Shown: in pieces, positions 1-64,000 of the stretch
How positions within the stretch are numbered: the first letter of the stretch is position 1
Layout of the letters: each line of letters opens with the position of its first letter
Virus record (IMG/VR): IMGVR_UViG_3300020049_008107
Coordinates: 1 to 64,000 of that record
DNA: 64,000 nucleotides
From: a virus
Taxonomy: Duplodnaviria; Caudoviricetes
Direction: 5' to 3' (one strand)
Program-made: the position numbers and the translations under genes
The notes under the pieces: model-generated
What the model was told of the DNA's origin: nothing
Seen by the model: the letters and a program-made list of their open reading frames with translations, nothing else
Database searches by the model: none

Positions 1-216
1 AGTCGCATACTGGCTTTAAAGACCACACAAAATAATCATTGCGCACCTTAATTTCAAATACCCCTTCTTCTAACTGTTTCAAGTAGTCAGATAAGGCTTC
101 GGTAACTGTATCAAAATGGAATAGGTAAGAGAAACAATGAACGTCACATTCATCTGTTTCAATGTTGTGTAGTTCAAATGTCGCTTCTTCCAACAATAGG
201 TATAAGTCTAATTCAT

Positions 217-2937
217 TCATATTTGCATATTCCTAAATGGCTTAAATGCCGAATATCCAATAAATCCCTTCTCAAATCCCACGCGAAGAATGACAAATTC
301 ACCAATACTTAATTGTTGGTTAATATCTATTATCTCCTTGTAGTTTTTAGGGAATATTGTGATTTCATATCGTCCAAAGAAATCCTCAACAGTAAGAAAA
401 CACATCTTTTCATGCTTCGCTTTAGTATAGATTTCCTTCATATCCACTATGTAACAGCCCACGTTAACATAATCCGTATCTCGAAGGTCTTTAAACCTTT
501 GACATTCAATAAGTTCTTGTGGATTAATAGCTATTCTACCAGATAGCGAATATTGATTAAGCCTAAGATTCTTATACTCATCATCAGTAATACCGAGATA
601 AGCCTTGATTTCTTGTAAATCCCAAACGTCATCAAAAGCACCAGCACACAATAATGCTTTAATGGTACTCCTATTTACACTAGGTGATTTAGTGCGTTTG
701 ACAAAATCTTGGAAAGAAATGAACTTCTGTTTAGCCATCTCAGAACCAATCTTCTCAAGTGCACCCTTGCCCACCTTCTTAATTCCAGCCAATCCAAGCC
801 TGATATTACTAGCATCAAGTATGGTATTTTCTATATTGGATTGAAGTATATGAGCTTTGATGACATTTACTTCGCGTTTCTTCATTTGTGATATGAAATT
901 CTGTGTTTCTGCCGAATCTCCAGCACCAAGAGCGCACGAGGAATAATAATACACCGGATAAAACGCCGCAAGGTAAGCAGTTTCATAGCAGATACGCGTA
1001 TAAGCCATCGCATGACCTAAATTCCAGGTATACTTACTAAACTTGTCAATGATAGCCCAAATACGCTCTACATCTTCAATTGTAATACCATTTGCTTGTG
1101 CTCTGTCTGAAAACTTAACCTTTTGTTGTAATAATAGTTCTGGTAGTTTCTTGCCCATAGCCTTTCGAACATCATCAGCTTCAGCCATTGAATAATTGGC
1201 AAGTGTAGTGAAGACGTACATAATCTGCTCTTGATATAATGGCAATTCATATGTTTCAGACATAATGCCCTTAAGTTTTGGGTGAATTGGAACAACATCC
1301 TCTTGACCATTACGCCGTTTAATATAGGATTCGGTAAGTCCTGATAGTAATGCTGCAGACCTACCTAGGGTATTGAGATCAACCAAATCTTTGAATGTTT
1401 TAGGTCTAAGTTGACTAATTACCTTCTTGTAGTTGTATGTATCCCATTGAAAAATACCAGCAGTATCACCAGAATTAATAAGGTCATAGACCTCTGATGA
1501 GTCAATTGGTATCTTCTTTAGGTCTTCAAATGTGAAATTTGGAATGATATCTAGAGCACCCTTGATATTTTGAAGGGTATTCAAACCAAGCACATCCAAT
1601 TTAATAACCCCAAGGTAATCCAAGTCCTCTTGCTCATATTGTGTAACCCGTTTACGCGAATTTGGATGAATAAAAGTAGGTATACCAAGTTCAATAAATG
1701 GCTTTGAAGCAAGAGCTATACCAGAAGCATGCACCCCAATATTTCTTGGAATACCTTCAAATTTCTCAGCTTGTTCAAATAAATCAACAAAATCCTGATT
1801 ATCTTTATTTTTATCATAGATATCCGAATCTCTAATCATTTGTAAATTCAGTGATTGGTCATGTGGAAAAGATTTGATAATACCATCAATCTGAGGTGTT
1901 AGTCTACCTGTAATACGAGCTACTTCGCGAATTGCAGCACGAGCACCAAGGGTATTGATGGTTGCAATATTCATAACCCTTTCATTACCATACTTGAAAC
2001 GCAAATATTCAATGATATATTCTCTATCTTGTGGAAGAAAATCCATATCAATATCGGGCATGGTCTTCCTTCCAGAATTAATAAAGCGGTCAAACGGAAT
2101 AGGGATATTAAATCCATCTGGTTCAACTGGGTTAATTCTAGTAATACCTAGGAGATAAGCAATTAGTGAACCACCAACAGAACCACGACCAGCAGAATAG
2201 TAACCAGAAAGATTCTCGTTACAATGCCTAATTAGATCATACACAAGCATAAAATATTCAGTATATCCAAATTCAGTAATAACCTTCAATTCATAGTTGA
2301 ATCTATCTACATACTTCTGGTTCTGGTGGAAGTTTAAAGCTTCAAATCTACTAGTAACAACATATTTAAAATCTTCTTCTGTAAATCCAGTTGGTGGAAT
2401 AGAAACCTTTTGTGAATCTAATTGATAGTCTTCAAATTGACTGGTGAATTCATCAATGAGAGCTTGACCTTCATAAGCTTGACCTTCTGATACATCTACC
2501 TCATTTAATTGCTTGATAATCTGGAATCCTTGCCTATCATCTGTAGTTAAGTATCTTACTGGTTCAAGACTAATATTCCCATTACTAAGTGCATTAGTTG
2601 ATGAGATTGACAGCAAATTTGGTGATGTTATCATCTCAAATAGAACTAATAGCGATTCCTGTAGATCAACAAGTATCTGGAATCCAACATTATTCTTCGC
2701 AAAAACGAAGAACCATTCAGACTCTAAACCTTCACCCTGCAGCTTTACTTCAAGCTCAAGACCAATAATTGGTTTAATACCCTTAGCCTTAGCCTTGCGG
2801 TAAAATTGGAGTGATGACATCATGGTATCATCACAAATTAGACAATAATCGCCTTCTTTGTGTTGAGCAAGAAGGTCATCTATAGTGATAATTGATTTGA
2901 GAATACTACCTTGTGCAGTCTTTACGTTTAACTTCAT
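217..2937 (-). CDS. dnaE: DNA polymerase III alpha subunit (family C, DnaE-like)
   Basis: 906 aa; SAGRGSVGGSL, catalytic MPDIDMDF, GVHASG, KLDVLGL and LYQEQIM motifs; C-terminal OB fold; shortened PHP domain. Confidence 0.95.
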   Translation of the reverse strand: MKLNVKTAQGSILKSIITIDDLLAQHKEGDYCLICDDTMMSSLQFYRKAKAKGIKPIIGLELEVKLQGEGLESEWFFVFAKNNVGFQILVDLQESLLVLFEMITSPNLLSISSTNALSNGNISLEPVRYLTTDDRQGFQIIKQLNEVDVSEGQAYEGQALIDEFTSQFEDYQLDSQKVSIPPTGFTEEDFKYVVTSRFEALNFHQNQKYVDRFNYELKVITEFGYTEYFMLVYDLIRHCNENLSGYYSAGRGSVGGSLIAYLLGITRINPVEPDGFNIPIPFDRFINSGRKTMPDIDMDFLPQDREYIIEYLRFKYGNERVMNIATINTLGARAAIREVARITGRLTPQIDGIIKSFPHDQSLNLQMIRDSDIYDKNKDNQDFVDLFEQAEKFEGIPRNIGVHASGIALASKPFIELGIPTFIHPNSRKRVTQYEQEDLDYLGVIKLDVLGLNTLQNIKGALDIIPNFTFEDLKKIPIDSSEVYDLINSGDTAGIFQWDTYNYKKVISQLRPKTFKDLVDLNTLGRSAALLSGLTESYIKRRNGQEDVVPIHPKLKGIMSETYELPLYQEQIMYVFTTLANYSMAEADDVRKAMGKKLPELLLQQKVKFSDRAQANGITIEDVERIWAIIDKFSKYTWNLGHAMAYTRICYETAYLAAFYPVYYYSSCALGAGDSAETQNFISQMKKREVNVIKAHILQSNIENTILDASNIRLGLAGIKKVGKGALEKIGSEMAKQKFISFQDFVKRTKSPSVNRSTIKALLCAGAFDDVWDLQEIKAYLGITDDEYKNLRLNQYSLSGRIAINPQELIECQRFKDLRDTDYVNVGCYIVDMKEIYTKAKHEKMCFLTVEDFFGRYEITIFPKNYKEIIDINQQLSIGEFVILRVGFEKGFIGYSAFKPFRNMQI

Positions 2938-2956
2938 AAGGTAGTATCGATGTTAA

Positions 2957-3145
2957 CTATGAAATACCACCCATCACTTTTAATTCATTAACTACATCTT
3001 CCCAAGCCGCTTTGGTGGTTTTACCTTCTCCAATTACTTCACCTTCATTCATAATTGAAACGAATTCACCATTGTTAAATGGGTAAGCTTTTGGAAATGT
3101 TTGTAATGTTATCTCTTTATTTTTGTCTATTGTTTGTGTTTTCAT
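2957..3145 (-). CDS. hypothetical protein downstream of early promoter copy 1
   Basis: 62 aa; AAGGA RBS; directly downstream of the repeated promoter. Confidence 0.7.
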   Translation of the reverse strand: MKTQTIDKNKEITLQTFPKAYPFNNGEFVSIMNEGEVIGEGKTTKAAWEDVVNELKVMGGIS

Positions 3146-3240
3146 TATCTGTTCCTTCTTATTTTTATCGAGGTATCAGTAGGATACCTTCTTTTGTCAT
3201 TTTAACAGATACCCCTTTCCTTGTCAAGCACGTTTTAGGT
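3146..3240 (-). promoter_or_regulatory. repeated sigma70-type promoter cassette, copy 1 (type A)
   Basis: TTGACA (3222-3227), 17 bp spacer, TAAAAT (3199-3204), AGGTATC/GATACCT palindrome, RBS; near-identical to 28141-28234. Confidence 0.85.
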
Positions 3241-3689
3241 CAAGGATTCTCTTCTTGTTCAGATTTAAGAAACTTATCAATAGAAACATGTTTATCATTT
3301 CCACGGACTATTATCTTAGTGTAGGTATTAAGCCATTTCTTCATATAAAGCTTCACGTACTTAGAGAATGGTGCTCTTGGTGGATATTCATAATGAAATA
3401 TACGTCGATGGAATTCGCCATAACAAAGGCTGAGTATGTCATCAAAATCAGAATCATAAAGATGGTTCTCATACTGCTTGAAAATCCGGTCACACAGCTT
3501 TCGAAGCAGACCATCATGGAATAGGAATATGGCATTAAATATAGATTGTCTCTTATCCTCTCTATACAAAAGAATAAGAGTATCTACATGAGTTTCAGTA
3601 GTTTGCTTGTTTTTTTTATGATATTCTTTGAGAAGTATAAGATAATTCTTTACGTTCTCTAAGTAATCTTTCTGCTGTTGTTGCATCAA
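3240..3689 (-). CDS. sigma70 region 2-like protein (putative phage sigma or transcription factor)
   Basis: 149 aa; DFDDILSLCYGEFHRRIFHYEYPPRAPFSKYVKLYMKKWL resembles sigma region 2. Confidence 0.5.
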   Translation of the reverse strand: MMQQQQKDYLENVKNYLILLKEYHKKNKQTTETHVDTLILLYREDKRQSIFNAIFLFHDGLLRKLCDRIFKQYENHLYDSDFDDILSLCYGEFHRRIFHYEYPPRAPFSKYVKLYMKKWLNTYTKIIVRGNDKHVSIDKFLKSEQEENP

Positions 3690-3852
3690 TTAACCCGTGC
3701 TTCACTTTCCATTTATAGTGTGATTCCCACCAATTACAATCTTTTAATGTTCTATTATCAAGCTCAAGTCTACCACAATCAATAACATTACCAAAAAGCT
3801 TAACTTTGTTAAGTAGTTTTGTGTTTACTTGCTCATTAATTGTATCATCCAT
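3616..3852 (-). CDS. hypothetical protein
   Basis: 78 aa ORF in operon order; overlaps the next gene by 74 nt. Confidence 0.5.
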   Translation of the reverse strand: MDDTINEQVNTKLLNKVKLFGNVIDCGRLELDNRTLKDCNWWESHYKWKVKHGLIDATTAERLLRERKELSYTSQRIS

Positions 3853-3854
3853 GG

Positions 3855-4445
3855 CTAATTACCAGAACTACCAAAACCAGCAGCGCCACGACCACCAGCT
3901 TCAACTTTCAAGTCCACAACTTTACGAAAGTTGCCAACTGTATGATGTAATGGGATAAATTGTGCAATTCTCATTCCAGCATTTACAATCTTTGGCTCTT
4001 TATTAAGATTCATACATTTCACAAATAATTCGCCAGTAAAGTTGTGATCAATAACTGAAATATCTATTGCAAGTTTATGTTTCGCAATTGTTGAAGACCT
4101 TCCAATCAACATTAACCAAAGAGGTCTATTGCATTTTACAGCTATTCCAGTAGGAATGTTAACCATTTTATTTGGTGGTATCTCAATGTTCTTTGAAACA
4201 TACAAGTCATATCCAGCATCTGTATCATGTGCCCTGGTAGGTAGCTTTGCATCTTTATCAAGTTGTACCCACTCAAAATCATACGAAAACAGCCAATCTG
4301 AAATCTTCGTTTTCAAGTACAAAGAAAAAGTTCTCTTTGCTTCCCCTCCCCTACTGAAGAGAAAAAGCAAAGAGCTAGTCAGGAACACCATAGAAACAAC
4401 AAACAGAACAAAGAAAACATCAAAATTGAATAGAGTAGGGGACAT
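3855..4445 (-). CDS. dut: trimeric dUTPase with N-terminal hydrophobic segment
   Basis: Motifs AGYDL, GRSS, VIDHNFTGE, RIAQF and RGAAGFGSSG; GAGG RBS upstream of the first ATG. Confidence 0.9.
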   Translation of the reverse strand: MSPTLFNFDVFFVLFVVSMVFLTSSLLFLFSRGGEAKRTFSLYLKTKISDWLFSYDFEWVQLDKDAKLPTRAHDTDAGYDLYVSKNIEIPPNKMVNIPTGIAVKCNRPLWLMLIGRSSTIAKHKLAIDISVIDHNFTGELFVKCMNLNKEPKIVNAGMRIAQFIPLHHTVGNFRKVVDLKVEAGGRGAAGFGSSGN

Positions 4446-4446
4446 T

Positions 4447-5274
4447 TTAAACCTCGTTATTATATTTTTTTAAAATTGCGCTAGCCCTTTGTGAGCTAAT
4501 ATTGTATGCATTTGCCAGTGCTGTCATAGTAGAGTATTTTCTACTATTCCAATCCAGCACTAATTGATAGTTCCTATCTGATGGATCAACTGGTTTTAAA
4601 GTGACAGGCTTACTCAATTCCTTCTCGTTGTAAGACTTTGGTATAGCTGGAGTATTAAGTTCCATCTTGTTATAAACAAGTGGTTTAGTAGATACAATAT
4701 CAAACTTAAATCGCGAAACTTGATGACTTACAACTACAACAACAGTTGAAGGAAATATTGAAGCTATTAAAACAACAATAATTGCGGCATAATAATCATA
4801 TCCAGCTTCTTTTTTTAAAGTTGGGAATTGCTGTTTCAATGTTTCATTGTCTTTATCAATAGCTATATTTGCCTTCTTAGCATTAGCAACATCTTCATAA
4901 TACTTCAAATTGAAAGCATATTGAGCAGCCTCTGACTGGAAGGATTTAAATTCTGGCATATCCAGACGTTTAGTTAAGACTATAGTTGTACTATCTTTAT
5001 ATTTTATATCAAGGAATGGAATAAAGCTAATGCCTGATAATACAGCACTAATTATACCCAACATAACACTGGCTTTAACATAGCCGAGTACCGCAAGGAA
5101 GAAGATAGTACTCTGTATTAACAGAGCAAAAATAAGTGCCGGAATTAGTGTATTGGTTGAAATTAGGTAAAGGATTGTTAATCTCCAGCCCTCGACCACC
5201 ATAGCAGCAAGTAGGAATCCCATAGTAATTGGATGTTCTTCGAAAAGTTTTTTTATACGTGTATGTAAACTCAT
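4447..5274 (-). CDS. membrane protein with coiled coil and C-terminal HTH-like segment
   Basis: 275 aa; three N-terminal hydrophobic helices, one central helix, C-terminal TMTALANAYNISSQRASAILKK. Confidence 0.55.
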   Translation of the reverse strand: MSLHTRIKKLFEEHPITMGFLLAAMVVEGWRLTILYLISTNTLIPALIFALLIQSTIFFLAVLGYVKASVMLGIISAVLSGISFIPFLDIKYKDSTTIVLTKRLDMPEFKSFQSEAAQYAFNLKYYEDVANAKKANIAIDKDNETLKQQFPTLKKEAGYDYYAAIIVVLIASIFPSTVVVVVSHQVSRFKFDIVSTKPLVYNKMELNTPAIPKSYNEKELSKPVTLKPVDPSDRNYQLVLDWNSRKYSTMTALANAYNISSQRASAILKKYNNEV

Positions 5275-5289
5275 GATATGCTATTATCG

Positions 5290-5556
5290 TTATCTAGCAT
5301 AATATCCAAACTCATAATAAGAAGCGTGTATTGCAAGTGTTTTACGTTGAAGATCTGAAAGTTGATAGGTACATTTACAAATACCAGAAACTTGTTTAGT
5401 ATAATTGTTCTCAATGTAGTTATCTTCAATCAATATTTCAGCGAGGTGTCTACGCAATTGTAAATCAGGCAATAATAAAAGTTCAGTTTGACGTTTCCAG
5501 GTAAATCTAGTATCAACAAACTTTAAATCAATGGGATATTTACAATTGAACATCAA
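5290..5556 (-). CDS. hypothetical protein
   Basis: 88 aa; coupled to the primase-helicase stop. Confidence 0.6.
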   Translation of the reverse strand: MMFNCKYPIDLKFVDTRFTWKRQTELLLLPDLQLRRHLAEILIEDNYIENNYTKQVSGICKCTYQLSDLQRKTLAIHASYYEFGYYAR

Positions 5557-8012
5557 TTCTTTGCCTCACTCATTAACAAACTTGACGGATCAAACTGAAT
5601 GTTAACACCTATTTTATCGCGAGAATAGCGCACCTTATCAATAAAAGCGTAAATGTTACCAGAACCAACACCATCAAGTTGGATTTCCTTATCCGTCTTA
5701 CGTTTCATCGCAATAGCTACATCAGCATCATTAAGCATTGCTTTAGCTTCTGCAATTCTACGCATAGAAGGAGTTTTGTCATCATTAGCAGCGTCTGACT
5801 GTTGAGCAGGTAGTATAATAGCAATATCCAAATCTTGAGCTAGAGCCTTAAAAGTCTTGGTCATATTAATAAGCTTTTCCCTTAAATCCATGTCCGAACC
5901 ACCACCAAAGTCAACCAATTGAGCATAGTCAACAATGGCATATTTGATATCATGTTTCTTTTTTAGGTATTTAAGTTTATTGCATATCATAGAGAATTTG
6001 AGACTCTCTACTAGATGTATCTTTTGAAATAGGTGACCTTTGTTTTTAATAAGATTCATAGCTAAGTTTGCACCAACATCATCAAGACCAGAACGCATAA
6101 GGGCAGTATTATCAAGACCAGTCTCAAATGATATCATCCGACCAATAATCTCTTCTTTTGACATTTCTCCTGAAAAGATAACCCCATCATACCCATTATC
6201 AAGTGTTATAATCTTAGCCCAATTTAAAGCCAGATTTGTTTTACCAACACCAGTGTTACCAATAATCATTATTAACTTCTTTGGCATGATACCCCAAATA
6301 GAAGAATCAAACTTAGACCATCTATCACCAAGTTGCACACCCTTATTTTCAGACCTGTTGAGAATTGAGTCTATTGTTGATACAAGAGCAGTCTTCCCAT
6401 CAACTATAAAGGTATCATTATTAGAATTAAATGACAAATCAGTAGTACTTCTTATTGATTCTATGTCCATTGAGTCAATATTAGTTAGTACTGACTGAAA
6501 TGCGTATTTTATTTTACGTTTTTGGCAAACTTCAACGAGTTTTTCGTAGTGTAGCTTCGTTTTCCCATCGGGAATTGGAAGGGTGTCTAGTATGTCCTTT
6601 GAATAACCAGTCAAATGCAATTTAATTGTTTCAAGAGAAACAGACTCATTTTTCGTAATAAAACTCACTATTGCAGCGAAAGCCTTTGAGAAATATTCAC
6701 TAGTTATGTTTTCTGAATACACAATCTTTTGATTATTGATCAAGTTTGCAACAAGTTGTTTTTCTATTTCAAATGTTGAAAGGGTTGAATCTTTAAATAC
6801 TTGATTTACTATTACTTCACTCGGCAAAGTATAGGTATTTGATACGAAGTTGATAAACTCATCATAATAGAAATACTTAATCGACTTAAGAACATTAATA
6901 CAATGTTCATAAGTACCATACTCAACGAAATTATTATGACACCAAACAGGCAATATTTGTGCATTAAGTATAGTACCATTGATAGCTTGTGAACCATACT
7001 TAATAGCATAGTCATCAGGATCAAAGCCTTCATAGTATATACATTTTATTTTTATTGAATAATTTGCTACTTGATCTGGAGTAGAGGTCTTATTTAAGCC
7101 AAAAGCATTAGCATACACACCATTAATAAATTTTTTCCCTGCTTTATCACCATCTACCCATAAATACAATGTAGAAAAATGCTTAGTAAAATATGACATT
7201 AAACCACTATCAATTCGAAGACCAGACATACCAACTACATTGGTAAAACCAAGTAATCTAAGCACTAACACATCAAATACACCCTCAACCAATACAACAT
7301 CCGGTTTGGACGTAATTATCTTGTCAATACCATAATTGAAAAGACCTTCACGAAACTTTAAGTTAAAGTATTTGCCATTAGAAGTAGACCTAATTATAAA
7401 TCCAACTATTTGTCTAAATTCATCTCTAACAGTAAAGATAATAGCCGAATCAAACTGATCAAACACAACAAGATCACTATCATCTGAATTCTTTGGTAGA
7501 TATAATCCTCTACCATTCACATATCTGTATAGCTCATCACCAGATTGACAATAGCCAACACCTTCTGACAAACAAGAAGAAATATCAAACATTCCTCGTT
7601 TATTCAAGTATTCTTGTGGATATGCTTCTTGTAGACCATTAGCAAAAAATGTAGATAGTAATTCCAATGTTGTGTTGAGATCAACATCAAACTTAGCATT
7701 TTGGTAAGCTGACTGCTCAAGATTAAGCAGTTGTATTAACTTTAAAGCTGCATCATCAGTTGAAAGATTGAGCCATTTTTGCAAGAAGGTGATGACATTT
7801 CCACCAGTTGCAGTAGAGAAGCAATAGAAGACATTTAACTTGTCTACTGATATAGTGAATGATGGGGTATTGTCATGATCGTTTAATGGGCTTTTACAAG
7901 ACCAATTCTTACCAGATTTCTTAAATGACCTATGTGTTTGTTCCTGAATGAACTCTTTTAAATTGGTTGTCTGTTCAAAGTCTTCAAGTAGTTTCTTTAT
8001 ATTAAAAAGCAT
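5553..8012 (-). CDS. DnaG primase-DnaB helicase fusion
   Basis: 819 aa; Zn-finger-like N-terminus (TPSF...YCF), TOPRIM VEGVFD and DGDKAG, Walker A GNTGVGKT, IVDYAQL. Confidence 0.92.
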   Translation of the reverse strand: MLFNIKKLLEDFEQTTNLKEFIQEQTHRSFKKSGKNWSCKSPLNDHDNTPSFTISVDKLNVFYCFSTATGGNVITFLQKWLNLSTDDAALKLIQLLNLEQSAYQNAKFDVDLNTTLELLSTFFANGLQEAYPQEYLNKRGMFDISSCLSEGVGYCQSGDELYRYVNGRGLYLPKNSDDSDLVVFDQFDSAIIFTVRDEFRQIVGFIIRSTSNGKYFNLKFREGLFNYGIDKIITSKPDVVLVEGVFDVLVLRLLGFTNVVGMSGLRIDSGLMSYFTKHFSTLYLWVDGDKAGKKFINGVYANAFGLNKTSTPDQVANYSIKIKCIYYEGFDPDDYAIKYGSQAINGTILNAQILPVWCHNNFVEYGTYEHCINVLKSIKYFYYDEFINFVSNTYTLPSEVIVNQVFKDSTLSTFEIEKQLVANLINNQKIVYSENITSEYFSKAFAAIVSFITKNESVSLETIKLHLTGYSKDILDTLPIPDGKTKLHYEKLVEVCQKRKIKYAFQSVLTNIDSMDIESIRSTTDLSFNSNNDTFIVDGKTALVSTIDSILNRSENKGVQLGDRWSKFDSSIWGIMPKKLIMIIGNTGVGKTNLALNWAKIITLDNGYDGVIFSGEMSKEEIIGRMISFETGLDNTALMRSGLDDVGANLAMNLIKNKGHLFQKIHLVESLKFSMICNKLKYLKKKHDIKYAIVDYAQLVDFGGGSDMDLREKLINMTKTFKALAQDLDIAIILPAQQSDAANDDKTPSMRRIAEAKAMLNDADVAIAMKRKTDKEIQLDGVGSGNIYAFIDKVRYSRDKIGVNIQFDPSSLLMSEAKN

Positions 8013-8520
8013 TTGCTTGTTTTATCGCTTCAAATGCTCGTTTGGTGGCAATAGATATATTATCAGTTTTAGGTAGAGCAATGTCTTGCTGTATTTTTAC
8101 TGATGTAATTCTATAATATGCCTCAATGACTTCTTGTAAAGTGCCAAATTCAGCAGGTAGTTCGTGAGAATAAGAAGTAATTATTACATTTGACTTATCA
8201 AAGAATTCAATAAGTTTGTCCCATTCGAACCAAATGAAATCAGAATTGAGCTTATTTTGGAAATGAAACCAGAGTTCTTTATATCCTCTTATATCTCGTT
8301 GTTGAGCCTTAAGCCTTTTAGCCCAAGCAAACTTGTTTACATATCCAGCAATGTATTCCATGTCATCGTGTTTTTTGGATTGGTTAACCATTTTAATGAG
8401 TCCATTAATCTTCATAACCTGAAGCATTCTTTCAATAAAAAAGACATGTTCTGGATTTGATTGGTCTAAAGTAGGGATTTGGTCTAGGCAGTTCCTAGCA
8501 TGGTCTGAACAATACAACAT
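8002..8520 (-). CDS. hypothetical protein
   Basis: 172 aa ORF in the replication operon. Confidence 0.65.
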   Translation of the reverse strand: MLYCSDHARNCLDQIPTLDQSNPEHVFFIERMLQVMKINGLIKMVNQSKKHDDMEYIAGYVNKFAWAKRLKAQQRDIRGYKELWFHFQNKLNSDFIWFEWDKLIEFFDKSNVIITSYSHELPAEFGTLQEVIEAYYRITSVKIQQDIALPKTDNISIATKRAFEAIKQANAF

Positions 8521-8817
8521 GATTAAATATCGTTATTCCAGAACCACCAACAGTTGAAAGCAATCACTATTAAAACAAACCAAACAGTTATAACAAACAC
8601 ATACAATGTTAACACTTCAACCATTCTCCTTTAGAACTTCATACATTGTTTTACCAACACAATAGAATTCTCTACCAATCAACCCAAGAATGAAACCAAT
8701 AAAAAATTCAATCATGTCTATTGTCAATCATTGTTAATGCTATGTAATAGCATGTACCAAATAAGAAGGAAATGCCAAACGCTAGCACGACATCATTAAA
8801 ATCACCAAACAAAGTAT

Positions 8818-9201
8818 TCATCTAGTAGACCTTAGGTTATACATGCGTTTCTCTAATGATTCATATTGAAGTTTAATTACTCGAAGGAGCTGTTCAAAGA
8901 TATCTCGTTGAGCACGAGCAGCACCAAGAGCATTTTTGTCATGGTTAGACTCTATGAGTTTACGAACAGCATTTATTAAGGAGTAGTGAAGCAACGAGAC
9001 TTTCTGATAAAGATAAGGATACAATTGTAACATACCATCTACATCATCAAAAGATGACATAGTAATATCAGCATGTCTTGGTATCAACGAATCAATAAAA
9101 ACGGCGGATTCTTCGTACGACAACTTAGCTACATTATGTATGGTAACTATTTTAGAAAAAACATCGTCATACATAGCGATTGTGTTTTTTACATCAATCA
9201 T
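8818..9201 (-). CDS. helical protein, possibly a recombination mediator (UvsY-like)
   Basis: 127 aa, helical/coiled-coil, downstream of recA; function inferred from position only. Confidence 0.35.
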   Translation of the reverse strand: MIDVKNTIAMYDDVFSKIVTIHNVAKLSYEESAVFIDSLIPRHADITMSSFDDVDGMLQLYPYLYQKVSLLHYSLINAVRKLIESNHDKNALGAARAQRDIFEQLLRVIKLQYESLEKRMYNLRSTR

Positions 9202-9281
9202 TTTTTATAGCCCACAACAGAAGACCTAAAGCACCAACACTAAAGAAAATACTGTTGATATTATCAAGTAAAATGTCCATA

Positions 9282-10280
9282 TTAACCCCTTAGTTCAATT
9301 AATTTCTCTTGTATTAAGAAGAAGATTTCTGGTTTTTCTTTGAGTAAAAGAAGAAGGTTGTCTTTGCCTTGCACCAGTTTCTCACCATTAAATGAATAAT
9401 GACCACCAGATTTTGAATCAATAACGCCTTTATCAATTGCTTCTTCAACAAGGTCATACAACTCAGAGATACCTTCACCAAACACCAGTCTAGTTAAGTG
9501 CTCTCGGTACGGCGGAGCAAGCTTATTCTTTATGATTTTGATGTTGACCATATTATGGTCTTCCTTGCGTTCCTTAATTCTAATATCTAATCTAACAGAA
9601 GCAAAAAACTTAAGGGCATTTCCGCCAGAAGTTGTTTCAGGCGAGCCAAACATAACGCCAAGCTTCATGCGTATTTGATTAATAAAAACAAAAGCTACAT
9701 TTGATATATTTGGAGTAATAACTCTACAATAGCGATTCATAAGACGAGCTTGAGCACCCATATTTGCATCAGTCATATCACCCTCGATTTCTTGCTTTGG
9801 AACAAGAGCAGAAACTGAATCAACAACAAACATACAAGGTCTATCATGGGCATTTAATTTTGGTAGAATGGAATTTGTCATTTCAATCGCTTCTTCACCA
9901 AAATCAGGTTTTAAAATTATCATATTGTCAATGTCAACACCTAAAGCCCTAGCATAATTAACATCAAGTGCCTGCTCTATATCATTAAATACAAAAATCC
10001 CACCGTTCTTTTGACAATTTGCGCCAGTTTGAAGCATAGTAGTGGTTTTACCACCACTCTCTGTACCGTATGCTTCTGTAATTCTGCCAACAGGTATTCC
10101 TCCACAACCAAGTTTATTATTCAAACCAATACTTGGAGTGGGGATTACTGGAACTTTTACAACCTGATCAACATCAGTTCTACCGAGTACTAGACAGCTA
10201 TTTTTACCGAATGACTTTAAAATGTCGTTTTGGATAGTTTTTATTAGGTCTGTAGTCTGTGGTAAAACTGATGTTGTCAA
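9282..10280 (-). CDS. recA: RecA recombinase
   Basis: GRITEAYGTESGGKTT, VVDSVSALVP, QARLM, FINQIRMKLGVMFGSPETTSGGNALKF. Confidence 0.97.
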   Translation of the reverse strand: MTTSVLPQTTDLIKTIQNDILKSFGKNSCLVLGRTDVDQVVKVPVIPTPSIGLNNKLGCGGIPVGRITEAYGTESGGKTTTMLQTGANCQKNGGIFVFNDIEQALDVNYARALGVDIDNMIILKPDFGEEAIEMTNSILPKLNAHDRPCMFVVDSVSALVPKQEIEGDMTDANMGAQARLMNRYCRVITPNISNVAFVFINQIRMKLGVMFGSPETTSGGNALKFFASVRLDIRIKERKEDHNMVNIKIIKNKLAPPYREHLTRLVFGEGISELYDLVEEAIDKGVIDSKSGGHYSFNGEKLVQGKDNLLLLLKEKPEIFFLIQEKLIELRG

Positions 10281-10290
10281 TGTCGAACTC

Positions 10291-11331
10291 CTAAAAAGCT
10301 TGTTTCATACTATCGAGGCAAACCTGCATATTTTCCATAAACCACTTGCATGCAATATTATCTGCAGCATTACCAGCAGAAGCATTCCATTTAACAAAGG
10401 GTTCACCAGATACCAAATATGCTTCTTTAACAGTTTTGCCCTTATGGATACCAGAAGCAATAACCGTACTCAAACAGGATTCAACAGTCATACCACTTTG
10501 TTGAGTAGTGTTAACTGGTGTTTCCCAAGGTTGGACTGGTATTTGTCCCTGTGGAGCTTTACCAAGTTGATTGCCAATATTAACTGGCGGTTGACTTGGT
10601 GGAGTCGGCATACCAGTAGTTCCAGTGTGCTTGACACCCCAACCAGAAATATCAATTGGTGGTATTTTACCAGATGCCATTTCCTGTTCTTTTACAGCCC
10701 AATAGACTACTGGATCAATACCAGTCTTCATATTGTATTCCTCGCGAGACAACTTCCAATCAAGTTCTTGAAGTGGCTTGTGAGTTGCCTGCTGAGTTAA
10801 TTGCTGCCAATCAGCCGGAAGAGGCAAAACATCAATCCGATAATCAGACTTGTCGCCTTTACCAATTCTACTAACGCGAATACAATTAGTGAAACCAGTT
10901 GGATTTTGATTGTAAAGGAAATCAAGTTGTTGCAACTGTTTAAAACCAACAATCCAATACATGGTTTGATTGGTGTCAAGTCTTAAAACCGGAACAATCT
11001 GATATTTACCAATTCCATAGGGTAGCTTCTTACCTTCAGCTTTGTAATTTGGAAACCTAGCCTTGAATAGCTCATTTTCGAATGCAATTGGACAAGCCAT
11101 TTCGAAGTTGGTACTAACAAGAGTCACAAAATTCTTTGCACCCTTATATTTGTGTACCCAACGAACTGATGGTTTAGTCCAAGTATGTGTTTTGTCTTGT
11201 GCACCAGTAAGTAAAATCAGGTTTACCGATGAATCCGGAAGGAAATTGATTAAATCAATGCCTTGCTTGTATGGGTAGAAGGGCTTTTGTTGCCCTCCAC
11301 CTTCACTTTCTTCTTCATTACCCCAACCCAT
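10291..11331 (-). CDS. single-stranded DNA-binding protein (gp32-like OB fold) with Pro/Gln-rich linker
   Basis: 346 aa; aromatic-rich N-terminal domain, RIGKGDKSDYRI strand motif; adjacent to recA. Confidence 0.55.
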   Translation of the reverse strand: MGWGNEEESEGGGQQKPFYPYKQGIDLINFLPDSSVNLILLTGAQDKTHTWTKPSVRWVHKYKGAKNFVTLVSTNFEMACPIAFENELFKARFPNYKAEGKKLPYGIGKYQIVPVLRLDTNQTMYWIVGFKQLQQLDFLYNQNPTGFTNCIRVSRIGKGDKSDYRIDVLPLPADWQQLTQQATHKPLQELDWKLSREEYNMKTGIDPVVYWAVKEQEMASGKIPPIDISGWGVKHTGTTGMPTPPSQPPVNIGNQLGKAPQGQIPVQPWETPVNTTQQSGMTVESCLSTVIASGIHKGKTVKEAYLVSGEPFVKWNASAGNAADNIACKWFMENMQVCLDSMKQAF

Positions 11332-11334
11332 TTC

Positions 11335-11568
11335 TTAACCTTCCTTTGGGGTTTCTGCTACCACTGATTTCATAAGAGCTTCGATTTCGGTCTTGTCTTG
11401 GCTGTAAATGTTGATACCAGCAACAAAATCAGTGCCATCAATCTTGACATTTCCCTGAGTACTTGCGATGGTGACTGATTTTTTACTACCAGAAAGTCCA
11501 TGTCTTTGAGAAAGATCAACTTTAATGGTAAGCTCGTTACCAACTACTGTCATTACACAATTTTTCAT
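11335..11568 (-). CDS. conserved phage hypothetical protein
   Basis: 77 aa; LTIKVDLSQRHGLSGSKKSVTIASTQGN; AGGAG RBS. Confidence 0.7.
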   Translation of the reverse strand: MKNCVMTVVGNELTIKVDLSQRHGLSGSKKSVTIASTQGNVKIDGTDFVAGINIYSQDKTEIEALMKSVVAETPKEG

Positions 11569-11603
11569 TCTTTTTAATCTCCTTAGGATTACTTGAATTT
11601 GTT

Positions 11604-12638
11604 TTAATATCGTACTAGGTCATCTACTGCATTTACAGACCAGTAGCATTTTAAGTTACCAGAAGCCATCAAATTGGCAACAATGAATTCCCTAGCTTTT
11701 TGGTTAAGCTCATGCAGATGAATGGCTTTTTCATTTTCCTTACCAAGATAGTTAAGGAACGTAAAGCAGGGGATTGTCACCCCATTTTGCTCGCATGAAC
11801 GACGATACAGCTCCATATCCCAAGAACCTATTCTTCTTTGTCTCTTTGTTACCGTTGTGATTTCTCGAAGATCAGAATAGCCGGACATTTCGGAAACGCG
11901 TTCCCAAGAAAGCTCTTGGTACATTCCACCACTCTCACCAGCAACGCGAATAGGGAAGGTGCGAAATACACCATACACATCGCGAACTTGTGACCAAGGA
12001 AGTTGAGCATAAGAAAGGAATGCTTGAGTGGTGGTGTCCCTAGAAGTCGTTTTGGGATAATGAGCACCAAGTACTGACAAACCAAATCCCTGACTTCCTT
12101 CAAGTAGAACTGTCCTACCATAGTGCATATGGATATCTAATACACAATACCTAGAAAGTTCTGGTACATCTTTAACAATGGTAGCTTTTCTTAATGCTCT
12201 CATACTAAGGGCAGCACCGATACCCTCCTGTGTTGAACCAGTAGACTGCCAAGGAAGGTGTTCCTTTTCCCATTCTTCGTTTTCATGGGTAATTACAGTT
12301 GCAAATGCCGAAATATACAATCTGTTCTTGATAGGAATACCAAGAGATTCTAGCATGCCAATTTCATCAATTAGAATCTTTGGATTGATAATTGCACCAG
12401 CACCAATACAGATGATAGCATCAAAATCAGTAATTGCTCCAGATGGGATATGTCTAGTAACCACTTGTTGCATGAAATTATCGTCTCCATCAAATAGTGG
12501 AGCGGTATGCCCCGCTTGAGCGGAATTTACACTAATAATAGTATCATACTTATTAATCTTAGCTAGTTTTGCCGCTACTAGCCCTTTACCCTCTGAACCA
12601 TATTGCCCACCAATTACTACATCTATAGTACGTTTCAT
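11604..12638 (-). CDS. purZ: PurZ-type adenylosuccinate synthetase homologue (candidate 2-amino-deoxyadenylosuccinate synthetase)
   Basis: 344 aa short PurA fold: GGQYGSEGKG (Ser at the PurA catalytic Asp position), AGHT, GSTQEGIG, EGSQG, TFPIRVAG, TTVTKRQRR, FTFLNYL. Confidence 0.8.
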   Translation of the reverse strand: MKRTIDVVIGGQYGSEGKGLVAAKLAKINKYDTIISVNSAQAGHTAPLFDGDDNFMQQVVTRHIPSGAITDFDAIICIGAGAIINPKILIDEIGMLESLGIPIKNRLYISAFATVITHENEEWEKEHLPWQSTGSTQEGIGAALSMRALRKATIVKDVPELSRYCVLDIHMHYGRTVLLEGSQGFGLSVLGAHYPKTTSRDTTTQAFLSYAQLPWSQVRDVYGVFRTFPIRVAGESGGMYQELSWERVSEMSGYSDLREITTVTKRQRRIGSWDMELYRRSCEQNGVTIPCFTFLNYLGKENEKAIHLHELNQKAREFIVANLMASGNLKCYWSVNAVDDLVRY

Positions 12639-12754
12639 CTTTGTCTTACCTCTTACCTTTATTTCAGGTAAAATGGTATCGACTATTTCGGTGTTCCGTT
12701 CATTGCATATATCCCAAAAAAGGAAAAAATTTGTAGTTTCATTGGATTATTGGA

Positions 12755-12813
12755 GTTTCGAGCCACCCACCCTGCCTGTCTTGAACCCTTAAGAAAGGTT
12801 TCGAGCCACCCAC
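12755..12813. repeat. two exact 16-bp direct repeats GTTTCGAGCCACCCAC
   Basis: Copies at 12755-12770 and 12798-12813 in the intergenic region upstream of purZ. Confidence 0.9.
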
Positions 12814-12848
12814 TCACTCATATCGTAGAATCGAAAGAGCAAGTGAGC

Positions 12849-13604
12849 TTACGAGTGTGACTGGTTGTGTCTGATTACTAAATTCTGTAAGAATGGCTTA
12901 AGAGTTGACTCGATGTCATTCGCTATCTTACCAAAAAGTGAAAGCTCTTTGCAAACCTCTTTAATTGGCTTTTTATCAGTAATGGCAATGGTAGCTATCT
13001 TTTTTTCAATAGCTTTTAGTGGTGATGACTTAATAGAAGCGCATAGTCTATTAATTAAATCGTTCATTTCAGTTTCTTGTTCAAATTTAGCTTGAACCGA
13101 AAATTTAGCCATGGTTTGATCTATGGCGAATGCAACCGTTTTTTCCTTACTAACGAATGAGCCAATCTTAACTGTATTCAAATCAATGTCCTTCTTTTGG
13201 GATAGTTTTTTGGGTGTGATATAGTTGGTGTATTTTACCTTACATTCTGGACAGCCATTCTCAGTGTTCTTGTGGGTATAAGAGAATACAGTGTTGCATT
13301 CATCACATTGGTAAAATAACTTTTGACTTGATACCGCTCTATAATAGTCTAGAGTAGCACCATAACCACGTCTTGCACAAAAAGCAAGCGGATTACCAAC
13401 ATCAAGTTTAGCTCTTCCAAGTGCATTGTACGCAGCGATAAGAAATGCAGACTTAATCTCATCTTGGTCATAGAGGTAATTGTGGTTTTGATGTGGTTTG
13501 AAGAACTTTAGTAGTTCTTTGGTAATGTGTGATTGTTCAGATAAAGTAGGGTTTTGCCCTTTTTGTATCTTAATGATTATTTTGTTTGTTAGTGTTTGTT
13601 CCAT
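12849..13604 (-). CDS. sigma-factor-like protein with zinc-ribbon insertion
   Basis: 251 aa; region 2-like DEIKSAFLIAAYNAL...GATLDYYR, CDEC...CPEC, C-terminal HTH-like PIKEVCKELSL. Confidence 0.55.
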   Translation of the reverse strand: MEQTLTNKIIIKIQKGQNPTLSEQSHITKELLKFFKPHQNHNYLYDQDEIKSAFLIAAYNALGRAKLDVGNPLAFCARRGYGATLDYYRAVSSQKLFYQCDECNTVFSYTHKNTENGCPECKVKYTNYITPKKLSQKKDIDLNTVKIGSFVSKEKTVAFAIDQTMAKFSVQAKFEQETEMNDLINRLCASIKSSPLKAIEKKIATIAITDKKPIKEVCKELSLFGKIANDIESTLKPFLQNLVIRHNQSHS

Positions 13605-13700
13605 GTTAAATTCCTTTTTATTGTTTTATCGAGGTATTGTTAGTATCCTCTTTTGTCATTTTCTCATGGGGTACTTTCCTTGTCAAGCACTTTTTAGGTT
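13605..13700 (-). promoter_or_regulatory. repeated sigma70-type promoter cassette, copy 2 (type B)
   Basis: TTGACA (13681-13686), 17 bp spacer, GAAAAT; near-identical to 59405-59500. Confidence 0.8.
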
Positions 13701-13883
13701 GAATATAGACTGGTTGTTTATATTGCTTAGAGCAACTATCACTGCTTGCTTTAAATTGTCATTACTAGTAATAGCATTGAGCAATAAATCATACTTACCA
13801 GTAACATTGTATGCAAGTTCTTTGTTTTTAGCTATGCGCTCGATAAAAGCGTCAAAACCAAGAATTTCTATCATGTCAGACAT
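13683..13883 (-). CDS. hypothetical protein
   Basis: 66 aa; preceded by CGATAATA-N4. Confidence 0.6.
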   Translation of the reverse strand: MSDMIEILGFDAFIERIAKNKELAYNVTGKYDLLLNAITSNDNLKQAVIVALSNINNQSIFNLKSA

Positions 13884-13902
13884 AAACTATTATCGTGTTT
13901 TA

Positions 13903-15351
13903 TTAAGGTATATATGTTCCAACAAATTCATACATTTCATATATGACAGCTTCAGGTCTTGTTACATTGTCAATGCGACCACCAGAGTCACCAAATGATT
14001 TATTTGTGGCTGTTGTTGTTGCGGTACTAATTGAACCTGATATTGTATGTGTATGTGTTTCTTCTAACACTAAAGTGTCGGCATTTTTTGATACTGATGT
14101 ATAACCTTCTGTAGCTTCAACTCCTTCAGAGGCAGCCATTTTATAGCTATTGCTACCACCACCATAACTTCCATCTCTAGCAACTGGAACCTCTCCTGGT
14201 GTGGGGGATGTATCTAATTCTGTTGGGGATATTAAATCGCCAAACATATGGTGTCTATGTCTACCTGCAGCACCAGTACTACCACCACTAATACTACCAC
14301 TATGGTCATGAGTATTTTGTAATATGGTTATATCTTGTAATGAATCTGGTATCCTAAAACCATAAGCATATTTAAAATCTTTAGCTGAAACTATTGAACG
14401 CCCTTCAATTTTATAGTGTCTTGCTTTAGTTGGCTGACCAGCTATTCTATGGTGGTAAATGCGCATAGTACCAACACCAGCAGAGGCAGTGACAGTAGAA
14501 GGGAAAGTTAATGTCCTATTTAATAAATCTATACCAGTTATTGAATAATCTCCAGCAACTATATTTCCAATTAAATTGTCAATAGTTAAACATTTCCAAG
14601 TTGTGAAACCACCATTTATATCTTTGTCATAATTCAACATTAACAATAGTAGATCAGTAACAGCGTTTGTTTGTAGTTGTATTGTTACTTCAGAACCATT
14701 AGCTGTATACCCAGTAACTGGAAATACAGTTGTACCATCTATATTAACTAGAATTGATTGTAAATATGGTACATAGTCAGGATAAATGCTTGAATCTAAA
14801 TCAACATTTGCTGATTTTAAGTTGAAATATGGAAAACTTGTTGAAATTGGTATGAGTTTCCTTAAAAATAGTGGTTCTCCTACTTGTTTAATTGATGCCT
14901 CTATTAGATCAAGTCTTTCAGCCATAGTACGCATACGTACATACGGTTGATTAACTAGGTCTACAGGAAATTCCTTAAACAAAACCGCTTGAGTAGGACT
15001 AATTATTGATTGTACACATCTGTATACACCACCAGCAAGACCTATCCAATCGCCATCATTTAGTTTAGAAAAATCAGTACCAACACCGGTTACTTGAGTT
15101 CCAATAGTTGATATTAATCCAAGTAATGGAATGTCTTTACCATTAATTTTGGTTGCGCCATGTCTTCTATTCTTTTCACCCATCAATTTCTTGATACCGA
15201 ATAGTTCCCTTGACATTATTCCAAGAGTTTGATTAGAACCAGGCAGTGTGGCATACAATTCGTCACCATCACCATCGAAAGGATAATCAACATTATCCAA
15301 ATCTTGTAATGCATCTGATTCGTTAGTTTGGTCTAGTACTGAAAATGACAT
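13903..15351 (-). CDS. baseplate-associated tail fibre / collar protein
   Basis: 482 aa; downstream of the wedge genes; C-terminal HDHSGSISG...HRHH...ETHTHTISG repeats typical of fibre tips. Confidence 0.65.
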   Translation of the reverse strand: MSFSVLDQTNESDALQDLDNVDYPFDGDGDELYATLPGSNQTLGIMSRELFGIKKLMGEKNRRHGATKINGKDIPLLGLISTIGTQVTGVGTDFSKLNDGDWIGLAGGVYRCVQSIISPTQAVLFKEFPVDLVNQPYVRMRTMAERLDLIEASIKQVGEPLFLRKLIPISTSFPYFNLKSANVDLDSSIYPDYVPYLQSILVNIDGTTVFPVTGYTANGSEVTIQLQTNAVTDLLLLMLNYDKDINGGFTTWKCLTIDNLIGNIVAGDYSITGIDLLNRTLTFPSTVTASAGVGTMRIYHHRIAGQPTKARHYKIEGRSIVSAKDFKYAYGFRIPDSLQDITILQNTHDHSGSISGGSTGAAGRHRHHMFGDLISPTELDTSPTPGEVPVARDGSYGGGSNSYKMAASEGVEATEGYTSVSKNADTLVLEETHTHTISGSISTATTTATNKSFGDSGGRIDNVTRPEAVIYEMYEFVGTYIP

Positions 15352-15947
15352 TATAATTTACCTGCCTTTTTAAAAGTATAAATATCTGGTGCTGTTGAAT
15401 ATAAAACTTTGTTGCCTATATACACATTGAAATATGCTGGCTTAAATGGTCTCAATTTTTCTATTAACCACAAAACTTGTGTTAAATTTGGTGTAATATC
15501 TAAATTAATGTATACAGTTCCAGGTATTTTACCAGTTATCACTCCACCACCAAAGCCACTAAGTAAATCACTACCAGCAATGACAGATTGTGCAACTATA
15601 AATGGAGTTTGAACTATAGAACCGTCATATATACTAGAATCACCACCTAGATAATCATCTATAATTGGTTTCCACACCTCTTTAAAAGAACCATATATTT
15701 TGTGGATGTGCATAGCAGAAGCTGTACTTTTGCGTATGTCATCTTTAGTATCATATTTTGATATATAAGTGGCTACTAAAGCCGAAGATTCTAATGGAAA
15801 TTCTGTTTCTTCTGGTATAAATAGTGTAGTTAGTTTTAAAATTCGAGATAGATAGTAACTATATTGGTCTTTTACAAAAGCTATCAAAGATATATACCTT
15901 TGGTCTGTTAAAAATTGCTCTGGTATTAGTGAATCTAATTTGATCAT
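15351..15947 (-). CDS. baseplate wedge protein (P2 gpI-like)
   Basis: 198 aa; follows the J-like gene; ends LIEKLRPFKPAYFNVYI. Confidence 0.55.
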   Translation of the reverse strand: MIKLDSLIPEQFLTDQRYISLIAFVKDQYSYYLSRILKLTTLFIPEETEFPLESSALVATYISKYDTKDDIRKSTASAMHIHKIYGSFKEVWKPIIDDYLGGDSSIYDGSIVQTPFIVAQSVIAGSDLLSGFGGGVITGKIPGTVYINLDITPNLTQVLWLIEKLRPFKPAYFNVYIGNKVLYSTAPDIYTFKKAGKL

Positions 15948-17464
15948 AAATAGTTAACTGATATAGCACTTGGTTTAGTTATATAACCAGCTAGTATGTT
16001 TATTGGTGCACTTGGATTAGATACTTCTATATAGTCTATTCCACTTACATATCCCTGCACAGCTGAAATTATGTCCTGTGGTTGAAATCTTTGACCAAAT
16101 GTTTGAAATGGAATATTGGACAACAGTTTAATTAATTGAGCTTTATCTTCAATAGTATTGAAAGTATATGGTATTAATGTTGAAAATACGTTGTTCAATA
16201 ATGAAACAACATTTTCGAAACTACTTGATAGGTAAGTGTCATTTATATACTGCCCTATCTCAGATACCCTAAGGGCAATAGCTAGCAATATAAACTTGTC
16301 GACCATTTCTAGTGTATACCCGTTTAGCAATTTGACATTTATTGACGTAGAAACCAAATAGTAATTTGGGTTACGCATATTAATGGTTACATTTTCAAGT
16401 AGTGTTGCATTTATTAATACATCATACACAGCATCTTTTAAAGCTGGAGATGGAAAACCACCACCAATTGGTATTATGAATACATCAACAGTTAATGTTC
16501 CAGTCTTAACTATTTGTACAACAGCTATACCACTAATTCTCAAAGCCAAGGCTACTCCAGAATCATTGTTGATAAAATGTTCGTTAGCTCGTACTGTTAG
16601 CTCAGAATTGGCTTTGGCTGATGCTATTGATTCAGCATCTTGACCACCTTGTGTTTGTGATGGGTTATTGCATGTAAGTAGGTTAGTATCACTACCAATG
16701 TATTCTGTAATGGCATTTGGCTTTACTATGCTAATTATCCCACCACCAACAGCACAGTTTAGATAGATAGACAATCCACTAGCCGGAATAAACCCCTTCT
16801 GAACTAGGTCATTAGTGATACCACCAAATTTAATATAACTAGTACCATCCGATCTAAAATATAGTTTGTAGTGGTAATCAGTGGATTTTGAGTTAACCAA
16901 AGTAAATACCCTAGTATATTGGTTGCCATCAATTTCTAGTTTAATTGTTTCAGGTAATATGTCTGTAAATGGTAAATCAACAACTTGCCAACTTGAGTTA
17001 TCAGTTGTTCCAATTATTGTTTCAAGTTGTGTTTCCTGTTGAAATACTTCAACAGTTGCGGTGCTAAATCCCATTGGGATTGTTAAATCAGTCCTTGCTT
17101 CGAAAGTGAGTGGATTGCTGGAGTTTTTCGCTCTAAAAATGAGTTGGTCTTTGGTAATTGTATAACTTGAGCTTGCTGTAGCTGTTGGATTTATTGATAT
17201 ATCAAGTATAGTTGAACTGGTTTTTTTCCAATTCATCTGATAATCAACCAAGTTAAGTAATTCCTGTAGTTCTGGTCTACTAAATGCCTGACCTTTTAAT
17301 AAACTATTAGCTACTATGTTAATTGTATTATTAAGTACATCAAATGGAGCACATACCATATTAATTACATGTTCAGGCAATTCTGCCAATTCTGGATCGG
17401 CTAATAATTGTTGTCTTAATGATAAGTAATCTCTTGTAGAGTATGATATTAATGATTGGTTCAT
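15944..17464 (-). CDS. baseplate wedge protein (gpJ / T4 gp6-like)
   Basis: 506 aa; YSTRDYLSLRQQL, GGQDAESIASAK and VDVFIIP motifs; follows the gp25-like gene. Confidence 0.85.
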   Translation of the reverse strand: MNQSLISYSTRDYLSLRQQLLADPELAELPEHVINMVCAPFDVLNNTINIVANSLLKGQAFSRPELQELLNLVDYQMNWKKTSSTILDISINPTATASSSYTITKDQLIFRAKNSSNPLTFEARTDLTIPMGFSTATVEVFQQETQLETIIGTTDNSSWQVVDLPFTDILPETIKLEIDGNQYTRVFTLVNSKSTDYHYKLYFRSDGTSYIKFGGITNDLVQKGFIPASGLSIYLNCAVGGGIISIVKPNAITEYIGSDTNLLTCNNPSQTQGGQDAESIASAKANSELTVRANEHFINNDSGVALALRISGIAVVQIVKTGTLTVDVFIIPIGGGFPSPALKDAVYDVLINATLLENVTINMRNPNYYLVSTSINVKLLNGYTLEMVDKFILLAIALRVSEIGQYINDTYLSSSFENVVSLLNNVFSTLIPYTFNTIEDKAQLIKLLSNIPFQTFGQRFQPQDIISAVQGYVSGIDYIEVSNPSAPINILAGYITKPSAISVNYL

Positions 17465-17844
17465 TGTGTCTCTATGGTATTAGAATTTAAATCTTTTAAT
17501 TGTGTGTATAATACTTTAGCTAATAAATCACCAGTGCCAGTCTCAGACATGTCGTATTCTATATTATTATAGTCAATGGCAACTCTTCTTTCAGCTACTA
17601 AATTTGAAACGCTATCATTATAGAGCTGTATTGACTCTATTATACTAACCGATATCTCAACGTCTCTTTGTAGTGTCAAAGGTCTGTTTTCTTTTATTAC
17701 ACTACCCAATGCCCTTGAATATGGAATTGATTCTTTTGGAGTAGTTACATAAAATAGTACATCTCCGGCAATCTCTCTATCAACATTTTGACCACGATTA
17801 ACTATATTGTCAAAAGATGTAAGCTCATCGATAGTAAAGGACAT
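17461..17844 (-). CDS. baseplate wedge / sheath initiator (gp25-like)
   Basis: 127 aa; TPKESIPYSRALGS resembles gp25 family; position in the baseplate cluster. Confidence 0.7.
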   Translation of the reverse strand: MSFTIDELTSFDNIVNRGQNVDREIAGDVLFYVTTPKESIPYSRALGSVIKENRPLTLQRDVEISVSIIESIQLYNDSVSNLVAERRVAIDYNNIEYDMSETGTGDLLAKVLYTQLKDLNSNTIETQ

Positions 17845-17869
17845 ACAAATAAATAACTAGGACAAATAT

Positions 17870-18034
17870 ATGAACCCATTTTTGAAATATCTACCAATAG
17901 TACTACTTGCTGCATCATATATAGATGAATTCGCACCAGCAAAACCAAAGAAAACACAATATAAATCAGTCAAAAGAAGTAGGTCTGTCAAGAAAATGAA
18001 TAGAGGTAAAAAGAGGAAACATGGCAGGAAGTAA
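17870..18034 (+). CDS. small basic hypothetical protein (absent from ORF track)
   Basis: Translated by hand, 54 aa: MNPFLKYLPIVLL...RGKKRKHGRK; first gene of a plus-strand island. Confidence 0.5.
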   Translation: MNPFLKYLPIVLLAASYIDEFAPAKPKKTQYKSVKRSRSVKKMNRGKKRKHGRK

Positions 18035-18356
18035 CTTTACTGATGATGAACCAGTTTCGCACACTTGTGGTGATATAGACAAAATACTTAAGGAGTTGTC
18101 TTCACACAATAGGGAATTGTGCGACAATTGTGAGTCTATTGATGTAAATGGTGAACTTGAAGACCTTAGAACAGCTAATTCAACACTTAGAGATTGGGGT
18201 AATTATTGGGTAAAGAAATGTCAAGACCTCGGAAAAGAGAAAGATGATGAAATTAAAGACCTAACCACTAAAGTAGACGAACAGAAAGACCAAATTTATG
18301 ACCTAAAGAAGGAGATTGAATCTTTACAAAAAGAGGTTGATAATTTTGAAGAATAA
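18021..18356 (+). CDS. coiled-coil hypothetical protein
   Basis: 111 aa; AGAGG RBS. Confidence 0.7.
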   Translation: MAGSNFTDDEPVSHTCGDIDKILKELSSHNRELCDNCESIDVNGELEDLRTANSTLRDWGNYWVKKCQDLGKEKDDEIKDLTTKVDEQKDQIYDLKKEIESLQKEVDNFEE

Positions 18357-18642
18357 GAAAATTTATGTTTGGAAAACAAAAGGTGGTGTAGAGATTCCTA
18401 TTACTGAAATGACCACCACTCATCTACAAAATGCTATCAAGTTTATGAAATCAAGAGAGGAAAGCTTTAAAGCGGCAACCATAGCAGTATCTGAAACTAC
18501 GGCTAATTTTCTTCAAGGTGATCATGCTATAATGGATAGTGAATCATTTATACAAATGGAATATGAAAAACCAGCAAGGTATTTCTTGCCAAAAATCTAC
18601 AGGGCTATGGTTAGAGAACTAAATAGAAGGAATAAAAAATGA
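18316..18642 (+). CDS. phage hypothetical protein
   Basis: WKTKGGVEIPITEMTTTHLQNAI motif; start uncertain. Confidence 0.6.
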   Translation: MNLYKKRLIILKNKKIYVWKTKGGVEIPITEMTTTHLQNAIKFMKSREESFKAATIAVSETTANFLQGDHAIMDSESFIQMEYEKPARYFLPKIYRAMVRELNRRNKK

Positions 18643-18805
18643 TGTACATATCATTCTATATTAAAAATGATTTTATTGATTCTAGGTTACTAAAATACGT
18701 ACCAAGATTAAATGAGGCTGTTTGGTTAAGAGGAATCAAATATAGTGTTGTAGAGGTTGCCCATCTTATAGATCATGATGGTATCAGAATACAACTACAA
18801 AGAAA

Positions 18806-19012
18806 TTAAACTAGATTACCCTGTGCCGTAGTTGCACCAGATTGTGCTACAGCAGTTCCAGTTGTTGAAACTGGTATTCCAATTTGAACTTTATAACTAC
18901 TAATAAATGCCTCTATTGCGTCTGCTATTTCTGTCGCTTTTACCGCATGGGATTTACCAGAAAGGTCACTGAATATTGTTGTTAGTGTTGTTACAAAAGT
19001 TGGTTTATCCAT
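18806..19012 (-). CDS. small baseplate or spike-associated protein
   Basis: 68 aa; coupled to the spike gene. Confidence 0.55.
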   Translation of the reverse strand: MDKPTFVTTLTTIFSDLSGKSHAVKATEIADAIEAFISSYKVQIGIPVSTTGTAVAQSGATTAQGNLV

Positions 19013-19629
19013 TAGTTGTTGGTGTTATTCTCCGAAAGAATGTTATTAAGCCTACTTGCTATTGCTGTAAACTGTGTATTATTATTTGGTACACCAGTTG
19101 TTCCAGCTGGACTATTAACCGTTATTGCTTTTATTGCATCTATTAGATCACTAAGTATTTGTTTTAGAGTCTCTCCAAGTACCGTTTTTTCTACTGTAGC
19201 AGTACCGTTTTTTATTTCAAATTTGGAAGTGGTTGAATTGTAGATTATTGAGAACGTTCCAGATTCAAATATAACATACTTGTTCAAATCGCCATTTTTA
19301 GAAGTGTAGGTTAGTGGATCAAGCCCAATCCACCTTGCATTAGAATAGTTACCCTCTTTAAAGTAGAATTCTACGTACTGACCAACTTTTACTGGAATAA
19401 ACGATTGTACTATTGTTGCTGGTCTTGCTGGAATCCATGTTAATTTATCATCCTCTTTAGCATTTAACTCTTCAACATAAAGCTTAGCAATCATGTCTTT
19501 GTCAATAGCCATTACCTTGCCAGTATAGTGCCTGTAATAAACAAGCATATCAAAGACTATGGATTCTACAGCAGTAACAAAGTCATCAGGATTGAGCTTG
19601 CGTCTTTGACCAACATTTAATTCTGGCAT
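19012..19629 (-). CDS. baseplate central spike (gpV / gp5 OB-fold)
   Basis: 205 aa; YRHYTGKV...FIPVKVGQYVEFYFKEGNYSNARWIG; C-terminal VLGETLKQ...SPAGTTGVP. Confidence 0.75.
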   Translation of the reverse strand: MPELNVGQRRKLNPDDFVTAVESIVFDMLVYYRHYTGKVMAIDKDMIAKLYVEELNAKEDDKLTWIPARPATIVQSFIPVKVGQYVEFYFKEGNYSNARWIGLDPLTYTSKNGDLNKYVIFESGTFSIIYNSTTSKFEIKNGTATVEKTVLGETLKQILSDLIDAIKAITVNSPAGTTGVPNNNTQFTAIASRLNNILSENNTNN

Positions 19630-21026
19630 TATCTAGCAATCTCCACATTCATCCTATATCCATCAGTGGTTATTGATTGTTCTATTGAAGTAAAATGCCA
19701 GAGTGTTTTCTTTATAGTTCCATCATCAGTAGGATTTGTGCGGAATTTTTCTGATATTCCACTTGTTTCATCAGGATTTTTGAAATTTCTATTAACAAAA
19801 GTATTGGTGCTCTTTATTTGTTTCTTTCTTAAACCAAGCCAAACCCTGTCATTAAGATTGAATAGAGGATTTGCTACAACATCAAAAGAACATGTAAAAC
19901 CTTCCCCTTCGGGATAAGTCGTACACTTTTCTGACTTAAAATAAGTTTCATATAGTCCACCAGAACCATACAAATCTTCTGGTGTTGAATCTATTATTTG
20001 TTGTACCAATTCGGCTTGAGTACTAACACCCCCCCTAGCTCCTTCTGCTGTTAATATAGCTTTTACTTTTGGTGCATCAAGTGTATACACATTTACTTCT
20101 TCGCCTTTCGAAGCTTTAAAAACAAGCTTACCATCAACCATTTCAGCAGTAGAACCAACACCACCGTTATTATTTGTTTGTAATTTGCCACCTATAATAT
20201 TTGAATTAGTGTTACCATAGTCTAGGTAGTGATACTTGCCATCATTATTAGTTTTACCAGTAAAAGTTTTACCATCATTAACATATGACATATCAGTAAT
20301 TTGTATTTGTGTTATTAGTGGATTAACAGTGCCACCATCAGTAATAACAAGTTTTAAATTGTAGCTAATACACATTTGCCTAATAAATGCAACATTACTT
20401 ATATTGTTTTGTACGAAGTATCTATCATCATTAAGCACTTTATCTTGTAATGAAAATTTTATAAAAGATTTTGCTCCAATTTCATTACATAGCTTTTTAA
20501 ACATAGAGCCAAGAGTACCAAAGTTAAAACACCTCATTTTTGGCTCTGCAAAGTTTTTAGTGCCAATTCTAAGAGTTGTGGTAAATGTAGATATACCGTC
20601 TTTTAATTCTATGTCACCAATGTTAGCTATTACACAAGTAAAAACACCTCTTGAATAAGTGCCGGTTATTTCATCATCAATGGCTGTTGTAAATCGTGGA
20701 TTAATCCGCTTTATACCCCACTCAACAAGCAATTCTTTATATTTTTTATTAAAGAAAACAAAATTGATACCTAGTGGATCAATGATTGATAGGTTAAATG
20801 TTGTAGCTTCACCAATTTTTTCAGACACAGAAAAAGAATTGATAGTCGTACCTAAATCTTTTTCTGTATAAACATTATCAGCAATTATTCGAGATAGATT
20901 TTCTGAAGGTGAAGCGTTGCGATTAATTGGTGTTACACCCTTAAAACCAATATTGAAATATGGTACAAGATCTGAACCAACAAGTGGTGATATTACATGT
21001 TTTTCATTAGAATAACCAAGAATCAT
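19629..21026 (-). CDS. baseplate hub protein (gpD / gp27-like)
   Basis: 465 aa; upstream of the spike gene; ends SIEQSITTDGYRMNVE. Confidence 0.65.
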   Translation of the reverse strand: MILGYSNEKHVISPLVGSDLVPYFNIGFKGVTPINRNASPSENLSRIIADNVYTEKDLGTTINSFSVSEKIGEATTFNLSIIDPLGINFVFFNKKYKELLVEWGIKRINPRFTTAIDDEITGTYSRGVFTCVIANIGDIELKDGISTFTTTLRIGTKNFAEPKMRCFNFGTLGSMFKKLCNEIGAKSFIKFSLQDKVLNDDRYFVQNNISNVAFIRQMCISYNLKLVITDGGTVNPLITQIQITDMSYVNDGKTFTGKTNNDGKYHYLDYGNTNSNIIGGKLQTNNNGGVGSTAEMVDGKLVFKASKGEEVNVYTLDAPKVKAILTAEGARGGVSTQAELVQQIIDSTPEDLYGSGGLYETYFKSEKCTTYPEGEGFTCSFDVVANPLFNLNDRVWLGLRKKQIKSTNTFVNRNFKNPDETSGISEKFRTNPTDDGTIKKTLWHFTSIEQSITTDGYRMNVEIAR

Positions 21027-21032
21027 ACATAT

Positions 21033-21455
21033 TTATTTTAGATATTTCTTTATTGCTGCTAAAAACTTTGGCAAGTCACCATCATCTTTTAGTTTTACAA
21101 TGGTATCACTATTATATTCATTCCATTTTTTGTTTATAATTAAAACACCATAACCATCATCTCTTAAACCAAGTTTGTCGGCAGCAAGTTTAATCAAAGT
21201 ATTATTAGTTTTGTCCATTGTTGGAGTGCCGCCGACATTTGGAAAAAGTTTGATTATAACACCACTACTGTCTTTCTTTGGTCTAATGGTAACCGACAAA
21301 TCTGAGCTATTTAGCTCATCTGTTAGTTCTTTTATTTGGGCTTTTATGTCTTTTAGAACATTGTTAATGGCTGTTTGTACGATTTTGCCACCTTCAGCTT
21401 TTCTAACTATTCTATTAAGTTGTGATTTTGTGACTATATATTTCTTTTCTGTCAT
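21033..21455 (-). CDS. VTKSQ-leader protein 1
   Basis: Begins MTEKKYIVTKSQLNRIVRKA. Confidence 0.85.
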   Translation of the reverse strand: MTEKKYIVTKSQLNRIVRKAEGGKIVQTAINNVLKDIKAQIKELTDELNSSDLSVTIRPKKDSSGVIIKLFPNVGGTPTMDKTNNTLIKLAADKLGLRDDGYGVLIINKKWNEYNSDTIVKLKDDGDLPKFLAAIKKYLK

Positions 21456-21490
21456 TACCTTTATCTTTACCTAAATAAATATCGAATTTA

Positions 21491-21751
21491 TTACAGAGGT
21501 ATCATTATATTTTGTAGTTTAAACATTTCAAAGTTGTATTCTCTAAGTTTAACGGCATTTATCTCCATTAAATTCAAAGATTCAAGCTCTGTACCAAGTA
21601 GTTTATATGCTAGATGGTCTATGTCTTTATTTTCTATTGGAGCAATTAGTTTTTCTCCAGAATATGGAATAAACTTGTGTAGTATCTTTACATCTACTAA
21701 TTGACCATTTAGATTATACTTTGATGTAGAAACCCCAGTCCATTCAAGCAT
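21491..21751 (-). CDS. small baseplate protein (tail X / LysM-like)
   Basis: 86 aa; IDHLAYKLLG; located between tube initiator and hub. Confidence 0.5.
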   Translation of the reverse strand: MLEWTGVSTSKYNLNGQLVDVKILHKFIPYSGEKLIAPIENKDIDHLAYKLLGTELESLNLMEINAVKLREYNFEMFKLQNIMIPL

Positions 21752-21809
21752 GTCTTTAAATAACTATTTGGCGTATTTCTTGTTTATACCATAAACTAGC
21801 CCAATCCCA

Positions 21810-22199
21810 TTATTTTACCAAAATACCCATTTCTTTACCGTTTGGAATTCTTTTTTTTGTAAAAATGTCTAGGGCAGTTTCAATTTGTTTTTTATCCCAG
21901 TTTTTCCAGCGACTTTCTTTGACAAAAAAATCCTTTATTAGTTCATAAGCCCAGCCATCATCCTCTTTTATATCTTCTGGCGAATATCCTTCCATATCTT
22001 CATCGTTTGGATCATAACCATTAACAATCGATAACCAATTAGCCCATTGAGAATGTGAACCTATTGTCTTATCAAATATTTTAAAGAAATCTGGAGATTT
22101 TGTTATTTTTTCTAATTTTGCTTTATTTTTTGTGTCTTCATTAGCTTTCCTAACAATTCTTTGTAATTGACTTTTTGTAACTATAAATTTTTTTTCCAT
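21810..22199 (-). CDS. VTKSQ-leader protein 2
   Basis: Begins MEKKFIVTKSQLQRIVRKA. Confidence 0.85.
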   Translation of the reverse strand: MEKKFIVTKSQLQRIVRKANEDTKNKAKLEKITKSPDFFKIFDKTIGSHSQWANWLSIVNGYDPNDEDMEGYSPEDIKEDDGWAYELIKDFFVKESRWKNWDKKQIETALDIFTKKRIPNGKEMGILVK

Positions 22200-22232
22200 T
22201 AGTATATTACCATCATTTAAATAATATCAAGA

Positions 22233-22832
22233 TTAATACGGTCTGTTACCTTTTGGTTTAAATGTTTGTTGTGTGCCTTGAACAAATCCAGCAATAGAAC
22301 CAACTTTCCTTGCAATTATCCAAGCCCTATACAAAGCAGAATTCTCATCAAGAGTTAATTCCATATCAACCATTGTATAGGCAGCTAAACCAATCTTTGA
22401 CGTTAATCTAGTGTCATTATCAAATGAACATTTGGTTACCCAATATCTAAGTGGGGTTCTGTGTGTTCCCCAATTGTATATTACTGAAGGATTAGTACGA
22501 AATTGACTACTTGGTTGCAATAGTTTAAGCAAACTTGGTGAATCTTGATTGCGCAAGTTTTCAAATTGTGAAAGTTGTAGTGAGTTACCAGCAGCAGTTA
22601 AACGGTTAATAATTGGTAGTTGGAAGGACAACTTTGCAGAACCATTTCTATTAGGTTGAAGAGGAGTATAATTAAGTCCTGGTACTGTAATGTCTGCGAA
22701 TAATACATCTTTTGTATCAGACACTTTTAATGGGATGGTGCGTGAAGTTATAAAAAGATTGTTGGTGTCATCCCATATCCACCAATTTGTATATTTAAGA
22801 CCTTGAACTGCTTTTAGATTAAATCCAGGCAT
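22233..22832 (-). CDS. tail tube initiator-like protein
   Basis: 199 aa after the tape measure gene; IPLKVSD...VPGL...VIYNWG...VDMELT pattern. Confidence 0.6.
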   Translation of the reverse strand: MPGFNLKAVQGLKYTNWWIWDDTNNLFITSRTIPLKVSDTKDVLFADITVPGLNYTPLQPNRNGSAKLSFQLPIINRLTAAGNSLQLSQFENLRNQDSPSLLKLLQPSSQFRTNPSVIYNWGTHRTPLRYWVTKCSFDNDTRLTSKIGLAAYTMVDMELTLDENSALYRAWIIARKVGSIAGFVQGTQQTFKPKGNRPY

Positions 22833-24391
22833 TAGTTACCGCGTTTTGTAGATGTTATATTTTGTACGTCTTTAAAACCCTGTTTTTGTTTATTTGCTAC
22901 TTCATTAGATACACCCTTTGGATCAGAGCTATTAATATTAAAGTTTTGTTGTACGTTTACTGGTGCATTGCCACTAGAACCACCACCACCATAATTACCA
23001 CCACCACCAACTGGAGAAGTAATGGGTTGTGGAGAACCACCAAATACTTCTATACCTTTAGCTACAGCCTTGCCTAATGGAGTTTGTTTAAATTCATTCC
23101 ACCATTGATTTAGTTTTTCTTCAATGGCATGCTTTATTGAAGAACCTATGCCAACAACAAAATTAACAAATTGAGTCCATATACTTTTTATTTTTGCTAT
23201 CATTGAATTCCATTCAGTAACCACACCACTAAACAGATTAGAACCGAAATTAAATATTCCATCGAAAATCCCTTTTCCCTTACCTCTAACCATAGTAAAT
23301 AGAGCGTTTGCTTTATTCCATATCTTATCAAATGCACCAATTAAAAATCCGGTTACTGTGTCCCAATTTTGCCATAATAATATTGGGATTGCTAAAAATG
23401 GAGCAAAAATAGCTATACCAAATAACGCCCATTTCTTCCATTTATTCCAGAAAGTTTGTAAAAATGTTGTTATTCTAGTCCAATTCTTAATAAGCAATAC
23501 TATGCCAGCAACAAGAGCCATCACACCAAGTACAACCCAAGTTATGGGATTTGCTAGTAGTGCTACAGTAAAGCCAATCACCGCTGTTATGGCAGCACCA
23601 ATAGCAGGAACTAAAGCCGACAATAAAGCAGAGGCTAAGAATGTTATGCCACCAGCAGCTAAAGCCTGTGTTAATACATCAAATTCTTCTATTGCTTTCA
23701 TTGGATCATTAAAAAAAGCAGCTATGAAACTAACTACTCGACCGAATTCTTCAAATATAGGGAATATAACATTTTTGAATGCCCATATTACTGCATCAGC
23801 AAGTACATCCATTACATCCTCAAGTAGCATTGATATAAAAGTAAAAACAAAAAATACCTTGAGTAATACCAAATTCAAGTAGTCAATAAACCCACCAATA
23901 CTAGCTTTACCACCAGTAATTGCAGTCCATACCTTATTGAAACCACCAATTAGAGCATTTACAAGAGTAGTACCTATTGAATATATAGCCCTAAAAACAT
24001 TCGCTATTACAGAGCCAATCTTAACAAATGCTGCCCTATTATCACGTACAAAATTCATCATCTGAACCAATATTGGAAGTATGAATTTGCGAATAGGTTG
24101 CGCAATATTTTGAATAATTGTTTCTTTCATCTGACCAAAAACTTGGTCAATCTCTGGAATAGCTTGGTGTATAGAACCTAATAAACTACCAGCCATGTTA
24201 ACCATAGCCATTTGTTTCATTATACCAAGTAAATTGGTTAATGGTTTATGGCTACCACTAACTATATCATTCATCTTAGTAGCACCAGATACAATCGCAC
24301 CAGTAGTATTAGTGAATGCCATATTAAGAAATTTAAGCGAATTTACAGCTAGGTTAGTTGGTAATAATAGTTCTATACCAACACGTTCCAT
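22832..24391 (-). CDS. tape measure protein
   Basis: 519 aa; helical, Trp/Phe periodicity, hydrophobic LANPITWVVLGVMALVAG segment. Confidence 0.85.
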   Translation of the reverse strand: MERVGIELLLPTNLAVNSLKFLNMAFTNTTGAIVSGATKMNDIVSGSHKPLTNLLGIMKQMAMVNMAGSLLGSIHQAIPEIDQVFGQMKETIIQNIAQPIRKFILPILVQMMNFVRDNRAAFVKIGSVIANVFRAIYSIGTTLVNALIGGFNKVWTAITGGKASIGGFIDYLNLVLLKVFFVFTFISMLLEDVMDVLADAVIWAFKNVIFPIFEEFGRVVSFIAAFFNDPMKAIEEFDVLTQALAAGGITFLASALLSALVPAIGAAITAVIGFTVALLANPITWVVLGVMALVAGIVLLIKNWTRITTFLQTFWNKWKKWALFGIAIFAPFLAIPILLWQNWDTVTGFLIGAFDKIWNKANALFTMVRGKGKGIFDGIFNFGSNLFSGVVTEWNSMIAKIKSIWTQFVNFVVGIGSSIKHAIEEKLNQWWNEFKQTPLGKAVAKGIEVFGGSPQPITSPVGGGGNYGGGGSSGNAPVNVQQNFNINSSDPKGVSNEVANKQKQGFKDVQNITSTKRGN

Positions 24392-24862
24392 CTATTTTTG
24401 CTCCAAAATACCTAAGAAGTCAGGAGAAATTAAAGTGTCATGAGTAGCCTTACTAATTCCTTGTGGTAAACAATCTAAATGAAACCAGCCATAGTTTCTC
24501 ATTTCATCAGTGTGTTTCATTCCTTCTGGTAAATCACTTAGATTAATAATATAGATATGAATATTGTCGCCATTTGGTTTGCGGAATGAATAGCTACCTA
24601 ATATATCAGTTGCAGCATTTATAGCATCAAGATCAATACCAGATTCTTCTTCCACTTCACGTTTAAGAGTGTCTTCTATATCTTCACCAACAATAGCATG
24701 CCCACCAGCTACAGCCCACGAATCGTCATCTGATCTTTGAGCAAGCAATAATAAACCTTTATAGAAGATATAAGCAAATGCACAATTCTTTGAATCTGGT
24801 CTATAAGCAGAAAACTGCTTAACTGTTTCTTGTAGGTCTTTCCTAGCTTGATCTCTACCCAT
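24392..24862 (-). CDS. Nudix hydrolase
   Basis: Nudix box GGHAIVGEDIEDTLKREVEEESGI. Confidence 0.9.
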   Translation of the reverse strand: MGRDQARKDLQETVKQFSAYRPDSKNCAFAYIFYKGLLLLAQRSDDDSWAVAGGHAIVGEDIEDTLKREVEEESGIDLDAINAATDILGSYSFRKPNGDNIHIYIINLSDLPEGMKHTDEMRNYGWFHLDCLPQGISKATHDTLISPDFLGILEQK

Positions 24863-24983
24863 AGTAATAAATAACCGATAGTAAAAATGAACTATGGCAG
24901 AGATAATGCAATAGACCTATCGAATCAGTAATGATAGCGAGGACTATGTACCTAAATGGTCACTTTAATTAGTTAGTTCAATT

Positions 24984-25070
24984 TGGATTGTGGTGAAAAT
25001 GGGTATACACGGAAGGCTAATGCTGTTCTCTGAGAAATCGGTTGTGAAGTTCGAATCTTTACCAATCCAA
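24984..25070 (+). tRNA. class II tRNA-like element with irregular anticodon arm (possible pseudo-tRNA)
   Basis: 7-bp acceptor TGGATTG/CAATCCA, D-arm GTG...CAC, T-loop TTCGAAT, variable hairpin TTCTC/GAGAA. Confidence 0.55.
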
Positions 25071-25088
25071 ATTTTATAAAGGTATAAT

Positions 25089-25394
25089 ATGATTGAACAA
25101 ATAATCTTCTCAATGCAGAAAATTAAAAGTGCTCTTATAAAGAGTGAATTTGATAAATATACTGCTAATGGTATTATAAAAAATCAGCGCCAGTCATACT
25201 TAATAGAAGACAACGACATTACATATATCATTTGCAATTTATTACCAATTGCAGAGATACAACTTGTTAATTATGGTGCTGGTAAAATGTCATTTTTTAC
25301 AGAGACATATATACCAGAACGACAAGTAGAGATGAAAGAAAAATTAAAGCTATTAATAAAAGATTATACGCCAATACAGGACTATTCAATATGA
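25089..25394 (+). CDS. hypothetical protein (plus-strand island)
   Basis: 101 aa; AAGG RBS. Confidence 0.65.
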   Translation: MIEQIIFSMQKIKSALIKSEFDKYTANGIIKNQRQSYLIEDNDITYIICNLLPIAEIQLVNYGAGKMSFFTETYIPERQVEMKEKLKLLIKDYTPIQDYSI

Positions 25395-25723
25395 TATCAA
25401 AAGAAGAATTTAAGGATAGAATTAAGAAAGGCAAGATTAAGAGCATAAAAGCTCTTAAATACCCATATCAAGAAGGCATTATACTTCGTTGGACGTTATA
25501 TGGTCTTGGTGGGGTTTTTGAAATGAACAACCTCGCTGGTGAATTCTGTAATGCTAAATGCAAGTTGTGTGTTAGCGTAGACAAGGCATATGACCTTATT
25601 GTAACCGGATTCTTTGAGTGTACTCAGAAATTGCCAGAAAAAGAGAGGCAGATAGTTAGAGATGATTACCAAAAAGCAAGAATGTCAGTTCAAGTTAATC
25701 ATACTCAAAGGAAATACTTATGA
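25391..25723 (+). CDS. hypothetical protein
   Basis: 110 aa; ATGA start/stop coupling. Confidence 0.65.
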   Translation: MISKEEFKDRIKKGKIKSIKALKYPYQEGIILRWTLYGLGGVFEMNNLAGEFCNAKCKLCVSVDKAYDLIVTGFFECTQKLPEKERQIVRDDYQKARMSVQVNHTQRKYL

Positions 25724-26049
25724 GTGCTGAATCTTGGAAAGGCGAGTTTTACTTTATTGAAGCAGAAGAATTGGCTAAAGACCAATATACCGACTTGGAT
25801 AGACTACAGCATGCAGAATTGAAATGGAGTGGCTTTTTACCTGAAAACCTAGCCAAGCATAACCTAATTAAACCACCAATTACTTTAGAAGCTGAAACCT
25901 GTTCTCTATGCTGCAGGTATTTATGTTTGGCTTGTGTTGTAAAAAAGGTTACTGGTGAATCATGCATTCAAGAGTATGAAAAATCGCAAACTGGTAACCC
26001 AGTATTCATTCTAGATTTAATAAAGAAGGTAAGAGATGGGATCACATAA
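25720..26049 (+). CDS. Cys-rich hypothetical protein
   Basis: 109 aa; CSLCCRYLCLAC. Confidence 0.65.
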   Translation: MSAESWKGEFYFIEAEELAKDQYTDLDRLQHAELKWSGFLPENLAKHNLIKPPITLEAETCSLCCRYLCLACVVKKVTGESCIQEYEKSQTGNPVFILDLIKKVRDGIT

Positions 26050-26323
26050 AACAACTAAGAACCAAATGCTTAAATTGCATTCTGCCTTAATTAAATCATT
26101 AGCAAGTGTATTACTAGAACCATTCAACCATTTGAAAGTTGATATAACATTTAGTAATAATGACAAATGTACCATTGAAATACAATGGCATACCAAAAAC
26201 AACTGTACTTTTAAAAGTGTTTATCAGTTTTATTCTTATGATGAAAACAAAGACTTTCTAGACAGAATTGTAAAAACGATATACATTTGTAATTTCGAAG
26301 AGTTTAAAAATCTTAAGTATTGA
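26036..26323 (+). CDS. hypothetical protein
   Basis: 95 aa in the island operon. Confidence 0.55.
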   Translation: MGSHKTTKNQMLKLHSALIKSLASVLLEPFNHLKVDITFSNNDKCTIEIQWHTKNNCTFKSVYQFYSYDENKDFLDRIVKTIYICNFEEFKNLKY

Positions 26324-26333
26324 GGTAAAAATT

Positions 26334-26627
26334 ATGACTGGATTTGATGATTTATTAGCAGAAGAAAAAAGGAAATGGGTGAAACAGCATAGAAGTGAAA
26401 ATAAGGGGATGTCTACAATATCCGCACTCATCATCACATTCATACTAATGATTGTTTTGGTAAAAGCCGTGTTTATCTTCATAGAACCAAAAATCGAAGG
26501 TGTTACTGAGTATTGGGATGAAACTAAACATCCAAATGGAGTTATTACTAGAGAAAGGAAATATATGATCACCCCAAAATCTGGTGGTATCATTCTTAAA
26601 AAAGGTATTGATAATGGAAAACCTTAA
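26334..26627 (+). CDS. single-pass membrane protein
   Basis: 97 aa; GAGG RBS; one hydrophobic helix. Confidence 0.65.
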   Translation: MTGFDDLLAEEKRKWVKQHRSENKGMSTISALIITFILMIVLVKAVFIFIEPKIEGVTEYWDETKHPNGVITRERKYMITPKSGGIILKKGIDNGKP

Positions 26628-27039
26628 AGAATACTACGAATTGTGCAAAACAATTAATCCCAAGACATTCAACTATGGTCGGTGGGAAGTTAATGACAAT
26701 TGTGGTACTATTGGTTGTTTGTGGGGACATGCTCCAATTCTATTACCAGACAAAATATTCAGATTTAAAGTAAATACAACAACAAGGTTGATTTCTACAA
26801 AGAGTTACTACGAAAGTAAGGTAATATGGTCACATAACAATCTTGGTGCTATTTATGAATATTTTAACCCAATTACTAAAAATGAGGAGTTTGCTTTGAA
26901 TGCAATATTCCTTGGAGATGGAAATTACATCAATGGTAGATTAATTGAAGCTATACCATCTGATGTAATGCAATCATATAACTTAGAATATGCACTTGAT
27001 AGATTTGCTGAAGTGCTTAATATTCTGGGTTTGGATTAG
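26584..27039 (+). CDS. hypothetical protein
   Basis: CGTIGCLWGHAP motif; true start probably MENLKEY. Confidence 0.6.
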   Translation: MVSFLKKVLIMENLKEYYELCKTINPKTFNYGRWEVNDNCGTIGCLWGHAPILLPDKIFRFKVNTTTRLISTKSYYESKVIWSHNNLGAIYEYFNPITKNEEFALNAIFLGDGNYINGRLIEAIPSDVMQSYNLEYALDRFAEVLNILGLD

Positions 27040-27331
27040 TATATTTGTTGGATTGACTTGATTGTTTCCTTTGCCATTCGGCAACTTGCAATGTTAGTTC
27101 ATGATATTCATCAAATGGAAGTTTCAAAAGGTCTTGGTAGGTTAATGCGCCTTTTGTCATTTCCATTATTGCAAGGGCTTCTTGATAAAATACTTCCTTG
27201 TTAAAATCAACAAATCTTAAACAGTCTATTATGTGAAACCAGGATAAAATCTTACCCTTAGTTTCAAGGTTCTTATACCAAGTTAGCTCTTCCCCACTCC
27301 TAATTGAGAGCGAAGAGCGTAAACGAAAAAA
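27017..27331 (-). CDS. -1 frameshift extension of the tail assembly chaperone (GT-like C-terminus)
   Basis: Slippery T TTT TTC at 27331-27325; -1 frame stays open to TAA at 27019-27017. Confidence 0.75.
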   Translation of the reverse strand, partial: FFRLRSSLSIRSGEELTWYKNLETKGKILSWFHIIDCLRFVDFNKEVFYQEALAIMEMTKGALTYQDLLKLPFDEYHELTLQVAEWQRKQSSQSNKYTNPNPEY

Positions 27332-28119
27332 GATGTAAAATCAAGAGCAGCTTCCCAATGTTTACCGCAAGATGGACATACTATTTCAATGAATGGATAA
27401 ACACCAAATCTACGCAAACCAACGGTTATCTGTTGCATATATCTGTAGTCATTGTATTTCACTAAATCATAAGGATAACGATTCTTAATTGTTTGAATGT
27501 CTTGTAGTCTGTCATCGATGGAAACTACTGAAGCACCAACTATTAATTCATGGTAAAGCTTGCGAAGTCTAGAACCGGTACTTGTAAGAGATGAGTCATT
27601 TTCTATCATTATCAAATCACCAATAGTTGGATCACGAAATGTAATAGAACTTACTTCTGCAGCAATCTCATCTCTATGTTTAAGCTCAATTTCATCGCCT
27701 TTATCAAAAGTAAGAGTAAACCAATCTGTTTGATAGTCAGCACTTTCAGCATAATGAACTGGAAGTTTATCAACATCATCTCTTGAATCAAAATCTCTTG
27801 ATTCTTCATGAATTACTTTATTACCACAGCCATTTCTAGGGCATGGGTACAACCCCTCAACGAGTGTTGGAAGTTTGTATAGTTTGAATAATTCCTTGGC
27901 TATGTATTCGGCAGAAACTAATGGTAGATTTTTTAGATCAGACAGCGATGGTTTCGTGTCCTCAATGGAATTAATACCACCATGCATTAGCGATAGTAAA
28001 GCTTGAGCATATTTGCCCTGTTCTGCTTTCTCATAAATGTTGAGGATTGTGTCCGAATCTGGTTTTTTAATTTCAACTTGTCGTTTGTTCTGTAAAGAAA
28101 TGGGCATTTTTAATATCAT
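27283..28119 (-). CDS. tail assembly chaperone / hub assembly protein
   Basis: Start corrected to 28119 (MILKMPISL; TTATTTA-N5 upstream); CPRNGC and CPSC motifs; lies between tube and tape measure genes. Confidence 0.7.
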   Translation of the reverse strand: MILKMPISLQNKRQVEIKKPDSDTILNIYEKAEQGKYAQALLSLMHGGINSIEDTKPSLSDLKNLPLVSAEYIAKELFKLYKLPTLVEGLYPCPRNGCGNKVIHEESRDFDSRDDVDKLPVHYAESADYQTDWFTLTFDKGDEIELKHRDEIAAEVSSITFRDPTIGDLIMIENDSSLTSTGSRLRKLYHELIVGASVVSIDDRLQDIQTIKNRYPYDLVKYNDYRYMQQITVGLRRFGVYPFIEIVCPSCGKHWEAALDFTSFFVYALRSQLGVGKS

Positions 28120-28140
28120 AACAATAAATAACCGATATGA

Positions 28141-28234
28141 AAGCCTAAAACGTGCTTGACAAGGAAAGGGGTATCTGTTATAATGACAATAGAAGGTATT
28201 ACTGATACCTCGATAAAAAATAAAGGAACAAACA
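28141..28234 (+). promoter_or_regulatory. repeated sigma70-type promoter cassette, copy 3 (type A)
   Basis: Perfect TTGACA (28156-28161), 17 bp spacer, TATAAT (28179-28184); AAGGA RBS. Confidence 0.92.
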
Positions 28235-28390
28235 ATGAAAGATAACAAAATATGGATGGTAGTGGTTGATTTTGGTGATTGTACTTCAGTTTATGGTAAA
28301 TACAATAAAAAAGAAGCTTTATTGAAATATGATGAAGCAAAGAAATATAAATCAGCAGTTGAAGTTAATTTGGTTAAGGTGGTAAAATAA
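28235..28390 (+). CDS. small early protein (absent from ORF track)
   Basis: 51 aa MKDNKIWMVVVDFG...; stop overlaps the next ATG. Confidence 0.7.
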   Translation: MKDNKIWMVVVDFGDCTSVYGKYNKKEALLKYDEAKKYKSAVEVNLVKVVK

Positions 28391-29097
28391 TGGAAGACAT
28401 CAAATCTAAAATCAAGAAACTCCTCTCATTGGCAACTAGTTCAAACGAAGCTGAAGCAATGTCCGCAATGACCAAAGCACAGGCACTAATGAATGAATAC
28501 CGCATCAGTAACCTAGACCTTGAGTTATCTGGAACTGATAATGAAATGGATATGTCATTAATTCAAGGACTTGGTAATTTTGACCATAAATGGAAGGGAT
28601 TATTAGCTCAAACCATAGCAGAAGCAAACTATTGTATGACTATCAAATTCGCAAATGTTGGAACTAAGATAGTTGGTCGTAAAGAGAATATACTTGTAGC
28701 GAATGCAATGTTTGAATATGTGTTGTCATTCATCAAATCTAAGAAGCTTGGAAGTGCTGATCTCAAGAATTATGGTCTTGGTTTCTGGTTAGGTCTAAAG
28801 TCTAAACTAGAGGAAGGTAAATCGGCTTGGGTAAATCAAACTCCTCATGCTGGAGAATTGGTAGTTGTTTACAATACCGAGATTACTAATCATCTTCAAA
28901 CTATTGGTATCAAGACCAAATCAGCACCAGTTAAATCCGGTATCTCTAGAAAAGGTGATATGGATTACTACGAAAACGGTATTAAAGATGGCAAGAATTT
29001 CAATTTATCAAAGCAAATGACCAGTAATGCTAAAGAATTAGAACAAAAATATGAATATGGCATGTCGCATATAAATGATCACCATTACTCATATTAA
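28390..29097 (+). CDS. DUF2786-like protein
   Basis: KIKKLLSLATSSNEAEAMSAMTKAQALMNEY N-terminus. Confidence 0.75.
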   Translation: MEDIKSKIKKLLSLATSSNEAEAMSAMTKAQALMNEYRISNLDLELSGTDNEMDMSLIQGLGNFDHKWKGLLAQTIAEANYCMTIKFANVGTKIVGRKENILVANAMFEYVLSFIKSKKLGSADLKNYGLGFWLGLKSKLEEGKSAWVNQTPHAGELVVVYNTEITNHLQTIGIKTKSAPVKSGISRKGDMDYYENGIKDGKNFNLSKQMTSNAKELEQKYEYGMSHINDHHYSY

Positions 29098-29120
29098 AAG
29101 ATTACCTTAGCTATTGAAGC

Positions 29121-29486
29121 TTACATAAAATAATCCATAAAATTTAGGTCGTTAACCAAAAGGTATTTTTGAAATCCAACTAATTCAGTAATACCTTTTG
29201 CACCTTTTAAAGGTGTAACTTCTTTGTACCCAAAATTTGGTATTTCACCAACAATCTTTTTCTTTAGTGTTTTAAGGTATACATCAAGTTGCTTTACTTG
29301 TTCTGGTTGTAACTTGTCACCAGCACCCATACTAACATCTTTGTATATTTCATTGGTGTCATAATTACATGAAGCCCAATTAGAAAGCCGAATATTCTTT
29401 TTAGTAAAGGCTTTTGGATCAAAATCAGCTTTTTGAACCAGTCTTTGTAATTGTGATTTAGTAACTATAAATTTCTTTTCTGTCAT
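29121..29486 (-). CDS. VTKSQ-leader protein 3
   Basis: Begins MTEKKFIVTKSQLQRLVQKA. Confidence 0.85.
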   Translation of the reverse strand: MTEKKFIVTKSQLQRLVQKADFDPKAFTKKNIRLSNWASCNYDTNEIYKDVSMGAGDKLQPEQVKQLDVYLKTLKKKIVGEIPNFGYKEVTPLKGAKGITELVGFQKYLLVNDLNFMDYFM

Positions 29487-29522
29487 TGGTTTTCTCTATC
29501 TGGTGGATTGGGCTCTTTTATA

Positions 29523-30302
29523 TTAAATAATACATCCACACCCACCAAAATCAAACTTGTCATCTCGGTTCAGTGTAAGTCCATTTTGGAGCATTGTTCT
29601 GTAATCTTCTAGCCACAAATAGTGTATTTTGCCATTAATGGTTTTACGTAAAAATGGTCTAACTTTGGGATGTTTTATTCTAATTTGCTTTTCTCTTTCA
29701 ACGTGTTTATTGTATACTTCAGGACGTTTTTCATATAATAGTTTAAATTGAGCAAGCCCAGACCTAACACAAAAACCAGAACAGTTGTCATGCACTAAGT
29801 CTTCCTTGTATGAATTAGAAGGTTGTATTCCTCTATCTAATGCGAATTGTATCTTCTCTTGTTTAGTTAGTTGAATCTTTTCTAATACCTGAATTGATGT
29901 ATATTTAACATGTTTATTTTTGGCAATTGCTGTATCAAGCCTGTGTGCTTCACTGTAGTCAATACCTAAATGCATCACAACCTTAGACCTATCAGGGAAA
30001 GTGGTAATTATCCATTTTTTAATAATCTTCTTTTTTAGTTCTAAAGAACATTGCTGCACTCGATTGTTTGATATGTACTTCTTATCTTCAAAAACATCCC
30101 ATAATCCACGACCATCGGTTAGCCTTATTAACTCAACACCAGTATAAGTAATGGTATCATCTAGAAATCGGTATAGATCATACCATTCTTCAGTAGTATC
30201 AGCAAACACTGCTTTTGTGTTTTCTATACCATAACGATCTTTAGTAAGACACAATTCTATAAAAGAACCCAATCCACCAGATAGAGAAACTATATGTAAC
30301 AT
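29523..30302 (-). CDS. PP-loop (PAPS reductase-like, adenine nucleotide alpha hydrolase) protein
   Basis: IVSLSGGLGS PP-loop, VFADT, HDNCSGFCVRSG, C-terminal GGCG. Confidence 0.75.
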   Translation of the reverse strand: MLHIVSLSGGLGSFIELCLTKDRYGIENTKAVFADTTEEWYDLYRFLDDTITYTGVELIRLTDGRGLWDVFEDKKYISNNRVQQCSLELKKKIIKKWIITTFPDRSKVVMHLGIDYSEAHRLDTAIAKNKHVKYTSIQVLEKIQLTKQEKIQFALDRGIQPSNSYKEDLVHDNCSGFCVRSGLAQFKLLYEKRPEVYNKHVEREKQIRIKHPKVRPFLRKTINGKIHYLWLEDYRTMLQNGLTLNRDDKFDFGGCGCII

Positions 30303-30315
30303 TCTCTAATATCGA

Positions 30316-31086
30316 TTATAACAATACTTTTTGTGTTGTTGTTTTGCCTTCATTAAGTAGTTTATCAAATCTAATTATTCCATTGCCATTAAAATGCACA
30401 GTGTCTTTAGAATAATCAATCTTTGGAAATATACCAAACATACCAGCAAATTTCTTTTGTAATATAAGATAAGTTGCATTTCCATCTTTTACAATGAGGT
30501 CTGCCATATAAGCTTCAAATTGTGGAGCACAAAGATTGACATATACATCATAAACTGGTGGTAATCCATATACTATGAACTTAGCTTCAGGATAAAGTGA
30601 TCTAATTTTAATAAATGCGTTTCGAGCTTCAGTTTTAGCAAATTCAAGGTCTTGATGTGATAATAACGGATTACCAGCAAGACATCCAAGTATTACGTAT
30701 TTCACTTGGTTCTTAATCATGTTGTCACCAAGAACAATATCCAAATCAATAGCCATTTGTAGCATATTGGGCGAACCAAATCCAGCAACAGCAAAATTGA
30801 ACTTCTCTTTTACAGCAGTTAATTGGTCACGAGTAAAATCTAGTAGTGAATCGCCAAAGGCAATTGTGTCTGTGCCAGAATTAGTAGTTTCAATGTTGTG
30901 TTTATATTTATCAAGGAATGATGGGTAATCCGGTCTCATTTGATAGCTACCTACATAAGGCGATACATTAGCGATAGCAGCCCATTTGGCTATACTTTGT
31001 GCTCGACTAAGAGCAAACGAATCTTTAGTCTCTTTCTCATGTATCTTTGCTTGGATTAGTATTTTAGCTCTATCAATGAAGTTCAT
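30316..31086 (-). CDS. SGNH/GDSL hydrolase
   Basis: Start corrected to 31086; AFGDSL, VAG, LAGNP, DTVHF blocks. Confidence 0.8.
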   Translation of the reverse strand: MNFIDRAKILIQAKIHEKETKDSFALSRAQSIAKWAAIANVSPYVGSYQMRPDYPSFLDKYKHNIETTNSGTDTIAFGDSLLDFTRDQLTAVKEKFNFAVAGFGSPNMLQMAIDLDIVLGDNMIKNQVKYVILGCLAGNPLLSHQDLEFAKTEARNAFIKIRSLYPEAKFIVYGLPPVYDVYVNLCAPQFEAYMADLIVKDGNATYLILQKKFAGMFGIFPKIDYSKDTVHFNGNGIIRFDKLLNEGKTTTQKVLL

Positions 31087-31111
31087 ATAAGTAAATAACC
31101 GATAATAAAAC

Positions 31112-31492
31112 ATGGAAGACACAACCGAAAAACCACTAATTTTTGATTTTGCTAAGTATACCGAGGTTACAGACCTTGCACTCAAGGTAAATCCAGAATA
31201 TGAAAAAGCTGGATATATTAGAGTATTTATTTGCCAAGACGTTAATGACTATTGGTTAGTTCGCATACTCAAAGGTTATGATGAGGACTATAAAGAAGAT
31301 GAAGACTCATACCTTATGGAGAGAGATAAAATTGCCAAAGACCACAAATCCGATAAACTAACCTTATCGAAAGTTAAGGCTATTCTCAAGAAAGACGAGT
31401 TTGAGAATTGGGACATTAAAGCTCGTAAAAATATTAAAGACCTAATCGAGATAATTGATGGTGGATTTGGTATTAACAACTTGAAGGAGTAG
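31112..31492 (+). CDS. acidic hypothetical protein
   Basis: 126 aa; CGATAATA-N4 upstream. Confidence 0.7.
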   Translation: MEDTTEKPLIFDFAKYTEVTDLALKVNPEYEKAGYIRVFICQDVNDYWLVRILKGYDEDYKEDEDSYLMERDKIAKDHKSDKLTLSKVKAILKKDEFENWDIKARKNIKDLIEIIDGGFGINNLKE

Positions 31493-31638
31493 AATTTGAT
31501 ATATATTTTAATGAATATAACTACAGGTACACCATTATTGTCATACACAAAAGATAAAGAATGGATGGCTCTCAAAGATTTAGAAGACCGTAAAAAACAA
31601 AGCGGTCACATGTATCAATTTGAATTAATTCAATTATC

Positions 31639-31989
31639 TTGTATTGGTATGAAATAATGGAAATTAGAACATTTGTTATTATGTGCAATGATGTACCAGA
31701 AATGGTTTATGTTGAAAAAGGTGTTCAAGGTAATGGTACTTACCCAAAGGAAGAATTAATAAACCTCATTAATCAATTGAGGAATGAACGTATGCAACAA
31801 GAAACTACTATGTCTAGAGAAACATATTACCAAGTTTATCACTGGAGATGGTATCCGATGAAGACAACAATTGGTAAATTAGGGTGTATACATTGTGGTA
31901 GTGAGTTATTACTTAGACCATCAACTAATCATGGTTTAACTGAATCGTTAATTGCGGTGTGTTCTGTTTGTGGCAAGGCAAACAACTAA
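31639..31989 (+). CDS. hypothetical protein with Zn-ribbon-like C-terminus
   Basis: CIHCG...CSVCG; start uncertain. Confidence 0.55.
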   Translation: MYWYEIMEIRTFVIMCNDVPEMVYVEKGVQGNGTYPKEELINLINQLRNERMQQETTMSRETYYQVYHWRWYPMKTTIGKLGCIHCGSELLLRPSTNHGLTESLIAVCSVCGKANN

Positions 31990-32237
31990 TGATATACAGA
32001 TTAATTATTAGACTAAAGAATAAAATGACTATTAAATGCGAATGTGGTATTCGTTACTTACCTTTTAATAAGAAATTAGTATGTCCATCTTGTGGAGCAA
32101 TTAAATTGAAATATATTGACTTAATTATTCAAGTATTGTGGTTATTTCTTCCAATTATTTGGAAGGTTGTGCAACTTGTTAGCCCACTCGCTATTGTTGT
32201 AATATTGGTCTATTTGGTGATTTCAAGATGGACATAA
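31959..32237 (+). CDS. Zn-ribbon membrane protein
   Basis: CECG...CPSCG plus hydrophobic C-terminus. Confidence 0.55.
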   Translation: MFCLWQGKQLMIYRLIIRLKNKMTIKCECGIRYLPFNKKLVCPSCGAIKLKYIDLIIQVLWLFLPIIWKVVQLVSPLAIVVILVYLVISRWT

Positions 32238-32446
32238 AATCCGAATGGAAGATTGAAAATGGATTAATTGTCCTATATTGCAATGGAATAGTTGTTGCAA
32301 AACAAGTTATAAGTAAATACCAATTAACTATTCAATGTACCAGTATATTCAAGAAGTGGGACTTCATTGTATTCGATGGAAGTCTTTCCGATTTCACCAA
32401 GAAAGAAATAGAGAACTATATATCAAGTCAAATGTGGGTAGGTTAA
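32228..32446 (+). CDS. hypothetical protein
   Basis: 72 aa in the island operon. Confidence 0.55.
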   Translation: MDIKSEWKIENGLIVLYCNGIVVAKQVISKYQLTIQCTSIFKKWDFIVFDGSLSDFTKKEIENYISSQMWVG

Positions 32447-32450
32447 TGTA

Positions 32451-32633
32451 ATGCCATTTATTGAGATTAATTCTGGTAGAGAGAAAACGCTTATACTGGT
32501 GCATCATATAACCAGTATAGAAACAACCGATAACGGAAACTGCAATATCAATGTGTCTAATGGTGATAAATATTACGACATCAAGACTTATGATGTAGTG
32601 AAGTCCTTAATAAAGGAATCAAAGATGTACTAA
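32451..32633 (+). CDS. hypothetical protein
   Basis: 60 aa; FIEIN...LILVHHITSIE. Confidence 0.6.
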   Translation: MPFIEINSGREKTLILVHHITSIETTDNGNCNINVSNGDKYYDIKTYDVVKSLIKESKMY

Positions 32634-32914
32634 GTGTTTTTTGGTTCGCCTTTCTGCATAAGACCACCACAGATTGATTTAAATTCAGTTATAATGTGCG
32701 AAACTGGTATAACCCCTACAACATGTTTGTGTAGTCTAAGGCATTGTACTACTCTGAGTATGCTGGTTTCATTAAGTTCTTTGTCTAGTATTAGAGCTAT
32801 ACACCTTTTTAGGTCTAATGATTGGTCGGGTGTTAATTCTTTTTTGCTGTGTTCTAATCTGTCTATTTCTTGGAATAGTGGTGATATGTGATAAGATTCT
32901 ACTATCAAGTCCAA
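32630..32914 (-). CDS. hypothetical protein
   Basis: 94 aa; coupled to the upstream leader protein. Confidence 0.5.
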   Translation of the reverse strand: MDLIVESYHISPLFQEIDRLEHSKKELTPDQSLDLKRCIALILDKELNETSILRVVQCLRLHKHVVGVIPVSHIITEFKSICGGLMQKGEPKNT

Positions 32915-33204
32915 CTAGTAACCAGATTGTACACAAGTTGTAGTGATTCCATTATTTTTTTTTGAATTTTTCTGTCTGTTATTTTCTGGGCATTACCCAT
33001 AGCTTCAGCGGTTGCTTGCTGTAAGTGGAGTTTGGTCATTTCAAATGCTTCATCAAATTCGTCTTCTAAATACTTATCCTTCCAGTTATCTTTTCCACCA
33101 ACAGCCGATTCAAAGGCAACGGGTGATTTTGGATCAACTTCGTCTTTAGCTTTAATTACTAAACGTTTTAATTGTGATTTGGTTACTAGGTATTTGGAAT
33201 CCAC
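32905..33204 (-). CDS. VTKSQ-leader protein 4
   Basis: GTG start; MDSKYLVTKSQLKRLVIKA. Confidence 0.85.
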   Translation of the reverse strand: MDSKYLVTKSQLKRLVIKAKDEVDPKSPVAFESAVGGKDNWKDKYLEDEFDEAFEMTKLHLQQATAEAMGNAQKITDRKIQKKIMESLQLVYNLVTSWT

Positions 33205-33229
33205 AACATTAAATAACCGATACTATTTT

Positions 33230-33529
33230 ATGGAATCTAAAGTAAGTTTATCGCTTGGCAGTGCTGGATGTTATGGCACTCACAATTTCTGTCCTTTTTT
33301 AAAAGTTAATGATGAGTTTGTCTGTTCTAGGCATGGCAAACTATTAAAACATCCAAGAGATAATCAACCTTGGAGAAGTAAAATGTGTGTTGATATTTCA
33401 ATCCTTTTTATTTTTGGACTTGTGGCATTTTTTGGTGCACCGTCTAATAACCCACCACTTGATCCAATTCCATTTGGTATTACCTTTGGTTCTTCGTTTG
33501 TGATATCAATTAGACTTTTTATTAATTAG
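33230..33529 (+). CDS. Cys-rich hypothetical protein
   Basis: Start reassigned to ATG 33230 (CGATACTA-N4); GC...FCPFL...CSRHG...C. Confidence 0.5.
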   Translation: MESKVSLSLGSAGCYGTHNFCPFLKVNDEFVCSRHGKLLKHPRDNQPWRSKMCVDISILFIFGLVAFFGAPSNNPPLDPIPFGITFGSSFVISIRLFIN

Positions 33530-33539
33530 GAGACTATAT

Positions 33540-33725
33540 ATGGATAAAATTATAATTAATGGTGATGTTCAGAGATTATCAAGACTACCAAAGCCACTAG
33601 AAGGTGGAACATTGGAGATAGCAATAGAAAAATGCAATGTACCACTTCAAAATATAACGGATATTATTCTTAAACATCCCAAGAAAAGAATAAAAGTATT
33701 GGTTGTTTTAGTCGAGGAGGACTAA
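33540..33725 (+). CDS. hypothetical protein
   Basis: 61 aa; AGGAG RBS. Confidence 0.65.
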   Translation: MDKIIINGDVQRLSRLPKPLEGGTLEIAIEKCNVPLQNITDIILKHPKKRIKVLVVLVEED

Positions 33726-33727
33726 TT

Positions 33728-34051
33728 ATGTGGATACAATCAACATTAGGCGATTTTAGTATAGTAAAACACCATTCCAAACAAGAATGGTTAATTAAAA
33801 CTAGACACAAGGAAGACATTAAGAATGCCTGTAATGCATTAGGATATAAACAATTAAAAATAATCATTGTTGACAAGACTGCTGATTATAAATATAGAAT
33901 TATTATACCATACAAAGACTTTCTTGATTTTATGACTATTCTAGCGCACCAAGTTGAATACCCAAATTTTAAAGCACACGAACAAACCAAACGTACGCCT
34001 AAACGATTAAAAGCTCTTTATGAAGTTTACAATGCTTTAAAGAAGCCCTGA
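33728..34051 (+). CDS. phage hypothetical protein
   Basis: 107 aa; GAGGAGG RBS; MWIQSTLGDFSIV...DYKYRI. Confidence 0.7.
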   Translation: MWIQSTLGDFSIVKHHSKQEWLIKTRHKEDIKNACNALGYKQLKIIIVDKTADYKYRIIIPYKDFLDFMTILAHQVEYPNFKAHEQTKRTPKRLKALYEVYNALKKP

Positions 34052-34072
34052 AAATGGGCTTCCTTTTGTTTT
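34041..34072 (+). terminator. intrinsic terminator
   Basis: GAAGCCC/GGGCTTC stem, 7-nt loop, followed by a T-rich tract; at a convergent gene junction. Confidence 0.75.
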
Positions 34073-34243
34073 CTTTGGTACTAGGCTGGGTTTTCGGCTA
34101 CAACAGTAGCGGATTCGTTTTTAGCGGCTATTTCTCTTTCAACTGCCTCTTTTAGTTTTTCAATTGAGGTATTGGTGATACCAAGCAATTCTGCCACTGG
34201 CTTGCCCGAATTATCCCTAACTATTATAGGTTTATCTGGCATA

Positions 34244-34675
34244 TTAACCTGTTTGAGTAGGATTCCAATCCCAAGGAGCTAGGGTAGTTTTGAGTTTGGC
34301 AAACTGTCTGTCTTTTTGGTCAAATGCTGGATTAATAAACCCTAGCATCTCGCAATCAGGAAATGAATCCCTACGATAGGCAGTAGTAATATCACCTGAT
34401 TTATCAGTATAGAGCATCACTACATCTCTCGCAAATTTACCAGAGGTTCTCCAATCAAGGAAATATTTAAGTACTGCAGAGGTACGCTTAACAAGATATT
34501 CTACTTCAAGAGCTTTGATCTTTTCCATACCAGAACCAATAAGGCGAACTTTACCATTTTCCGGTACTTCAATTGGATCTTCATCAACACCAGATTCTGA
34601 GATTGTAAGTAATCCAGGCAATTGATATCCATTTATTAGTAAAATTCGTACATCTGAAATCCCTTGTCTTTGCAT
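34244..34675 (-). CDS. tail tube protein
   Basis: 143 aa; IEVPENGKVRLIGSG, AYRRDSFPDCEM; downstream of the sheath gene. Confidence 0.75.
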   Translation of the reverse strand: MQRQGISDVRILLINGYQLPGLLTISESGVDEDPIEVPENGKVRLIGSGMEKIKALEVEYLVKRTSAVLKYFLDWRTSGKFARDVVMLYTDKSGDITTAYRRDSFPDCEMLGFINPAFDQKDRQFAKLKTTLAPWDWNPTQTG

Positions 34676-34694
34676 ATAATACCTGTTTGCTGTC

Positions 34695-36854
34695 CTATAT
34701 TTCTTCTAAATAAAATATGTATTTATAAGTCAAATGTGTTTCATTTATCTTAGTAACATTATATACTAAATTTCTTGGCAGGAGTACTTCAAATTCCTTA
34801 TCCTCAAATGAACCAGCAAGCTTGTTGATATACACACCAGATTTAGTTTGTATTATCATCCTATAAGGTCTATTAAAAGCCTTATCTTCTTTAATAGAGG
34901 TAGAGGTAAATCCGCGTAAAATAAGTGGTTGTTTAGCATTAAATCTGTCTAATATTACCTTAGCTAACTGGTCTGTATCAAATCCCCTATATACAACACC
35001 AGCAAATTTAGGTGCATACAGTAGGAATCTATCAACATTTCTAATGTCAACTAGCTCATTAGCGGTTAATTTAGTATTAAACCTAAGTCCTTGATTATAA
35101 TCATGACCTGAACCAGTGTATGCACTAACCGATTGTACTATGTCAGGAGACTTAGCCTTTACATCACTAATATACTTATTAATATTCTTTTCATGATTTT
35201 TAGGTACAATATCCATCACCCTAGACATACCAAGACTAGACAGGTCTTTACTTGTCGGATCATAAGGCAAACAAGTAGTAGATTCAATATGTTGTATCAT
35301 TTGTGACACTTCAGACTTCGAATTTACCCTAATACCAGTAGTTAGTTCATACCAAGTAGTTAGCTTTTTAAATTTAGGGTGTGACTGTAATTCACCCATA
35401 TCAGTATCAAGTATATCATTCTTCTCATTTTTATCAAGTACTACAGCAGAACCATAATTGTTATTGATAAATCTTTTTTGCATATAATTAAATCTTGCTT
35501 TAAGAATGGCATATATACTACTAGTTTTAATAACGTTTAGTACTTTAAGCATTTGGGGTTGATATTTATTGAACTGTTTAATTAAGTCGTCTTCATCTAA
35601 AGCACCAAACACCTTAGAAGCTTCTGGATTTATACTACCATTACGCATAGTCTCAAATTCTGTCACTTCTTTGGTAAGGTCTTTATTTCCACCAGTAGCC
35701 TTGTAGGTTAGTGCGCCACCATTATCAATCCTATAGACCTTACCATCTTTTACTATGATATTGCTACCACCAGTACCAATTACATCCCAATTTCCAAGCC
35801 ATGCATCAATGATAAATGAGGAACGAAGTTTAAGTATAGCCGAATTTCTATCATTTTCAGAAAGCTTACCAAATTCAGTGCCATCAATATACTTAGATAG
35901 TTGGTATGCCTTACCTTGGTCATCGGATTTGATTGTAGTTTCTGGTACATCAATACCAATAGTGTTGTATATGCTATTAGCTAAACTTTCACTCTGTATG
36001 TGTCCAGCACTAGCACCATATTTTTGAACATAGACTATTCCATCGACTAACACTGGTTTTGCTCCAGTAGAAGATGAACCAATAATTGGTAAAGTGGGTG
36101 TTACATTAGCAGACTTTGGAAGTGCCGTTTGATTAGAAGTCTTATCCTCAAGCTTTATACCAGTTCCATAAGTCTTAATAAGATATAAGATTTCGAGTTT
36201 GGTCATTGATGATATCTTATCACCTTGAACTTTACCAATGTCACCCAGATAGTATAATTGCTCTTGTATAAATGGATCAGCATGGAACTTCTGAATTGTT
36301 AAGAACTTATATTTGTCTAATGGGTGTGGTTCTGGTTTCTTATTTGCTACAGTTCCAGTTGATGATAATGGTGTAGATGTAGTGGGTTTGTCTAGTTTGG
36401 ACTTATTTCCACTATCAATCTTATCAGTATATTTTTGATATAAAGTAACAATTAGAGTATTTGATATAGAAGAGTTTGTTGGAACTAACCACTTGAAAAA
36501 TCTCCAATCTGGAAATACATTTGGATAAAATGTCCACTTATTAAGCATTCTATTAAATGCATCAAAAGCTTCAGGACTAGACCTTTTTAATAAGACGGTT
36601 TTAACTAGTGCTGATACTAATTTTGTAGTGTCGGCATTCATATAATTAATGAATTCGCGTTTTTTGGTTCGGTCTAGATAAAAACCAGAGTAACCCTTTA
36701 ATATGTGGATTTTTGATGCTTTATTGGCAAATATCTGTTTAAATGTTGAAGTAATAGAAGAACTATTAAAATTAGATGTTACATCAGTTGATTTTCTTAC
36801 TAATATTGATGTAGCTTGAAGATGTAAAGATTTTAATACCTCAAGTCTATGCAT
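34695..36854 (-). CDS. kinase-like domain fused to an ADP-ribosyltransferase domain (Alt/VIP2-like)
   Basis: 719 aa; YVQK...SESLA...DAWLGNWDVIG...NII...RIDNG; C-terminal VYRG, FTSTS, EFEVLLPR. Confidence 0.85.
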   Translation of the reverse strand: MHRLEVLKSLHLQATSILVRKSTDVTSNFNSSSITSTFKQIFANKASKIHILKGYSGFYLDRTKKREFINYMNADTTKLVSALVKTVLLKRSSPEAFDAFNRMLNKWTFYPNVFPDWRFFKWLVPTNSSISNTLIVTLYQKYTDKIDSGNKSKLDKPTTSTPLSSTGTVANKKPEPHPLDKYKFLTIQKFHADPFIQEQLYYLGDIGKVQGDKISSMTKLEILYLIKTYGTGIKLEDKTSNQTALPKSANVTPTLPIIGSSSTGAKPVLVDGIVYVQKYGASAGHIQSESLANSIYNTIGIDVPETTIKSDDQGKAYQLSKYIDGTEFGKLSENDRNSAILKLRSSFIIDAWLGNWDVIGTGGSNIIVKDGKVYRIDNGGALTYKATGGNKDLTKEVTEFETMRNGSINPEASKVFGALDEDDLIKQFNKYQPQMLKVLNVIKTSSIYAILKARFNYMQKRFINNNYGSAVVLDKNEKNDILDTDMGELQSHPKFKKLTTWYELTTGIRVNSKSEVSQMIQHIESTTCLPYDPTSKDLSSLGMSRVMDIVPKNHEKNINKYISDVKAKSPDIVQSVSAYTGSGHDYNQGLRFNTKLTANELVDIRNVDRFLLYAPKFAGVVYRGFDTDQLAKVILDRFNAKQPLILRGFTSTSIKEDKAFNRPYRMIIQTKSGVYINKLAGSFEDKEFEVLLPRNLVYNVTKINETHLTYKYIFYLEEI

Positions 36855-36855
36855 G

Positions 36856-37014
36856 TTAGTTTGTAGATAACATTTCTTCCATGTCTTGTGGTAAATTGAG
36901 TGAATTGTAGAGCTTGTCTACTGCAAAATCCAAATCTGACTTCTTTATATCAGTGGGTTTGTCTTTTGCAGGAGCCTCAGGCTCTGGTATTAAGTCGGAA
37001 TCTTCATCTTTCAT
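36856..37014 (-). CDS. small acidic protein (absent from ORF track)
   Basis: 52 aa MKDEDSDLIPEPE...; ATGA-coupled to leader protein 5. Confidence 0.5.
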   Translation of the reverse strand: MKDEDSDLIPEPEAPAKDKPTDIKKSDLDFAVDKLYNSLNLPQDMEEMLSTN

Positions 37015-37286
37015 AATTTGGCAAGCTCAGCATCAACAACAGACTTTGATTTTGAAAAGTCCTTATTTTTGCCTTGTTTTAGTATCTTATCTGTAGCTTT
37101 ATCAATTATTGACCAATTAGAAGTCTTTCTATTAACAAAACACTCAAGAATTTTTTGGTCATCATTAATAACAGTTTTAGTAAACCCATTACCAGCAGCA
37201 TTAAGTTTCCAATCATCAGTTACACTAACTGCCTTCTGTACCAGTCTTTTTAGTTGACTCTTTGTAACTATAAATCTTTTTTCCAT
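37011..37286 (-). CDS. VTKSQ-leader protein 5
   Basis: Begins MEKRFIVTKSQLKRLVQKA. Confidence 0.85.
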   Translation of the reverse strand: MEKRFIVTKSQLKRLVQKAVSVTDDWKLNAAGNGFTKTVINDDQKILECFVNRKTSNWSIIDKATDKILKQGKNKDFSKSKSVVDAELAKL

Positions 37287-37298
37287 ATTTTATTATCG

Positions 37299-39080
37299 TT
37301 ATCCTAGTGGGATAACTACTCCTACTCCAACAGCTAAACTTTCAAGAAGTGGTGGCGGATAGAACCTAGTAGCTATATCACCCTCACCAACATTAATTGC
37401 TGCTTGGTCATTGTTAAACTCATCAGCTTGAACAATAAACACATCAGCAAATGTAGAATCTGTACCATCTTCTTTCTTGAATGAACCAAATGCACCTTCC
37501 GGATCAATACCAAATGGGAATGAACCTTGCCAGCACTTATATCCAAAGTCATTGATTTTTTGCCCGTATTCCTTCAATTTAGATAGTTTGTTAGGTCTAT
37601 TTTCTGCTTGAGATAATGACTCAACAGTTGATATCTTGAAGAAGTTTTGCATAATAAGGTAATGACCAAATAATGCACCAACATTTGTAGACAAAGTACG
37701 GAATGAACGAAGTAATACACCCTTACCAGGTCTTGCTTGAATTAGATTAATACCGGCAGCTAATAGATCAGTTCTATCATCTTCAGACCATGAATCTTCA
37801 GGTAAATTAGGAGTATCCACATAGCCAGACATTGGAGAATCTTCACCAGCAGGAACGCGATGGAATCCAAGTCTATAGAAGGTTTTAATCCAATTACCCA
37901 TTACCCCACCAATGTTAGGAATACGAATAACAGGATTTGCCCCATCACCAATTGGATCAGAAACATTGCGCCACCCATATGATAAAACGGCTTGAACTTG
38001 GTCACTTCTCTGGAATCCATTGCCAACAGTAATAAGTTCATCTTTAGTTAAGTCCTTTGTTATGTTACTAATCCAAACTGGTGTATCTAATCTTTCAGTA
38101 CAGTAAGCTTCACCAGCAACATTAACACCAGATACAGTAGAATCAGCATTACCAAGTAGTCTAATTGGGAAAGAATCAAATGAAGCAAGTAGGTCATTCC
38201 AGTCAGCACTAGAACTTGGTGCAGTACCATCACTACCACCAGTAAGCATTCTTTTTGTGATATCAGCAGGATACTTATCAAATAGAACAGCAGAAGATGA
38301 ATTGCTATCTGTTATGTTGATAAGTGGGTGGTCTTTGAATTGATTACCAATATAGAATTCAATGTTTTGTGGTTCAAGTGATAACCATCTAGTAGACTGT
38401 GGTAATTTTACTTCATTGAGCAAACCGCGTCTATTTTTCTTGAAAACAGAAATCTTAAATCCAATAGCAGCTACATCATCTGCTGCAGTAAAAGCATTAG
38501 TAGTTGCAGCACAACCAACAGCCTTTAGGGTTTCATCAATAGTCAATACTTTTACATATTCTGGAACAGAACCAATTCTAAGTACATCACCAATACGAAT
38601 ATCCGAAATGGAAGTAAGCAATAAACTAGTAGCACCAGCAAGAGAGTTAGCAGCCATAGTAGTCTTGAATCTATCACCATTAATCCAGCTAAAAGCTAGC
38701 TTGTTACCATAGATGGATTTGTCATTCTTTAATTGGAAAGCGGATAACACTTGAGCGGATTCAATAGCAGATGCAGTATTTTTACCAAGGACTAATGACT
38801 TTGCTTGAACAGCATCAGAGGCAACATAACCCTTAATACCAATTTTACATTGCACACCCTTAAGATTTGCATAGGTATGGTCAAGAACATAACGACCATA
38901 AAACCCTAATCTATTGTCTCCAGCTTTATAATCAGCTTCAGATTTGTTATTGAGTACAATTACTTCATCAAATCCTCTATCAAAACGACCAATAAGACCA
39001 ACAAATCCAAAATCTGCAGGTAAGATTTCAACACCAGTTCTAGGAGGTAGGTTATACCCAAATACACCACGTCTACGCAT
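37299..39080 (-). CDS. contractile tail sheath protein
   Basis: 593 aa; RRRGVFG N-terminus, LTGGSDG, LLAAGINLIQARPGKGVLLRSFRT. Confidence 0.9.
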   Translation of the reverse strand: MRRRGVFGYNLPPRTGVEILPADFGFVGLIGRFDRGFDEVIVLNNKSEADYKAGDNRLGFYGRYVLDHTYANLKGVQCKIGIKGYVASDAVQAKSLVLGKNTASAIESAQVLSAFQLKNDKSIYGNKLAFSWINGDRFKTTMAANSLAGATSLLLTSISDIRIGDVLRIGSVPEYVKVLTIDETLKAVGCAATTNAFTAADDVAAIGFKISVFKKNRRGLLNEVKLPQSTRWLSLEPQNIEFYIGNQFKDHPLINITDSNSSSAVLFDKYPADITKRMLTGGSDGTAPSSSADWNDLLASFDSFPIRLLGNADSTVSGVNVAGEAYCTERLDTPVWISNITKDLTKDELITVGNGFQRSDQVQAVLSYGWRNVSDPIGDGANPVIRIPNIGGVMGNWIKTFYRLGFHRVPAGEDSPMSGYVDTPNLPEDSWSEDDRTDLLAAGINLIQARPGKGVLLRSFRTLSTNVGALFGHYLIMQNFFKISTVESLSQAENRPNKLSKLKEYGQKINDFGYKCWQGSFPFGIDPEGAFGSFKKEDGTDSTFADVFIVQADEFNNDQAAINVGEGDIATRFYPPPLLESLAVGVGVVIPLG

Positions 39081-39352
39081 TAGATTAATACCTCAGTTTT
39101 GATTTCTTTTGTGAATAGTGATTTGATAGCAAGTAGGTTTTTGACTCGTTTATGCTCAAGTAAAGATTTATTAACCTCTACATTTTTGAATGGCTCAATT
39201 AGTAACAACTCTTGGTCTTTTAGGTTAAGCTCGATTTCAATAGTACCATTGGTATTGTTAATTAATAAAACTTTTTCTTCTGTCATATCACTATCCCCGT
39301 CACTGTTTGATTGATTGTTTGGAAGTCCATTGTTTGTAGATTTCTTTCCCAT
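39080..39352 (-). CDS. small tail-associated protein
   Basis: LLINNTNGTIEIEL; true start probably MTEEKV. Confidence 0.55.
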   Translation of the reverse strand: MGKKSTNNGLPNNQSNSDGDSDMTEEKVLLINNTNGTIEIELNLKDQELLLIEPFKNVEVNKSLLEHKRVKNLLAIKSLFTKEIKTEVLI

Positions 39353-40446
39353 GATTCCTCGGTAATATCTATTGTACAGCTAACAACTATTTTATTGATA
39401 ATATCAGTAGCATCACCATAATCCGGATTCTCAATAATAGTACAATTTAATTCATGTCGTCTACCGTTTAAATAAATTATAGTCTTCTTATTAAATGCCT
39501 TAGTAAGTATAAGCCTTAGCATCTCCAATACTTCATCATGTCGAGCCATACCCTCTATCAGAAATGTATGTTTCCAGGCACTACCTACCGTACCCATTCT
39601 AACTTGACCAGATAATTCAATGGAATCTATGATAGGTGAATATTCCTCTTGCTCTTCAAGTATTTCCTGATCAAACCCACTAATCGATATACCCGCTATG
39701 TATGAATCAACTTCATTTGCCGTAAATTCAACAGGGAAGTATAAATAGAATGGTATATCTTTAAATTCATCACTAAGTACACTTAATCCATACTCATTAC
39801 CAAAACTAATTGACCTAGTACTTACATCGCTAATAATCTGGTGTATATCCCCATTCTCAAGCATTATGCATTGGTATTTGTCCAGGTATGTAGTATCCGA
39901 TACTTGTGCTGTATTACTTCCTCTATCTCCACTAAGAGTACCTATCTGTACTGATTTCCTATCTATATACTTAAGGATATGGGATTTTATACCCTCGTAC
40001 GCGTCTATAGGTAATTCGTCGATAAATAGGATTATATCTGATATAAAGAACTGTATGGGTACTAATGCTTCTATTTCTATCCTACTAATATATCGATGAG
40101 GATTACGAAATGTATACTGTTCGAATGACTGATTGACTTCCATTAGGAATTCAGTGAATGTGAACTGGTCTTGATAGAATCTTATTTTTAATCCATAATC
40201 AGTTAGAGCTTTTGGGATAATTGTTTGATTACATTTAATTGATAGTGCTATGTTATCAAGATTTTTGGTTTCTATCCTTGGAGAATAATCAATGTAGGCT
40301 ATTGATGGACTTGTGAATTTGAATAGTAATTGACTTTTATACCCTGAACTTGCCAGATGTTCCCAAGTGGTTATTTGGGTAGTATTAGTGGTATCTTGAT
40401 GAATCCAGCCCAGATTTTGAGTACAATCATCAATGGCTATTTTCAT
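39283..40446 (-). CDS. tail completion / terminator-like neck protein
   Basis: 387 aa; upstream of the sheath gene; function inferred from position. Confidence 0.5.
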   Translation of the reverse strand: MKIAIDDCTQNLGWIHQDTTNTTQITTWEHLASSGYKSQLLFKFTSPSIAYIDYSPRIETKNLDNIALSIKCNQTIIPKALTDYGLKIRFYQDQFTFTEFLMEVNQSFEQYTFRNPHRYISRIEIEALVPIQFFISDIILFIDELPIDAYEGIKSHILKYIDRKSVQIGTLSGDRGSNTAQVSDTTYLDKYQCIMLENGDIHQIISDVSTRSISFGNEYGLSVLSDEFKDIPFYLYFPVEFTANEVDSYIAGISISGFDQEILEEQEEYSPIIDSIELSGQVRMGTVGSAWKHTFLIEGMARHDEVLEMLRLILTKAFNKKTIIYLNGRRHELNCTIIENPDYGDATDIINKIVVSCTIDITEESWERNLQTMDFQTINQTVTGIVI

Positions 40447-40687
40447 TGTATTTTTAAATAAGTATTTTTAATTCTACTTTCTTTACACTAACTTTTGTAA
40501 CAGATTTGTTTGCATCTATAAGAGCCAATTCTGTATTGTGGTAGACCTTAATTTCTCCAGTTAATTCGTTAGTGACTGGAAATTCGGTTTCTTCATTAAA
40601 TAGTATATATCCAATGATGATCATTTTAAAAATCCTCTATCCTCAATTATTAAACAAATCACTAGTACATCAATACTTAGACTTCTA

Positions 40688-40969
40688 TTAACATAATCCA
40701 AGGTTTCTCCAAGCGAAATTGGCATCTTTTATATTGGATAAAATACCACCATCTTCTGGTAAATTAGTCTTAGTTGCTTGAACAATAGTTATTGCACAAT
40801 TCAAACCAAGAAACATGCCAATTAGTTCTTCATTTGTGAAAAGCTCATATTTATTACCAACAAGCTTATAGATATTAGAAATTTGCTCACCAATTTTACT
40901 TTTGGATTTTATTCGGTCATGTGCTCCAGCAGTATAATCAATAATTAATGCCTTTGTTACTTCATTCAT
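40688..40969 (-). CDS. hypothetical protein
   Basis: 93 aa; coupled to its neighbour. Confidence 0.55.
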   Translation of the reverse strand: MNEVTKALIIDYTAGAHDRIKSKSKIGEQISNIYKLVGNKYELFTNEELIGMFLGLNCAITIVQATKTNLPEDGGILSNIKDANFAWRNLGLC

Positions 40970-41325
40970 TATAGAATTCTAGTCCCCTTAGGTATACACA
41001 TAAAAAGAACCCTACTTTTATCCATTGGGACACATTTTGTTGCATCTAATTGGTTGTAGTAGGTTGTCCAGAATGACTTAATGGCATTTGTAACCCACTT
41101 AGCACTATAGTGTTCTGAATACTTGTCATTTTCCTTTGCAGAATCCAGCATCTCTTTTGGAATTCCAAACAAATATTCACACTCACGCTGTTTATCTTCG
41201 TGTGTTCTAATTTTGAATAGTTGCCAAGTTGGAAGTCTAGACTTAACAGTCTTTACCCAATCAGGGCTAACACTAGTACTAAGGACATATCCAACATGCA
41301 ATATTTGTTCTGTAGTTTTATTCAT
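40969..41325 (-). CDS. hypothetical protein
   Basis: 118 aa. Confidence 0.6.
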   Translation of the reverse strand: MNKTTEQILHVGYVLSTSVSPDWVKTVKSRLPTWQLFKIRTHEDKQRECEYLFGIPKEMLDSAKENDKYSEHYSAKWVTNAIKSFWTTYYNQLDATKCVPMDKSRVLFMCIPKGTRIL

Positions 41326-41590
41326 CGATTTCCACCTTAATATTTAGCTCTACAATTACAAACATAGCCATTGTAGTGCCATCTATTTTATGAGTGATAG
41401 TTAAAATAAGGTCATCTTTCCAATACCATTTTCTAACATAGGGAAAGTTAGTTACTTCAACTCTAGCACCTTCCTGAATTGCTTCGAGTCCTAATCCCTT
41501 ATCAATACAGTACTTATGCAAAACTTTTTGTATGATTGCCTCTTCCTTTTCTACAAGTTCCTGTATATTAAACACTCTCTTTGAGTCCAA
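41318..41590 (-). CDS. hypothetical protein
   Basis: 90 aa. Confidence 0.55.
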   Translation of the reverse strand: MDSKRVFNIQELVEKEEAIIQKVLHKYCIDKGLGLEAIQEGARVEVTNFPYVRKWYWKDDLILTITHKIDGTTMAMFVIVELNIKVEIDE

Positions 41591-41694
41591 ATTGTTGTAC
41601 CATCCTTCTAATGTATATCGACCACTTTACTTTTGGATTTAGAATTATCCAAGCAGCTTTAAACGAATATTCTGCTTCTAGCAATTCTGCAGTT

Positions 41695-41931
41695 CTATCG
41701 GCTAGCTCTTGTAGTTGCTTTCTTTTTACTAGGGTTGCCTTGGAAGCCATTTCTTGTACTATCGATTAAAGGAATTAAAGCCTTAGCCCTTTGAAGTGCC
41801 TCATTTTCCTCCATGAAACCAATAGTCTGCATTACTGGTGGATTGTAGATAGAAACATAATGCGTCTCTTTAGCTTTTTCAATTACTTCCTTTAGATTTT
41901 TCTTATGTGGATCAATGGTTACTATTCGCAT
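41695..41931 (-). CDS. hypothetical protein
   Basis: 78 aa; GAGG RBS. Confidence 0.55.
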   Translation of the reverse strand: MRIVTIDPHKKNLKEVIEKAKETHYVSIYNPPVMQTIGFMEENEALQRAKALIPLIDSTRNGFQGNPSKKKATTRASR

Positions 41932-42042
41932 AGTTTACCTCACATTTAACAGTGGCAACTTTCTTATCATAATAAGTTACAATAAGAACGATATAGCATT
42001 CCAATAGGATTGCAACAAGGATTATTAGTTTTATTGGTAATT

Positions 42043-42756
42043 TCATATTTTAATATCGAATAAATGTACTTGTGATTTATGACAATATAGCACATCAGTT
42101 TGATACTTATTATTTTTGTGTATTGATATTGCTGAAGTGTGTCTACCAACTTCAATAAAATCATCGGGCATTTGATATTCACTTATTAATATTACATGAT
42201 TTTTTGATTGTTTTCTACACCAATTATAGAACTTCTCATAGTCAAAACTAACATTATATTTAACAGTTTTAGCCGATTTATATGGTGGATCACAATATAT
42301 AAGCGAATTTTGTGGAATATCTAATTCATCATAACTACAATTATAGAATTCAACATCTTTTATGAGTGGCAATTGTTTCAACAGTGATCGACTTACATTT
42401 GAAAATTTCGATGGTCTATTTTTAGACCTTGGGTATCCGCACCAATATTTAGCACCAAATGAACAAAAACCAACAAACGCAACTAGTTCTGGTTGATAAT
42501 GATCTTTGTTATTTTTTATGCGATTATATTGGTCTTCAGTGATATCAGTGGGGGGAATCCAGCCACCTTGTAATGCTTCCCACATAATTATCAATTCTGA
42601 ATGGATGTCAGATGCAATACGCTTACCACCAATTTTGTCAATTACATTACACCCACCACAAAAAGGATCAACATAATATTCATAATTATTGCGTATTTTG
42701 TTAATTATTGGAACAAAAGTTTTTGATTGTCTAAACTTACCACCAGAATATTGCAT
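42043..42756 (-). CDS. DNA N6-adenine methyltransferase (Dam / D12 class)
   Basis: YSGGK, DPFCGG (SAM binding), IYCDPPY (catalytic), ISEY. Confidence 0.9.
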   Translation of the reverse strand: MQYSGGKFRQSKTFVPIINKIRNNYEYYVDPFCGGCNVIDKIGGKRIASDIHSELIIMWEALQGGWIPPTDITEDQYNRIKNNKDHYQPELVAFVGFCSFGAKYWCGYPRSKNRPSKFSNVSRSLLKQLPLIKDVEFYNCSYDELDIPQNSLIYCDPPYKSAKTVKYNVSFDYEKFYNWCRKQSKNHVILISEYQMPDDFIEVGRHTSAISIHKNNKYQTDVLYCHKSQVHLFDIKI

Positions 42757-42950
42757 TAATCATTAATCCCCTTTTCAATTATTCGGACAATTCTAAATAA
42801 TAATATTGAAATGGCTATTGCGAAACAGAACCACATTGACAGAAATATTTGAAAGTTGTTTTTATACAAATTCTGTAATTCTTTGATAAACACTATTACC
42901 AAGATAATTTCAAGATTGCGCAATAGTTCAATAAAAAACTTGTAGGTCAT
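42756..42950 (-). CDS. small membrane protein
   Basis: 64 aa; two hydrophobic segments. Confidence 0.5.
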   Translation of the reverse strand: MTYKFFIELLRNLEIILVIVFIKELQNLYKNNFQIFLSMWFCFAIAISILLFRIVRIIEKGIND

Positions 42951-43576
42951 TTCTTCTTTGCCTTTAAAGTGGCTTTCCCTTTCTTTCCGTCAACATCAAA
43001 AAGTATTTCGGCTACTTTATGTCCAATCATCATGTCTTTGAGTTTTCCAGAATTAAGGAAACGCTGTAGCCCTTTTCTTATCGGATATCGAGCAGGGATT
43101 TTGATAACTGTGGTACTCGCTTTTAAATGGATACCTAAGATATGTAGAAACCCCCTCATTCTATCAGTAACTGGAATAGTTGCACCAAATTCATGTATTA
43201 CCCATAAATCGCGATTTTTGATTGGTTTTTGGTTTCCTTCTTGATAATGAGTGCCAATTCCAGAAATTATGTACCCTTTACTAGTTTTGCGCCAGCCAAG
43301 CGAATTAATCATACTCTTTGGCTCTTTGTCACCTCTACCCATAAGTGGAGTACGGACTCTAGAATAACCTTTAGTTTCTTTGATTTTAATAGTAGCTTGT
43401 GATAATGGTGGTCGAACTAAGTTGGCTTTACGAATACCATCTTTAATAGTTGCGACTACTTCAGCTGCAATATCTTGAGCTATAGAATCTGATAAAGCTG
43501 GAATTTTAGAACCAGCTTTTTTTAGAGAGTTTTCAAGCTTGATAAAGCTCTTAGATTTTCTTACTAATAAGGGCAA
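42947..43576 (-). CDS. neck / virion morphogenesis protein (HK97 gp10-like)
   Basis: RPPLSQATIKIK, IHEFGATI, IKIPARYPIR. Confidence 0.7.
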   Translation of the reverse strand: MPLLVRKSKSFIKLENSLKKAGSKIPALSDSIAQDIAAEVVATIKDGIRKANLVRPPLSQATIKIKETKGYSRVRTPLMGRGDKEPKSMINSLGWRKTSKGYIISGIGTHYQEGNQKPIKNRDLWVIHEFGATIPVTDRMRGFLHILGIHLKASTTVIKIPARYPIRKGLQRFLNSGKLKDMMIGHKVAEILFDVDGKKGKATLKAKKK

Positions 43577-43627
43577 GCGAGCCTACACTAGCAATAAGGA
43601 ATACTGCTGCAAGGAAATAAAGAAATT

Positions 43628-43912
43628 CTACCATGCATAACCTGCCTTACGAGTAAAATTAGCCGATGTATCACCAGTCAAACCAAGAAATTTGGTGAGT
43701 TGGTTGAGAGTGGTGTTTGGATCAGGATTGTTGCGAGCATTGATGAGTTGTTGCCTACAATATGCTTGTCCTCTACGAACCTGTTTAGCAGAAAAGTTCT
43801 TTTTCCAGTTGTTCATAATTGAATTTTCTACAATCTGGATTCTACGGTTGTGTTCATTAGCCTTTTGAGCTTTGGTTAATTCTGCCTTTGGTTTATCTTT
43901 AATCATAATCAC
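43628..43912 (-). CDS. basic hypothetical protein
   Basis: 94 aa; GGAAGG RBS. Confidence 0.6.
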   Translation of the reverse strand: MIMIKDKPKAELTKAQKANEHNRRIQIVENSIMNNWKKNFSAKQVRRGQAYCRQQLINARNNPDPNTTLNQLTKFLGLTGDTSANFTRKAGYAW

Positions 43913-43921
43913 CTTCCGCTT

Positions 43922-44563
43922 TTATATCGAGTTCATGTTAATTGGTACAGTAGAATAATCAAATAACTTTAAGTTACCATTATGATCAATGCCTATTTGT
44001 CTAGACATTTCATCAGCAAAAGTAGACTGTACCCCTGTGCTACTAAGAAAATCCTTAAGTTTATTGTTAATATCATCCCATTTTGTTTGGTCTACAGTTT
44101 CAAGATGATTCGGATCAACGTCAAGACCATCACCCTTCGCATTTACCATATAACGCTCTGGTAATTGAGTAACAATTTCGGCAAACAGATATTTATAGCC
44201 AGCAGCACTCGTTATTAACTTACATTTAGTAAACATACCAAACTTTGCTTGAAATTGCTTATAGATTCTGTATTCATCTACGTTGTCTTCTACACCTTTG
44301 TTCATATGAAACGGTATCTTTAAAACCATGTTTGGTGATACTTGTGCTACAACCCTTGAGTATCCACTACCAAGATATTTAATACCAAGAGTCTTTATTC
44401 GTTTTTTAATGGCTTCTCTTGTCTCTTTCCATGTTAATTTTTTAGCCAATATTCTATCAAATCCAGACAAATACTTGTCAGCTATACCCTTTCGGACAAT
44501 CCTTTGAAGTTGTGATTTAGTAACTATAAATCTAGGTTCTACCATATATTTTGTACCTTCCAT
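43922..44563 (-). CDS. VTKSQ-leader protein 6 carrying a protein-kinase-like domain
   Basis: FIVTKSQLQRIVRKG leader; LGSGYSRVV, VLKIP, DNVDEY, IGIDHNGNLKLFDY. Confidence 0.8.
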   Translation of the reverse strand: MEGTKYMVEPRFIVTKSQLQRIVRKGIADKYLSGFDRILAKKLTWKETREAIKKRIKTLGIKYLGSGYSRVVAQVSPNMVLKIPFHMNKGVEDNVDEYRIYKQFQAKFGMFTKCKLITSAAGYKYLFAEIVTQLPERYMVNAKGDGLDVDPNHLETVDQTKWDDINNKLKDFLSSTGVQSTFADEMSRQIGIDHNGNLKLFDYSTVPINMNSI

Positions 44564-44934
44564 TTTTGAATTACAAGTTTAAGATTATCAATTACTGCAT
44601 ATGGGTTATCTCTTATTTCTACTGCCATATATCTTACTGTAATAAATCCTTGAGTGAGTGCTGTTCTGTCTTTGCGTCTGTCATCAAGGAGTTTGTCTCT
44701 AGAAGAATGCCATTGAAATGAGTCTATTTCTATTATTATATTAGTACCAGTAACATAAAAATCCGGTCGTCTCATACCAAGTTCTGTGATTGATGCTTGT
44801 GGAGAAAGTTCTATACCTGCTTGAAAGGCTAGTTTATGGAATTTTTCTTCTGGTGGCGAACCATACCCATGTTTAAAAGGTTGTGGTACTTTACCGTATA
44901 AGTCTAATATAAATGTTATTAGACGAATAAGCAT
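44539..44934 (-). CDS. DUF559 / Vsr-like endonuclease
   Basis: RPDF...IIEIDS.QWH...D..KD..ALTQGFITVRY. Confidence 0.8.
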   Translation of the reverse strand: MLIRLITFILDLYGKVPQPFKHGYGSPPEEKFHKLAFQAGIELSPQASITELGMRRPDFYVTGTNIIIEIDSFQWHSSRDKLLDDRRKDRTALTQGFITVRYMAVEIRDNPYAVIDNLKLVIQKWKVQNIW

Positions 44935-44937
44935 AGT

Positions 44938-45165
44938 TTACATTAAGTATTCTAAAGCACCACTAACAACATGCAGTACATTGTGTACTATATTATTCTT
45001 TTCTTTGCCTTCTAAAGTATTTGCATATCTAGCAATGGCACTCTCAGCATTTTTCAATGCTGAAATAGTTGCCTGTTTTGTATCATCAGACTTAGTAATG
45101 CTATTTTTTGATTTCTCAACTAATCTCTTTAGTTGAGATTTTGTAACGATTATTTTCTTTTCCAT
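44938..45165 (-). CDS. VTKSQ-leader protein 7
   Basis: Begins MEKKIIVTKSQLKRLVEKS. Confidence 0.85.
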   Translation of the reverse strand: MEKKIIVTKSQLKRLVEKSKNSITKSDDTKQATISALKNAESAIARYANTLEGKEKNNIVHNVLHVVSGALEYLM

Positions 45166-45171
45166 ATCATC

Positions 45172-45435
45172 CTATTTTGAAGCTAATGCTTGTTGTTCTT
45201 CGGCTTGTACATCTACCTTACTTTGTTTAGAGGATTCTATCTTGAATAAGCGGATTTTTTGCACAAGTACCACTTCGCCAGCACCCTTATAAGTCATTCC
45301 ACCAGTAAAGGCATTCAGAAACCAAAAAACTAATAGATATCCAGCAATAAGAGTCATAAACCATTTCTTAATCTTATAGGCGAGTGATAAAGCTAGGGGA
45401 TTAATCCCTGCATCAGCATAATTGTGATTAGCCAT
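45172..45435 (-). CDS. membrane protein
   Basis: 87 aa; one transmembrane helix. Confidence 0.6.
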   Translation of the reverse strand: MANHNYADAGINPLALSLAYKIKKWFMTLIAGYLLVFWFLNAFTGGMTYKGAGEVVLVQKIRLFKIESSKQSKVDVQAEEQQALASK

Positions 45436-45685
45436 CGGTTAGCTCCTTTACCTTGCTAGATAACAAAGGAGACTCCATTAATGATTCTAATTCTCTATGC
45501 GATAAAGATATATTCACATTATACGTGTTAAATGAATTTGTGTTGTGCGAGTGGGTGTACTTATTATAACTGTCATCAATATCAGTTTGAAGATTACCAA
45601 ATGATTTTTTAGCAGAAGTCCAAAGAGCATAAACGAACCATAATAAAAATATAGCAACAAAAGAATAACCAACATACTCAGTCAT
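45428..45685 (-). CDS. membrane-anchored protein
   Basis: 85 aa; N-terminal transmembrane helix; CGATAATA-N4 upstream. Confidence 0.6.
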   Translation of the reverse strand: MTEYVGYSFVAIFLLWFVYALWTSAKKSFGNLQTDIDDSYNKYTHSHNTNSFNTYNVNISLSHRELESLMESPLLSSKVKELTDG

Positions 45686-45697
45686 TCTTTATTATCG

Positions 45698-46201
45698 TTA
45701 TGCTAGTTTTAATCCTGTTTTTATTAATGTCCAAATTCCACTTCTAAATTTCCAAAAAATATATAACACAAGTATTCCAAGGCAAATCCAAACCGTTTGC
45801 CAGAAGTAGTGTTTAATTTGTCTCCAAGGAATAAGCTCTTTTAATAACCTTGCAATTAATTCATCTTTATCCGCTATAATTGAATCTTTCTTAGCTAATT
45901 CTTTGGCATGTTTATTTTTTAGGTCTTCTTTTTCATCTTGAAGGTCTTTTATTTGGGAATCTTTCATTTTAACTGTATCCATTGAATCACGAATATAATC
46001 TTTAGACCTTCGCATTGCATCTTGGCATTCAAGTGATTTACATCCATCTTGACCTTTATCAATTGCTTTTTCTACCTGATCTGCTTTAGTCTGCAAATCA
46101 ACAGTAGTTTGAGGAGTTGAACAACTGAAAAATAAAACCAATATCAACCCACCAACAAACAGTAACCAAGGATTATCATTTAACCAATCTAGAAATTTCA
46201 T
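45698..46201 (-). CDS. candidate unimolecular spanin (lipoprotein with C-terminal transmembrane helix)
   Basis: Lipobox LFFSC (Cys27), coiled coil, C-terminal VWICLGILVLYIFW; adjacent to the lysin gene. Confidence 0.65.
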   Translation of the reverse strand: MKFLDWLNDNPWLLFVGGLILVLFFSCSTPQTTVDLQTKADQVEKAIDKGQDGCKSLECQDAMRRSKDYIRDSMDTVKMKDSQIKDLQDEKEDLKNKHAKELAKKDSIIADKDELIARLLKELIPWRQIKHYFWQTVWICLGILVLYIFWKFRSGIWTLIKTGLKLA

Positions 46202-46884
46202 ATTTTCTCCACATAAACCATTAAGGAATAGTCTGCCAATAAGTATCTTAAATGTTGATTAACATATAAAACATTATTGCCATCTTGATCTTTGTATCGC
46301 GTATAAGCCTTTCCATATGGATCTTTAGAAATACACCCATTAGCCGTTACATCAACAAACATTTGTATATGACCTTTTGGAGTACCTTTGCCTCTAAAGT
46401 ATGGTGATTCACCTTGTTTAAGATTGATAAAATTAGAAATGTCAGTGCCTACAATTACTGGCTGTGCTGGTGCATTAGGCATAGCTCCAGTAATCACTTT
46501 TGCTATATCTTCGATAGTAGCCTTACAACTTATGTATTTATATGGAATTCCATTAGCCTTAAAATTAAGATTGAGCATCTCAGTATGGTATCCAGAGAAA
46601 TAACGTGTAGCTCTTTTACCTTTCTTAAGGTAGTTGTCTTCTACATAATCGCATATCATTTGAAAATACACTTCTTCGATTTTCTCTAATGAGAAATCAT
46701 TGAGTTTTGATGTCTCCAGAAATGTACGCAACCACCAAAGGTGCATAGCCCTGCTTGAAATCATACAAGTATCCCAAGGATTACCTTTTTCATCAATTAA
46801 AGGATGGTACGTTTTTTTATCTTCTCTTAAATACGGATCAACAAAGTCTCTTTGGGTAAGGTAGGGCAGTTGTTTAAAATCCAT
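46198..46884 (-). CDS. C39-like cysteine peptidase, probable endolysin
   Basis: Start MDFKQ with GGAG RBS; TCMISS (Cys), GHI (His), KDPYG (Asp). Confidence 0.65.
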   Translation of the reverse strand: MDFKQLPYLTQRDFVDPYLREDKKTYHPLIDEKGNPWDTCMISSRAMHLWWLRTFLETSKLNDFSLEKIEEVYFQMICDYVEDNYLKKGKRATRYFSGYHTEMLNLNFKANGIPYKYISCKATIEDIAKVITGAMPNAPAQPVIVGTDISNFINLKQGESPYFRGKGTPKGHIQMFVDVTANGCISKDPYGKAYTRYKDQDGNNVLYVNQHLRYLLADYSLMVYVEKI

Positions 46885-47218
46885 TAGTAGACTCCTTTTT
46901 ATTAAAATGTTTTTCAATGAGTTTTGCGCCGAATATAATAACAAAATTAACTATGTTGGCTATTACTAATATGTATGTTGCGGAAGGCAACTCCATTTCG
47001 ACACCAAGCATGGTTAAATCACGCCATTCTACTGCGTCTTTACTAGCTTCAATAAAGATAAGTCTTGTTGATACCACCAAATTACACACAATCATCATAC
47101 CAGAAAACATAGAAGTTTTGATGTAATCAAATCTCTTATCAGAGAGCATAATAGTCATTATTACTTCATTCCAAGAAGTAACCGAGTTTATCTTTGGATT
47201 GGTGTCATTTGGATTCAC
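46874..47218 (-). CDS. candidate holin
   Basis: 114 aa; two hydrophobic helices, charged C-terminus; upstream of the lysin gene. Confidence 0.5.
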   Translation of the reverse strand: MNPNDTNPKINSVTSWNEVIMTIMLSDKRFDYIKTSMFSGMMIVCNLVVSTRLIFIEASKDAVEWRDLTMLGVEMELPSATYILVIANIVNFVIIFGAKLIEKHFNKKESTNGF

Positions 47219-47410
47219 CTAACTAAATAACTTATACAATATGCGAATTACAATAAAGAAACTTGCCATATTAGCTCCAACAAGCATTTCTACTAATCTT
47301 TCATATGACATAGACCATGCAATATTAAACTTGTTTTGTAGGAAAGATATAACCATAGACAATGTTGATATTAAATTCAAAACACAAAGATAAATCACTA
47401 ATTCATTCAT
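47219..47410 (-). CDS. small two-TM membrane protein (lysis region)
   Basis: 63 aa; hydrophobic. Confidence 0.5.
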   Translation of the reverse strand: MNELVIYLCVLNLISTLSMVISFLQNKFNIAWSMSYERLVEMLVGANMASFFIVIRILYKLFS

Positions 47411-47419
47411 ATTGTATTA

Positions 47420-48106
47420 TCAGTTGAATTTCTTAAACTTATATAATCTTTTGGCTCTTTCTATTGATGAGTATTGTACTATTTCCATAAACTTTTCTTT
47501 AATATATACTGACAATGATTCTATATATTCTCTGTCTTTAAGCCTGTCAGAACCGGATTTATTTGGTATAGTGTGTATATCACTCCAGGTATAGACACAA
47601 AAACCGTACAACTTACGTTTAGTCTCATCAAGTATTTTAACTACACAAAATGCACGTATATCATATTCAAAAAGAAATGATTTAAGGAAATCATATTTAA
47701 GTTCATTTGTATAGTGTATTTTATCAGAAGTACTAGACTGTTCAAGTAATAACAACACTTGAAACGCCCTGTCTTGAGCTTCATATGAAGGTATTTGAGA
47801 AAACCCATCAGTAGCATAACTGAAAACAGTTTTTATTTTGGTGGTGCTTGTTGGATTACCAATTATATAGGATTCTCCATTCGAAGTACGGAATAACAAT
47901 ACTCTAGATGCATCAAGTTTGCCCATTGATTGAAGTAGTCGCCCAGCCATTTTTTTAAATGCTTCTCTGGTACGTATTGGAGAATGGACACCAAAAAAAG
48001 AAAAAACCTCTGCATAAAACCTAGTCCAGACAAGCAATAATAAACTTAATACAATTGTGGATATTTCTCTAATCGCATAGTCTTGAGGATTTGGGAAAAA
48101 ATTCAT
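47420..48106 (-). CDS. single-pass membrane protein with GAF-like soluble domain
   Basis: N-terminal helix, ASRVLLFRTSNG...AFCVVKILD...LYGFCVYTW. Confidence 0.5.
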   Translation of the reverse strand: MNFFPNPQDYAIREISTIVLSLLLLVWTRFYAEVFSFFGVHSPIRTREAFKKMAGRLLQSMGKLDASRVLLFRTSNGESYIIGNPTSTTKIKTVFSYATDGFSQIPSYEAQDRAFQVLLLLEQSSTSDKIHYTNELKYDFLKSFLFEYDIRAFCVVKILDETKRKLYGFCVYTWSDIHTIPNKSGSDRLKDREYIESLSVYIKEKFMEIVQYSSIERAKRLYKFKKFN

Positions 48107-48127
48107 CCGTCTGAATCCAACTTGTCA

Positions 48128-48757
48128 TTATGGTGTATTAATTTCTTTGAGTCTATTATCAAAGTCACTAGCCCATTCAGTTATCAATAAGACATATAGT
48201 TCATTCTTTTGAGTATTATTTAAGACAATATTGTTGTTGTTCAATGATCTCCAATAATTGACCTCACTTATATCTTTATATTTCATAAGACGATTTTGAC
48301 TTACTTCGTCATATTGAAACACCGGATTAATTATATCATCCCCACCTTGCGACTTGAAGCTACCATTAAATACAACACCATTTTCTAACTTGATCAAATA
48401 TTTAGTATTAATATATTGTTCTTTTGTAATAAGATTTTCTGTATATAATTCTTCATAAGTCTTGTTTACTATATTATCATCAACATCTATTTTTTGTAAT
48501 GGTGCTAATTTTAGATTACCAATGCTAACAAGATAAGAATTCCATGAAGCTAGTGGTTGAAATTTCCAAACTTTTGAAGTGACATCAAAAACAATAACCG
48601 AATTACTTTGTGGTATTAAATCGCAAATAACCCCCGAATACCATTTTTGACCTTGGAATTTTTCATCTACTAAAATTCTGTTTATATTATAATACATAAT
48701 CGCCCTACTTGATTTTTTTAATCCAAACTCCATCTGCATAGTTTGGAGTTGTCTCAC
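48128..48757 (-). CDS. hypothetical protein, possible fibre assembly chaperone
   Basis: Follows the fibre gene; start uncertain. Confidence 0.45.
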   Translation of the reverse strand: MRQLQTMQMEFGLKKSSRAIMYYNINRILVDEKFQGQKWYSGVICDLIPQSNSVIVFDVTSKVWKFQPLASWNSYLVSIGNLKLAPLQKIDVDDNIVNKTYEELYTENLITKEQYINTKYLIKLENGVVFNGSFKSQGGDDIINPVFQYDEVSQNRLMKYKDISEVNYWRSLNNNNIVLNNTQKNELYVLLITEWASDFDNRLKEINTP

Positions 48758-50372
48758 TTCCAGTTCTAGGAGTTCCGTTTACACCGTCTGATATTAATAA
48801 ATAAGAAATACCAGTTCCTATTCCAGTTGGAATAACACCTGCTGGATATAAAGAATTTGAAAAAGCTGTTCCATCATAAGTTACACCCCCTACAAAATGT
48901 CCTTGAAGAGTGTTAACTCCACCACCACCTATATTTGCAGAATTACCTCTAGTGAAACGTTTTAACCCAACGCTATCAAAACTTGTTGCTCCTGTTAAAG
49001 TAGAAGTAGTTAATCCAAAACCGCCACTAGACCATAAAGTGAAATCTCCTATCTCAATTACACCTGTAGTATAATCTATTGATTTAATAACAGCATTAGG
49101 CACACTAACGTCAGGGGTAAGACTATCGCCTACCATTAATGCATACACATCATCAAGTGATACCGTGAATGTCTTTAATGTATCATCTAATGCTGTTATT
49201 ACAATCCCCGTAATAGTAGCACCATTTAGATTACGAATTCTTTTCCCATTATAAGGACTTAGTGCATCTGAGATAACTTGACCATTCGCTTTAACAAACT
49301 CACTAGGTAATGCAGGAGTATCAGGGTTTGAATTTTCAAAAAATATCTCTGTTCCAACAGGCACACTAGTTGAAACTGGAGCAGATATTAAAGTCTTAAG
49401 CTCATCAATGGCAGCTTGAATATTGGTTGCAGTTAATCCACTAACAGTATTACGGTAGCGCATACCCAGTGCTGAATCCATTGGAAATGCTTGCGCACCA
49501 GCACCACCAGTAAGCGTTGAAGCAAAATCAAGATATGAGCCATTAAAAAACATGATGTGACCAAACAAGAAAAGCCCTGTTCCTGTAACACATGGATTGG
49601 CATTTGTTATTACATTTGCATTAAGTATTATTGCTGGAGCAGTAGCCATTGTAGTAACTAATACAGGCACAGTATTTGTTGTAATACCACCATATGCTAA
49701 TAAAACAATAGCGTCACCTTGTGCTACAACTTGACCATTCAGGTTTTTACCTATAAAAATAAATCCACCATTACCATTCAATTCAATTGCTACAGCGTCA
49801 GCATCATCTTCTACACCAATTAGGCAATCAAACAAAGTCATACCAAATGCAGTACCAACACCAGTATATATTGCTTTACTACCACCAGTAGAATTTTGGG
49901 AAGAAATTTGTGTATTTTTGTATTGAGAATCACCAGTTGTGGCTAATACGTTGTATGCGTTATATACACCACTACCAGTTTGAGTAATATTACATTCGTA
50001 AAAAGAAAGATTATGAGAAATAGTTGAGATGTGATTAACTGTATGATCCGTTGAATTTGTGAAGTTTATACCATCAAACGACATGCCGTTGTTTGTAGTT
50101 GTGTTATTAATGGTTAGTTTACCAACAACAACAACAGTATGTTTAGCTACAGCAACTAGATTTACACCATCAACAATAGTAAGATTTTCTGTGTAAGTAC
50201 CAGAATCTATTACAACAGTGCCATTAACACTAACTAAATCAATAGCACGCTGTATAGTTTTATATGGATTAACTAAATCACCAGTACCAAATGTGTCATG
50301 TCCAGCTTGAGAGACAAAGACTACATTTGATATGTTTGATTTAGAAAGCTGATCTGCAAACACTTTATCCAT
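48705..50372 (-). CDS. fibre / receptor-binding protein with beta-helix and tail-collar domain
   Basis: VFVSQAGHDTFGTGDLVNPYKTIQRAID, GLTATNIQAAIDEL, VPVGTEIFF...ANGQ, PRTGSETTP. Confidence 0.7.
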   Translation of the reverse strand: MDKVFADQLSKSNISNVVFVSQAGHDTFGTGDLVNPYKTIQRAIDLVSVNGTVVIDSGTYTENLTIVDGVNLVAVAKHTVVVVGKLTINNTTTNNGMSFDGINFTNSTDHTVNHISTISHNLSFYECNITQTGSGVYNAYNVLATTGDSQYKNTQISSQNSTGGSKAIYTGVGTAFGMTLFDCLIGVEDDADAVAIELNGNGGFIFIGKNLNGQVVAQGDAIVLLAYGGITTNTVPVLVTTMATAPAIILNANVITNANPCVTGTGLFLFGHIMFFNGSYLDFASTLTGGAGAQAFPMDSALGMRYRNTVSGLTATNIQAAIDELKTLISAPVSTSVPVGTEIFFENSNPDTPALPSEFVKANGQVISDALSPYNGKRIRNLNGATITGIVITALDDTLKTFTVSLDDVYALMVGDSLTPDVSVPNAVIKSIDYTTGVIEIGDFTLWSSGGFGLTTSTLTGATSFDSVGLKRFTRGNSANIGGGGVNTLQGHFVGGVTYDGTAFSNSLYPAGVIPTGIGTGISYLLISDGVNGTPRTGSETTPNYADGVWIKKIK

Positions 50373-50379
50373 TTATAAA

Positions 50380-51309
50380 TTAGTAAAGGAATGGTGCTCT
50401 TACAACAATTCTTTCACCAACTTGAATCTGTGGGATGAAATGGAATCCAGTAGTTGAGTTGTAAACAACAGTTACTTCTTTTTGTTGTTCAACCCCATTA
50501 CGAGTAACAACTACTCTAGGATTATCTCTGAATTCTCCAGCAGAAGCAGGTAAAGCAATTGTAGCATAATCAGAATTTGAATCAGGAGTTGAAACACCAG
50601 TACCACCAGTGCCCGCAGCCAAATCCCAAACGTCGCCAGTAGGGAATGCAGTAGTAACGTCATAACGAGCTTCGAGCATCTTAACAGCAGCTTTTAAATC
50701 AACAACATCTCTCTCATTTGCACCATTTTCTTTTACAAGAACTGGAATGTAACGCCTTGCAACAAGGGTATTTCTTTTAAATTCATAGACTCCAGCAGGG
50801 ATTTGAACAGGAGTTAATACATCAGAAGAGGAGTAATAAACAAAAGAAATTTGGATATTTTCAGAACCAGAAGCGGCAATTACATCAGAATCCGTAACGG
50901 TACTTGAGCATTGGATAAGACCATATACTTTACGTTCAGTTCCAGAATCATCATAGGTAACTTCGTTGTTAGTTACTGATTCGCGAAGATCAACAAGGTT
51001 TAAGATATTACCAGATGAATCAGCAACAGAAGTTGCAGCAGCAGCACCAACAACACCAGCAAGAGCAGCAGCAACCACACCACCTTGATTTGATAACCCA
51101 ATGGCAGCAATAGCACCTTTAGAAATAACAGAGCCAGCAGAAAAATGAGTTGGAGCATTTAGTAATGCCACATCAGCAGCAGAACCAAGTGTAACTTTAT
51201 TTGTTGCGTTAAATGGTTGTTCTCTTACAACCCTCGCATTCAAGTAGTCTTCAAGACCAGCGAAATTACCTGTAAGTATTCGTATCTGCTCTTCTGTTAG
51301 TCTATCCAT
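50380..51309 (-). CDS. virion structural protein
   Basis: 309 aa, Ala/Ser/Thr-rich, beta-rich; AGAGG RBS. Confidence 0.55.
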   Translation of the reverse strand: MDRLTEEQIRILTGNFAGLEDYLNARVVREQPFNATNKVTLGSAADVALLNAPTHFSAGSVISKGAIAAIGLSNQGGVVAAALAGVVGAAAATSVADSSGNILNLVDLRESVTNNEVTYDDSGTERKVYGLIQCSSTVTDSDVIAASGSENIQISFVYYSSSDVLTPVQIPAGVYEFKRNTLVARRYIPVLVKENGANERDVVDLKAAVKMLEARYDVTTAFPTGDVWDLAAGTGGTGVSTPDSNSDYATIALPASAGEFRDNPRVVVTRNGVEQQKEVTVVYNSTTGFHFIPQIQVGERIVVRAPFLY

Positions 51310-51359
51310 AGTATAAAACCTCTTTTAAAACTTCTATTTGTTATTAAATAAGTGTTATC

Positions 51360-51965
51360 TTAGGTAAGAATTACTAGTTTTTCTGTGGCTCTTAAAATAT
51401 ATGGTAGGCTAATAGAAGTTGAACTAACATAATTAACAGCAGAACCCTTTTCCAGGTATTGACCATTTCTATATATTACCATGTGTGGAGTGTTTAAGAA
51501 AATAGTAGAAGTTGAACCAACATTACCATTATCACCAGATTTTGTATATCCAACACCAGAGGTAGTAAGCGATATAGGAGTATTAGCCGCAATATCAGCA
51601 ATTATTAGGATTTTTGTGGTATTAGCCGCAACCTTATTATCAGCAGTAGCGAGTTTTATCCATTTAGTGCCATCTGACCAAATCCAATCACCTTCATTCC
51701 AGACAGATATTCCATCAATGGTAGTAGTACCAGCAACAACGACTTTATAGAACTGATCTTTGTTTAGTAGGGTAGCAGTTGGTATAGATGGTGTGTTTGT
51801 AGAAGCGTTCCAATCAGCTTGGTAATTGCCTTGCTGTAATTTTGCATATTGAGCGGCAGATAGGTGATAATATTCACCAGAAACACCACCTTGTAGATTA
51901 GCAAGTAGATTGTGATCTATTAAAGACGGGTTTACGCCACTATTTTCTGATTCCCATATTCCCAT
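51360..51965 (-). CDS. virion structural protein (possible head fibre or decoration)
   Basis: DHNLLANLQGG..EYYHL, WNASTNTP..., GDWIWSDGTKW motifs. Confidence 0.55.
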   Translation of the reverse strand: MGIWESENSGVNPSLIDHNLLANLQGGVSGEYYHLSAAQYAKLQQGNYQADWNASTNTPSIPTATLLNKDQFYKVVVAGTTTIDGISVWNEGDWIWSDGTKWIKLATADNKVAANTTKILIIADIAANTPISLTTSGVGYTKSGDNGNVGSTSTIFLNTPHMVIYRNGQYLEKGSAVNYVSSTSISLPYILRATEKLVILT

Positions 51966-51977
51966 AAGATTAAATAA

Positions 51978-52262
51978 CTAGACCTTTGGTTTTGGGTTTA
52001 TTAATTCGTGTGACTTAAGTTTTTGATAGTCGTTATCATCAAACTTCGAGAGATACCACTCAAGAGTCTTATCAAATTCGTTTTCTGGTACTTTAAGTTG
52101 TTTTTTGAAAGCTTCTTGCCACTTCTGTTTAATCTGTGGGGAAGACAATATCTCGCGTTTTAATTCAAGTAATTTTGGGCTGATGTTATACTTAGCTTTC
52201 TTTACTTGCATTTTGTGAATAACACGCTCAACTTGAGATTTAGTAACAATTATCTTTCCCAT
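51978..52262 (-). CDS. VTKSQ-leader protein 8
   Basis: Begins MGKIIVTKSQVERVIHKMQVKKA. Confidence 0.8.
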   Translation of the reverse strand: MGKIIVTKSQVERVIHKMQVKKAKYNISPKLLELKREILSSPQIKQKWQEAFKKQLKVPENEFDKTLEWYLSKFDDNDYQKLKSHELINPKPKV

Positions 52263-52627
52263 TAGTTACCCCTTGCTGTAATAGTCATTGAACCTGATGT
52301 AACTACTAGTCTAAATGCTGTTACTGGTGTCATTGCATCAGTAGTAATAACCGAAACTGAACCTTTAGCCCATGGTTCTTTACGTGTAATCGCTGTATTA
52401 GTATCGACAGCATTCTTGATATCTTTTACGTTATCATTGCATGTCTCAACATAGCCAGTACCAGTTGGAGAAGGTGAAATTGTGATAGCAACCTTAGCAG
52501 TTTTAGGTCTAACAAAAAACCAATCTGAAGCATTACCAGAAGTAATACCGATTTCTTTACATTCATAAGCAAACTCTTCATTACTACCTTGAACTGGAGC
52601 AATAAGCATTTCAGCATATTTATTCAT
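52262..52627 (-). CDS. beta-rich structural protein
   Basis: 121 aa; WAKGSVS...PVTAFRLVVTSG. Confidence 0.55.
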   Translation of the reverse strand: MNKYAEMLIAPVQGSNEEFAYECKEIGITSGNASDWFFVRPKTAKVAITISPSPTGTGYVETCNDNVKDIKNAVDTNTAITRKEPWAKGSVSVITTDAMTPVTAFRLVVTSGSMTITARGN

Positions 52628-52935
52628 TAATAACCCTCAGATTCTGTATTAATTAGCCACGCTTTACTAAGGCGATTTAAATCTATATTTAGTTTATGTG
52701 TATCTTTTAAATTCTTCAAATCTTTTATTGTTTGATTAACTTGTGTATTATACTTGTTTATGACATCAAAAACCCTTGCTGCTTCATTTTTAAATTTTTT
52801 GATCATAAAACCATCAGACACATAATCAGTGTCAATTTTTTGTGGTTCTTTTGTTCCCAAATCTTGAATGGTTAAAGATTTATTAACCAACCTTCGTAGC
52901 TGTGATTTTGTAACTATAAACTTTTGTTCTTTCAT
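52627..52935 (-). CDS. VTKSQ-leader protein 9
   Basis: Begins MKEQKFIVTKSQLRRLVNKS. Confidence 0.85.
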   Translation of the reverse strand: MKEQKFIVTKSQLRRLVNKSLTIQDLGTKEPQKIDTDYVSDGFMIKKFKNEAARVFDVINKYNTQVNQTIKDLKNLKDTHKLNIDLNRLSKAWLINTESEGY

Positions 52936-53232
52936 TTAATTTGTACCTATAAACCTAATTAGTTCGTCAAAATTGTTAGAATCAGTAACATTCAATCTAC
53001 TACCAATACCAGTAAACCTAGTCTCGCCATCATTCATCTTAAAAATAAATAAGACTATTCTACCATTTTTAGACCTTGCATCAAACCTAGATGCATTTTC
53101 AATACCATGTACTTGATAAACCCTTGGTAGAGTAAAATTCTTGTTAATCTCTATATTGGTATAGCCAGAAAGCTTCAACATATTCTTTACATTTTGTAAA
53201 GAAAAATCCTTTTTAACTATACTTGAGATCAT
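52936..53232 (-). CDS. hypothetical protein
   Basis: 98 aa. Confidence 0.6.
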   Translation of the reverse strand: MISSIVKKDFSLQNVKNMLKLSGYTNIEINKNFTLPRVYQVHGIENASRFDARSKNGRIVLFIFKMNDGETRFTGIGSRLNVTDSNNFDELIRFIGTN

Positions 53233-53651
53233 TAAGGATTAAGTTTACTTCCAATAGAATAATAGTAATGAATACGCCTTAATTCTCCTGTAGGAGTCCG
53301 TACATGCAAAGCGGTAAGGTCTGAAAACCCACCACTAAAACCATTAGTGACTGGTATCCAAAGGTTGTTGTTGTTAAACATTACCTCGAAGTTAGTAAGG
53401 TCGCCAGCTTTAATTTTAGGAATGACCGAATCATCTTTATCTTCAAAAGTTGCATAAATACTAACAAATGTTAGTCCATCAAACTTAGCTATATCAATCG
53501 CTTGTGAGACAAGTGGAGCAATGAGGACAAAATCTTCAATATCAACACCCTCATTACGTTCAAATAGCATTTGAGGAATAGTTATATCCTTTGGGGTATT
53601 ACTGTCAGTTTGTTTTTGAAGGGTAGTAGTCAAGATGAATTTGGTAGCCAT
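53232..53651 (-). CDS. hypothetical virion-region protein
   Basis: 139 aa; TTATTTA-N5 upstream. Confidence 0.65.
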   Translation of the reverse strand: MATKFILTTTLQKQTDSNTPKDITIPQMLFERNEGVDIEDFVLIAPLVSQAIDIAKFDGLTFVSIYATFEDKDDSVIPKIKAGDLTNFEVMFNNNNLWIPVTNGFSGGFSDLTALHVRTPTGELRRIHYYYSIGSKLNP

Positions 53652-53665
53652 ACAATTAAATAAGT

Positions 53666-53899
53666 CTACTTTCTAATTCCCAATTTCTGGAATGTTCTAC
53701 CAACTAACGATTTATTAACTGGCGTATATAACCTTTCAACATATTGGTCATCTTTCCACTTAATTTGTCCATTGTCGTAAGCTCTACCAGTCGCCATACA
53801 CATTTGGCATTCTATATCCCTAAATGGTTTGCCAATATAGGTATGTAAAGTAAGATACGAGTTGTGTTTGCATTTAATTCTTTGTTGTGTTTCGCTCAT
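53666..53899 (-). CDS. small Cys/His protein
   Basis: CKH...CQMC; CGATATTA-N4 upstream. Confidence 0.6.
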   Translation of the reverse strand: MSETQQRIKCKHNSYLTLHTYIGKPFRDIECQMCMATGRAYDNGQIKWKDDQYVERLYTPVNKSLVGRTFQKLGIRK

Positions 53900-53913
53900 A
53901 CAATAATATCGAA

Positions 53914-54129
53914 CTAATATTGAAAATAATCGGCAAATCCAGATTCACCTTCGCCCAATACAAGACGAAGTTCATTTTTGAGTTGTTCTGGAGTCCAATT
54001 ATTCTTTTGTGCTTTAATCATAATCTCTTTAGTTTCATCTTCAAGTACCTTCATAAGAGCAGTCATGTCAACCGATAATTCAGTTGATTGGTCTTCTACA
54101 AGTGAAGTATTTACTGATGGAACGGACAT
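53914..54129 (-). CDS. hypothetical protein
   Basis: 71 aa; coupled start. Confidence 0.55.
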   Translation of the reverse strand: MSVPSVNTSLVEDQSTELSVDMTALMKVLEDETKEIMIKAQKNNWTPEQLKNELRLVLGEGESGFADYFQY

Positions 54130-54557
54130 TATTTCCTAAGTAAACCCAAGACTATATAAAGGAAAACGTCCATAAACTGACTATAATTCTGCTTAGTCTG
54201 TATGCGATATTCAGTCTCGAATGGATCAATGACTGTAATGGTCTTAAGGTCAAAATCTTTATATTTCAATCCCTTTTCAACTACTTGTTTGGTTGAAAGA
54301 TAAGCTGTTGCATCAACTCTTTCAAATATTCCAACTTTCTCAAGTTCTTTGGTAGTTGGATTGTATTCAATAGGGAATGCATTGAGTTCAATATAGTCAG
54401 GATTTTTCGAAACTATTGAGCCGTATTTACCACGCTCAATACCTTTACCAGAAAGACCGTAGACCTTAAGTGGAAGTTTAGAACTTACAACTATATCATA
54501 AACATCTTGAAGTGCACCCCGTTTCTCAAATTCTGTATATGGTATGGTAAATGGCAT
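54129..54557 (-). CDS. head-closure / neck protein
   Basis: 142 aa; follows the head-tail adaptor gene. Confidence 0.55.
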   Translation of the reverse strand: MPFTIPYTEFEKRGALQDVYDIVVSSKLPLKVYGLSGKGIERGKYGSIVSKNPDYIELNAFPIEYNPTTKELEKVGIFERVDATAYLSTKQVVEKGLKYKDFDLKTITVIDPFETEYRIQTKQNYSQFMDVFLYIVLGLLRK

Positions 54558-55156
54558 TATGAGGACTGAACTCCTGTTGAATAACGTTTAATTATACTTT
54601 TATATGTTCTTGCTAGGTCATTTCTTGCATTAGTCCACTTACCTTTATCGCCAAAATCGCGTGACCATGCTTGAACTGAAAGTGAACCACCACCACCTTG
54701 ATTTGCTATTGTACCTAGAACCTTGTCCGCAACAAAACAGTAAATTGCTTCTCTAATATCGATTGGATAATCGGTAAAGCCATAAGTGTACTTAACTGTT
54801 ATGTTTTCCCTTCCACGAGGAAAAGCTACTTGATTATTATACCCACGAACTATTCCAGATTTTGGCTCTATAAAATACTTACCAACAATAATTACATTAA
54901 GTAAGTTAGGGAAGGTAACCGATATTAGCTCAACAACTGGTTTACGTGAAAGAATGAGGATGTTTGAATCATTGCCAGAATGAATCTCCTCAATAGTCTT
55001 GATTTCAGTGAAAGACTGCCTAGTTATCTTCTCAATGTGATCAATAGAAAAGGCGATTCTACCTCTTAACCATTCATCGGACACACCCACATTAGCATTG
55101 GCTAAACCATAACCATCTAAAAAATTGCGTACATCCTGTGGGCTAATTTCTGACAC
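54557..55156 (-). CDS. head-tail adaptor protein
   Basis: FPRGRENITVKYTYGFTDYPIDIREAI typical of adaptor family. Confidence 0.75.
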   Translation of the reverse strand: MSEISPQDVRNFLDGYGLANANVGVSDEWLRGRIAFSIDHIEKITRQSFTEIKTIEEIHSGNDSNILILSRKPVVELISVTFPNLLNVIIVGKYFIEPKSGIVRGYNNQVAFPRGRENITVKYTYGFTDYPIDIREAIYCFVADKVLGTIANQGGGGSLSVQAWSRDFGDKGKWTNARNDLARTYKSIIKRYSTGVQSS

Positions 55157-55159
55157 AGA

Positions 55160-55546
55160 CTACTTCATTAAACCAGCAACTACACTAGAACCAACACCGA
55201 ACCTACCTAATGGATACGATGTCCCATTGGCAACAAAAACTAGATTGACTACATCAGCATTATCACCATCTACAATCTTGAGTTCACCTTTAATTTTCTT
55301 CCTTTCACCCAAAGCAGCCTTTTGCACTAGTCTTTTTAATTGTGATTTGGTAACTATTATTTTATCTTCTGACTTAGCAACCAATTTTAGTTTACCAGTG
55401 CGTATTTTATCCTTAATGTTTGCAATCATTTCTTGATATTTAGTACCATTAAGACTATACACTAAGGACTTATTATCATTATCAATTTCGATTATCTTTA
55501 ATGTACCTTGACCTGATTGTATTCTATCACCAATTTTTAATTCCAT
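55160..55546 (-). CDS. protein with an internal VTKSQ motif (member 10)
   Basis: LVAKSEDKIIVTKSQLKRLVQKA; core motif at residues 63-77. Confidence 0.8.
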   Translation of the reverse strand: MELKIGDRIQSGQGTLKIIEIDNDNKSLVYSLNGTKYQEMIANIKDKIRTGKLKLVAKSEDKIIVTKSQLKRLVQKAALGERKKIKGELKIVDGDNADVVNLVFVANGTSYPLGRFGVGSSVVAGLMK

Positions 55547-55549
55547 ATC

Positions 55550-56092
55550 TTATACCTTATATTGAATGCTATGTTCTAAGAAACCTTTTGCAAGTAAAGC
55601 ATCTCTAATTATGATATTACTTACTTTAGCAATTCCCTTTTCGAACTTGACCTTATTGTTTTCGTCAATCTCTACAATACCCTCCCACCCTTCACCTTCC
55701 ATATTATCGGTATGAGCGATAACCCAATAATCAATTTCTCGTTCTGATTTTTGAACTGGCGGTTTAACATCTGTATTGTATGGTTCATGAATAAACTTCA
55801 TATCTTCCATAGACTTGATTAATTGACCAGATGAAATTCCAGGAGGCAAATCTAAAGCAACACGACCATCTTCTAAAGTAAGGAAGATTACATTGCCATT
55901 AAGCCTAATAGAACTTCCAGATTTACCTTTTGAAGCAGCATGTGGCAAAAAGAAGTGTATTTTACCATCTTCCCACTCAACAGGTTTGGATTCGATATCA
56001 TCTTCTAATACAGATTGAGCTTGAGTTTCCTCAAGCCCATCAAGGATACTAGAAGAGGAAACCGATTTGTCAGTTTTCCTCTTAAGTGCCAT
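55550..56092 (-). CDS. hypothetical protein downstream of the capsid gene
   Basis: 180 aa; coupled to the capsid stop codon. Confidence 0.65.
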   Translation of the reverse strand: MALKRKTDKSVSSSSILDGLEETQAQSVLEDDIESKPVEWEDGKIHFFLPHAASKGKSGSSIRLNGNVIFLTLEDGRVALDLPPGISSGQLIKSMEDMKFIHEPYNTDVKPPVQKSEREIDYWVIAHTDNMEGEGWEGIVEIDENNKVKFEKGIAKVSNIIIRDALLAKGFLEHSIQYKV

Positions 56093-57486
56093 TATTCTAC
56101 CCTAAGTCCTCGTGTAACATAACTTGAATCTGCAAAACTAGGAACTAATGCACCATAGGTTTTGATAAGGAACGGAAGTTCGTCATCTGTTTTAGCTAAT
56201 TCTTCAACAGTAACTAAACCATTGAATTTAGAACCAGCAGTATTAGTATAGGCGAATTTACCAAGACCTTGGATTTTATCCAAATCCCATAACCAAACAG
56301 ACTCTGGAGCTACACTACCAGTTGCAACGTAAGGTCTGTCATCAACTTGTGTACCTTTAATTTCAGCAGTTGGAATTGTAGGATTAACGGTAAATGTATA
56401 ACCAGTTGTATCACCAGTAATTGTACCAGCACCATCGTAAGTAAATGCCGAGATAATTCTTACAAGAGTAGCAGTTGCAGCACTAGTACCGCAGTAAATA
56501 CGGTATTGTAAAGCATCAGCTTCTGCTGTCCATGTAAGGTTAATTACAGAAGTTGCACCAGTAGTAGTTACAGCAATAGGGGTACTTGCTAATTGTTCAC
56601 CATTGTATGAGCAATGAGAAACATAAAAATAATAAGTATTAGCTGGAACTGTTCCACCAGTAGTTGGTTCAGTATGTCCAATAGCACCAGTTTGGAATTG
56701 TGGTTTGGTAAATGTAGTCTCAATGATTGGGATATTACGGTAAGCATTTAAACGCCAACCACCATTAATCTCAATTTGAGTTAATCCAGAACCAGTAAGT
56801 CCTTGCATTAATCGTACATTCTCAAGAAGTCTAGAAACCTTAGATAGCATTTCAGGAGACATAACGATTGCCTTTTTATGGTGTGCACCTTGTTTACGGG
56901 TGTTGTTGTCAATCATATCGTCAAGAAATTTAAGATTTGCTGGAACTTCCCCACCAAGAGCCTTATTCTTACGATTGATAGAACCATGAATGAATGAATC
57001 TATACCAGAGAATTCAAACCCGTTTGCATCATTGTTTCCATAGTAAAGATAGAAACTTAAATCAAGTGCATGAGCATAAAGATGGTTTTCCATCTCAACA
57101 GCAGCAGCATCGATGTACTTTTCAGAAGCATCTTTTAAGAAGTTGGTAACAGCACCCTTTCTTCTGATAATACGCATTCTAACCCCATCTCTGAGGTATT
57201 GAGCATTACGAGTGGGAGTTGTCGCACCTTCACCCATAGCACCACCTTGTTTAGGAAGAGCCACTAAGCGGTTGAACTCATGCAATTTTTGGTTATCAAA
57301 CTCTGGCTCAATAATCGCCATTTCTGGCAATAGATAGAGAACAGTATTTGTGATAACTTGTTCGAGTTTTTGTGGGATGAGTGCTTCACCTTGATTAGTG
57401 ATAGAACTCAATGCCTTTTGTACAAGATTCTTGGCATTACCAGAGAACTTGTTTACTTGATTAAAGACCTGTGTGTTTGATAACAT
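56092..57486 (-). CDS. major capsid protein
   Basis: 464 aa; follows protease/scaffold; LVQK|ALSS...LIPQKLEQVIT; HK97-like pattern with an inserted Ig-like domain. Confidence 0.9.
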   Translation of the reverse strand: MLSNTQVFNQVNKFSGNAKNLVQKALSSITNQGEALIPQKLEQVITNTVLYLLPEMAIIEPEFDNQKLHEFNRLVALPKQGGAMGEGATTPTRNAQYLRDGVRMRIIRRKGAVTNFLKDASEKYIDAAAVEMENHLYAHALDLSFYLYYGNNDANGFEFSGIDSFIHGSINRKNKALGGEVPANLKFLDDMIDNNTRKQGAHHKKAIVMSPEMLSKVSRLLENVRLMQGLTGSGLTQIEINGGWRLNAYRNIPIIETTFTKPQFQTGAIGHTEPTTGGTVPANTYYFYVSHCSYNGEQLASTPIAVTTTGATSVINLTWTAEADALQYRIYCGTSAATATLVRIISAFTYDGAGTITGDTTGYTFTVNPTIPTAEIKGTQVDDRPYVATGSVAPESVWLWDLDKIQGLGKFAYTNTAGSKFNGLVTVEELAKTDDELPFLIKTYGALVPSFADSSYVTRGLRVE

Positions 57487-57489
57487 GTG

Positions 57490-59388
57490 TTATACCCTTC
57501 CTGACTTAGCACTTGTGCCGAAAATGTGATTCATTGCGTGACCTAAATCTTTTCTGACAACACCGACATTACCAGCAGATTTAGAGCCATCTTCTTTCAA
57601 AGTTTTTAGTGATTTTTTCACTAAAGAAAGATTCTCAATTGTTGAATCTCCACCAGATGTAAACGATGGAGTTGATCTACCACCAGCATACTCTTTAGCG
57701 ATTACATCAGTAATGCCCATACCATCAAGGATAAATCCAAGGGATTTTTTAACGGTATTTAATTCATGAGCTTGAGCGGTAACAACGTTCGCAAGTTTGG
57801 CAATAGAACCAATCAAGGCTTTATGTACTTGAGAATTACCAGCATTTACTTGTGGACGAGCATTTGATTTCTGCACTCCAGTATTTGTTCTGCGTGACAT
57901 AGAAGCAAGGCTTTTTGCAAGAGCCATAGTAACTTCATCAGCATCTTCACCATCTTCTTTCAAAGCTTTTTCAAGCTCTTCATCAGACATTTCAACTGGT
58001 TCTGGTGTAGAAGTCCCATCGGGGATTAGGTCATCTTGATTTTCAAGAGATGGGTTATCCAATTCACCCTTACGCACTTTGGACTTTCTAATCTTCAAGG
58101 ATTTTGCAATCATTAAAGCCTTAGTGATCTCATCTTCTGTTAAATCTTCATCAGCCATATTTACCTCGTCTCCATCGGGTTCTTCGCCTAATTCGTCTTT
58201 TAGGGCTTTCATAAGTTCTTCATCTGTCATTGAAACAGGCTCGTCTCCATCAGGTTCTTCCATAGCTTGCATTAGCTCTTCGTCTGATAATTCTACGGCA
58301 TCATTGCTGCCATTTGGATCATCAGTTGGAGGATTACCTGTTAATTCATCCATAGTAACATCTTCTTCTGCCATATTAGCATCTCCATTATTAGTTTCGC
58401 CGTTATTACCGCCGTGTTGACCTACAGCATCTTTACCAGCTTTAATCTGTCCAAGCTGGTCTAGAATCGACTTTATGTTGTTTACAAGTGCAGTTTCTTC
58501 AGGACTTAGCATGGAACCTTTTTCTACCAATTTATTATTAGATAAAGACTTATTAATTTGTTGCAATTCTGGTACTATTAACTCCTTATATTCTTTAAAC
58601 AATTTATCAATCTTTTCTGCTTTAGTTGCATCGTCACAATCTTCCATTTTTATTTCTTCAAGAGAATCATCAAAAGCATCTTGGATTTTTGACTTACGAA
58701 GATAGTCGGATGTTATCTTCTCATCACCAACAAGTTTTTGTTTTATTAATGAATCACCACCATTTTCTGATGAAAGGGCTTCTTTTTTTACCAAAGCTTT
58801 GCTAACTGCTGAAGCGATAGACGCTTTATAAGCTGGACATGGTACAAGTACTACACCATCAAGTACAATATCATCCATTACACGCCTGTCATCATCAAGC
58901 ATCTCTTTAATACCACCATCAGGAACAGCACCCTCAACAGAAAATCCGCGTTGTTTAGCATGTTTATATGGTGGTAAACCAAGTAATTGTTTCCATGTCA
59001 TATCAGCAGTATCTAAGTTGAACTTACCAACACTGTCATACTGGTCATACAAACGAAATGTAACAAACCAATCACCATTAGGCAGTACTTTACATGAATG
59101 AAGAATGCCAATGTCTTGGGTTGCTTTAATACCATGTTCATCTGGATAAAGTAGAATGTCACCAGAATTGGCTTGTTTCATAAATGATTGGATACATTTT
59201 GGAGTTACAATCTCACCATGACCATCAACAGAATTACCAGAAACTACACCCTCTACGTACCTTCGCTTTCTACCTTTTTCATCCTCTTTATACACCCCAT
59301 ATTCAGTTTTTTTTGACTTGTTTACATGAGATACACCAGAAAAAACAAACGAAACTCTACTTAAATCTTTGGTTGCAACAGCAGGCAT
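57490..59388 (-). CDS. prohead protease-scaffold fusion
   Basis: YVEGVVSGNSVDGHGE, GFSVEG, VVLVPCPAY; acidic helical C-terminal half. Confidence 0.88.
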   Translation of the reverse strand: MPAVATKDLSRVSFVFSGVSHVNKSKKTEYGVYKEDEKGRKRRYVEGVVSGNSVDGHGEIVTPKCIQSFMKQANSGDILLYPDEHGIKATQDIGILHSCKVLPNGDWFVTFRLYDQYDSVGKFNLDTADMTWKQLLGLPPYKHAKQRGFSVEGAVPDGGIKEMLDDDRRVMDDIVLDGVVLVPCPAYKASIASAVSKALVKKEALSSENGGDSLIKQKLVGDEKITSDYLRKSKIQDAFDDSLEEIKMEDCDDATKAEKIDKLFKEYKELIVPELQQINKSLSNNKLVEKGSMLSPEETALVNNIKSILDQLGQIKAGKDAVGQHGGNNGETNNGDANMAEEDVTMDELTGNPPTDDPNGSNDAVELSDEELMQAMEEPDGDEPVSMTDEELMKALKDELGEEPDGDEVNMADEDLTEDEITKALMIAKSLKIRKSKVRKGELDNPSLENQDDLIPDGTSTPEPVEMSDEELEKALKEDGEDADEVTMALAKSLASMSRRTNTGVQKSNARPQVNAGNSQVHKALIGSIAKLANVVTAQAHELNTVKKSLGFILDGMGITDVIAKEYAGGRSTPSFTSGGDSTIENLSLVKKSLKTLKEDGSKSAGNVGVVRKDLGHAMNHIFGTSAKSGRV

Positions 59389-59404
59389 ATAAGTAAATAA
59401 GTAT

Positions 59405-59500
59405 ACAAACTAAAAAGTGCTTGACAAGGAAAGTACCCCATGAGAAAATGACAAAAGAGGATATTACTAATACCTCGATAAAATAAATAAGGAACAAATA
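59405..59500 (+). promoter_or_regulatory. repeated sigma70-type promoter cassette, copy 4 (type B)
   Basis: TTGACA (59421-59426), 17 bp spacer, GAAAAT; GAGG...CCTC palindrome; AAGGA RBS. Confidence 0.8.
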
Positions 59501-59818
59501 ATGAAATCAAACACTTGGTATAAAGTAGGTCAACTAGAAGACCTAGCAAAATTCACTGATTTAGATTTATTTTCACTTAATAAACAATGTGAAGACAAAG
59601 AGAAGTACGATGTTTCTGATAGAGAATTTAAATCTGGTGAATGCGGCAAAGAAGAATTTAATGAAGAGAGATCAGAAGGAATTTGGATTATTGAAAGACC
59701 ATTTAGTGGACATTATATAGTATATGTTAAATTCAATGAATACTATGGATTTTTGGAATCACATCATGTAATGCCATACAAAACAGCAATTAATGAAGTG
59801 ACATCACTTATTTCTTAG
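59501..59818 (+). CDS. early hypothetical protein
   Basis: 105 aa directly after promoter copy 4. Confidence 0.7.
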   Translation: MKSNTWYKVGQLEDLAKFTDLDLFSLNKQCEDKEKYDVSDREFKSGECGKEEFNEERSEGIWIIERPFSGHYIVYVKFNEYYGFLESHHVMPYKTAINEVTSLIS

Positions 59819-59828
59819 GAGGATAAAA

Positions 59829-60026
59829 ATGTACGGACTAATAGAACTACAAAGACGCAAACTAGAATTAATGACTAGCAAAAGCTATATATACCACCAT
59901 CTAATGACTGGCACTGATGGCAATAAATATAACTATTTTGAAAATACAAAGAATGAACCTTTCTTGTATACTATGCATCTTGTCTTGGTGAATGCATCAG
60001 AAAGGGTTAAGCTAATTGGTATATAG
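59829..60026 (+). CDS. hypothetical protein
   Basis: 65 aa; AGGAGG RBS. Confidence 0.65.
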   Translation: MYGLIELQRRKLELMTSKSYIYHHLMTGTDGNKYNYFENTKNEPFLYTMHLVLVNASERVKLIGI

Positions 60027-60027
60027 T

Positions 60028-60810
60028 TTATTTCTTAAGCTGCATGTCATAGCGAATGGAACATCTACAACCAGCGATATCCTCTAAAGTAGCACCAAGA
60101 GAGGAATCATGTGGATGTTTCATTACCACTGTTTTATTGGTCTTAGGATTCTTATAGGTAAAGTTTTGATCATTCGGAATAGTCTTGCCATGCAATTTGA
60201 GATGTTCATGTCTAGGTACTTTTGATTTTTTATTATGAATCCAGGTTTTTGTAAAAACCAACTTAGGGTTTTTCTTTTTTAATTGATCAATATACCCATG
60301 TCTCATCTCATTTGAAGTAGACATAATCTCAGTAACTGCAATAGTCTTTATATTTGGTGGAATACCAGTTTTCTTATCTTTCTTGGTATATCCAGCATAC
60401 GTCTCTCGGAGTTTCTGTTCAAAGACTTCGACCAACTTATCATTAACCTTACCAGCATACCTACCACGCTGCGCAGAAGTCTGTACTTCTCTTATTGTGT
60501 CATTAAGGTCTTGAATTAGCTTATCTCGAAGAGTGTTAGTAATAATCTTGCCACCTTCTGCAGATTTTTTAGTGAGAAGGTCATCAGTCATTATCTCTTT
60601 GAAATTAGGAAATAGGACTTGCTTTGGTTTATTCCCTTTTAATTTAGCAATATGATCATCAACACGTTTATTTGAAATATTGAGCATATTTGATGCAACT
60701 TGTTTGGAATTATTCTTAAGTATTAATTGAACAAGGTCTTGGTAATTCTTACCATTCCAACCTAATTTGCCATACTTCTTCTTAAGATAATCTAAATCGC
60801 GTTTTGCCAT
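60028..60810 (-). CDS. MuF-like minor head protein
   Basis: IAVTE, KTWIH...PRHEHLKLHG, HPHD...IAGCRCS. Confidence 0.85.
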   Translation of the reverse strand: MAKRDLDYLKKKYGKLGWNGKNYQDLVQLILKNNSKQVASNMLNISNKRVDDHIAKLKGNKPKQVLFPNFKEIMTDDLLTKKSAEGGKIITNTLRDKLIQDLNDTIREVQTSAQRGRYAGKVNDKLVEVFEQKLRETYAGYTKKDKKTGIPPNIKTIAVTEIMSTSNEMRHGYIDQLKKKNPKLVFTKTWIHNKKSKVPRHEHLKLHGKTIPNDQNFTYKNPKTNKTVVMKHPHDSSLGATLEDIAGCRCSIRYDMQLKK

Positions 60811-60811
60811 T

Positions 60812-61639
60812 TTATGCTAGGTGTTCAAACCCCTTACGTACAAAACCATTACCATTTTTCTTTGGAACAAACTCAAATTGCTCTTCTTTTTGAAATAGCT
60901 TCTCCTCGTCAAAAATGGGCATATCTTGAGCTTTACTAACAGTCACTAAATCCGGAATTTTACCAACTTTCTTACGAAGGTCTTGTATTTCCTTTTGTAA
61001 TTGCCTATTTTCAATAAATAGTTCATGGTGTGCATCTTCAGCAATAATTGGTATATCTTGACCATTAGCAACCTTCTTTTGGTATTGCATGTTTTCAAGA
61101 CCAATACGGCTAGTGGTACGACTTATCCAACTAACAACTGGAGACAATGTACCTCGAAGAACAAAAACCGACAATTGAACCACTTCGCCTATCGGATGAG
61201 TTAGAGGACTAAATACCTTCATAAAATCACCAGAAAACTGGAGCTTTCTAATATCAACTTCCTTAAGTACTCTATCAATAAATCTCATTACGATAAATGA
61301 GCCATAACCAACAACAATACCATACAACGCAAAAACAATCATAATTGTTTTAAACATTTCAAGACTTACACTAGAGATTGCAAATAATGGGAAAAAGTTG
61401 AAAAAGACAACTATTCCAACAATTACAAACCCCATATTGTACAAGTTGCGCCACGCTCTAGATTCTTGTATTGAATCGTAAAGAATTACGTAACTAAATA
61501 TTGCAATATAATTACCAGTGACTACCCAAAATCCAGCCGATTCTCTTTCTGGATACAAAAAGAAAAACAACATATAAAGAGCGGACATACCAGTAATTAG
61601 CCAAAGTTTTTTATGGTCTTGTATCTGTAGCATGTCCAC
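60812..61639 (-). CDS. multi-pass membrane protein with coiled-coil tail
   Basis: 275 aa; about four transmembrane helices. Confidence 0.6.
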   Translation of the reverse strand: MDMLQIQDHKKLWLITGMSALYMLFFFLYPERESAGFWVVTGNYIAIFSYVILYDSIQESRAWRNLYNMGFVIVGIVVFFNFFPLFAISSVSLEMFKTIMIVFALYGIVVGYGSFIVMRFIDRVLKEVDIRKLQFSGDFMKVFSPLTHPIGEVVQLSVFVLRGTLSPVVSWISRTTSRIGLENMQYQKKVANGQDIPIIAEDAHHELFIENRQLQKEIQDLRKKVGKIPDLVTVSKAQDMPIFDEEKLFQKEEQFEFVPKKNGNGFVRKGFEHLA

Positions 61640-61764
61640 CTCTTAAAAAGATCAAAAATCCAACTACCAGCATAAAAATGAGCACTGGATAGATTACATA
61701 TTTTAACAAAGATGGTATTACATATACAAAAAATGCAATCATGATTGGTAATATAAGTATGAAT

Positions 61765-61962
61765 CTAAGGACTTGCAATATCGTAATCCTCTGTGACATT
61801 ACCAATACAGTGACCTTTCTTATCCCAAACTTGAGCATGCCACCAACCATTAATACCAGCAGCAGTTTTACCAGCATAACCATTATGAGTTTCACTAGTT
61901 ACTTTGGCTTCAGTTCCATTTTTAAGTTTTATGGTTTTGTTTGGATCAACAACAATTTTCAT
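61765..61962 (-). CDS. hypothetical protein
   Basis: Start reassigned to MKIVVDPNK (CGATAATA-N5 upstream). Confidence 0.55.
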   Translation of the reverse strand: MKIVVDPNKTIKLKNGTEAKVTSETHNGYAGKTAAGINGWWHAQVWDKKGHCIGNVTEDYDIASP

Positions 61963-61978
61963 AATATTATTATCGTAC

Positions 61979-62143
61979 TTATGACCTTGTGTAGCGTTCA
62001 ATTGATGTAGGCAAAGAATCTGGCATTTCGAGTTCGTCAATGAACTTTCTCATAGTATCTAAATTTAATTCTTTATCCTCTTCTCTTATACGTTTAATTA
62101 CTCGTACAAGTTGAGATTTAGTAACTACAAATTGCTTTTCCAC
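61979..62143 (-). CDS. VTKSQ-leader protein 11 (absent from ORF track)
   Basis: GTG start with AAGGA RBS; (M)EKQFVVTKSQLVRVIKRIREE..., 54 aa. Confidence 0.75.
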   Translation of the reverse strand: MEKQFVVTKSQLVRVIKRIREEDKELNLDTMRKFIDELEMPDSLPTSIERYTRS

Positions 62144-62144
62144 A

Positions 62145-63683
62145 TTATCCTTTATTGTATGTATCTTTTACTTTAGCTATTATTTCAGGAAACATTGGTG
62201 TTGTATTTGGTGGGATATCAAACTGTGGATCATTTAACGGATCAAGATTTTCATCATTAACTCTAATCTCATTAACAGCATAAATACCAGTATCCATCTT
62301 AGTCTTAACCAATTCTGCTTTTTGTTGATCAGTGTTTTGGGTTTGATATTTAAGTCTATATCCATGACCAAAACGAAATGGAAGTATACGAAAATTAAAC
62401 GTATTTTCTATACACTTAGTAACGGGCAATGTACCTTTTGCGTTTTCAATGCGTTCTTGAGCATCAGCCGTATTCCTACCAGATGTACCATCACCACCGG
62501 ATTCATTAATTTCCATATTGGACATATTGAAAACAAGAGCGATGTCCTGTTTTATCATGTTTTGTCTTTCCATTTGAGTAGACATAATGTTTTCACGGGT
62601 TAGGTCTAATACAAAAGGTTGACCATAGCCAGATATCACGCGCACAGCATTTTTGCGGTACTCATTAACTATGTGTTCTATTCTTTTTTGCTCATCTGGA
62701 TCAATTGGAGAATCACCCATGTCAGAACCAATATCGCCTAATGGCATTTGTTCACCAAATACCAATATTTTTTCTGGTGGTCTAGTGCCATCTGCCTGTT
62801 CTGCCATAAGTCTGTCAAAGAATAAACTTTCTGCAACCTTATTAACTAATGCATCAATTGGAACATGCCCATAAGTAGAAACCGAACTTGGGATATAACT
62901 ATCAAATGAAATCTCATCCGGATAAAATATCTGTGGACGCATACCAGAGGACATTTGGATAAAAGCTGAATAACTACCAATAAAACGAGATTGTACTGGA
63001 TAGACACTACCGCCAGGAAGTATATGTAGGTTTTCTATTTTTCCATTTAAGGCTTCTTTGTAAATAGTTGCAGCACCATGCAAATGTAAATCCATAACAT
63101 ACTTCTTAATAAAAGTATCCCAGGTTTCTTTTTGATTTGGTTGCATTAACCAATCATTAACCTCTTCACTTTGATCAAGTTTACGGCTTGTTATCCGTCT
63201 TTTCCATCTAATAAGTGCAGTATTAAAATTTGATAGATCTGGAAGTACATCCCATAGAGTTTCACGTATTTTTTGTGAACAACCCATTTTTACACCAATG
63301 GCATAAAATGAATCAGTTGGGTATTCATCATAAATTTGTTTGAGCGTCTTTAATTCTTCTGCGATCCTGTCTTCTTCCTTTCTATCAGTGGTTATGTCAA
63401 ATGACATGCCTGATATGCGATTCATTCTAGTAGTTATCACACCGAGGATTGGTGAACATGTTTGGAAAATTTGAACTCTAGTAACTGGATCAAGGATGAA
63501 AAGTGGTTGTTCATATTGTACGTACTGATTTTCGCCTTGTTTGTTTACACCAGTAATCCCTAATAATTGAGAAAATGAGTAAACCGAATATCCCCTTCGA
63601 TTGTATACTGCCGAATAATTATTAACTAAAGGACTTGATGGGTTTCCCATCCAATCGAATTCACCAGCACTCATTACAAACAT
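62145..63683 (-). CDS. portal protein
   Basis: 512 aa; FIKKYVMDLHLHG, YGHVPIDAL, IALVFNMSNMEIN, YAVNEIR; upstream of MuF, protease and capsid genes. Confidence 0.9.
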   Translation of the reverse strand: MFVMSAGEFDWMGNPSSPLVNNYSAVYNRRGYSVYSFSQLLGITGVNKQGENQYVQYEQPLFILDPVTRVQIFQTCSPILGVITTRMNRISGMSFDITTDRKEEDRIAEELKTLKQIYDEYPTDSFYAIGVKMGCSQKIRETLWDVLPDLSNFNTALIRWKRRITSRKLDQSEEVNDWLMQPNQKETWDTFIKKYVMDLHLHGAATIYKEALNGKIENLHILPGGSVYPVQSRFIGSYSAFIQMSSGMRPQIFYPDEISFDSYIPSSVSTYGHVPIDALVNKVAESLFFDRLMAEQADGTRPPEKILVFGEQMPLGDIGSDMGDSPIDPDEQKRIEHIVNEYRKNAVRVISGYGQPFVLDLTRENIMSTQMERQNMIKQDIALVFNMSNMEINESGGDGTSGRNTADAQERIENAKGTLPVTKCIENTFNFRILPFRFGHGYRLKYQTQNTDQQKAELVKTKMDTGIYAVNEIRVNDENLDPLNDPQFDIPPNTTPMFPEIIAKVKDTYNKG

Positions 63684-63687
63684 GTTA

Positions 63688-63954
63688 CTAGATAACCTTC
63701 CTTTTATTATTCGTTGGAGTAGTACGATTGCGATTATTTTCTGCAGTGGTCACAATTCTAAGATTTTCTCTTCTATTATCAAGAGTTATCCTGTTAATGC
63801 GATCTACTACATGCTCACCACTATAGCCGAGTACAAATCTATGCATTTGTTTTGGGCTACAGTTCTTGTTTTGAACATACGCCTTAGTACGAGTACCAAA
63901 TGAAGCATGCCACTTAATCTTAGACAATTCTGGATAATCTTCTGGAGACACCAA
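63688..63954 (-). CDS. HNH endonuclease-like protein, probably degenerate
   Basis: MHRFVLG...VVDRINRITLDNRRENLR; expected His replaced by Arg. Confidence 0.65.
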   Translation of the reverse strand: MVSPEDYPELSKIKWHASFGTRTKAYVQNKNCSPKQMHRFVLGYSGEHVVDRINRITLDNRRENLRIVTTAENNRNRTTPTNNKRKVI

Positions 63955-64000
63955 GGTATGTAAGCCCTTGGTTATCTTAATTACTCCAACTTCATTTCCA

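Follow-up and report, generated by a model that had tools for sequence, protein, structure and literature searches.

To our knowledge, genomes built with the base 2-aminoadenine (Z) have until now been associated with small siphoviruses and podoviruses, whose polymerase is a PolA-type DpoZ or a PrimPol, and with two enzyme subfamilies, PurZ and PurZ0. For classical PurZ, the published discriminating sites are F12, S14, P233, T262, F295, N297 and Y298 in PhiVC8 and S23, T273 and Q308 in S-2L, and F295, N297 and Y298 of PhiVC8 make up the reported pocket that holds the adenine ring of ATP. S-2L also provides the precedent for full substitution through a non-selective PrimPol combined with removal of dATP. 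The PurZ0 system of actinophages, known from Arthrobacter phage Wayne and Gordonia phages Ghobes and Archimedes (PMC12884076), includes DmtZ, an NDT-family hydrolase/transferase of dAMP, and a Dut homologue, DutZ, that hydrolyses dATP and dGTP to monophosphates (NAR 2026, PMC12884076), and dutZ is found in 98 of 98 PurZ0 genomes (PMC12884076). The structure 7VF6 is the PurZ0 of Gordonia phage Archimedes, according to the methods of that work (NAR 2026, PMC12884076). NDT enzymes have twice been linked to Z phages in the literature.

The phage studied here resembles both systems in part and belongs to neither. The window, the whole 64,000-nucleotide stretch that we analysed, comprises the opening 64 kb of an IMG/VR virus record that is complete at 73,734 bp and has direct terminal repeats of 121 bp and 34.4% G+C (66% A+T); no tRNA genes were found in the genome. 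It carries an intact open reading frame (ORF) of 344 amino acids with an ATG start:

11604..12638, minus strand: PurZ-type synthase, a predicted N6-succino-2-amino-2'-deoxyadenylate synthase, assigned from family matches, residues and trees

A preliminary description of this DNA had read the protein as a PurZ and raised the possibility of a Z genome in a myovirus. We think that this phage probably builds its DNA with Z in place of A, and the explanation that we find most likely, and favour with some reserve, is a functional Z pathway whose DnaE is non-selective. From the family, the diagnostic residues, the clade and the gene linkage set out below, we infer Z in the virion DNA, the substrates of the enzyme and its phosphate donor.

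The ORF encodes a homologue of adenylosuccinate synthetase (Pfam PF00709 Adenylsucc_synt, E 1.1e-38) that also matches PHROG 1211, '2-aminooxy adenylosuccinate synthetase' (E 9.8e-69), and it has 3,933 family members in a representative library of 1.84 billion proteins; the family match is far beyond chance. Sequence similarity alone does not decide between PurA, PurZ0 and PurZ, because the scores against PDB sequences are about equal for three of them (Pyrococcus PurA, 126 bits; PurZ0 7VF6, 122; PhiVC8 PurZ, 122) and lower for S-2L PurZ (80). The best-scoring curated model is the NCBIfam PurZ model NF038379, which the ORF matches at 221.7 bits against a cut-off of 300. The archaeal-type PurA model NF003295 gives 200 bits against a cut-off of 368, and scores against all PurA equivalog models lie far under their cut-offs.

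Phylogeny sets the protein apart. A FastTree analysis of 238 sequences places it within a 59-member clade (support 0.98), with the classical PurZ references separate at 1.0 and an 84-member PurZ0 clade at 0.98. SH support for its clade is 0.98–0.99 across the FastTree analyses, and IQ-TREE, run on 86 sequences, gives ultrafast bootstrap values of 99% for this clade and 100% for the classical PurZ references; by neither program does the protein fall in the classical PurZ or the PurZ0 clade. The 238- and 86-sequence trees give no settled branching order among the three groups, and in a later tree that includes archaeal PurAs the clade is sister to classical PurZ (0.90). Across the roughly 250 nearest family members, which come from two very large collections of proteins, the catalytic position is never Asp, and the protein's signature of S/E/Q/N/Y is common to 51 of them. 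By these sequence trees, the protein is the founding member here of a third, previously undescribed clade of predicted Ser-type PurZ enzymes. The clade (about 59 proteins sampled) is known from metagenomes only, and one member lies in a distinct 140-kb phage with a T4-type portal and PolA. GenBank phage records contain no member of the clade (best identity, 37%), and no isolated phage there carries it, in keeping with the earlier view that a Z genome in such a myovirus would be new territory.

To read individual positions, we aligned the protein with the classical PurZ of Vibrio phage QH (PhiVC8 group), S-2L, PMBT28, JeffCo and BCSR129, with the PurZ0 of Wayne, Ghobes and Hiyaa and with E. coli PurA, all references being translations from annotated records. 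The alignment reproduces the published PhiVC8 and S-2L numbering exactly. Every motif quoted in the preliminary description is present in the ORF (GGQYGSEGKG at residue 10, SAQAGHT at 39, PIRVAG at 229, TTVTK at 261 and FTFLNYL at 292), as is the Ser that it had reported in place of the catalytic Asp: S15 aligns with Asp13 of E. coli PurA (D14 counting Met1), S14 of PhiVC8 and S23 of S-2L. The protein is in the PurZ state at all seven published discriminating positions (Y13, S15, P229, T261, F294, N296 and Y297), with a Tyr at the first of these in S-2L PurZ likewise, and it lacks both the catalytic Asp13 of PurA and the GTP-specific TKLD, having S15 and N296 instead. At the former TKLD site, F294, N296 and Y297 align with F295, N297 and Y298 of the PhiVC8 pocket, whereas PurZ0 has Met, Asp and Gln and E. 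coli PurA has Lys, Asp and Val. Because PurZ0 and PurA both differ here, the earlier point that Phe and Asn at this site match ATP-using PurZ rather than PurZ0 holds.

Likeness to classical PurZ thus extends to the Ser for the catalytic Asp, an aromatic residue for Trp, the Thr in TTVT, the Pro in PIRV and, in place of TKLD, an adenine pocket of the form F-x-N/Q-Y, at about 33% identity over 86–91% of the length. Unlike classical PurZ, the protein belongs to a separate clade, has a P-loop of GSEGKG and not GSTGKG, and carries Gln in SAQAGHT. This Gln had been called atypical; it is indeed there, but it is invariant in the protein's own clade, along with the Ser at the catalytic position, F294 and N296, and is therefore a clade signature and not an error. 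The assignment to PurZ needs a similar qualification: the enzyme is of the Ser type with an ATP-type pocket, but it stands outside the classical clade, scores under the NF038379 cut-off and has the P-loop Glu of PurA and PurZ0.

That P-loop bears on which nucleotide the enzyme uses. An enzyme that serves the same Z pathway with GTP as donor, as PurZ0 and PurA do, would fit the GSEGKG form, since 5 of 5 classical PurZ references have GSTGKG; it would also fit the best isolate BLAST matches, which are PurZ0 phages (33–37% identity), the Dut-like and NDT-like helper set described below, which is of the PurZ0 kind, and the PDB score against PurZ0 7VF6, which equals that against PhiVC8 PurZ. We nevertheless regard GTP as an unlikely donor. 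Where TKLD has the Lys and Asp that recognise guanine, the protein has Phe and Asn, with Tyr next, and these residues match the PhiVC8 ATP pocket, whereas PurZ0 keeps the guanine-binding Asp (TMLDQ, against TFLNY with N296 in the present protein), as do 10 of 10 archaeal PurAs; F294 and N296, moreover, do not vary within the clade. Under the ATP-type reading that we prefer, the phosphate donor would be a nucleoside triphosphate, most likely ATP or dATP.

The gene lies in a replication block on the minus strand, in which the zinc-ribbon gene and PurZ are followed by a 77-amino-acid ORF, the gene for a 346-amino-acid protein, UvsX/RecA, two small ORFs, the primase-helicase, two further ORFs, the Dut homologue, a 149-amino-acid ORF and DnaE. 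The features of the block other than PurZ are as follows:

12849..13604, minus strand: zinc-ribbon protein (OapC-like), directly upstream of PurZ (PF09845, E 1.9e-5)
10291..11331, minus strand: conserved 346-amino-acid protein between PurZ and the recombinase, with homologues in relatives
9282..10280, minus strand: UvsX/RecA-type recombinase (PHROG 97, E 2.1e-71), conserved in the module
5553..8012, minus strand: primase-helicase fusion, DnaG-type plus DnaB-type (PHROG 19, 6444 and 47), conserved in the module
3855..4445, minus strand: trimeric-dUTPase homologue of the DutZ type, a predicted dATP/dGTP/dUTP diphosphatase (PF00692, E 3.7e-23)
3240..3689, minus strand: conserved 149-amino-acid ORF, always between Dut and DnaE (tblastn)
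217..2937, minus strand: family C DNA polymerase, DnaE / Pol III alpha (PF07733, E 1.7e-65; PF17657, PF14579 and PF02811)

The series PurZ, RecA/UvsX, primase-helicase, Dut, 149-amino-acid ORF and DnaE is kept in 8 of 8 informative clade contigs, a count that includes the window genome and seven related contigs with enough flank (L012/L049, L021, L022, L023, L106, L107 and L108). Among these, L012/L049 (69.8 kb) and L022 (51.8 kb) are complete, and L023 measures 48.9 kb. The zinc-ribbon protein has tblastn matches in six related contigs. Homologues of the 346-amino-acid protein score 138–155 bits in L012 and L021–L023 and occupy the same position in L106–L108, and the protein has no family match in Pfam, PHROG or NCBIfam. 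The 149-amino-acid ORF, similarly without a Pfam, PHROG or NCBIfam match, is found by tblastn at 37–52% identity in 7 of 7 related contigs.

DnaE (TIGR00594, 531 bits, over the cut-off) is the sole DNA polymerase found in the genome. Pfam and tblastn searches of the whole genome returned no PolA, HD/DatZ, MazG, DUF550, PurB, RNR or nucleotide kinase, and tblastn returned no DpoZ. These negatives draw on first-look Pfam scans, on tblastn with DatZ (three), MazZ (two), DpoZ, DmtZ and PurB references, and on a Pfam comparison of the other 97 ORFs, where only 13 families turned up. The phage thus differs from classical PurZ phages in having no DatZ, MazZ/DUF550, DpoZ or PrimPol partners and in pairing its PurZ with Dut and DnaE in a 74-kb myovirus. 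With the PurZ0 system it shares a Ser-type enzyme, the PurA-like P-loop Glu, a Dut homologue with GRSST and TGEL, an NDT-superfamily gene in the genome and the lack of DatZ and MazZ; it departs from that system in its polymerase, which is a family C DnaE and not the PolA DpoZ-1, in the lack of a phage PurB and in the separate clade of its synthase. Its helpers resemble those of PurZ0 phages, with a DutZ-like Dut and an NDT-superfamily gene rather than DatZ or MazZ.

Dut genes are common in ordinary phages, and the protein encoded here scores close to ordinary dUTPase models (97.5 bits against a cut-off of 102.55). Its Dut domain spans approximately residues 57–196, preceded by a hydrophobic N-terminal extension that follows an ATG with a GAGG ribosome-binding site. 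In a set of 50,697 phage records, the top matches to this protein are DutZ genes from PurZ0 phages of Arthrobacter, Microbacterium, Gordonia, Streptomyces and Micrococcus (82–102 bits), whereas ordinary phage dUTPases reach at most 68 bits. The protein, its orthologues and the DutZ of PurZ0 phages have in common GRSST in motif II and (Y/F)TGEL in motif III, both missing from the Dut of E. coli, Lactococcus and Staphylococcus, and a 12-sequence tree splits DutZ from ordinary Dut with 84% bootstrap. The window phage encodes such a DutZ-like Dut, and so does each of the 7 related contigs whose downstream flank is available. In sequence, then, this predicted diphosphatase is closer to characterised DutZ than to ordinary dUTPases. 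Because DutZ hydrolyses both dATP and dGTP, one such protein would give both dATP removal and dGMP supply.

We envision the pathway as follows. The PurZ-type enzyme would condense dGMP and aspartate into N6-succino-2-amino-2'-deoxyadenylate, the first committed step toward dZTP. Dut, by analogy with the assayed DutZ of Ghobes and Wayne, would hydrolyse dATP, so that A is removed, and dGTP, so that dGMP is supplied, and host PurB, guanylate kinase and nucleoside-diphosphate kinase would complete dZTP. Replication by the phage DnaE would then place Z opposite T for want of dATP, without any preference of the polymerase for Z. A DmtZ-like step that destroys dAMP, or a salvage step, may be contributed by an NDT-superfamily protein. 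One caution attaches to this scheme: the genome is 66% A+T and has no phage RNR, PurB or kinase, and at this composition half of its nucleotides would have to pass through dGMP if substitution were complete.

The NDT-superfamily gene lies beyond the window, at positions 68024–68491 of the complete record (G000), and is kept in two complete sister phages. Its product matches PF24963 (34.5 bits) and PHROG 355, 'nucleoside 2-deoxyribosyltransferase' (E 8e-15), and its Atlas neighbours are of the DUF4406/DUF7768 type. In this it is unlike the corresponding enzyme of the PurZ0 system, as phmmer and tblastn detect no similarity to the DmtZ of Ghobes, Wayne or Hiyaa; its single-sequence AlphaFold model (pLDDT 44.6) is too poor to use. 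A DUF1599 gene ('nucleotide modification associated domain 1') adjoins it. The DUF1599 protein is modelled as a four-helix structure (pLDDT 72.6) with weak fold matches (Foldseek E >1; VIA Z ≤7.3), and phmmer against the PDB returned nothing for either protein. MazG/HisE/DCTPP1-type NTP pyrophosphatases recur among the full-length fold matches of the DUF1599 protein; the fold is a helical bundle, and we treat this as a lead only.

Two further genes in the window act, or may act, on nucleotides or DNA:

24392..24862, minus strand: NUDIX hydrolase, a possible extra nucleotide-pool enzyme (PF00293, E 1.1e-12)
42043..42756, minus strand: Dam-type (D12 class) N6-adenine DNA methyltransferase (PF02086, E 1.7e-13)

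The NUDIX hydrolase was considered as a substitute for MazZ within the system and rejected, as it has no homologue in the three complete sister phages G002, G003 and G004. The methyltransferase, which has intact FCGGC and DPPY motifs, is hard to reconcile with an adenine-free genome. It invites the reading that dZTP is made and that the genome is partly or conditionally substituted, because DnaE is non-selective and dATP removal incomplete, with the remaining adenines as the target of the enzyme. The depletion of GATC in the phage genome (observed/expected 0.47), the lack of DatZ and DpoZ, the high A+T demand and the partial incorporation obtained with heterologous Z clusters in E. coli (literature) all agree with it. 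Yet neither the three complete sister phages nor five reference Z phages carry the methyltransferase, which therefore does not belong to the system; in PurZ0 phages, Z genomes arise with DutZ as the sole dATP-clearing enzyme (literature), and S-2L is fully substituted despite its non-selective PrimPol (literature). We accordingly give partial substitution a low probability, much the same as that of the GTP donor, and retain the working Z pathway set out above as the preferred account.

The phage itself is a myovirus, as the preliminary description had claimed. A tail sheath was identified by ESM Atlas structure search only, the ORF having no direct Pfam or PHROG match:

37299..39080, minus strand: tail sheath protein of a contractile tail (ESM Atlas structure match)

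The match has a TM score of 0.81–0.82 over 533–541 residues, and the Atlas clusters matched carry PF04984/PF17482. Baseplate wedge/J matches accompany the sheath in this genome, together with tape-measure, capsid, portal and terminase genes, and the related contig L107 has Sheath_initiator and Wedge1. PurZ0 phages, by comparison, are GC-rich siphoviruses, whereas this phage is contractile-tailed and AT-rich. The spirochaete-type host that had been suggested found no support: the named bins with clade members are only Fibrobacter and Nitrosotalea, and both of these MAG contigs look phage-like. Among 185,579 species genomes there was no integrated copy, only these two binned contigs. A 20-kb portion of the window, compared with phage records by megablast, gave no match.

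The wider family has a bearing on function. Short PurA homologues of the Ser type form a very large and varied group that extends to Saccharibacteria, Actinophytocola and Woesearchaeota bins, and the present protein fails both curated cut-offs; such observations would suit a Ser-type PurA-like enzyme that acts on another substrate, in nucleotide salvage or some other purine modification, and has no part in Z-DNA. We judge this improbable, more so than a GTP donor or partial substitution, since the gene sits in a replication module with no vWA or NAD-salvage gene beside it and the known activities of the linked DutZ-like enzyme are precisely supply of the PurZ substrate and removal of dATP.

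Archaeal short PurA is the remaining comparison. The Pyrococcus horikoshii enzyme (5K7X/2D7U) shares the architecture of about 340 amino acids and the fold family and gives the top PDB score of 126 bits, and this enzyme and the chromosomal enzymes of Methanobrevibacter, Methanobacterium and Archaeoglobus are 31–36% identical to the phage protein. Ten chromosomal or MAG archaeal short PurAs were added to the later tree. They have Trp or Phe, Asp, Gly and Asp where the phage protein has Y13, S15, T261 and N296, and twelve Asp-type short PurAs, these ten among them, form a clade of their own (support 0.90) that excludes the phage protein and every Ser-type protein. Clustering with archaeal PurA, which the preliminary description had named as evidence against a PurZ, was thus checked and not found, so this test does not overturn the assignment. 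A phage with 66% A+T might profit from a standard auxiliary metabolic gene of the PurA type to raise its AMP/dAMP supply, and Pfam sees the enzyme only as a generic adenylosuccinate synthetase. With the catalytic Asp replaced by a clade-invariant Ser, the guanine-recognition Asp lost, scores far under every PurA equivalog cut-off and a place outside the Asp-type clade, however, this reading is very improbable.

The boldest reading would be a third independently assembled Z architecture: a new PurZ clade that sets an ATP-type pocket on a PurA-like P-loop, a DutZ-type enzyme as sole dATP filter, a DnaE that copies a fully Z-substituted, AT-rich genome in which Z makes up one third of the bases, contractile-tailed phages of 50–74 kb, and, in the present phage, a Dam-type enzyme that methylates Z. 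That all of these parts hold jointly seems to us possible but rather doubtful, and we offer the combination as a tentative proposal. A full-text literature search returned no link of PurZ with DnaE, Pol III, myoviruses or NUDIX.

If a third PurZ clade does work with a DnaE replicase and a DutZ-type enzyme in myoviruses, the switch from A to Z would be portable across replication machineries, and dATP removal would suffice, with no need for a selective polymerase. Synthetic biology would gain a naturally occurring family C polymerase able to copy Z-DNA, and the hybrid enzyme would lend itself to tests of the shift in phosphate donor from GTP to ATP. Such a system would also imply that metagenomic surveys that rely on DatZ, MazZ or DpoZ as markers undercount Z phages.

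Beyond the window, in the remaining part of the 73,734-bp phage genome (L002), we find an NDT-superfamily gene that is kept in two complete sister phages (G002 and G003), and beside it a DUF1599 gene, an adjacency that recurs in G003:

L002:5025-5492 (genome 68024-68491), (-) strand: NDT-superfamily gene; PF24963 DUF7768; PHROG 355, nucleoside 2-deoxyribosyltransferase
L002:5473-5847 (genome 68472-68846), (-) strand: DUF1599 gene ('nucleotide modification associated domain 1')

The GTIAEI motif of the NDT-superfamily protein falls where NDT has its catalytic Glu. Compared with DmtZ, the NDT-family dAMP hydrolase/transferase of PurZ0 phages, the protein shows no detectable sequence similarity, and we regard it as a candidate functional analogue of that enzyme. 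The predicted model of its DUF1599 neighbor is a four-helix bundle with weak matches to MazG/HisE/DCTPP1-like folds and an invariant E66/D70/D74 face.

Within the PurZ/DnaE module, the ORF of the DutZ-like dUTPase homologue (Dut; window 3855-4445, (-) strand) carries a hydrophobic N-terminal extension of ~55 aa that is missing from its orthologues (156–168 aa), and a GAGG ribosome-binding site precedes its ATG at 4445. Judging from this sequence, the extension, with a start codon so placed, makes a membrane-anchored form of Dut possible.

Elsewhere in the window, between the tail sheath gene and a small downstream ORF, lies a further gene:

34695-36854, (-) strand: 719-aa protein whose C-terminal domain is an ADP-ribosyltransferase (PF03496, E = 1.2e-7; PF01129)

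Across the whole genome (73,734 bases, window 1-64000 plus L002), GGCC occurs 0 times against ~56 expected, GATC stands at an observed/expected ratio of 0.47 and CATG at 0.67, with the remaining 4-base palindromes at 0.83–1.32. Because GGCC contains no A, Z (2-aminoadenine) would be unable to protect it, and its complete absence suggests a host with a HaeIII-type system.

PurZ genes and other Ser-type homologues also occur in other genomic settings. Contigs attributed to cellular genomes (L142, a Woesearchaeota MAG; L139, Actinophytocola xanthii; L113/L116, Saccharibacteria bins) carry Ser-type short PurA homologues that retain the guanine-binding Asp, and some of these contigs are 100–350 kb in length. 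A member of the PurZ clade studied here is carried by a large phage on a 140-kb contig (L011/L110) filed in GenBank as an archaeal MAG (Nitrosotalea bin); this phage also encodes a portal of the T4 type, a fusion of PolA with a UDG domain, and a class II RNR that contains an intein. Two IMG/VR contigs hold other PurZ lineages, one beside DnaE with DatZ-like and MazZ-like matches (L029) and one with DnaE, Dut, RecA and a primase-helicase (L061); the linkage of PurZ to DnaE therefore extends beyond this clade.

Follow-up and report, generated by a model that had tools for sequence, protein, structure and literature searches.

A 19-residue leader on eleven otherwise unrelated genes of an uncultured LE3-like phage: a candidate procapsid-targeting propeptide

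Eleven small open reading frames (ORFs) on the minus strand of a 74-kb uncultured phage, an LE3-like myovirus, carry the same 19-residue peptide and are otherwise unrelated (Table 1). From sequence throughout, and with a probability of about 0.5, we infer that this leader is a procapsid-targeting propeptide, which would dock its protein on the scaffold, be cleaved after a lysine and leave the payload for delivery. All eleven copies, which the first-pass annotation had listed, are present and lie in the window, the 64,000-nucleotide stretch that was analyzed; the remainder of the 73,734-bp genome holds no additional copy.

Table 1. Leader ORFs, head genes and a possible further cargo gene of the phage, with leaders or candidate sites (all minus strand; coordinates in nucleotides of the window)
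Feature	ORF	Length (aa)	Leader or site	Remarks
Leader ORF	21033..21455	140	21393-21452	
Leader ORF	21810..22199	129	22140-22199	downstream of tape-measure gene
Leader ORF	29121..29486	121	29424-29483	orthologues P0008 and P0010
Leader ORF	32905..33204	99	33145-33204	GTG start
ADP-ribosyltransferase protein	34695..36854	719		C-terminal domain PF03496, E 1.2e-7, above cut-off
Leader ORF	37011..37286	91	37227-37286	first gene of three-gene insert between sheath and tube genes
Leader ORF	43922..44563	213	44483-44542	
Leader ORF	44938..45165	75	45106-45165	
Leader ORF	51978..52262	94	52206-52262	variant end VIHKMQ; orthologue P0015
Leader ORF	52627..52935	102	52873-52932	
Leader ORF, internal leader	55160..55546	128	55313-55372	leader at residues 58-77, between two similar small domains
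Major capsid protein, SU10-type	56092..57486	464	57409-57426	candidate propeptide site L-V-Q-K|A-L, residues 21-26
Protease-scaffold fusion	57490..59388	632		upstream of capsid gene, between portal and capsid genes
MuF/SPP1 gp7-like head morphogenesis protein	60028..60810	260		
Leader ORF	61979..62143	54	62084-62143	GTG start; atypical end VIKRIR; directly downstream of portal gene
Portal protein	62145..63683			PF04860 in homologue

The consensus of the eleven copies reads x-E-K-K-[FYI]-[IVL]-V-T-K-S-Q-L-x-R-[LIV]-[VI]-x-K-[A/S/G], within which V-T-K-S-Q and the arginine three residues on are invariant (alignment A1). The leader is basic, with a net charge of +3 to +5, and offers two sites of the [LIV]-[VI]-x-K|[A/S/G] type, namely I-V-T-K|S and L-V-x-K|A/S. 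Exact VTKSQ was found 12 times in six frames against ~0.1 expected by chance (a rough estimate), the matches being the eleven leaders and one out-of-frame occurrence at 43329. Mean pairwise identity among the copies is 77% at codon positions 1 and 2 versus 50% at position 3; the core serine is encoded by TCA in six copies, TCT in three and AGT in two, and codon families are switched for arginine and leucine as well. The low third-position identity and these switches therefore argue for selection on the peptide, as the annotation had proposed from the serine codons in preference to a DNA repeat. The DNA 5′ of the start codons contains no conserved sequence.

The payloads, by comparison, share nothing that could be detected. 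Pairwise BLASTP of the leader-less bodies in the window yielded no significant similarity (best E 0.065), and Pfam and PHROGs provided no family common to the leader ORFs, in keeping with the earlier remark that the bodies lack visible mutual resemblance; nor was there the homology beyond the leader that an ordinary paralogue family would show. The exception is the ORF with the internal leader, which harbors an internal duplication (N-half against C-half, E 6e-4, BLASTP) and three V-x-K|[S/A] sites in succession, and whose C-half a relative encodes on its own, in a 71-aa ORF that has its leader at the N-terminus (P0025). Internal leaders between domains, in this ORF and in a multi-unit ORF of L150, fit the expectation for a cut-and-release signal. 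The 213-aa leader ORF, the true start of which is probably its second ATG, matches phrog_4301 (E 5.8e-9), and Phage_T7_kinase occurs in 11-17% of the members of its Atlas neighbours; its body may thus adopt a T7-kinase-like fold, which is offered as a lead only. MuF polymorphic toxins, whose cargo begins with a MuF/SPP1 gp7 domain, were considered and rejected: no leader ORF matches MuF, which is a separate gene in this phage.

The copies had also been described as lying on the virion-gene strand, between structural genes. The strand is correct, but it is merely the majority strand, shared by nearly all genes and not by leader or virion genes alone, and several copies reside in accessory blocks, with lysis-like genes and a methyltransferase gene. 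Beyond this genome, the same leader occurs on about 25 more metagenomic proteins with differing payloads, which bears out the expectation that payloads vary while the leader is kept. Among close relatives, leader genes vary in number, position and payload. The head region of the relative L012/L139, for instance, comprises five leader genes versus two here, with backbone proteins that are 83-96% identical, and different leader ORFs occupy the positions equivalent to 61979..62143 in L012 (127 aa) and to 21810..22199 in L013 (175 aa). The leader was not found in LE3 or LE4, the nearest cultured relatives, whose virion proteomes are published (PMC6078989), or in the more distant L016, L017 and L138.

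Of 34 distinct leaders, 33 have K at the final lysine position and one has R; S, A or G comes next in 29 of them, and nothing is conserved downstream of K-[S/A/G], with a sharp end after the second site. The residue after the lysine is not strict (A, S, G, T, D, M and I all occur), and a clean final site is missing from two copies in the window. Across the proteome, [LIVM]V.K[ASG] was observed 27 times versus 5.7 in shuffles, and 19 of the 27 lie within leader ORFs; the other eight, three of them within the first 25 residues of their own protein, represent no enrichment over the roughly five expected of so short a motif.

A plausible enzyme for these sites is encoded within the head module. 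The 632-aa protein appears to be a fusion in which residues 1 to about 197 form an HK97-type prohead protease and residues 198-632 an acidic scaffold with a net charge of -35 and three [ST]DEEL..A[LM] repeats, and it contains candidate cleavage sites of its own at AVSK|AL (197), LVEK|G (291) and LVKK|S (593). Its homologues retain invariant D-x-H-G-E and G-F-S-x-E-G (the conserved His and Ser motifs); at the protease/scaffold boundary A-V-x-K-A-L is invariant in seven homologues, and V-x-K is kept at two scaffold positions. Foldseek aligned the N-terminal domain with many prohead proteases at probabilities up to 1.0, from a model of pLDDT 62 and with weak E-values, and phrog_1028 matches weakly over the Ser motif (E 0.0036), whereas Pfam Peptidase_S78 (PF04586) gave no match at E <= 1. 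The domain is at best a divergent member of the HK97 (S78) family, its assignment drawing on the moderate model, the weak fold E-values and the motifs. PF03420, the Peptidase S77 family of the gp21/T4-type protease, has no match in the complete genome. The HK97-type protease of phi12 accepts K or R at P1 (PMC8569155).

Two further proteins display comparable sites. The annotation had noted that the leader end matches the capsid N-terminus, and LVQK-A is indeed found at capsid residues 21-25; in 120 capsid homologues the pattern is L-[IV]-x-K-A-L, with K24 in 120/120, A25 in 118/120 and L26 in 119/120. Since the residues ahead of K24 are also fairly conserved, K-A-L may be invariant for structural reasons and not on account of cleavage. 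The 719-aa ADP-ribosyltransferase protein has an I-L-V-R-K|S site at residues 18-24, and its homologues form part of the L017 and L138 head modules; it is analogous to T4 Alt and may be further head cargo.

How might these elements work together? As a basic amphipathic strand-plus-helix, the leader would dock the nascent protein on the very acidic scaffold during procapsid assembly, where the co-assembled protease would cleave after the lysine in [LIV]-[VI]-x-K|[A/S/G], the same post-Lys cuts trimming the capsid N-terminus and dismantling the scaffold. The freed small payloads (35-190 aa) would then be retained in the head and reach the cell together with the DNA, forming an exchangeable accessory repertoire. 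Since the protease might also cut within the invariant V-T-K|S-Q core, mature payloads could begin with Ser-Gln instead of the Ala or Ser after the final lysine.

To our knowledge, loading of protein cargo by a shared leader has been demonstrated experimentally only for the T-even phages, whose cargo consists of injected anti-defence inhibitors and whose leader has become a tool for packaging foreign proteins. Their capsid-targeting sequence (CTS), found on IPI, IPII, IPIII and Alt, resembles the present leader in being a short N-terminal peptide on otherwise unrelated proteins (PMC9026906, PMC3012670, PMC12373910). The cargo is likewise non-essential and polymorphic, its genes turning over fast as they do here; the leader end fits the phage's own prohead protease, a fit that is putative in our case; and an Alt-like ADP-ribosyltransferase is present in both. 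The differences are equally clear: MKTYQEFIAE has 10 residues versus 19 and no similarity by eye, gp21 (S77) cuts after Glu, whereas the putative cut here follows Lys and would be made by a protease-scaffold fusion of HK97 type, and the T-even ip genes are grouped in loci, whereas the leader genes here are scattered singly. In the giant phages phiKZ, 201phi2-1 and SPN3US, many head and ejection proteins are also trimmed at a very short motif (PMC9026906, PMC5694885). There, however, a gp21 relative cuts after S/A/G-x-E, and the propeptides have no single leader sequence in common. Portable peptides that suffice for loading HK97-fold shells include the C-terminal targeting tail of the HK97 protease, the C-terminus of the P22 scaffold and the cargo-loading peptides of encapsulins; each lies at the C-terminus, binds the shell protein and is not cut off as a leader, and we know of no family of accessory cargo genes that has any of them in common.

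The closest parallel comes from marine T4-like phages. At least 258 ORFs of IMG/VR marine phages are headed by a sister leader, M-K-I-T-K-x-Q-L-K-x-I-I-K-E-E, with Met two residues ahead of the core in 237 of the 258; searching the literature by sequence strings retrieved no paper on this leader. The present leader has the same core, [IV]-T-K-x-Q-L-[KR]-x-[IL]-[IV], close to the N-terminus, some marine copies even reading ITKSQLKQII, and both leaders are N-terminal, head a large variety of unrelated small bodies and are now and then found inside an ORF. Unlike the marine form, which begins Met-Lys and ends I-K-E-E, ours is longer by four to five residues at the N-terminus, contains an invariant Ser and closes with L-V-x-K-[S/A/G]. 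In the unbiased by-catch, Glu occupies the position aligned with our Lys in 60 of 69 marine leaders, and Lys-ended forms are essentially absent. A gp21-type S77 protease is encoded on eight of the ten marine contigs tested, including all five large ones, and gp21 cleaves after L/I-x-E (PMC9026906). Both the (I/L)-x-E-E end and the S77 protease are missing in this phage, which has the HK97-type enzyme instead; the leader end therefore tracks the protease type. Alternatively, the Glu-to-Lys switch could reflect charge matching to a binding partner instead of protease specificity. The first-pass annotation had called the leader a different tag, which holds with respect to the T4 CTS and needs qualification in that it is the Lys-ended sister of a Glu-ended leader very common in marine T4-like phages. 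The wider reading of that annotation, a targeting and cleavage tag that would load interchangeable payloads into the head for injection, gains partial and indirect support from the sequence evidence.

First among the alternatives, the leader might be a docking or oligomerization handle for a common partner rather than a capsid-interior signal removed by a protease; an assembly chaperone, a component of the tail or the virion surface, or the leader proteins themselves might serve as that partner. A conserved, putatively amphipathic strand-plus-helix on variable bodies would suit such a handle, as would the laxity of the residue after the final lysine and the spread of leader genes over the entire virion module, some adjoining tail genes. 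We nevertheless consider it unlikely, as it leaves unexplained why conservation stops sharply at K-[S/A/G], why the same site is kept at the protease/scaffold boundary as well as in the capsid N-terminus, and why phages whose protease is Glu-specific have Glu at the aligned position.

Second, the leader proteins may be non-virion accessory proteins and the leader a module acting in the infected cell, either as a basic helix for nucleic acid or a host target or as a handle for a modifying enzyme. Its strong basicity, its likeness by eye to the strand and first helix of ribbon-helix-helix (RHH) proteins and the several copies beside non-structural genes lend this idea some appeal, yet it strikes us as improbable: most bodies lack an element like the second RHH helix, the leader genes are not linked to any candidate modifying enzyme, the reading does not account for leader ends that go with protease types, and we know of no precedent for one effector helix on eleven to forty unrelated bodies.

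Third, the shared 5′ end could be maintained at the level of DNA or RNA, either for the exchange of cassettes by recombination or for efficient initiation of translation, the peptide being incidental. Leader genes do move and swap among close relatives, and the T-even ip loci are recombination hotspots (PMC12373910), but what is kept is the amino-acid sequence, and given the codon divergence and the unconserved upstream DNA described above, this explanation is very hard to credit. Finally, an ordinary diverged paralogue family recognizable only by its N-terminus, as hinted by the internal duplication and by two leader proteins of different genomes (P0027 and P0031) whose bodies look related by eye, is highly implausible in light of the dissimilar window bodies, their lengths of 54 to 213 aa, the lack of a common Pfam or PHROGs family and the hundreds of different bodies that bear the sister leader.

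Returning to the propeptide reading, the Lys-ended leader would be a variation, in a phage that is not T4-like, on the T4 capsid-targeting-sequence principle, with putative packaging and cleavage, and if so it would suggest that this principle is general across tailed phages. More tentatively, and with the odds somewhat against it, a single portable addressing helix, (I/V)-T-K-x-Q-L-K-x-(I/L)-(I/V), may be common to T4-like phages and a lineage unrelated to them that matures its head with an HK97-type protease, only the last residues being retuned to the protease (Glu for gp21-type, Lys for HK97-type). This would amount to a general, engineerable head-loading code, and even mid-sized phages would then inject a dozen effectors that can be swapped for one another, among them possibly, in this phage, a kinase-like protein and an ADP-ribosyltransferase. 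Were the leader to act as proposed, leader core plus protease-matched end would provide a sequence rule for finding injected proteins in metagenomes, and the leader would be a second packaging tag, orthogonal to the first; some 11 genes in this phage and some 25 from other sources would become candidate first-minute effectors.

All eleven ORFs that the first-pass annotation had credited with a shared VTKSQ leader were found, every one of them on the minus strand, with the leader at the N-terminus in ten and internal in one (ORF 55160; ORFs are named here by their start in the window). Across these copies the consensus is M-E-K-K-F-I-V-T-K-S-Q-L-x-R-L-V-x-K-A, in which V-T-K-S-Q and the Arg are invariant. 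Selection on the peptide, argued earlier from the Ser codons, holds up: AGT, TCA and TCT are all in use, the Arg and Leu codon families switch too, and mean codon identity among the leaders is 50% at position 3 and 77% at positions 1 and 2. The bodies, once freed of the leader, are as unrelated as had been claimed, since BLASTP finds no similar pair (best E 0.065); the sole exception to this dissimilarity lies within ORF 55160, whose two halves flanking the internal leader are alike (E 6e-4). The bodies are small (35–188 aa) with pI values from 4.5 to 9.6, no family common to the leader ORFs was found in Pfam or PHROGs, and the 9.7 kb of genome beyond the window yielded no further leader copy. 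A twelfth exact VTKSQ, out of frame, is either chance (~0.1 expected, by rough estimate) or a remnant.

Features of the window and of two related contigs (positions are those of the window unless a contig is named)
Feature	Position (strand)	Description
Leader ORFs	starts 21033, 21810, 29121, 32905, 37011, 43922, 44938, 51978, 52627, 55160, 61979 (-)	
Mid-module block	24973-34051	~9 kb; many small plus-strand ORFs and two leader ORFs; no counterpart in LE3 or L013
PP-loop-like ORF	29523-30302	259 aa; within the mid-module block
ADP-ribosyltransferase ORF	34695-36854 (-)	719 aa; no leader
DNA methyltransferase	42043-42756 (-)	D12-class, N6-adenine (PF02086, E 1.7e-13); within another insert, neck genes on one side and tail genes on the other
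Twelfth VTKSQ	43329 (-)	out of frame within ORF 42947-43576, six codons ahead of a stop of that non-coding frame
Insert relative to LE3	43628-54129	10.5 kb, between adaptor-side genes and a 209-aa neck gene; four leader ORFs, holin-like membrane proteins, three large ORFs (555, 309 and 201 aa) that match tail proteins weakly
ORF 43922	43922-44563 (-)	body in viral phrog_4301
Endolysin match	46198-46944	weak; within the 10.5-kb insert
ORF 55160	55160-55546 (-)	internal leader
Protease-scaffold ORF	57490-59388 (-)	632 aa
Hydrophobic protein	60812-61639 and 61611-61895 (-)	275 aa; N-terminal half strongly hydrophobic, multi-helix
Stand-alone payload	L139 4287-4502	separate 71-aa gene, the second half of ORF 55160, on the opposite side of the adaptor gene
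Adjacent ORF pair	L017 7229-8225	131 and 192 aa; share a different segment near their N-termini, V-A-K-S-[KR]-W-Q-T-K-D-G-K-W-W

The record is a complete genome of 73,734 bp with a terminal direct repeat of 121 bp, and the window covers its opening 64 kb. The phage is contractile-tailed. The capsid protein shares 48% identity with those of the cultured Leptospira phages LE3 and LE4, and LE3 encodes homologues of most of the structural proteins in unchanged order (portal, MuF-like, the 632-aa protein, capsid, adaptor, sheath, tube, tape measure, baseplate and fibre); near relatives were found neither among cultured phages by megablast nor in IMG/VR by a capsid-based scan. The virion module spans ~50 kb, as against ~22 kb in LE3, because accessory genes and whole blocks have been inserted. 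Relatives keep the 275-aa hydrophobic protein, its gene lying between those for portal and MuF, and its membrane-like character is unusual for a head module.

Searching a leader profile against 1.84 billion representative proteins returned only 32 with E < 0.001, and a word-indexed search returned the same set. About 25 of the 32 come from other genomes, where M-E-[KQ]-K-F-I-V-T-K-S-Q-L-[KQ]-[KR]-L-V-x-K-[S/A/G] is carried on yet other bodies, and the contigs encoding them are relatives of the window phage. Two of these contigs, L012 and L139, share one sample and have backbone proteins 83–96% identical to those of the window phage; from the portal gene to the gene after the adaptor they hold five leader genes versus its two. 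One, after the portal gene, has a body unlike the window phage's, one separates two genes that adjoin in the window phage, and one is the C-terminal half of ORF 55160 as a stand-alone gene. The tail module of a more distant relative, L013, has leader genes with other bodies, and no leader was found in LE3, L016, L017 or L138, whose capsids are 45–70% identical to that of the window phage. The expectation that payloads vary in related genomes while the leader is kept was thus borne out, and copy number and positions change fast too; with the leader kept and all these turning over, the genes behave as an accessory cargo set. A degenerate leader pattern had no matches in IMG/VR and, in metagenome and genome contigs, gave mostly chance or out-of-frame matches (e.g., at the N-terminus of a bacterial ORF of 417 aa), with TARA contig L004 as the exception.

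Directly upstream of the capsid gene lies the 632-aa ORF, which has no Pfam match and is here assigned as a protease–scaffold fusion. Roughly its first 197 residues are conserved among seven homologues, with D-x-H-G-E and G-F-S-x-E-G invariant. A moderate AlphaFold model (pLDDT 62, pTM 0.61) matches many proteins of the HK97/COG3740 type annotated as prohead proteases, PHROG 1028 (“head maturation protease”) matches the Ser motif weakly (E 0.0036), and a profile search against the PDB returned only low-complexity noise; we hold the protease assignment with moderate confidence. The remaining 435 residues carry a net charge of −35 and contain [ST]-D-E-E-L-x-x-A-[LM] in three repeats, as expected for a scaffold. 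No T4-type S77 protease was found in the genome.

A candidate cleavage motif recurs in this protein, the capsid and the leader. In the protease–scaffold alignment, A-V-x-K-A-L at the boundary of the two domains is invariant, and V-x-K, with G, A, N or S as the next residue, is retained at two scaffold positions, one of which reads M-V-T-K-S in two homologues. The match proposed earlier between the leader end and the capsid N-terminus is present, capsid residues 21-26 being L-V-Q-K-A-L. Among 120 capsid homologues L-[IV]-x-K-A-L is kept (K in 120, A in 118, L in 119), and conservation extends to the residues that precede the putative site. LE3 and LE4 carry K-A-L in their capsid protein, and their protease–scaffold is 37–41% identical to that of the window phage. 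The leader contains the pattern in two places, I-V-T-K-S and L-V-x-K-[A/S]; among 34 distinct leaders, 33 have K at the second Lys position and one has R, 29 have S, A or G immediately after it, and conservation goes no further. Proteome-wide, [LIVM]V.K[ASG] occurs 27 times versus 5.7 in shuffles; 19 of the 27 lie inside leader ORFs, and the remaining eight, three of them within the first 25 residues of a protein, represent no enrichment. The putative cleavage-site motif is short, which limits its weight. In phage HK97, the capsid protein is cut between Lys103 and Ser104. The phi12 protease, which is of HK97 type, is reported to have a basic residue at P1 (PMC8569155). The LE3/LE4 virion mass spectrometry, in which the capsid protein went unrecognised, lacks N-termini (PMC6078989).

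Contig L004 encodes M-I-V-T-K-S-Q-L-R-R-L-I together with several copies of M-K-I-T-R-R-Q-L-R-Q-I-I-K-E-E, a sister leader of marine T4-like phages that occupies at least 120 loci in IMG/VR. Among the matches listed, as many as eight copies occur within 3 kb, on contigs mostly of 50–370 kb, and Met stands two residues ahead of the core in 237 of 258 copies; these are therefore N-terminal leaders, on different bodies. Some copies read I-T-K-S-Q-L-K-Q-I-I. In 69 copies caught without selection on their end, the position aligned with the last Lys is Glu in 60, with a second Glu after it in 46. For the Lys-ended pattern there were just 12 matches, each of them single, and those resembling real leaders are I-I-x-K-E, a register shift that still supplies the Glu. 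A gp21-type S77 protease, which cleaves after L/I-x-E (PMC9026906), is encoded in all five of the large sister-leader contigs tested and in three of five fragments. The same core helix thus ends in I-K-E alongside a Glu-specific protease and in V-x-K alongside an HK97-type one. This Glu/Lys switch is, in our view, the strongest single argument for a maturation cleavage site at the leader end; the switch could instead reflect charge complementarity with a partner. A search of published papers by sequence strings found no sister leader. In the marine phage L150 (IMGVR_UViG_3300032138_000002), one long ORF carries four or five I-T-K-S-Q-L-K-Q-I-I-K-E-E leaders 130–190 residues apart, resembling a polyprotein of cargo units.

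In T4, a capsid targeting sequence directs internal proteins that are unrelated to one another into the scaffold core, after which it is cleaved off (PMC3012670, PMC9026906, PMC12373910). By extension from the cleavage-site argument, the leader would work in the same way, and its internal copies between domains, in ORF 55160 and the long ORF of L150, would fit a cut-and-release signal. We put the probability that the leader is a targeting propeptide at about even (roughly 0.5); against it stands the placing of several leader genes among non-structural accessory genes. The main rival, that it is a docking handle and not a cleaved capsid-interior signal, seems rather unlikely to us, given the Glu/Lys switch. 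Three further ideas were dropped: a portable promoter cassette, as DNA 5′ of the leader-ORF start codons is not conserved; a signal peptide, as the leader is charged rather than hydrophobic; and a ribbon-helix-helix half-motif, whose common second helix is absent from the bodies (by eye only).

As for possible cargo enzymes, the nearest named Atlas neighbours of ORF 43922 include clusters with a T7-kinase domain in 11–17% of members. By eye, its body shows a glycine-rich loop and a VLK motif. Its single-sequence structure (pLDDT 47) is too poor for a fold search and a sequence search against solved structures returned nothing relevant, so a kinase-like body is a lead drawn solely from the Atlas neighbours. 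The 719-aa protein has a C-terminal ADP-ribosyltransferase domain (PF03496, E 1.2e-7), and its gene forms, together with a 52-aa ORF and one of the leader ORFs, an insert that separates the sheath gene from the tube gene. Full-length or partial homologues lie in head modules, after the portal gene in L017 and before the protease–scaffold gene in L138; the enzyme may, by analogy with T4 Alt, be packaged. Its LVRK/S N-terminus was dropped as firm propeptide evidence, the L138 homologue beginning M-V-R-K-S.

The principle of cargo with a shared leader is already known from T-even phages. Unlike the Glu-ended MKITK form of the marine T4-like phages, the leader described here is Lys-ended and belongs to an LE3-like phage with an HK97-type protease–scaffold fusion, in which it would, if it is a targeting propeptide, serve as the counterpart of the T4 capsid targeting sequence.
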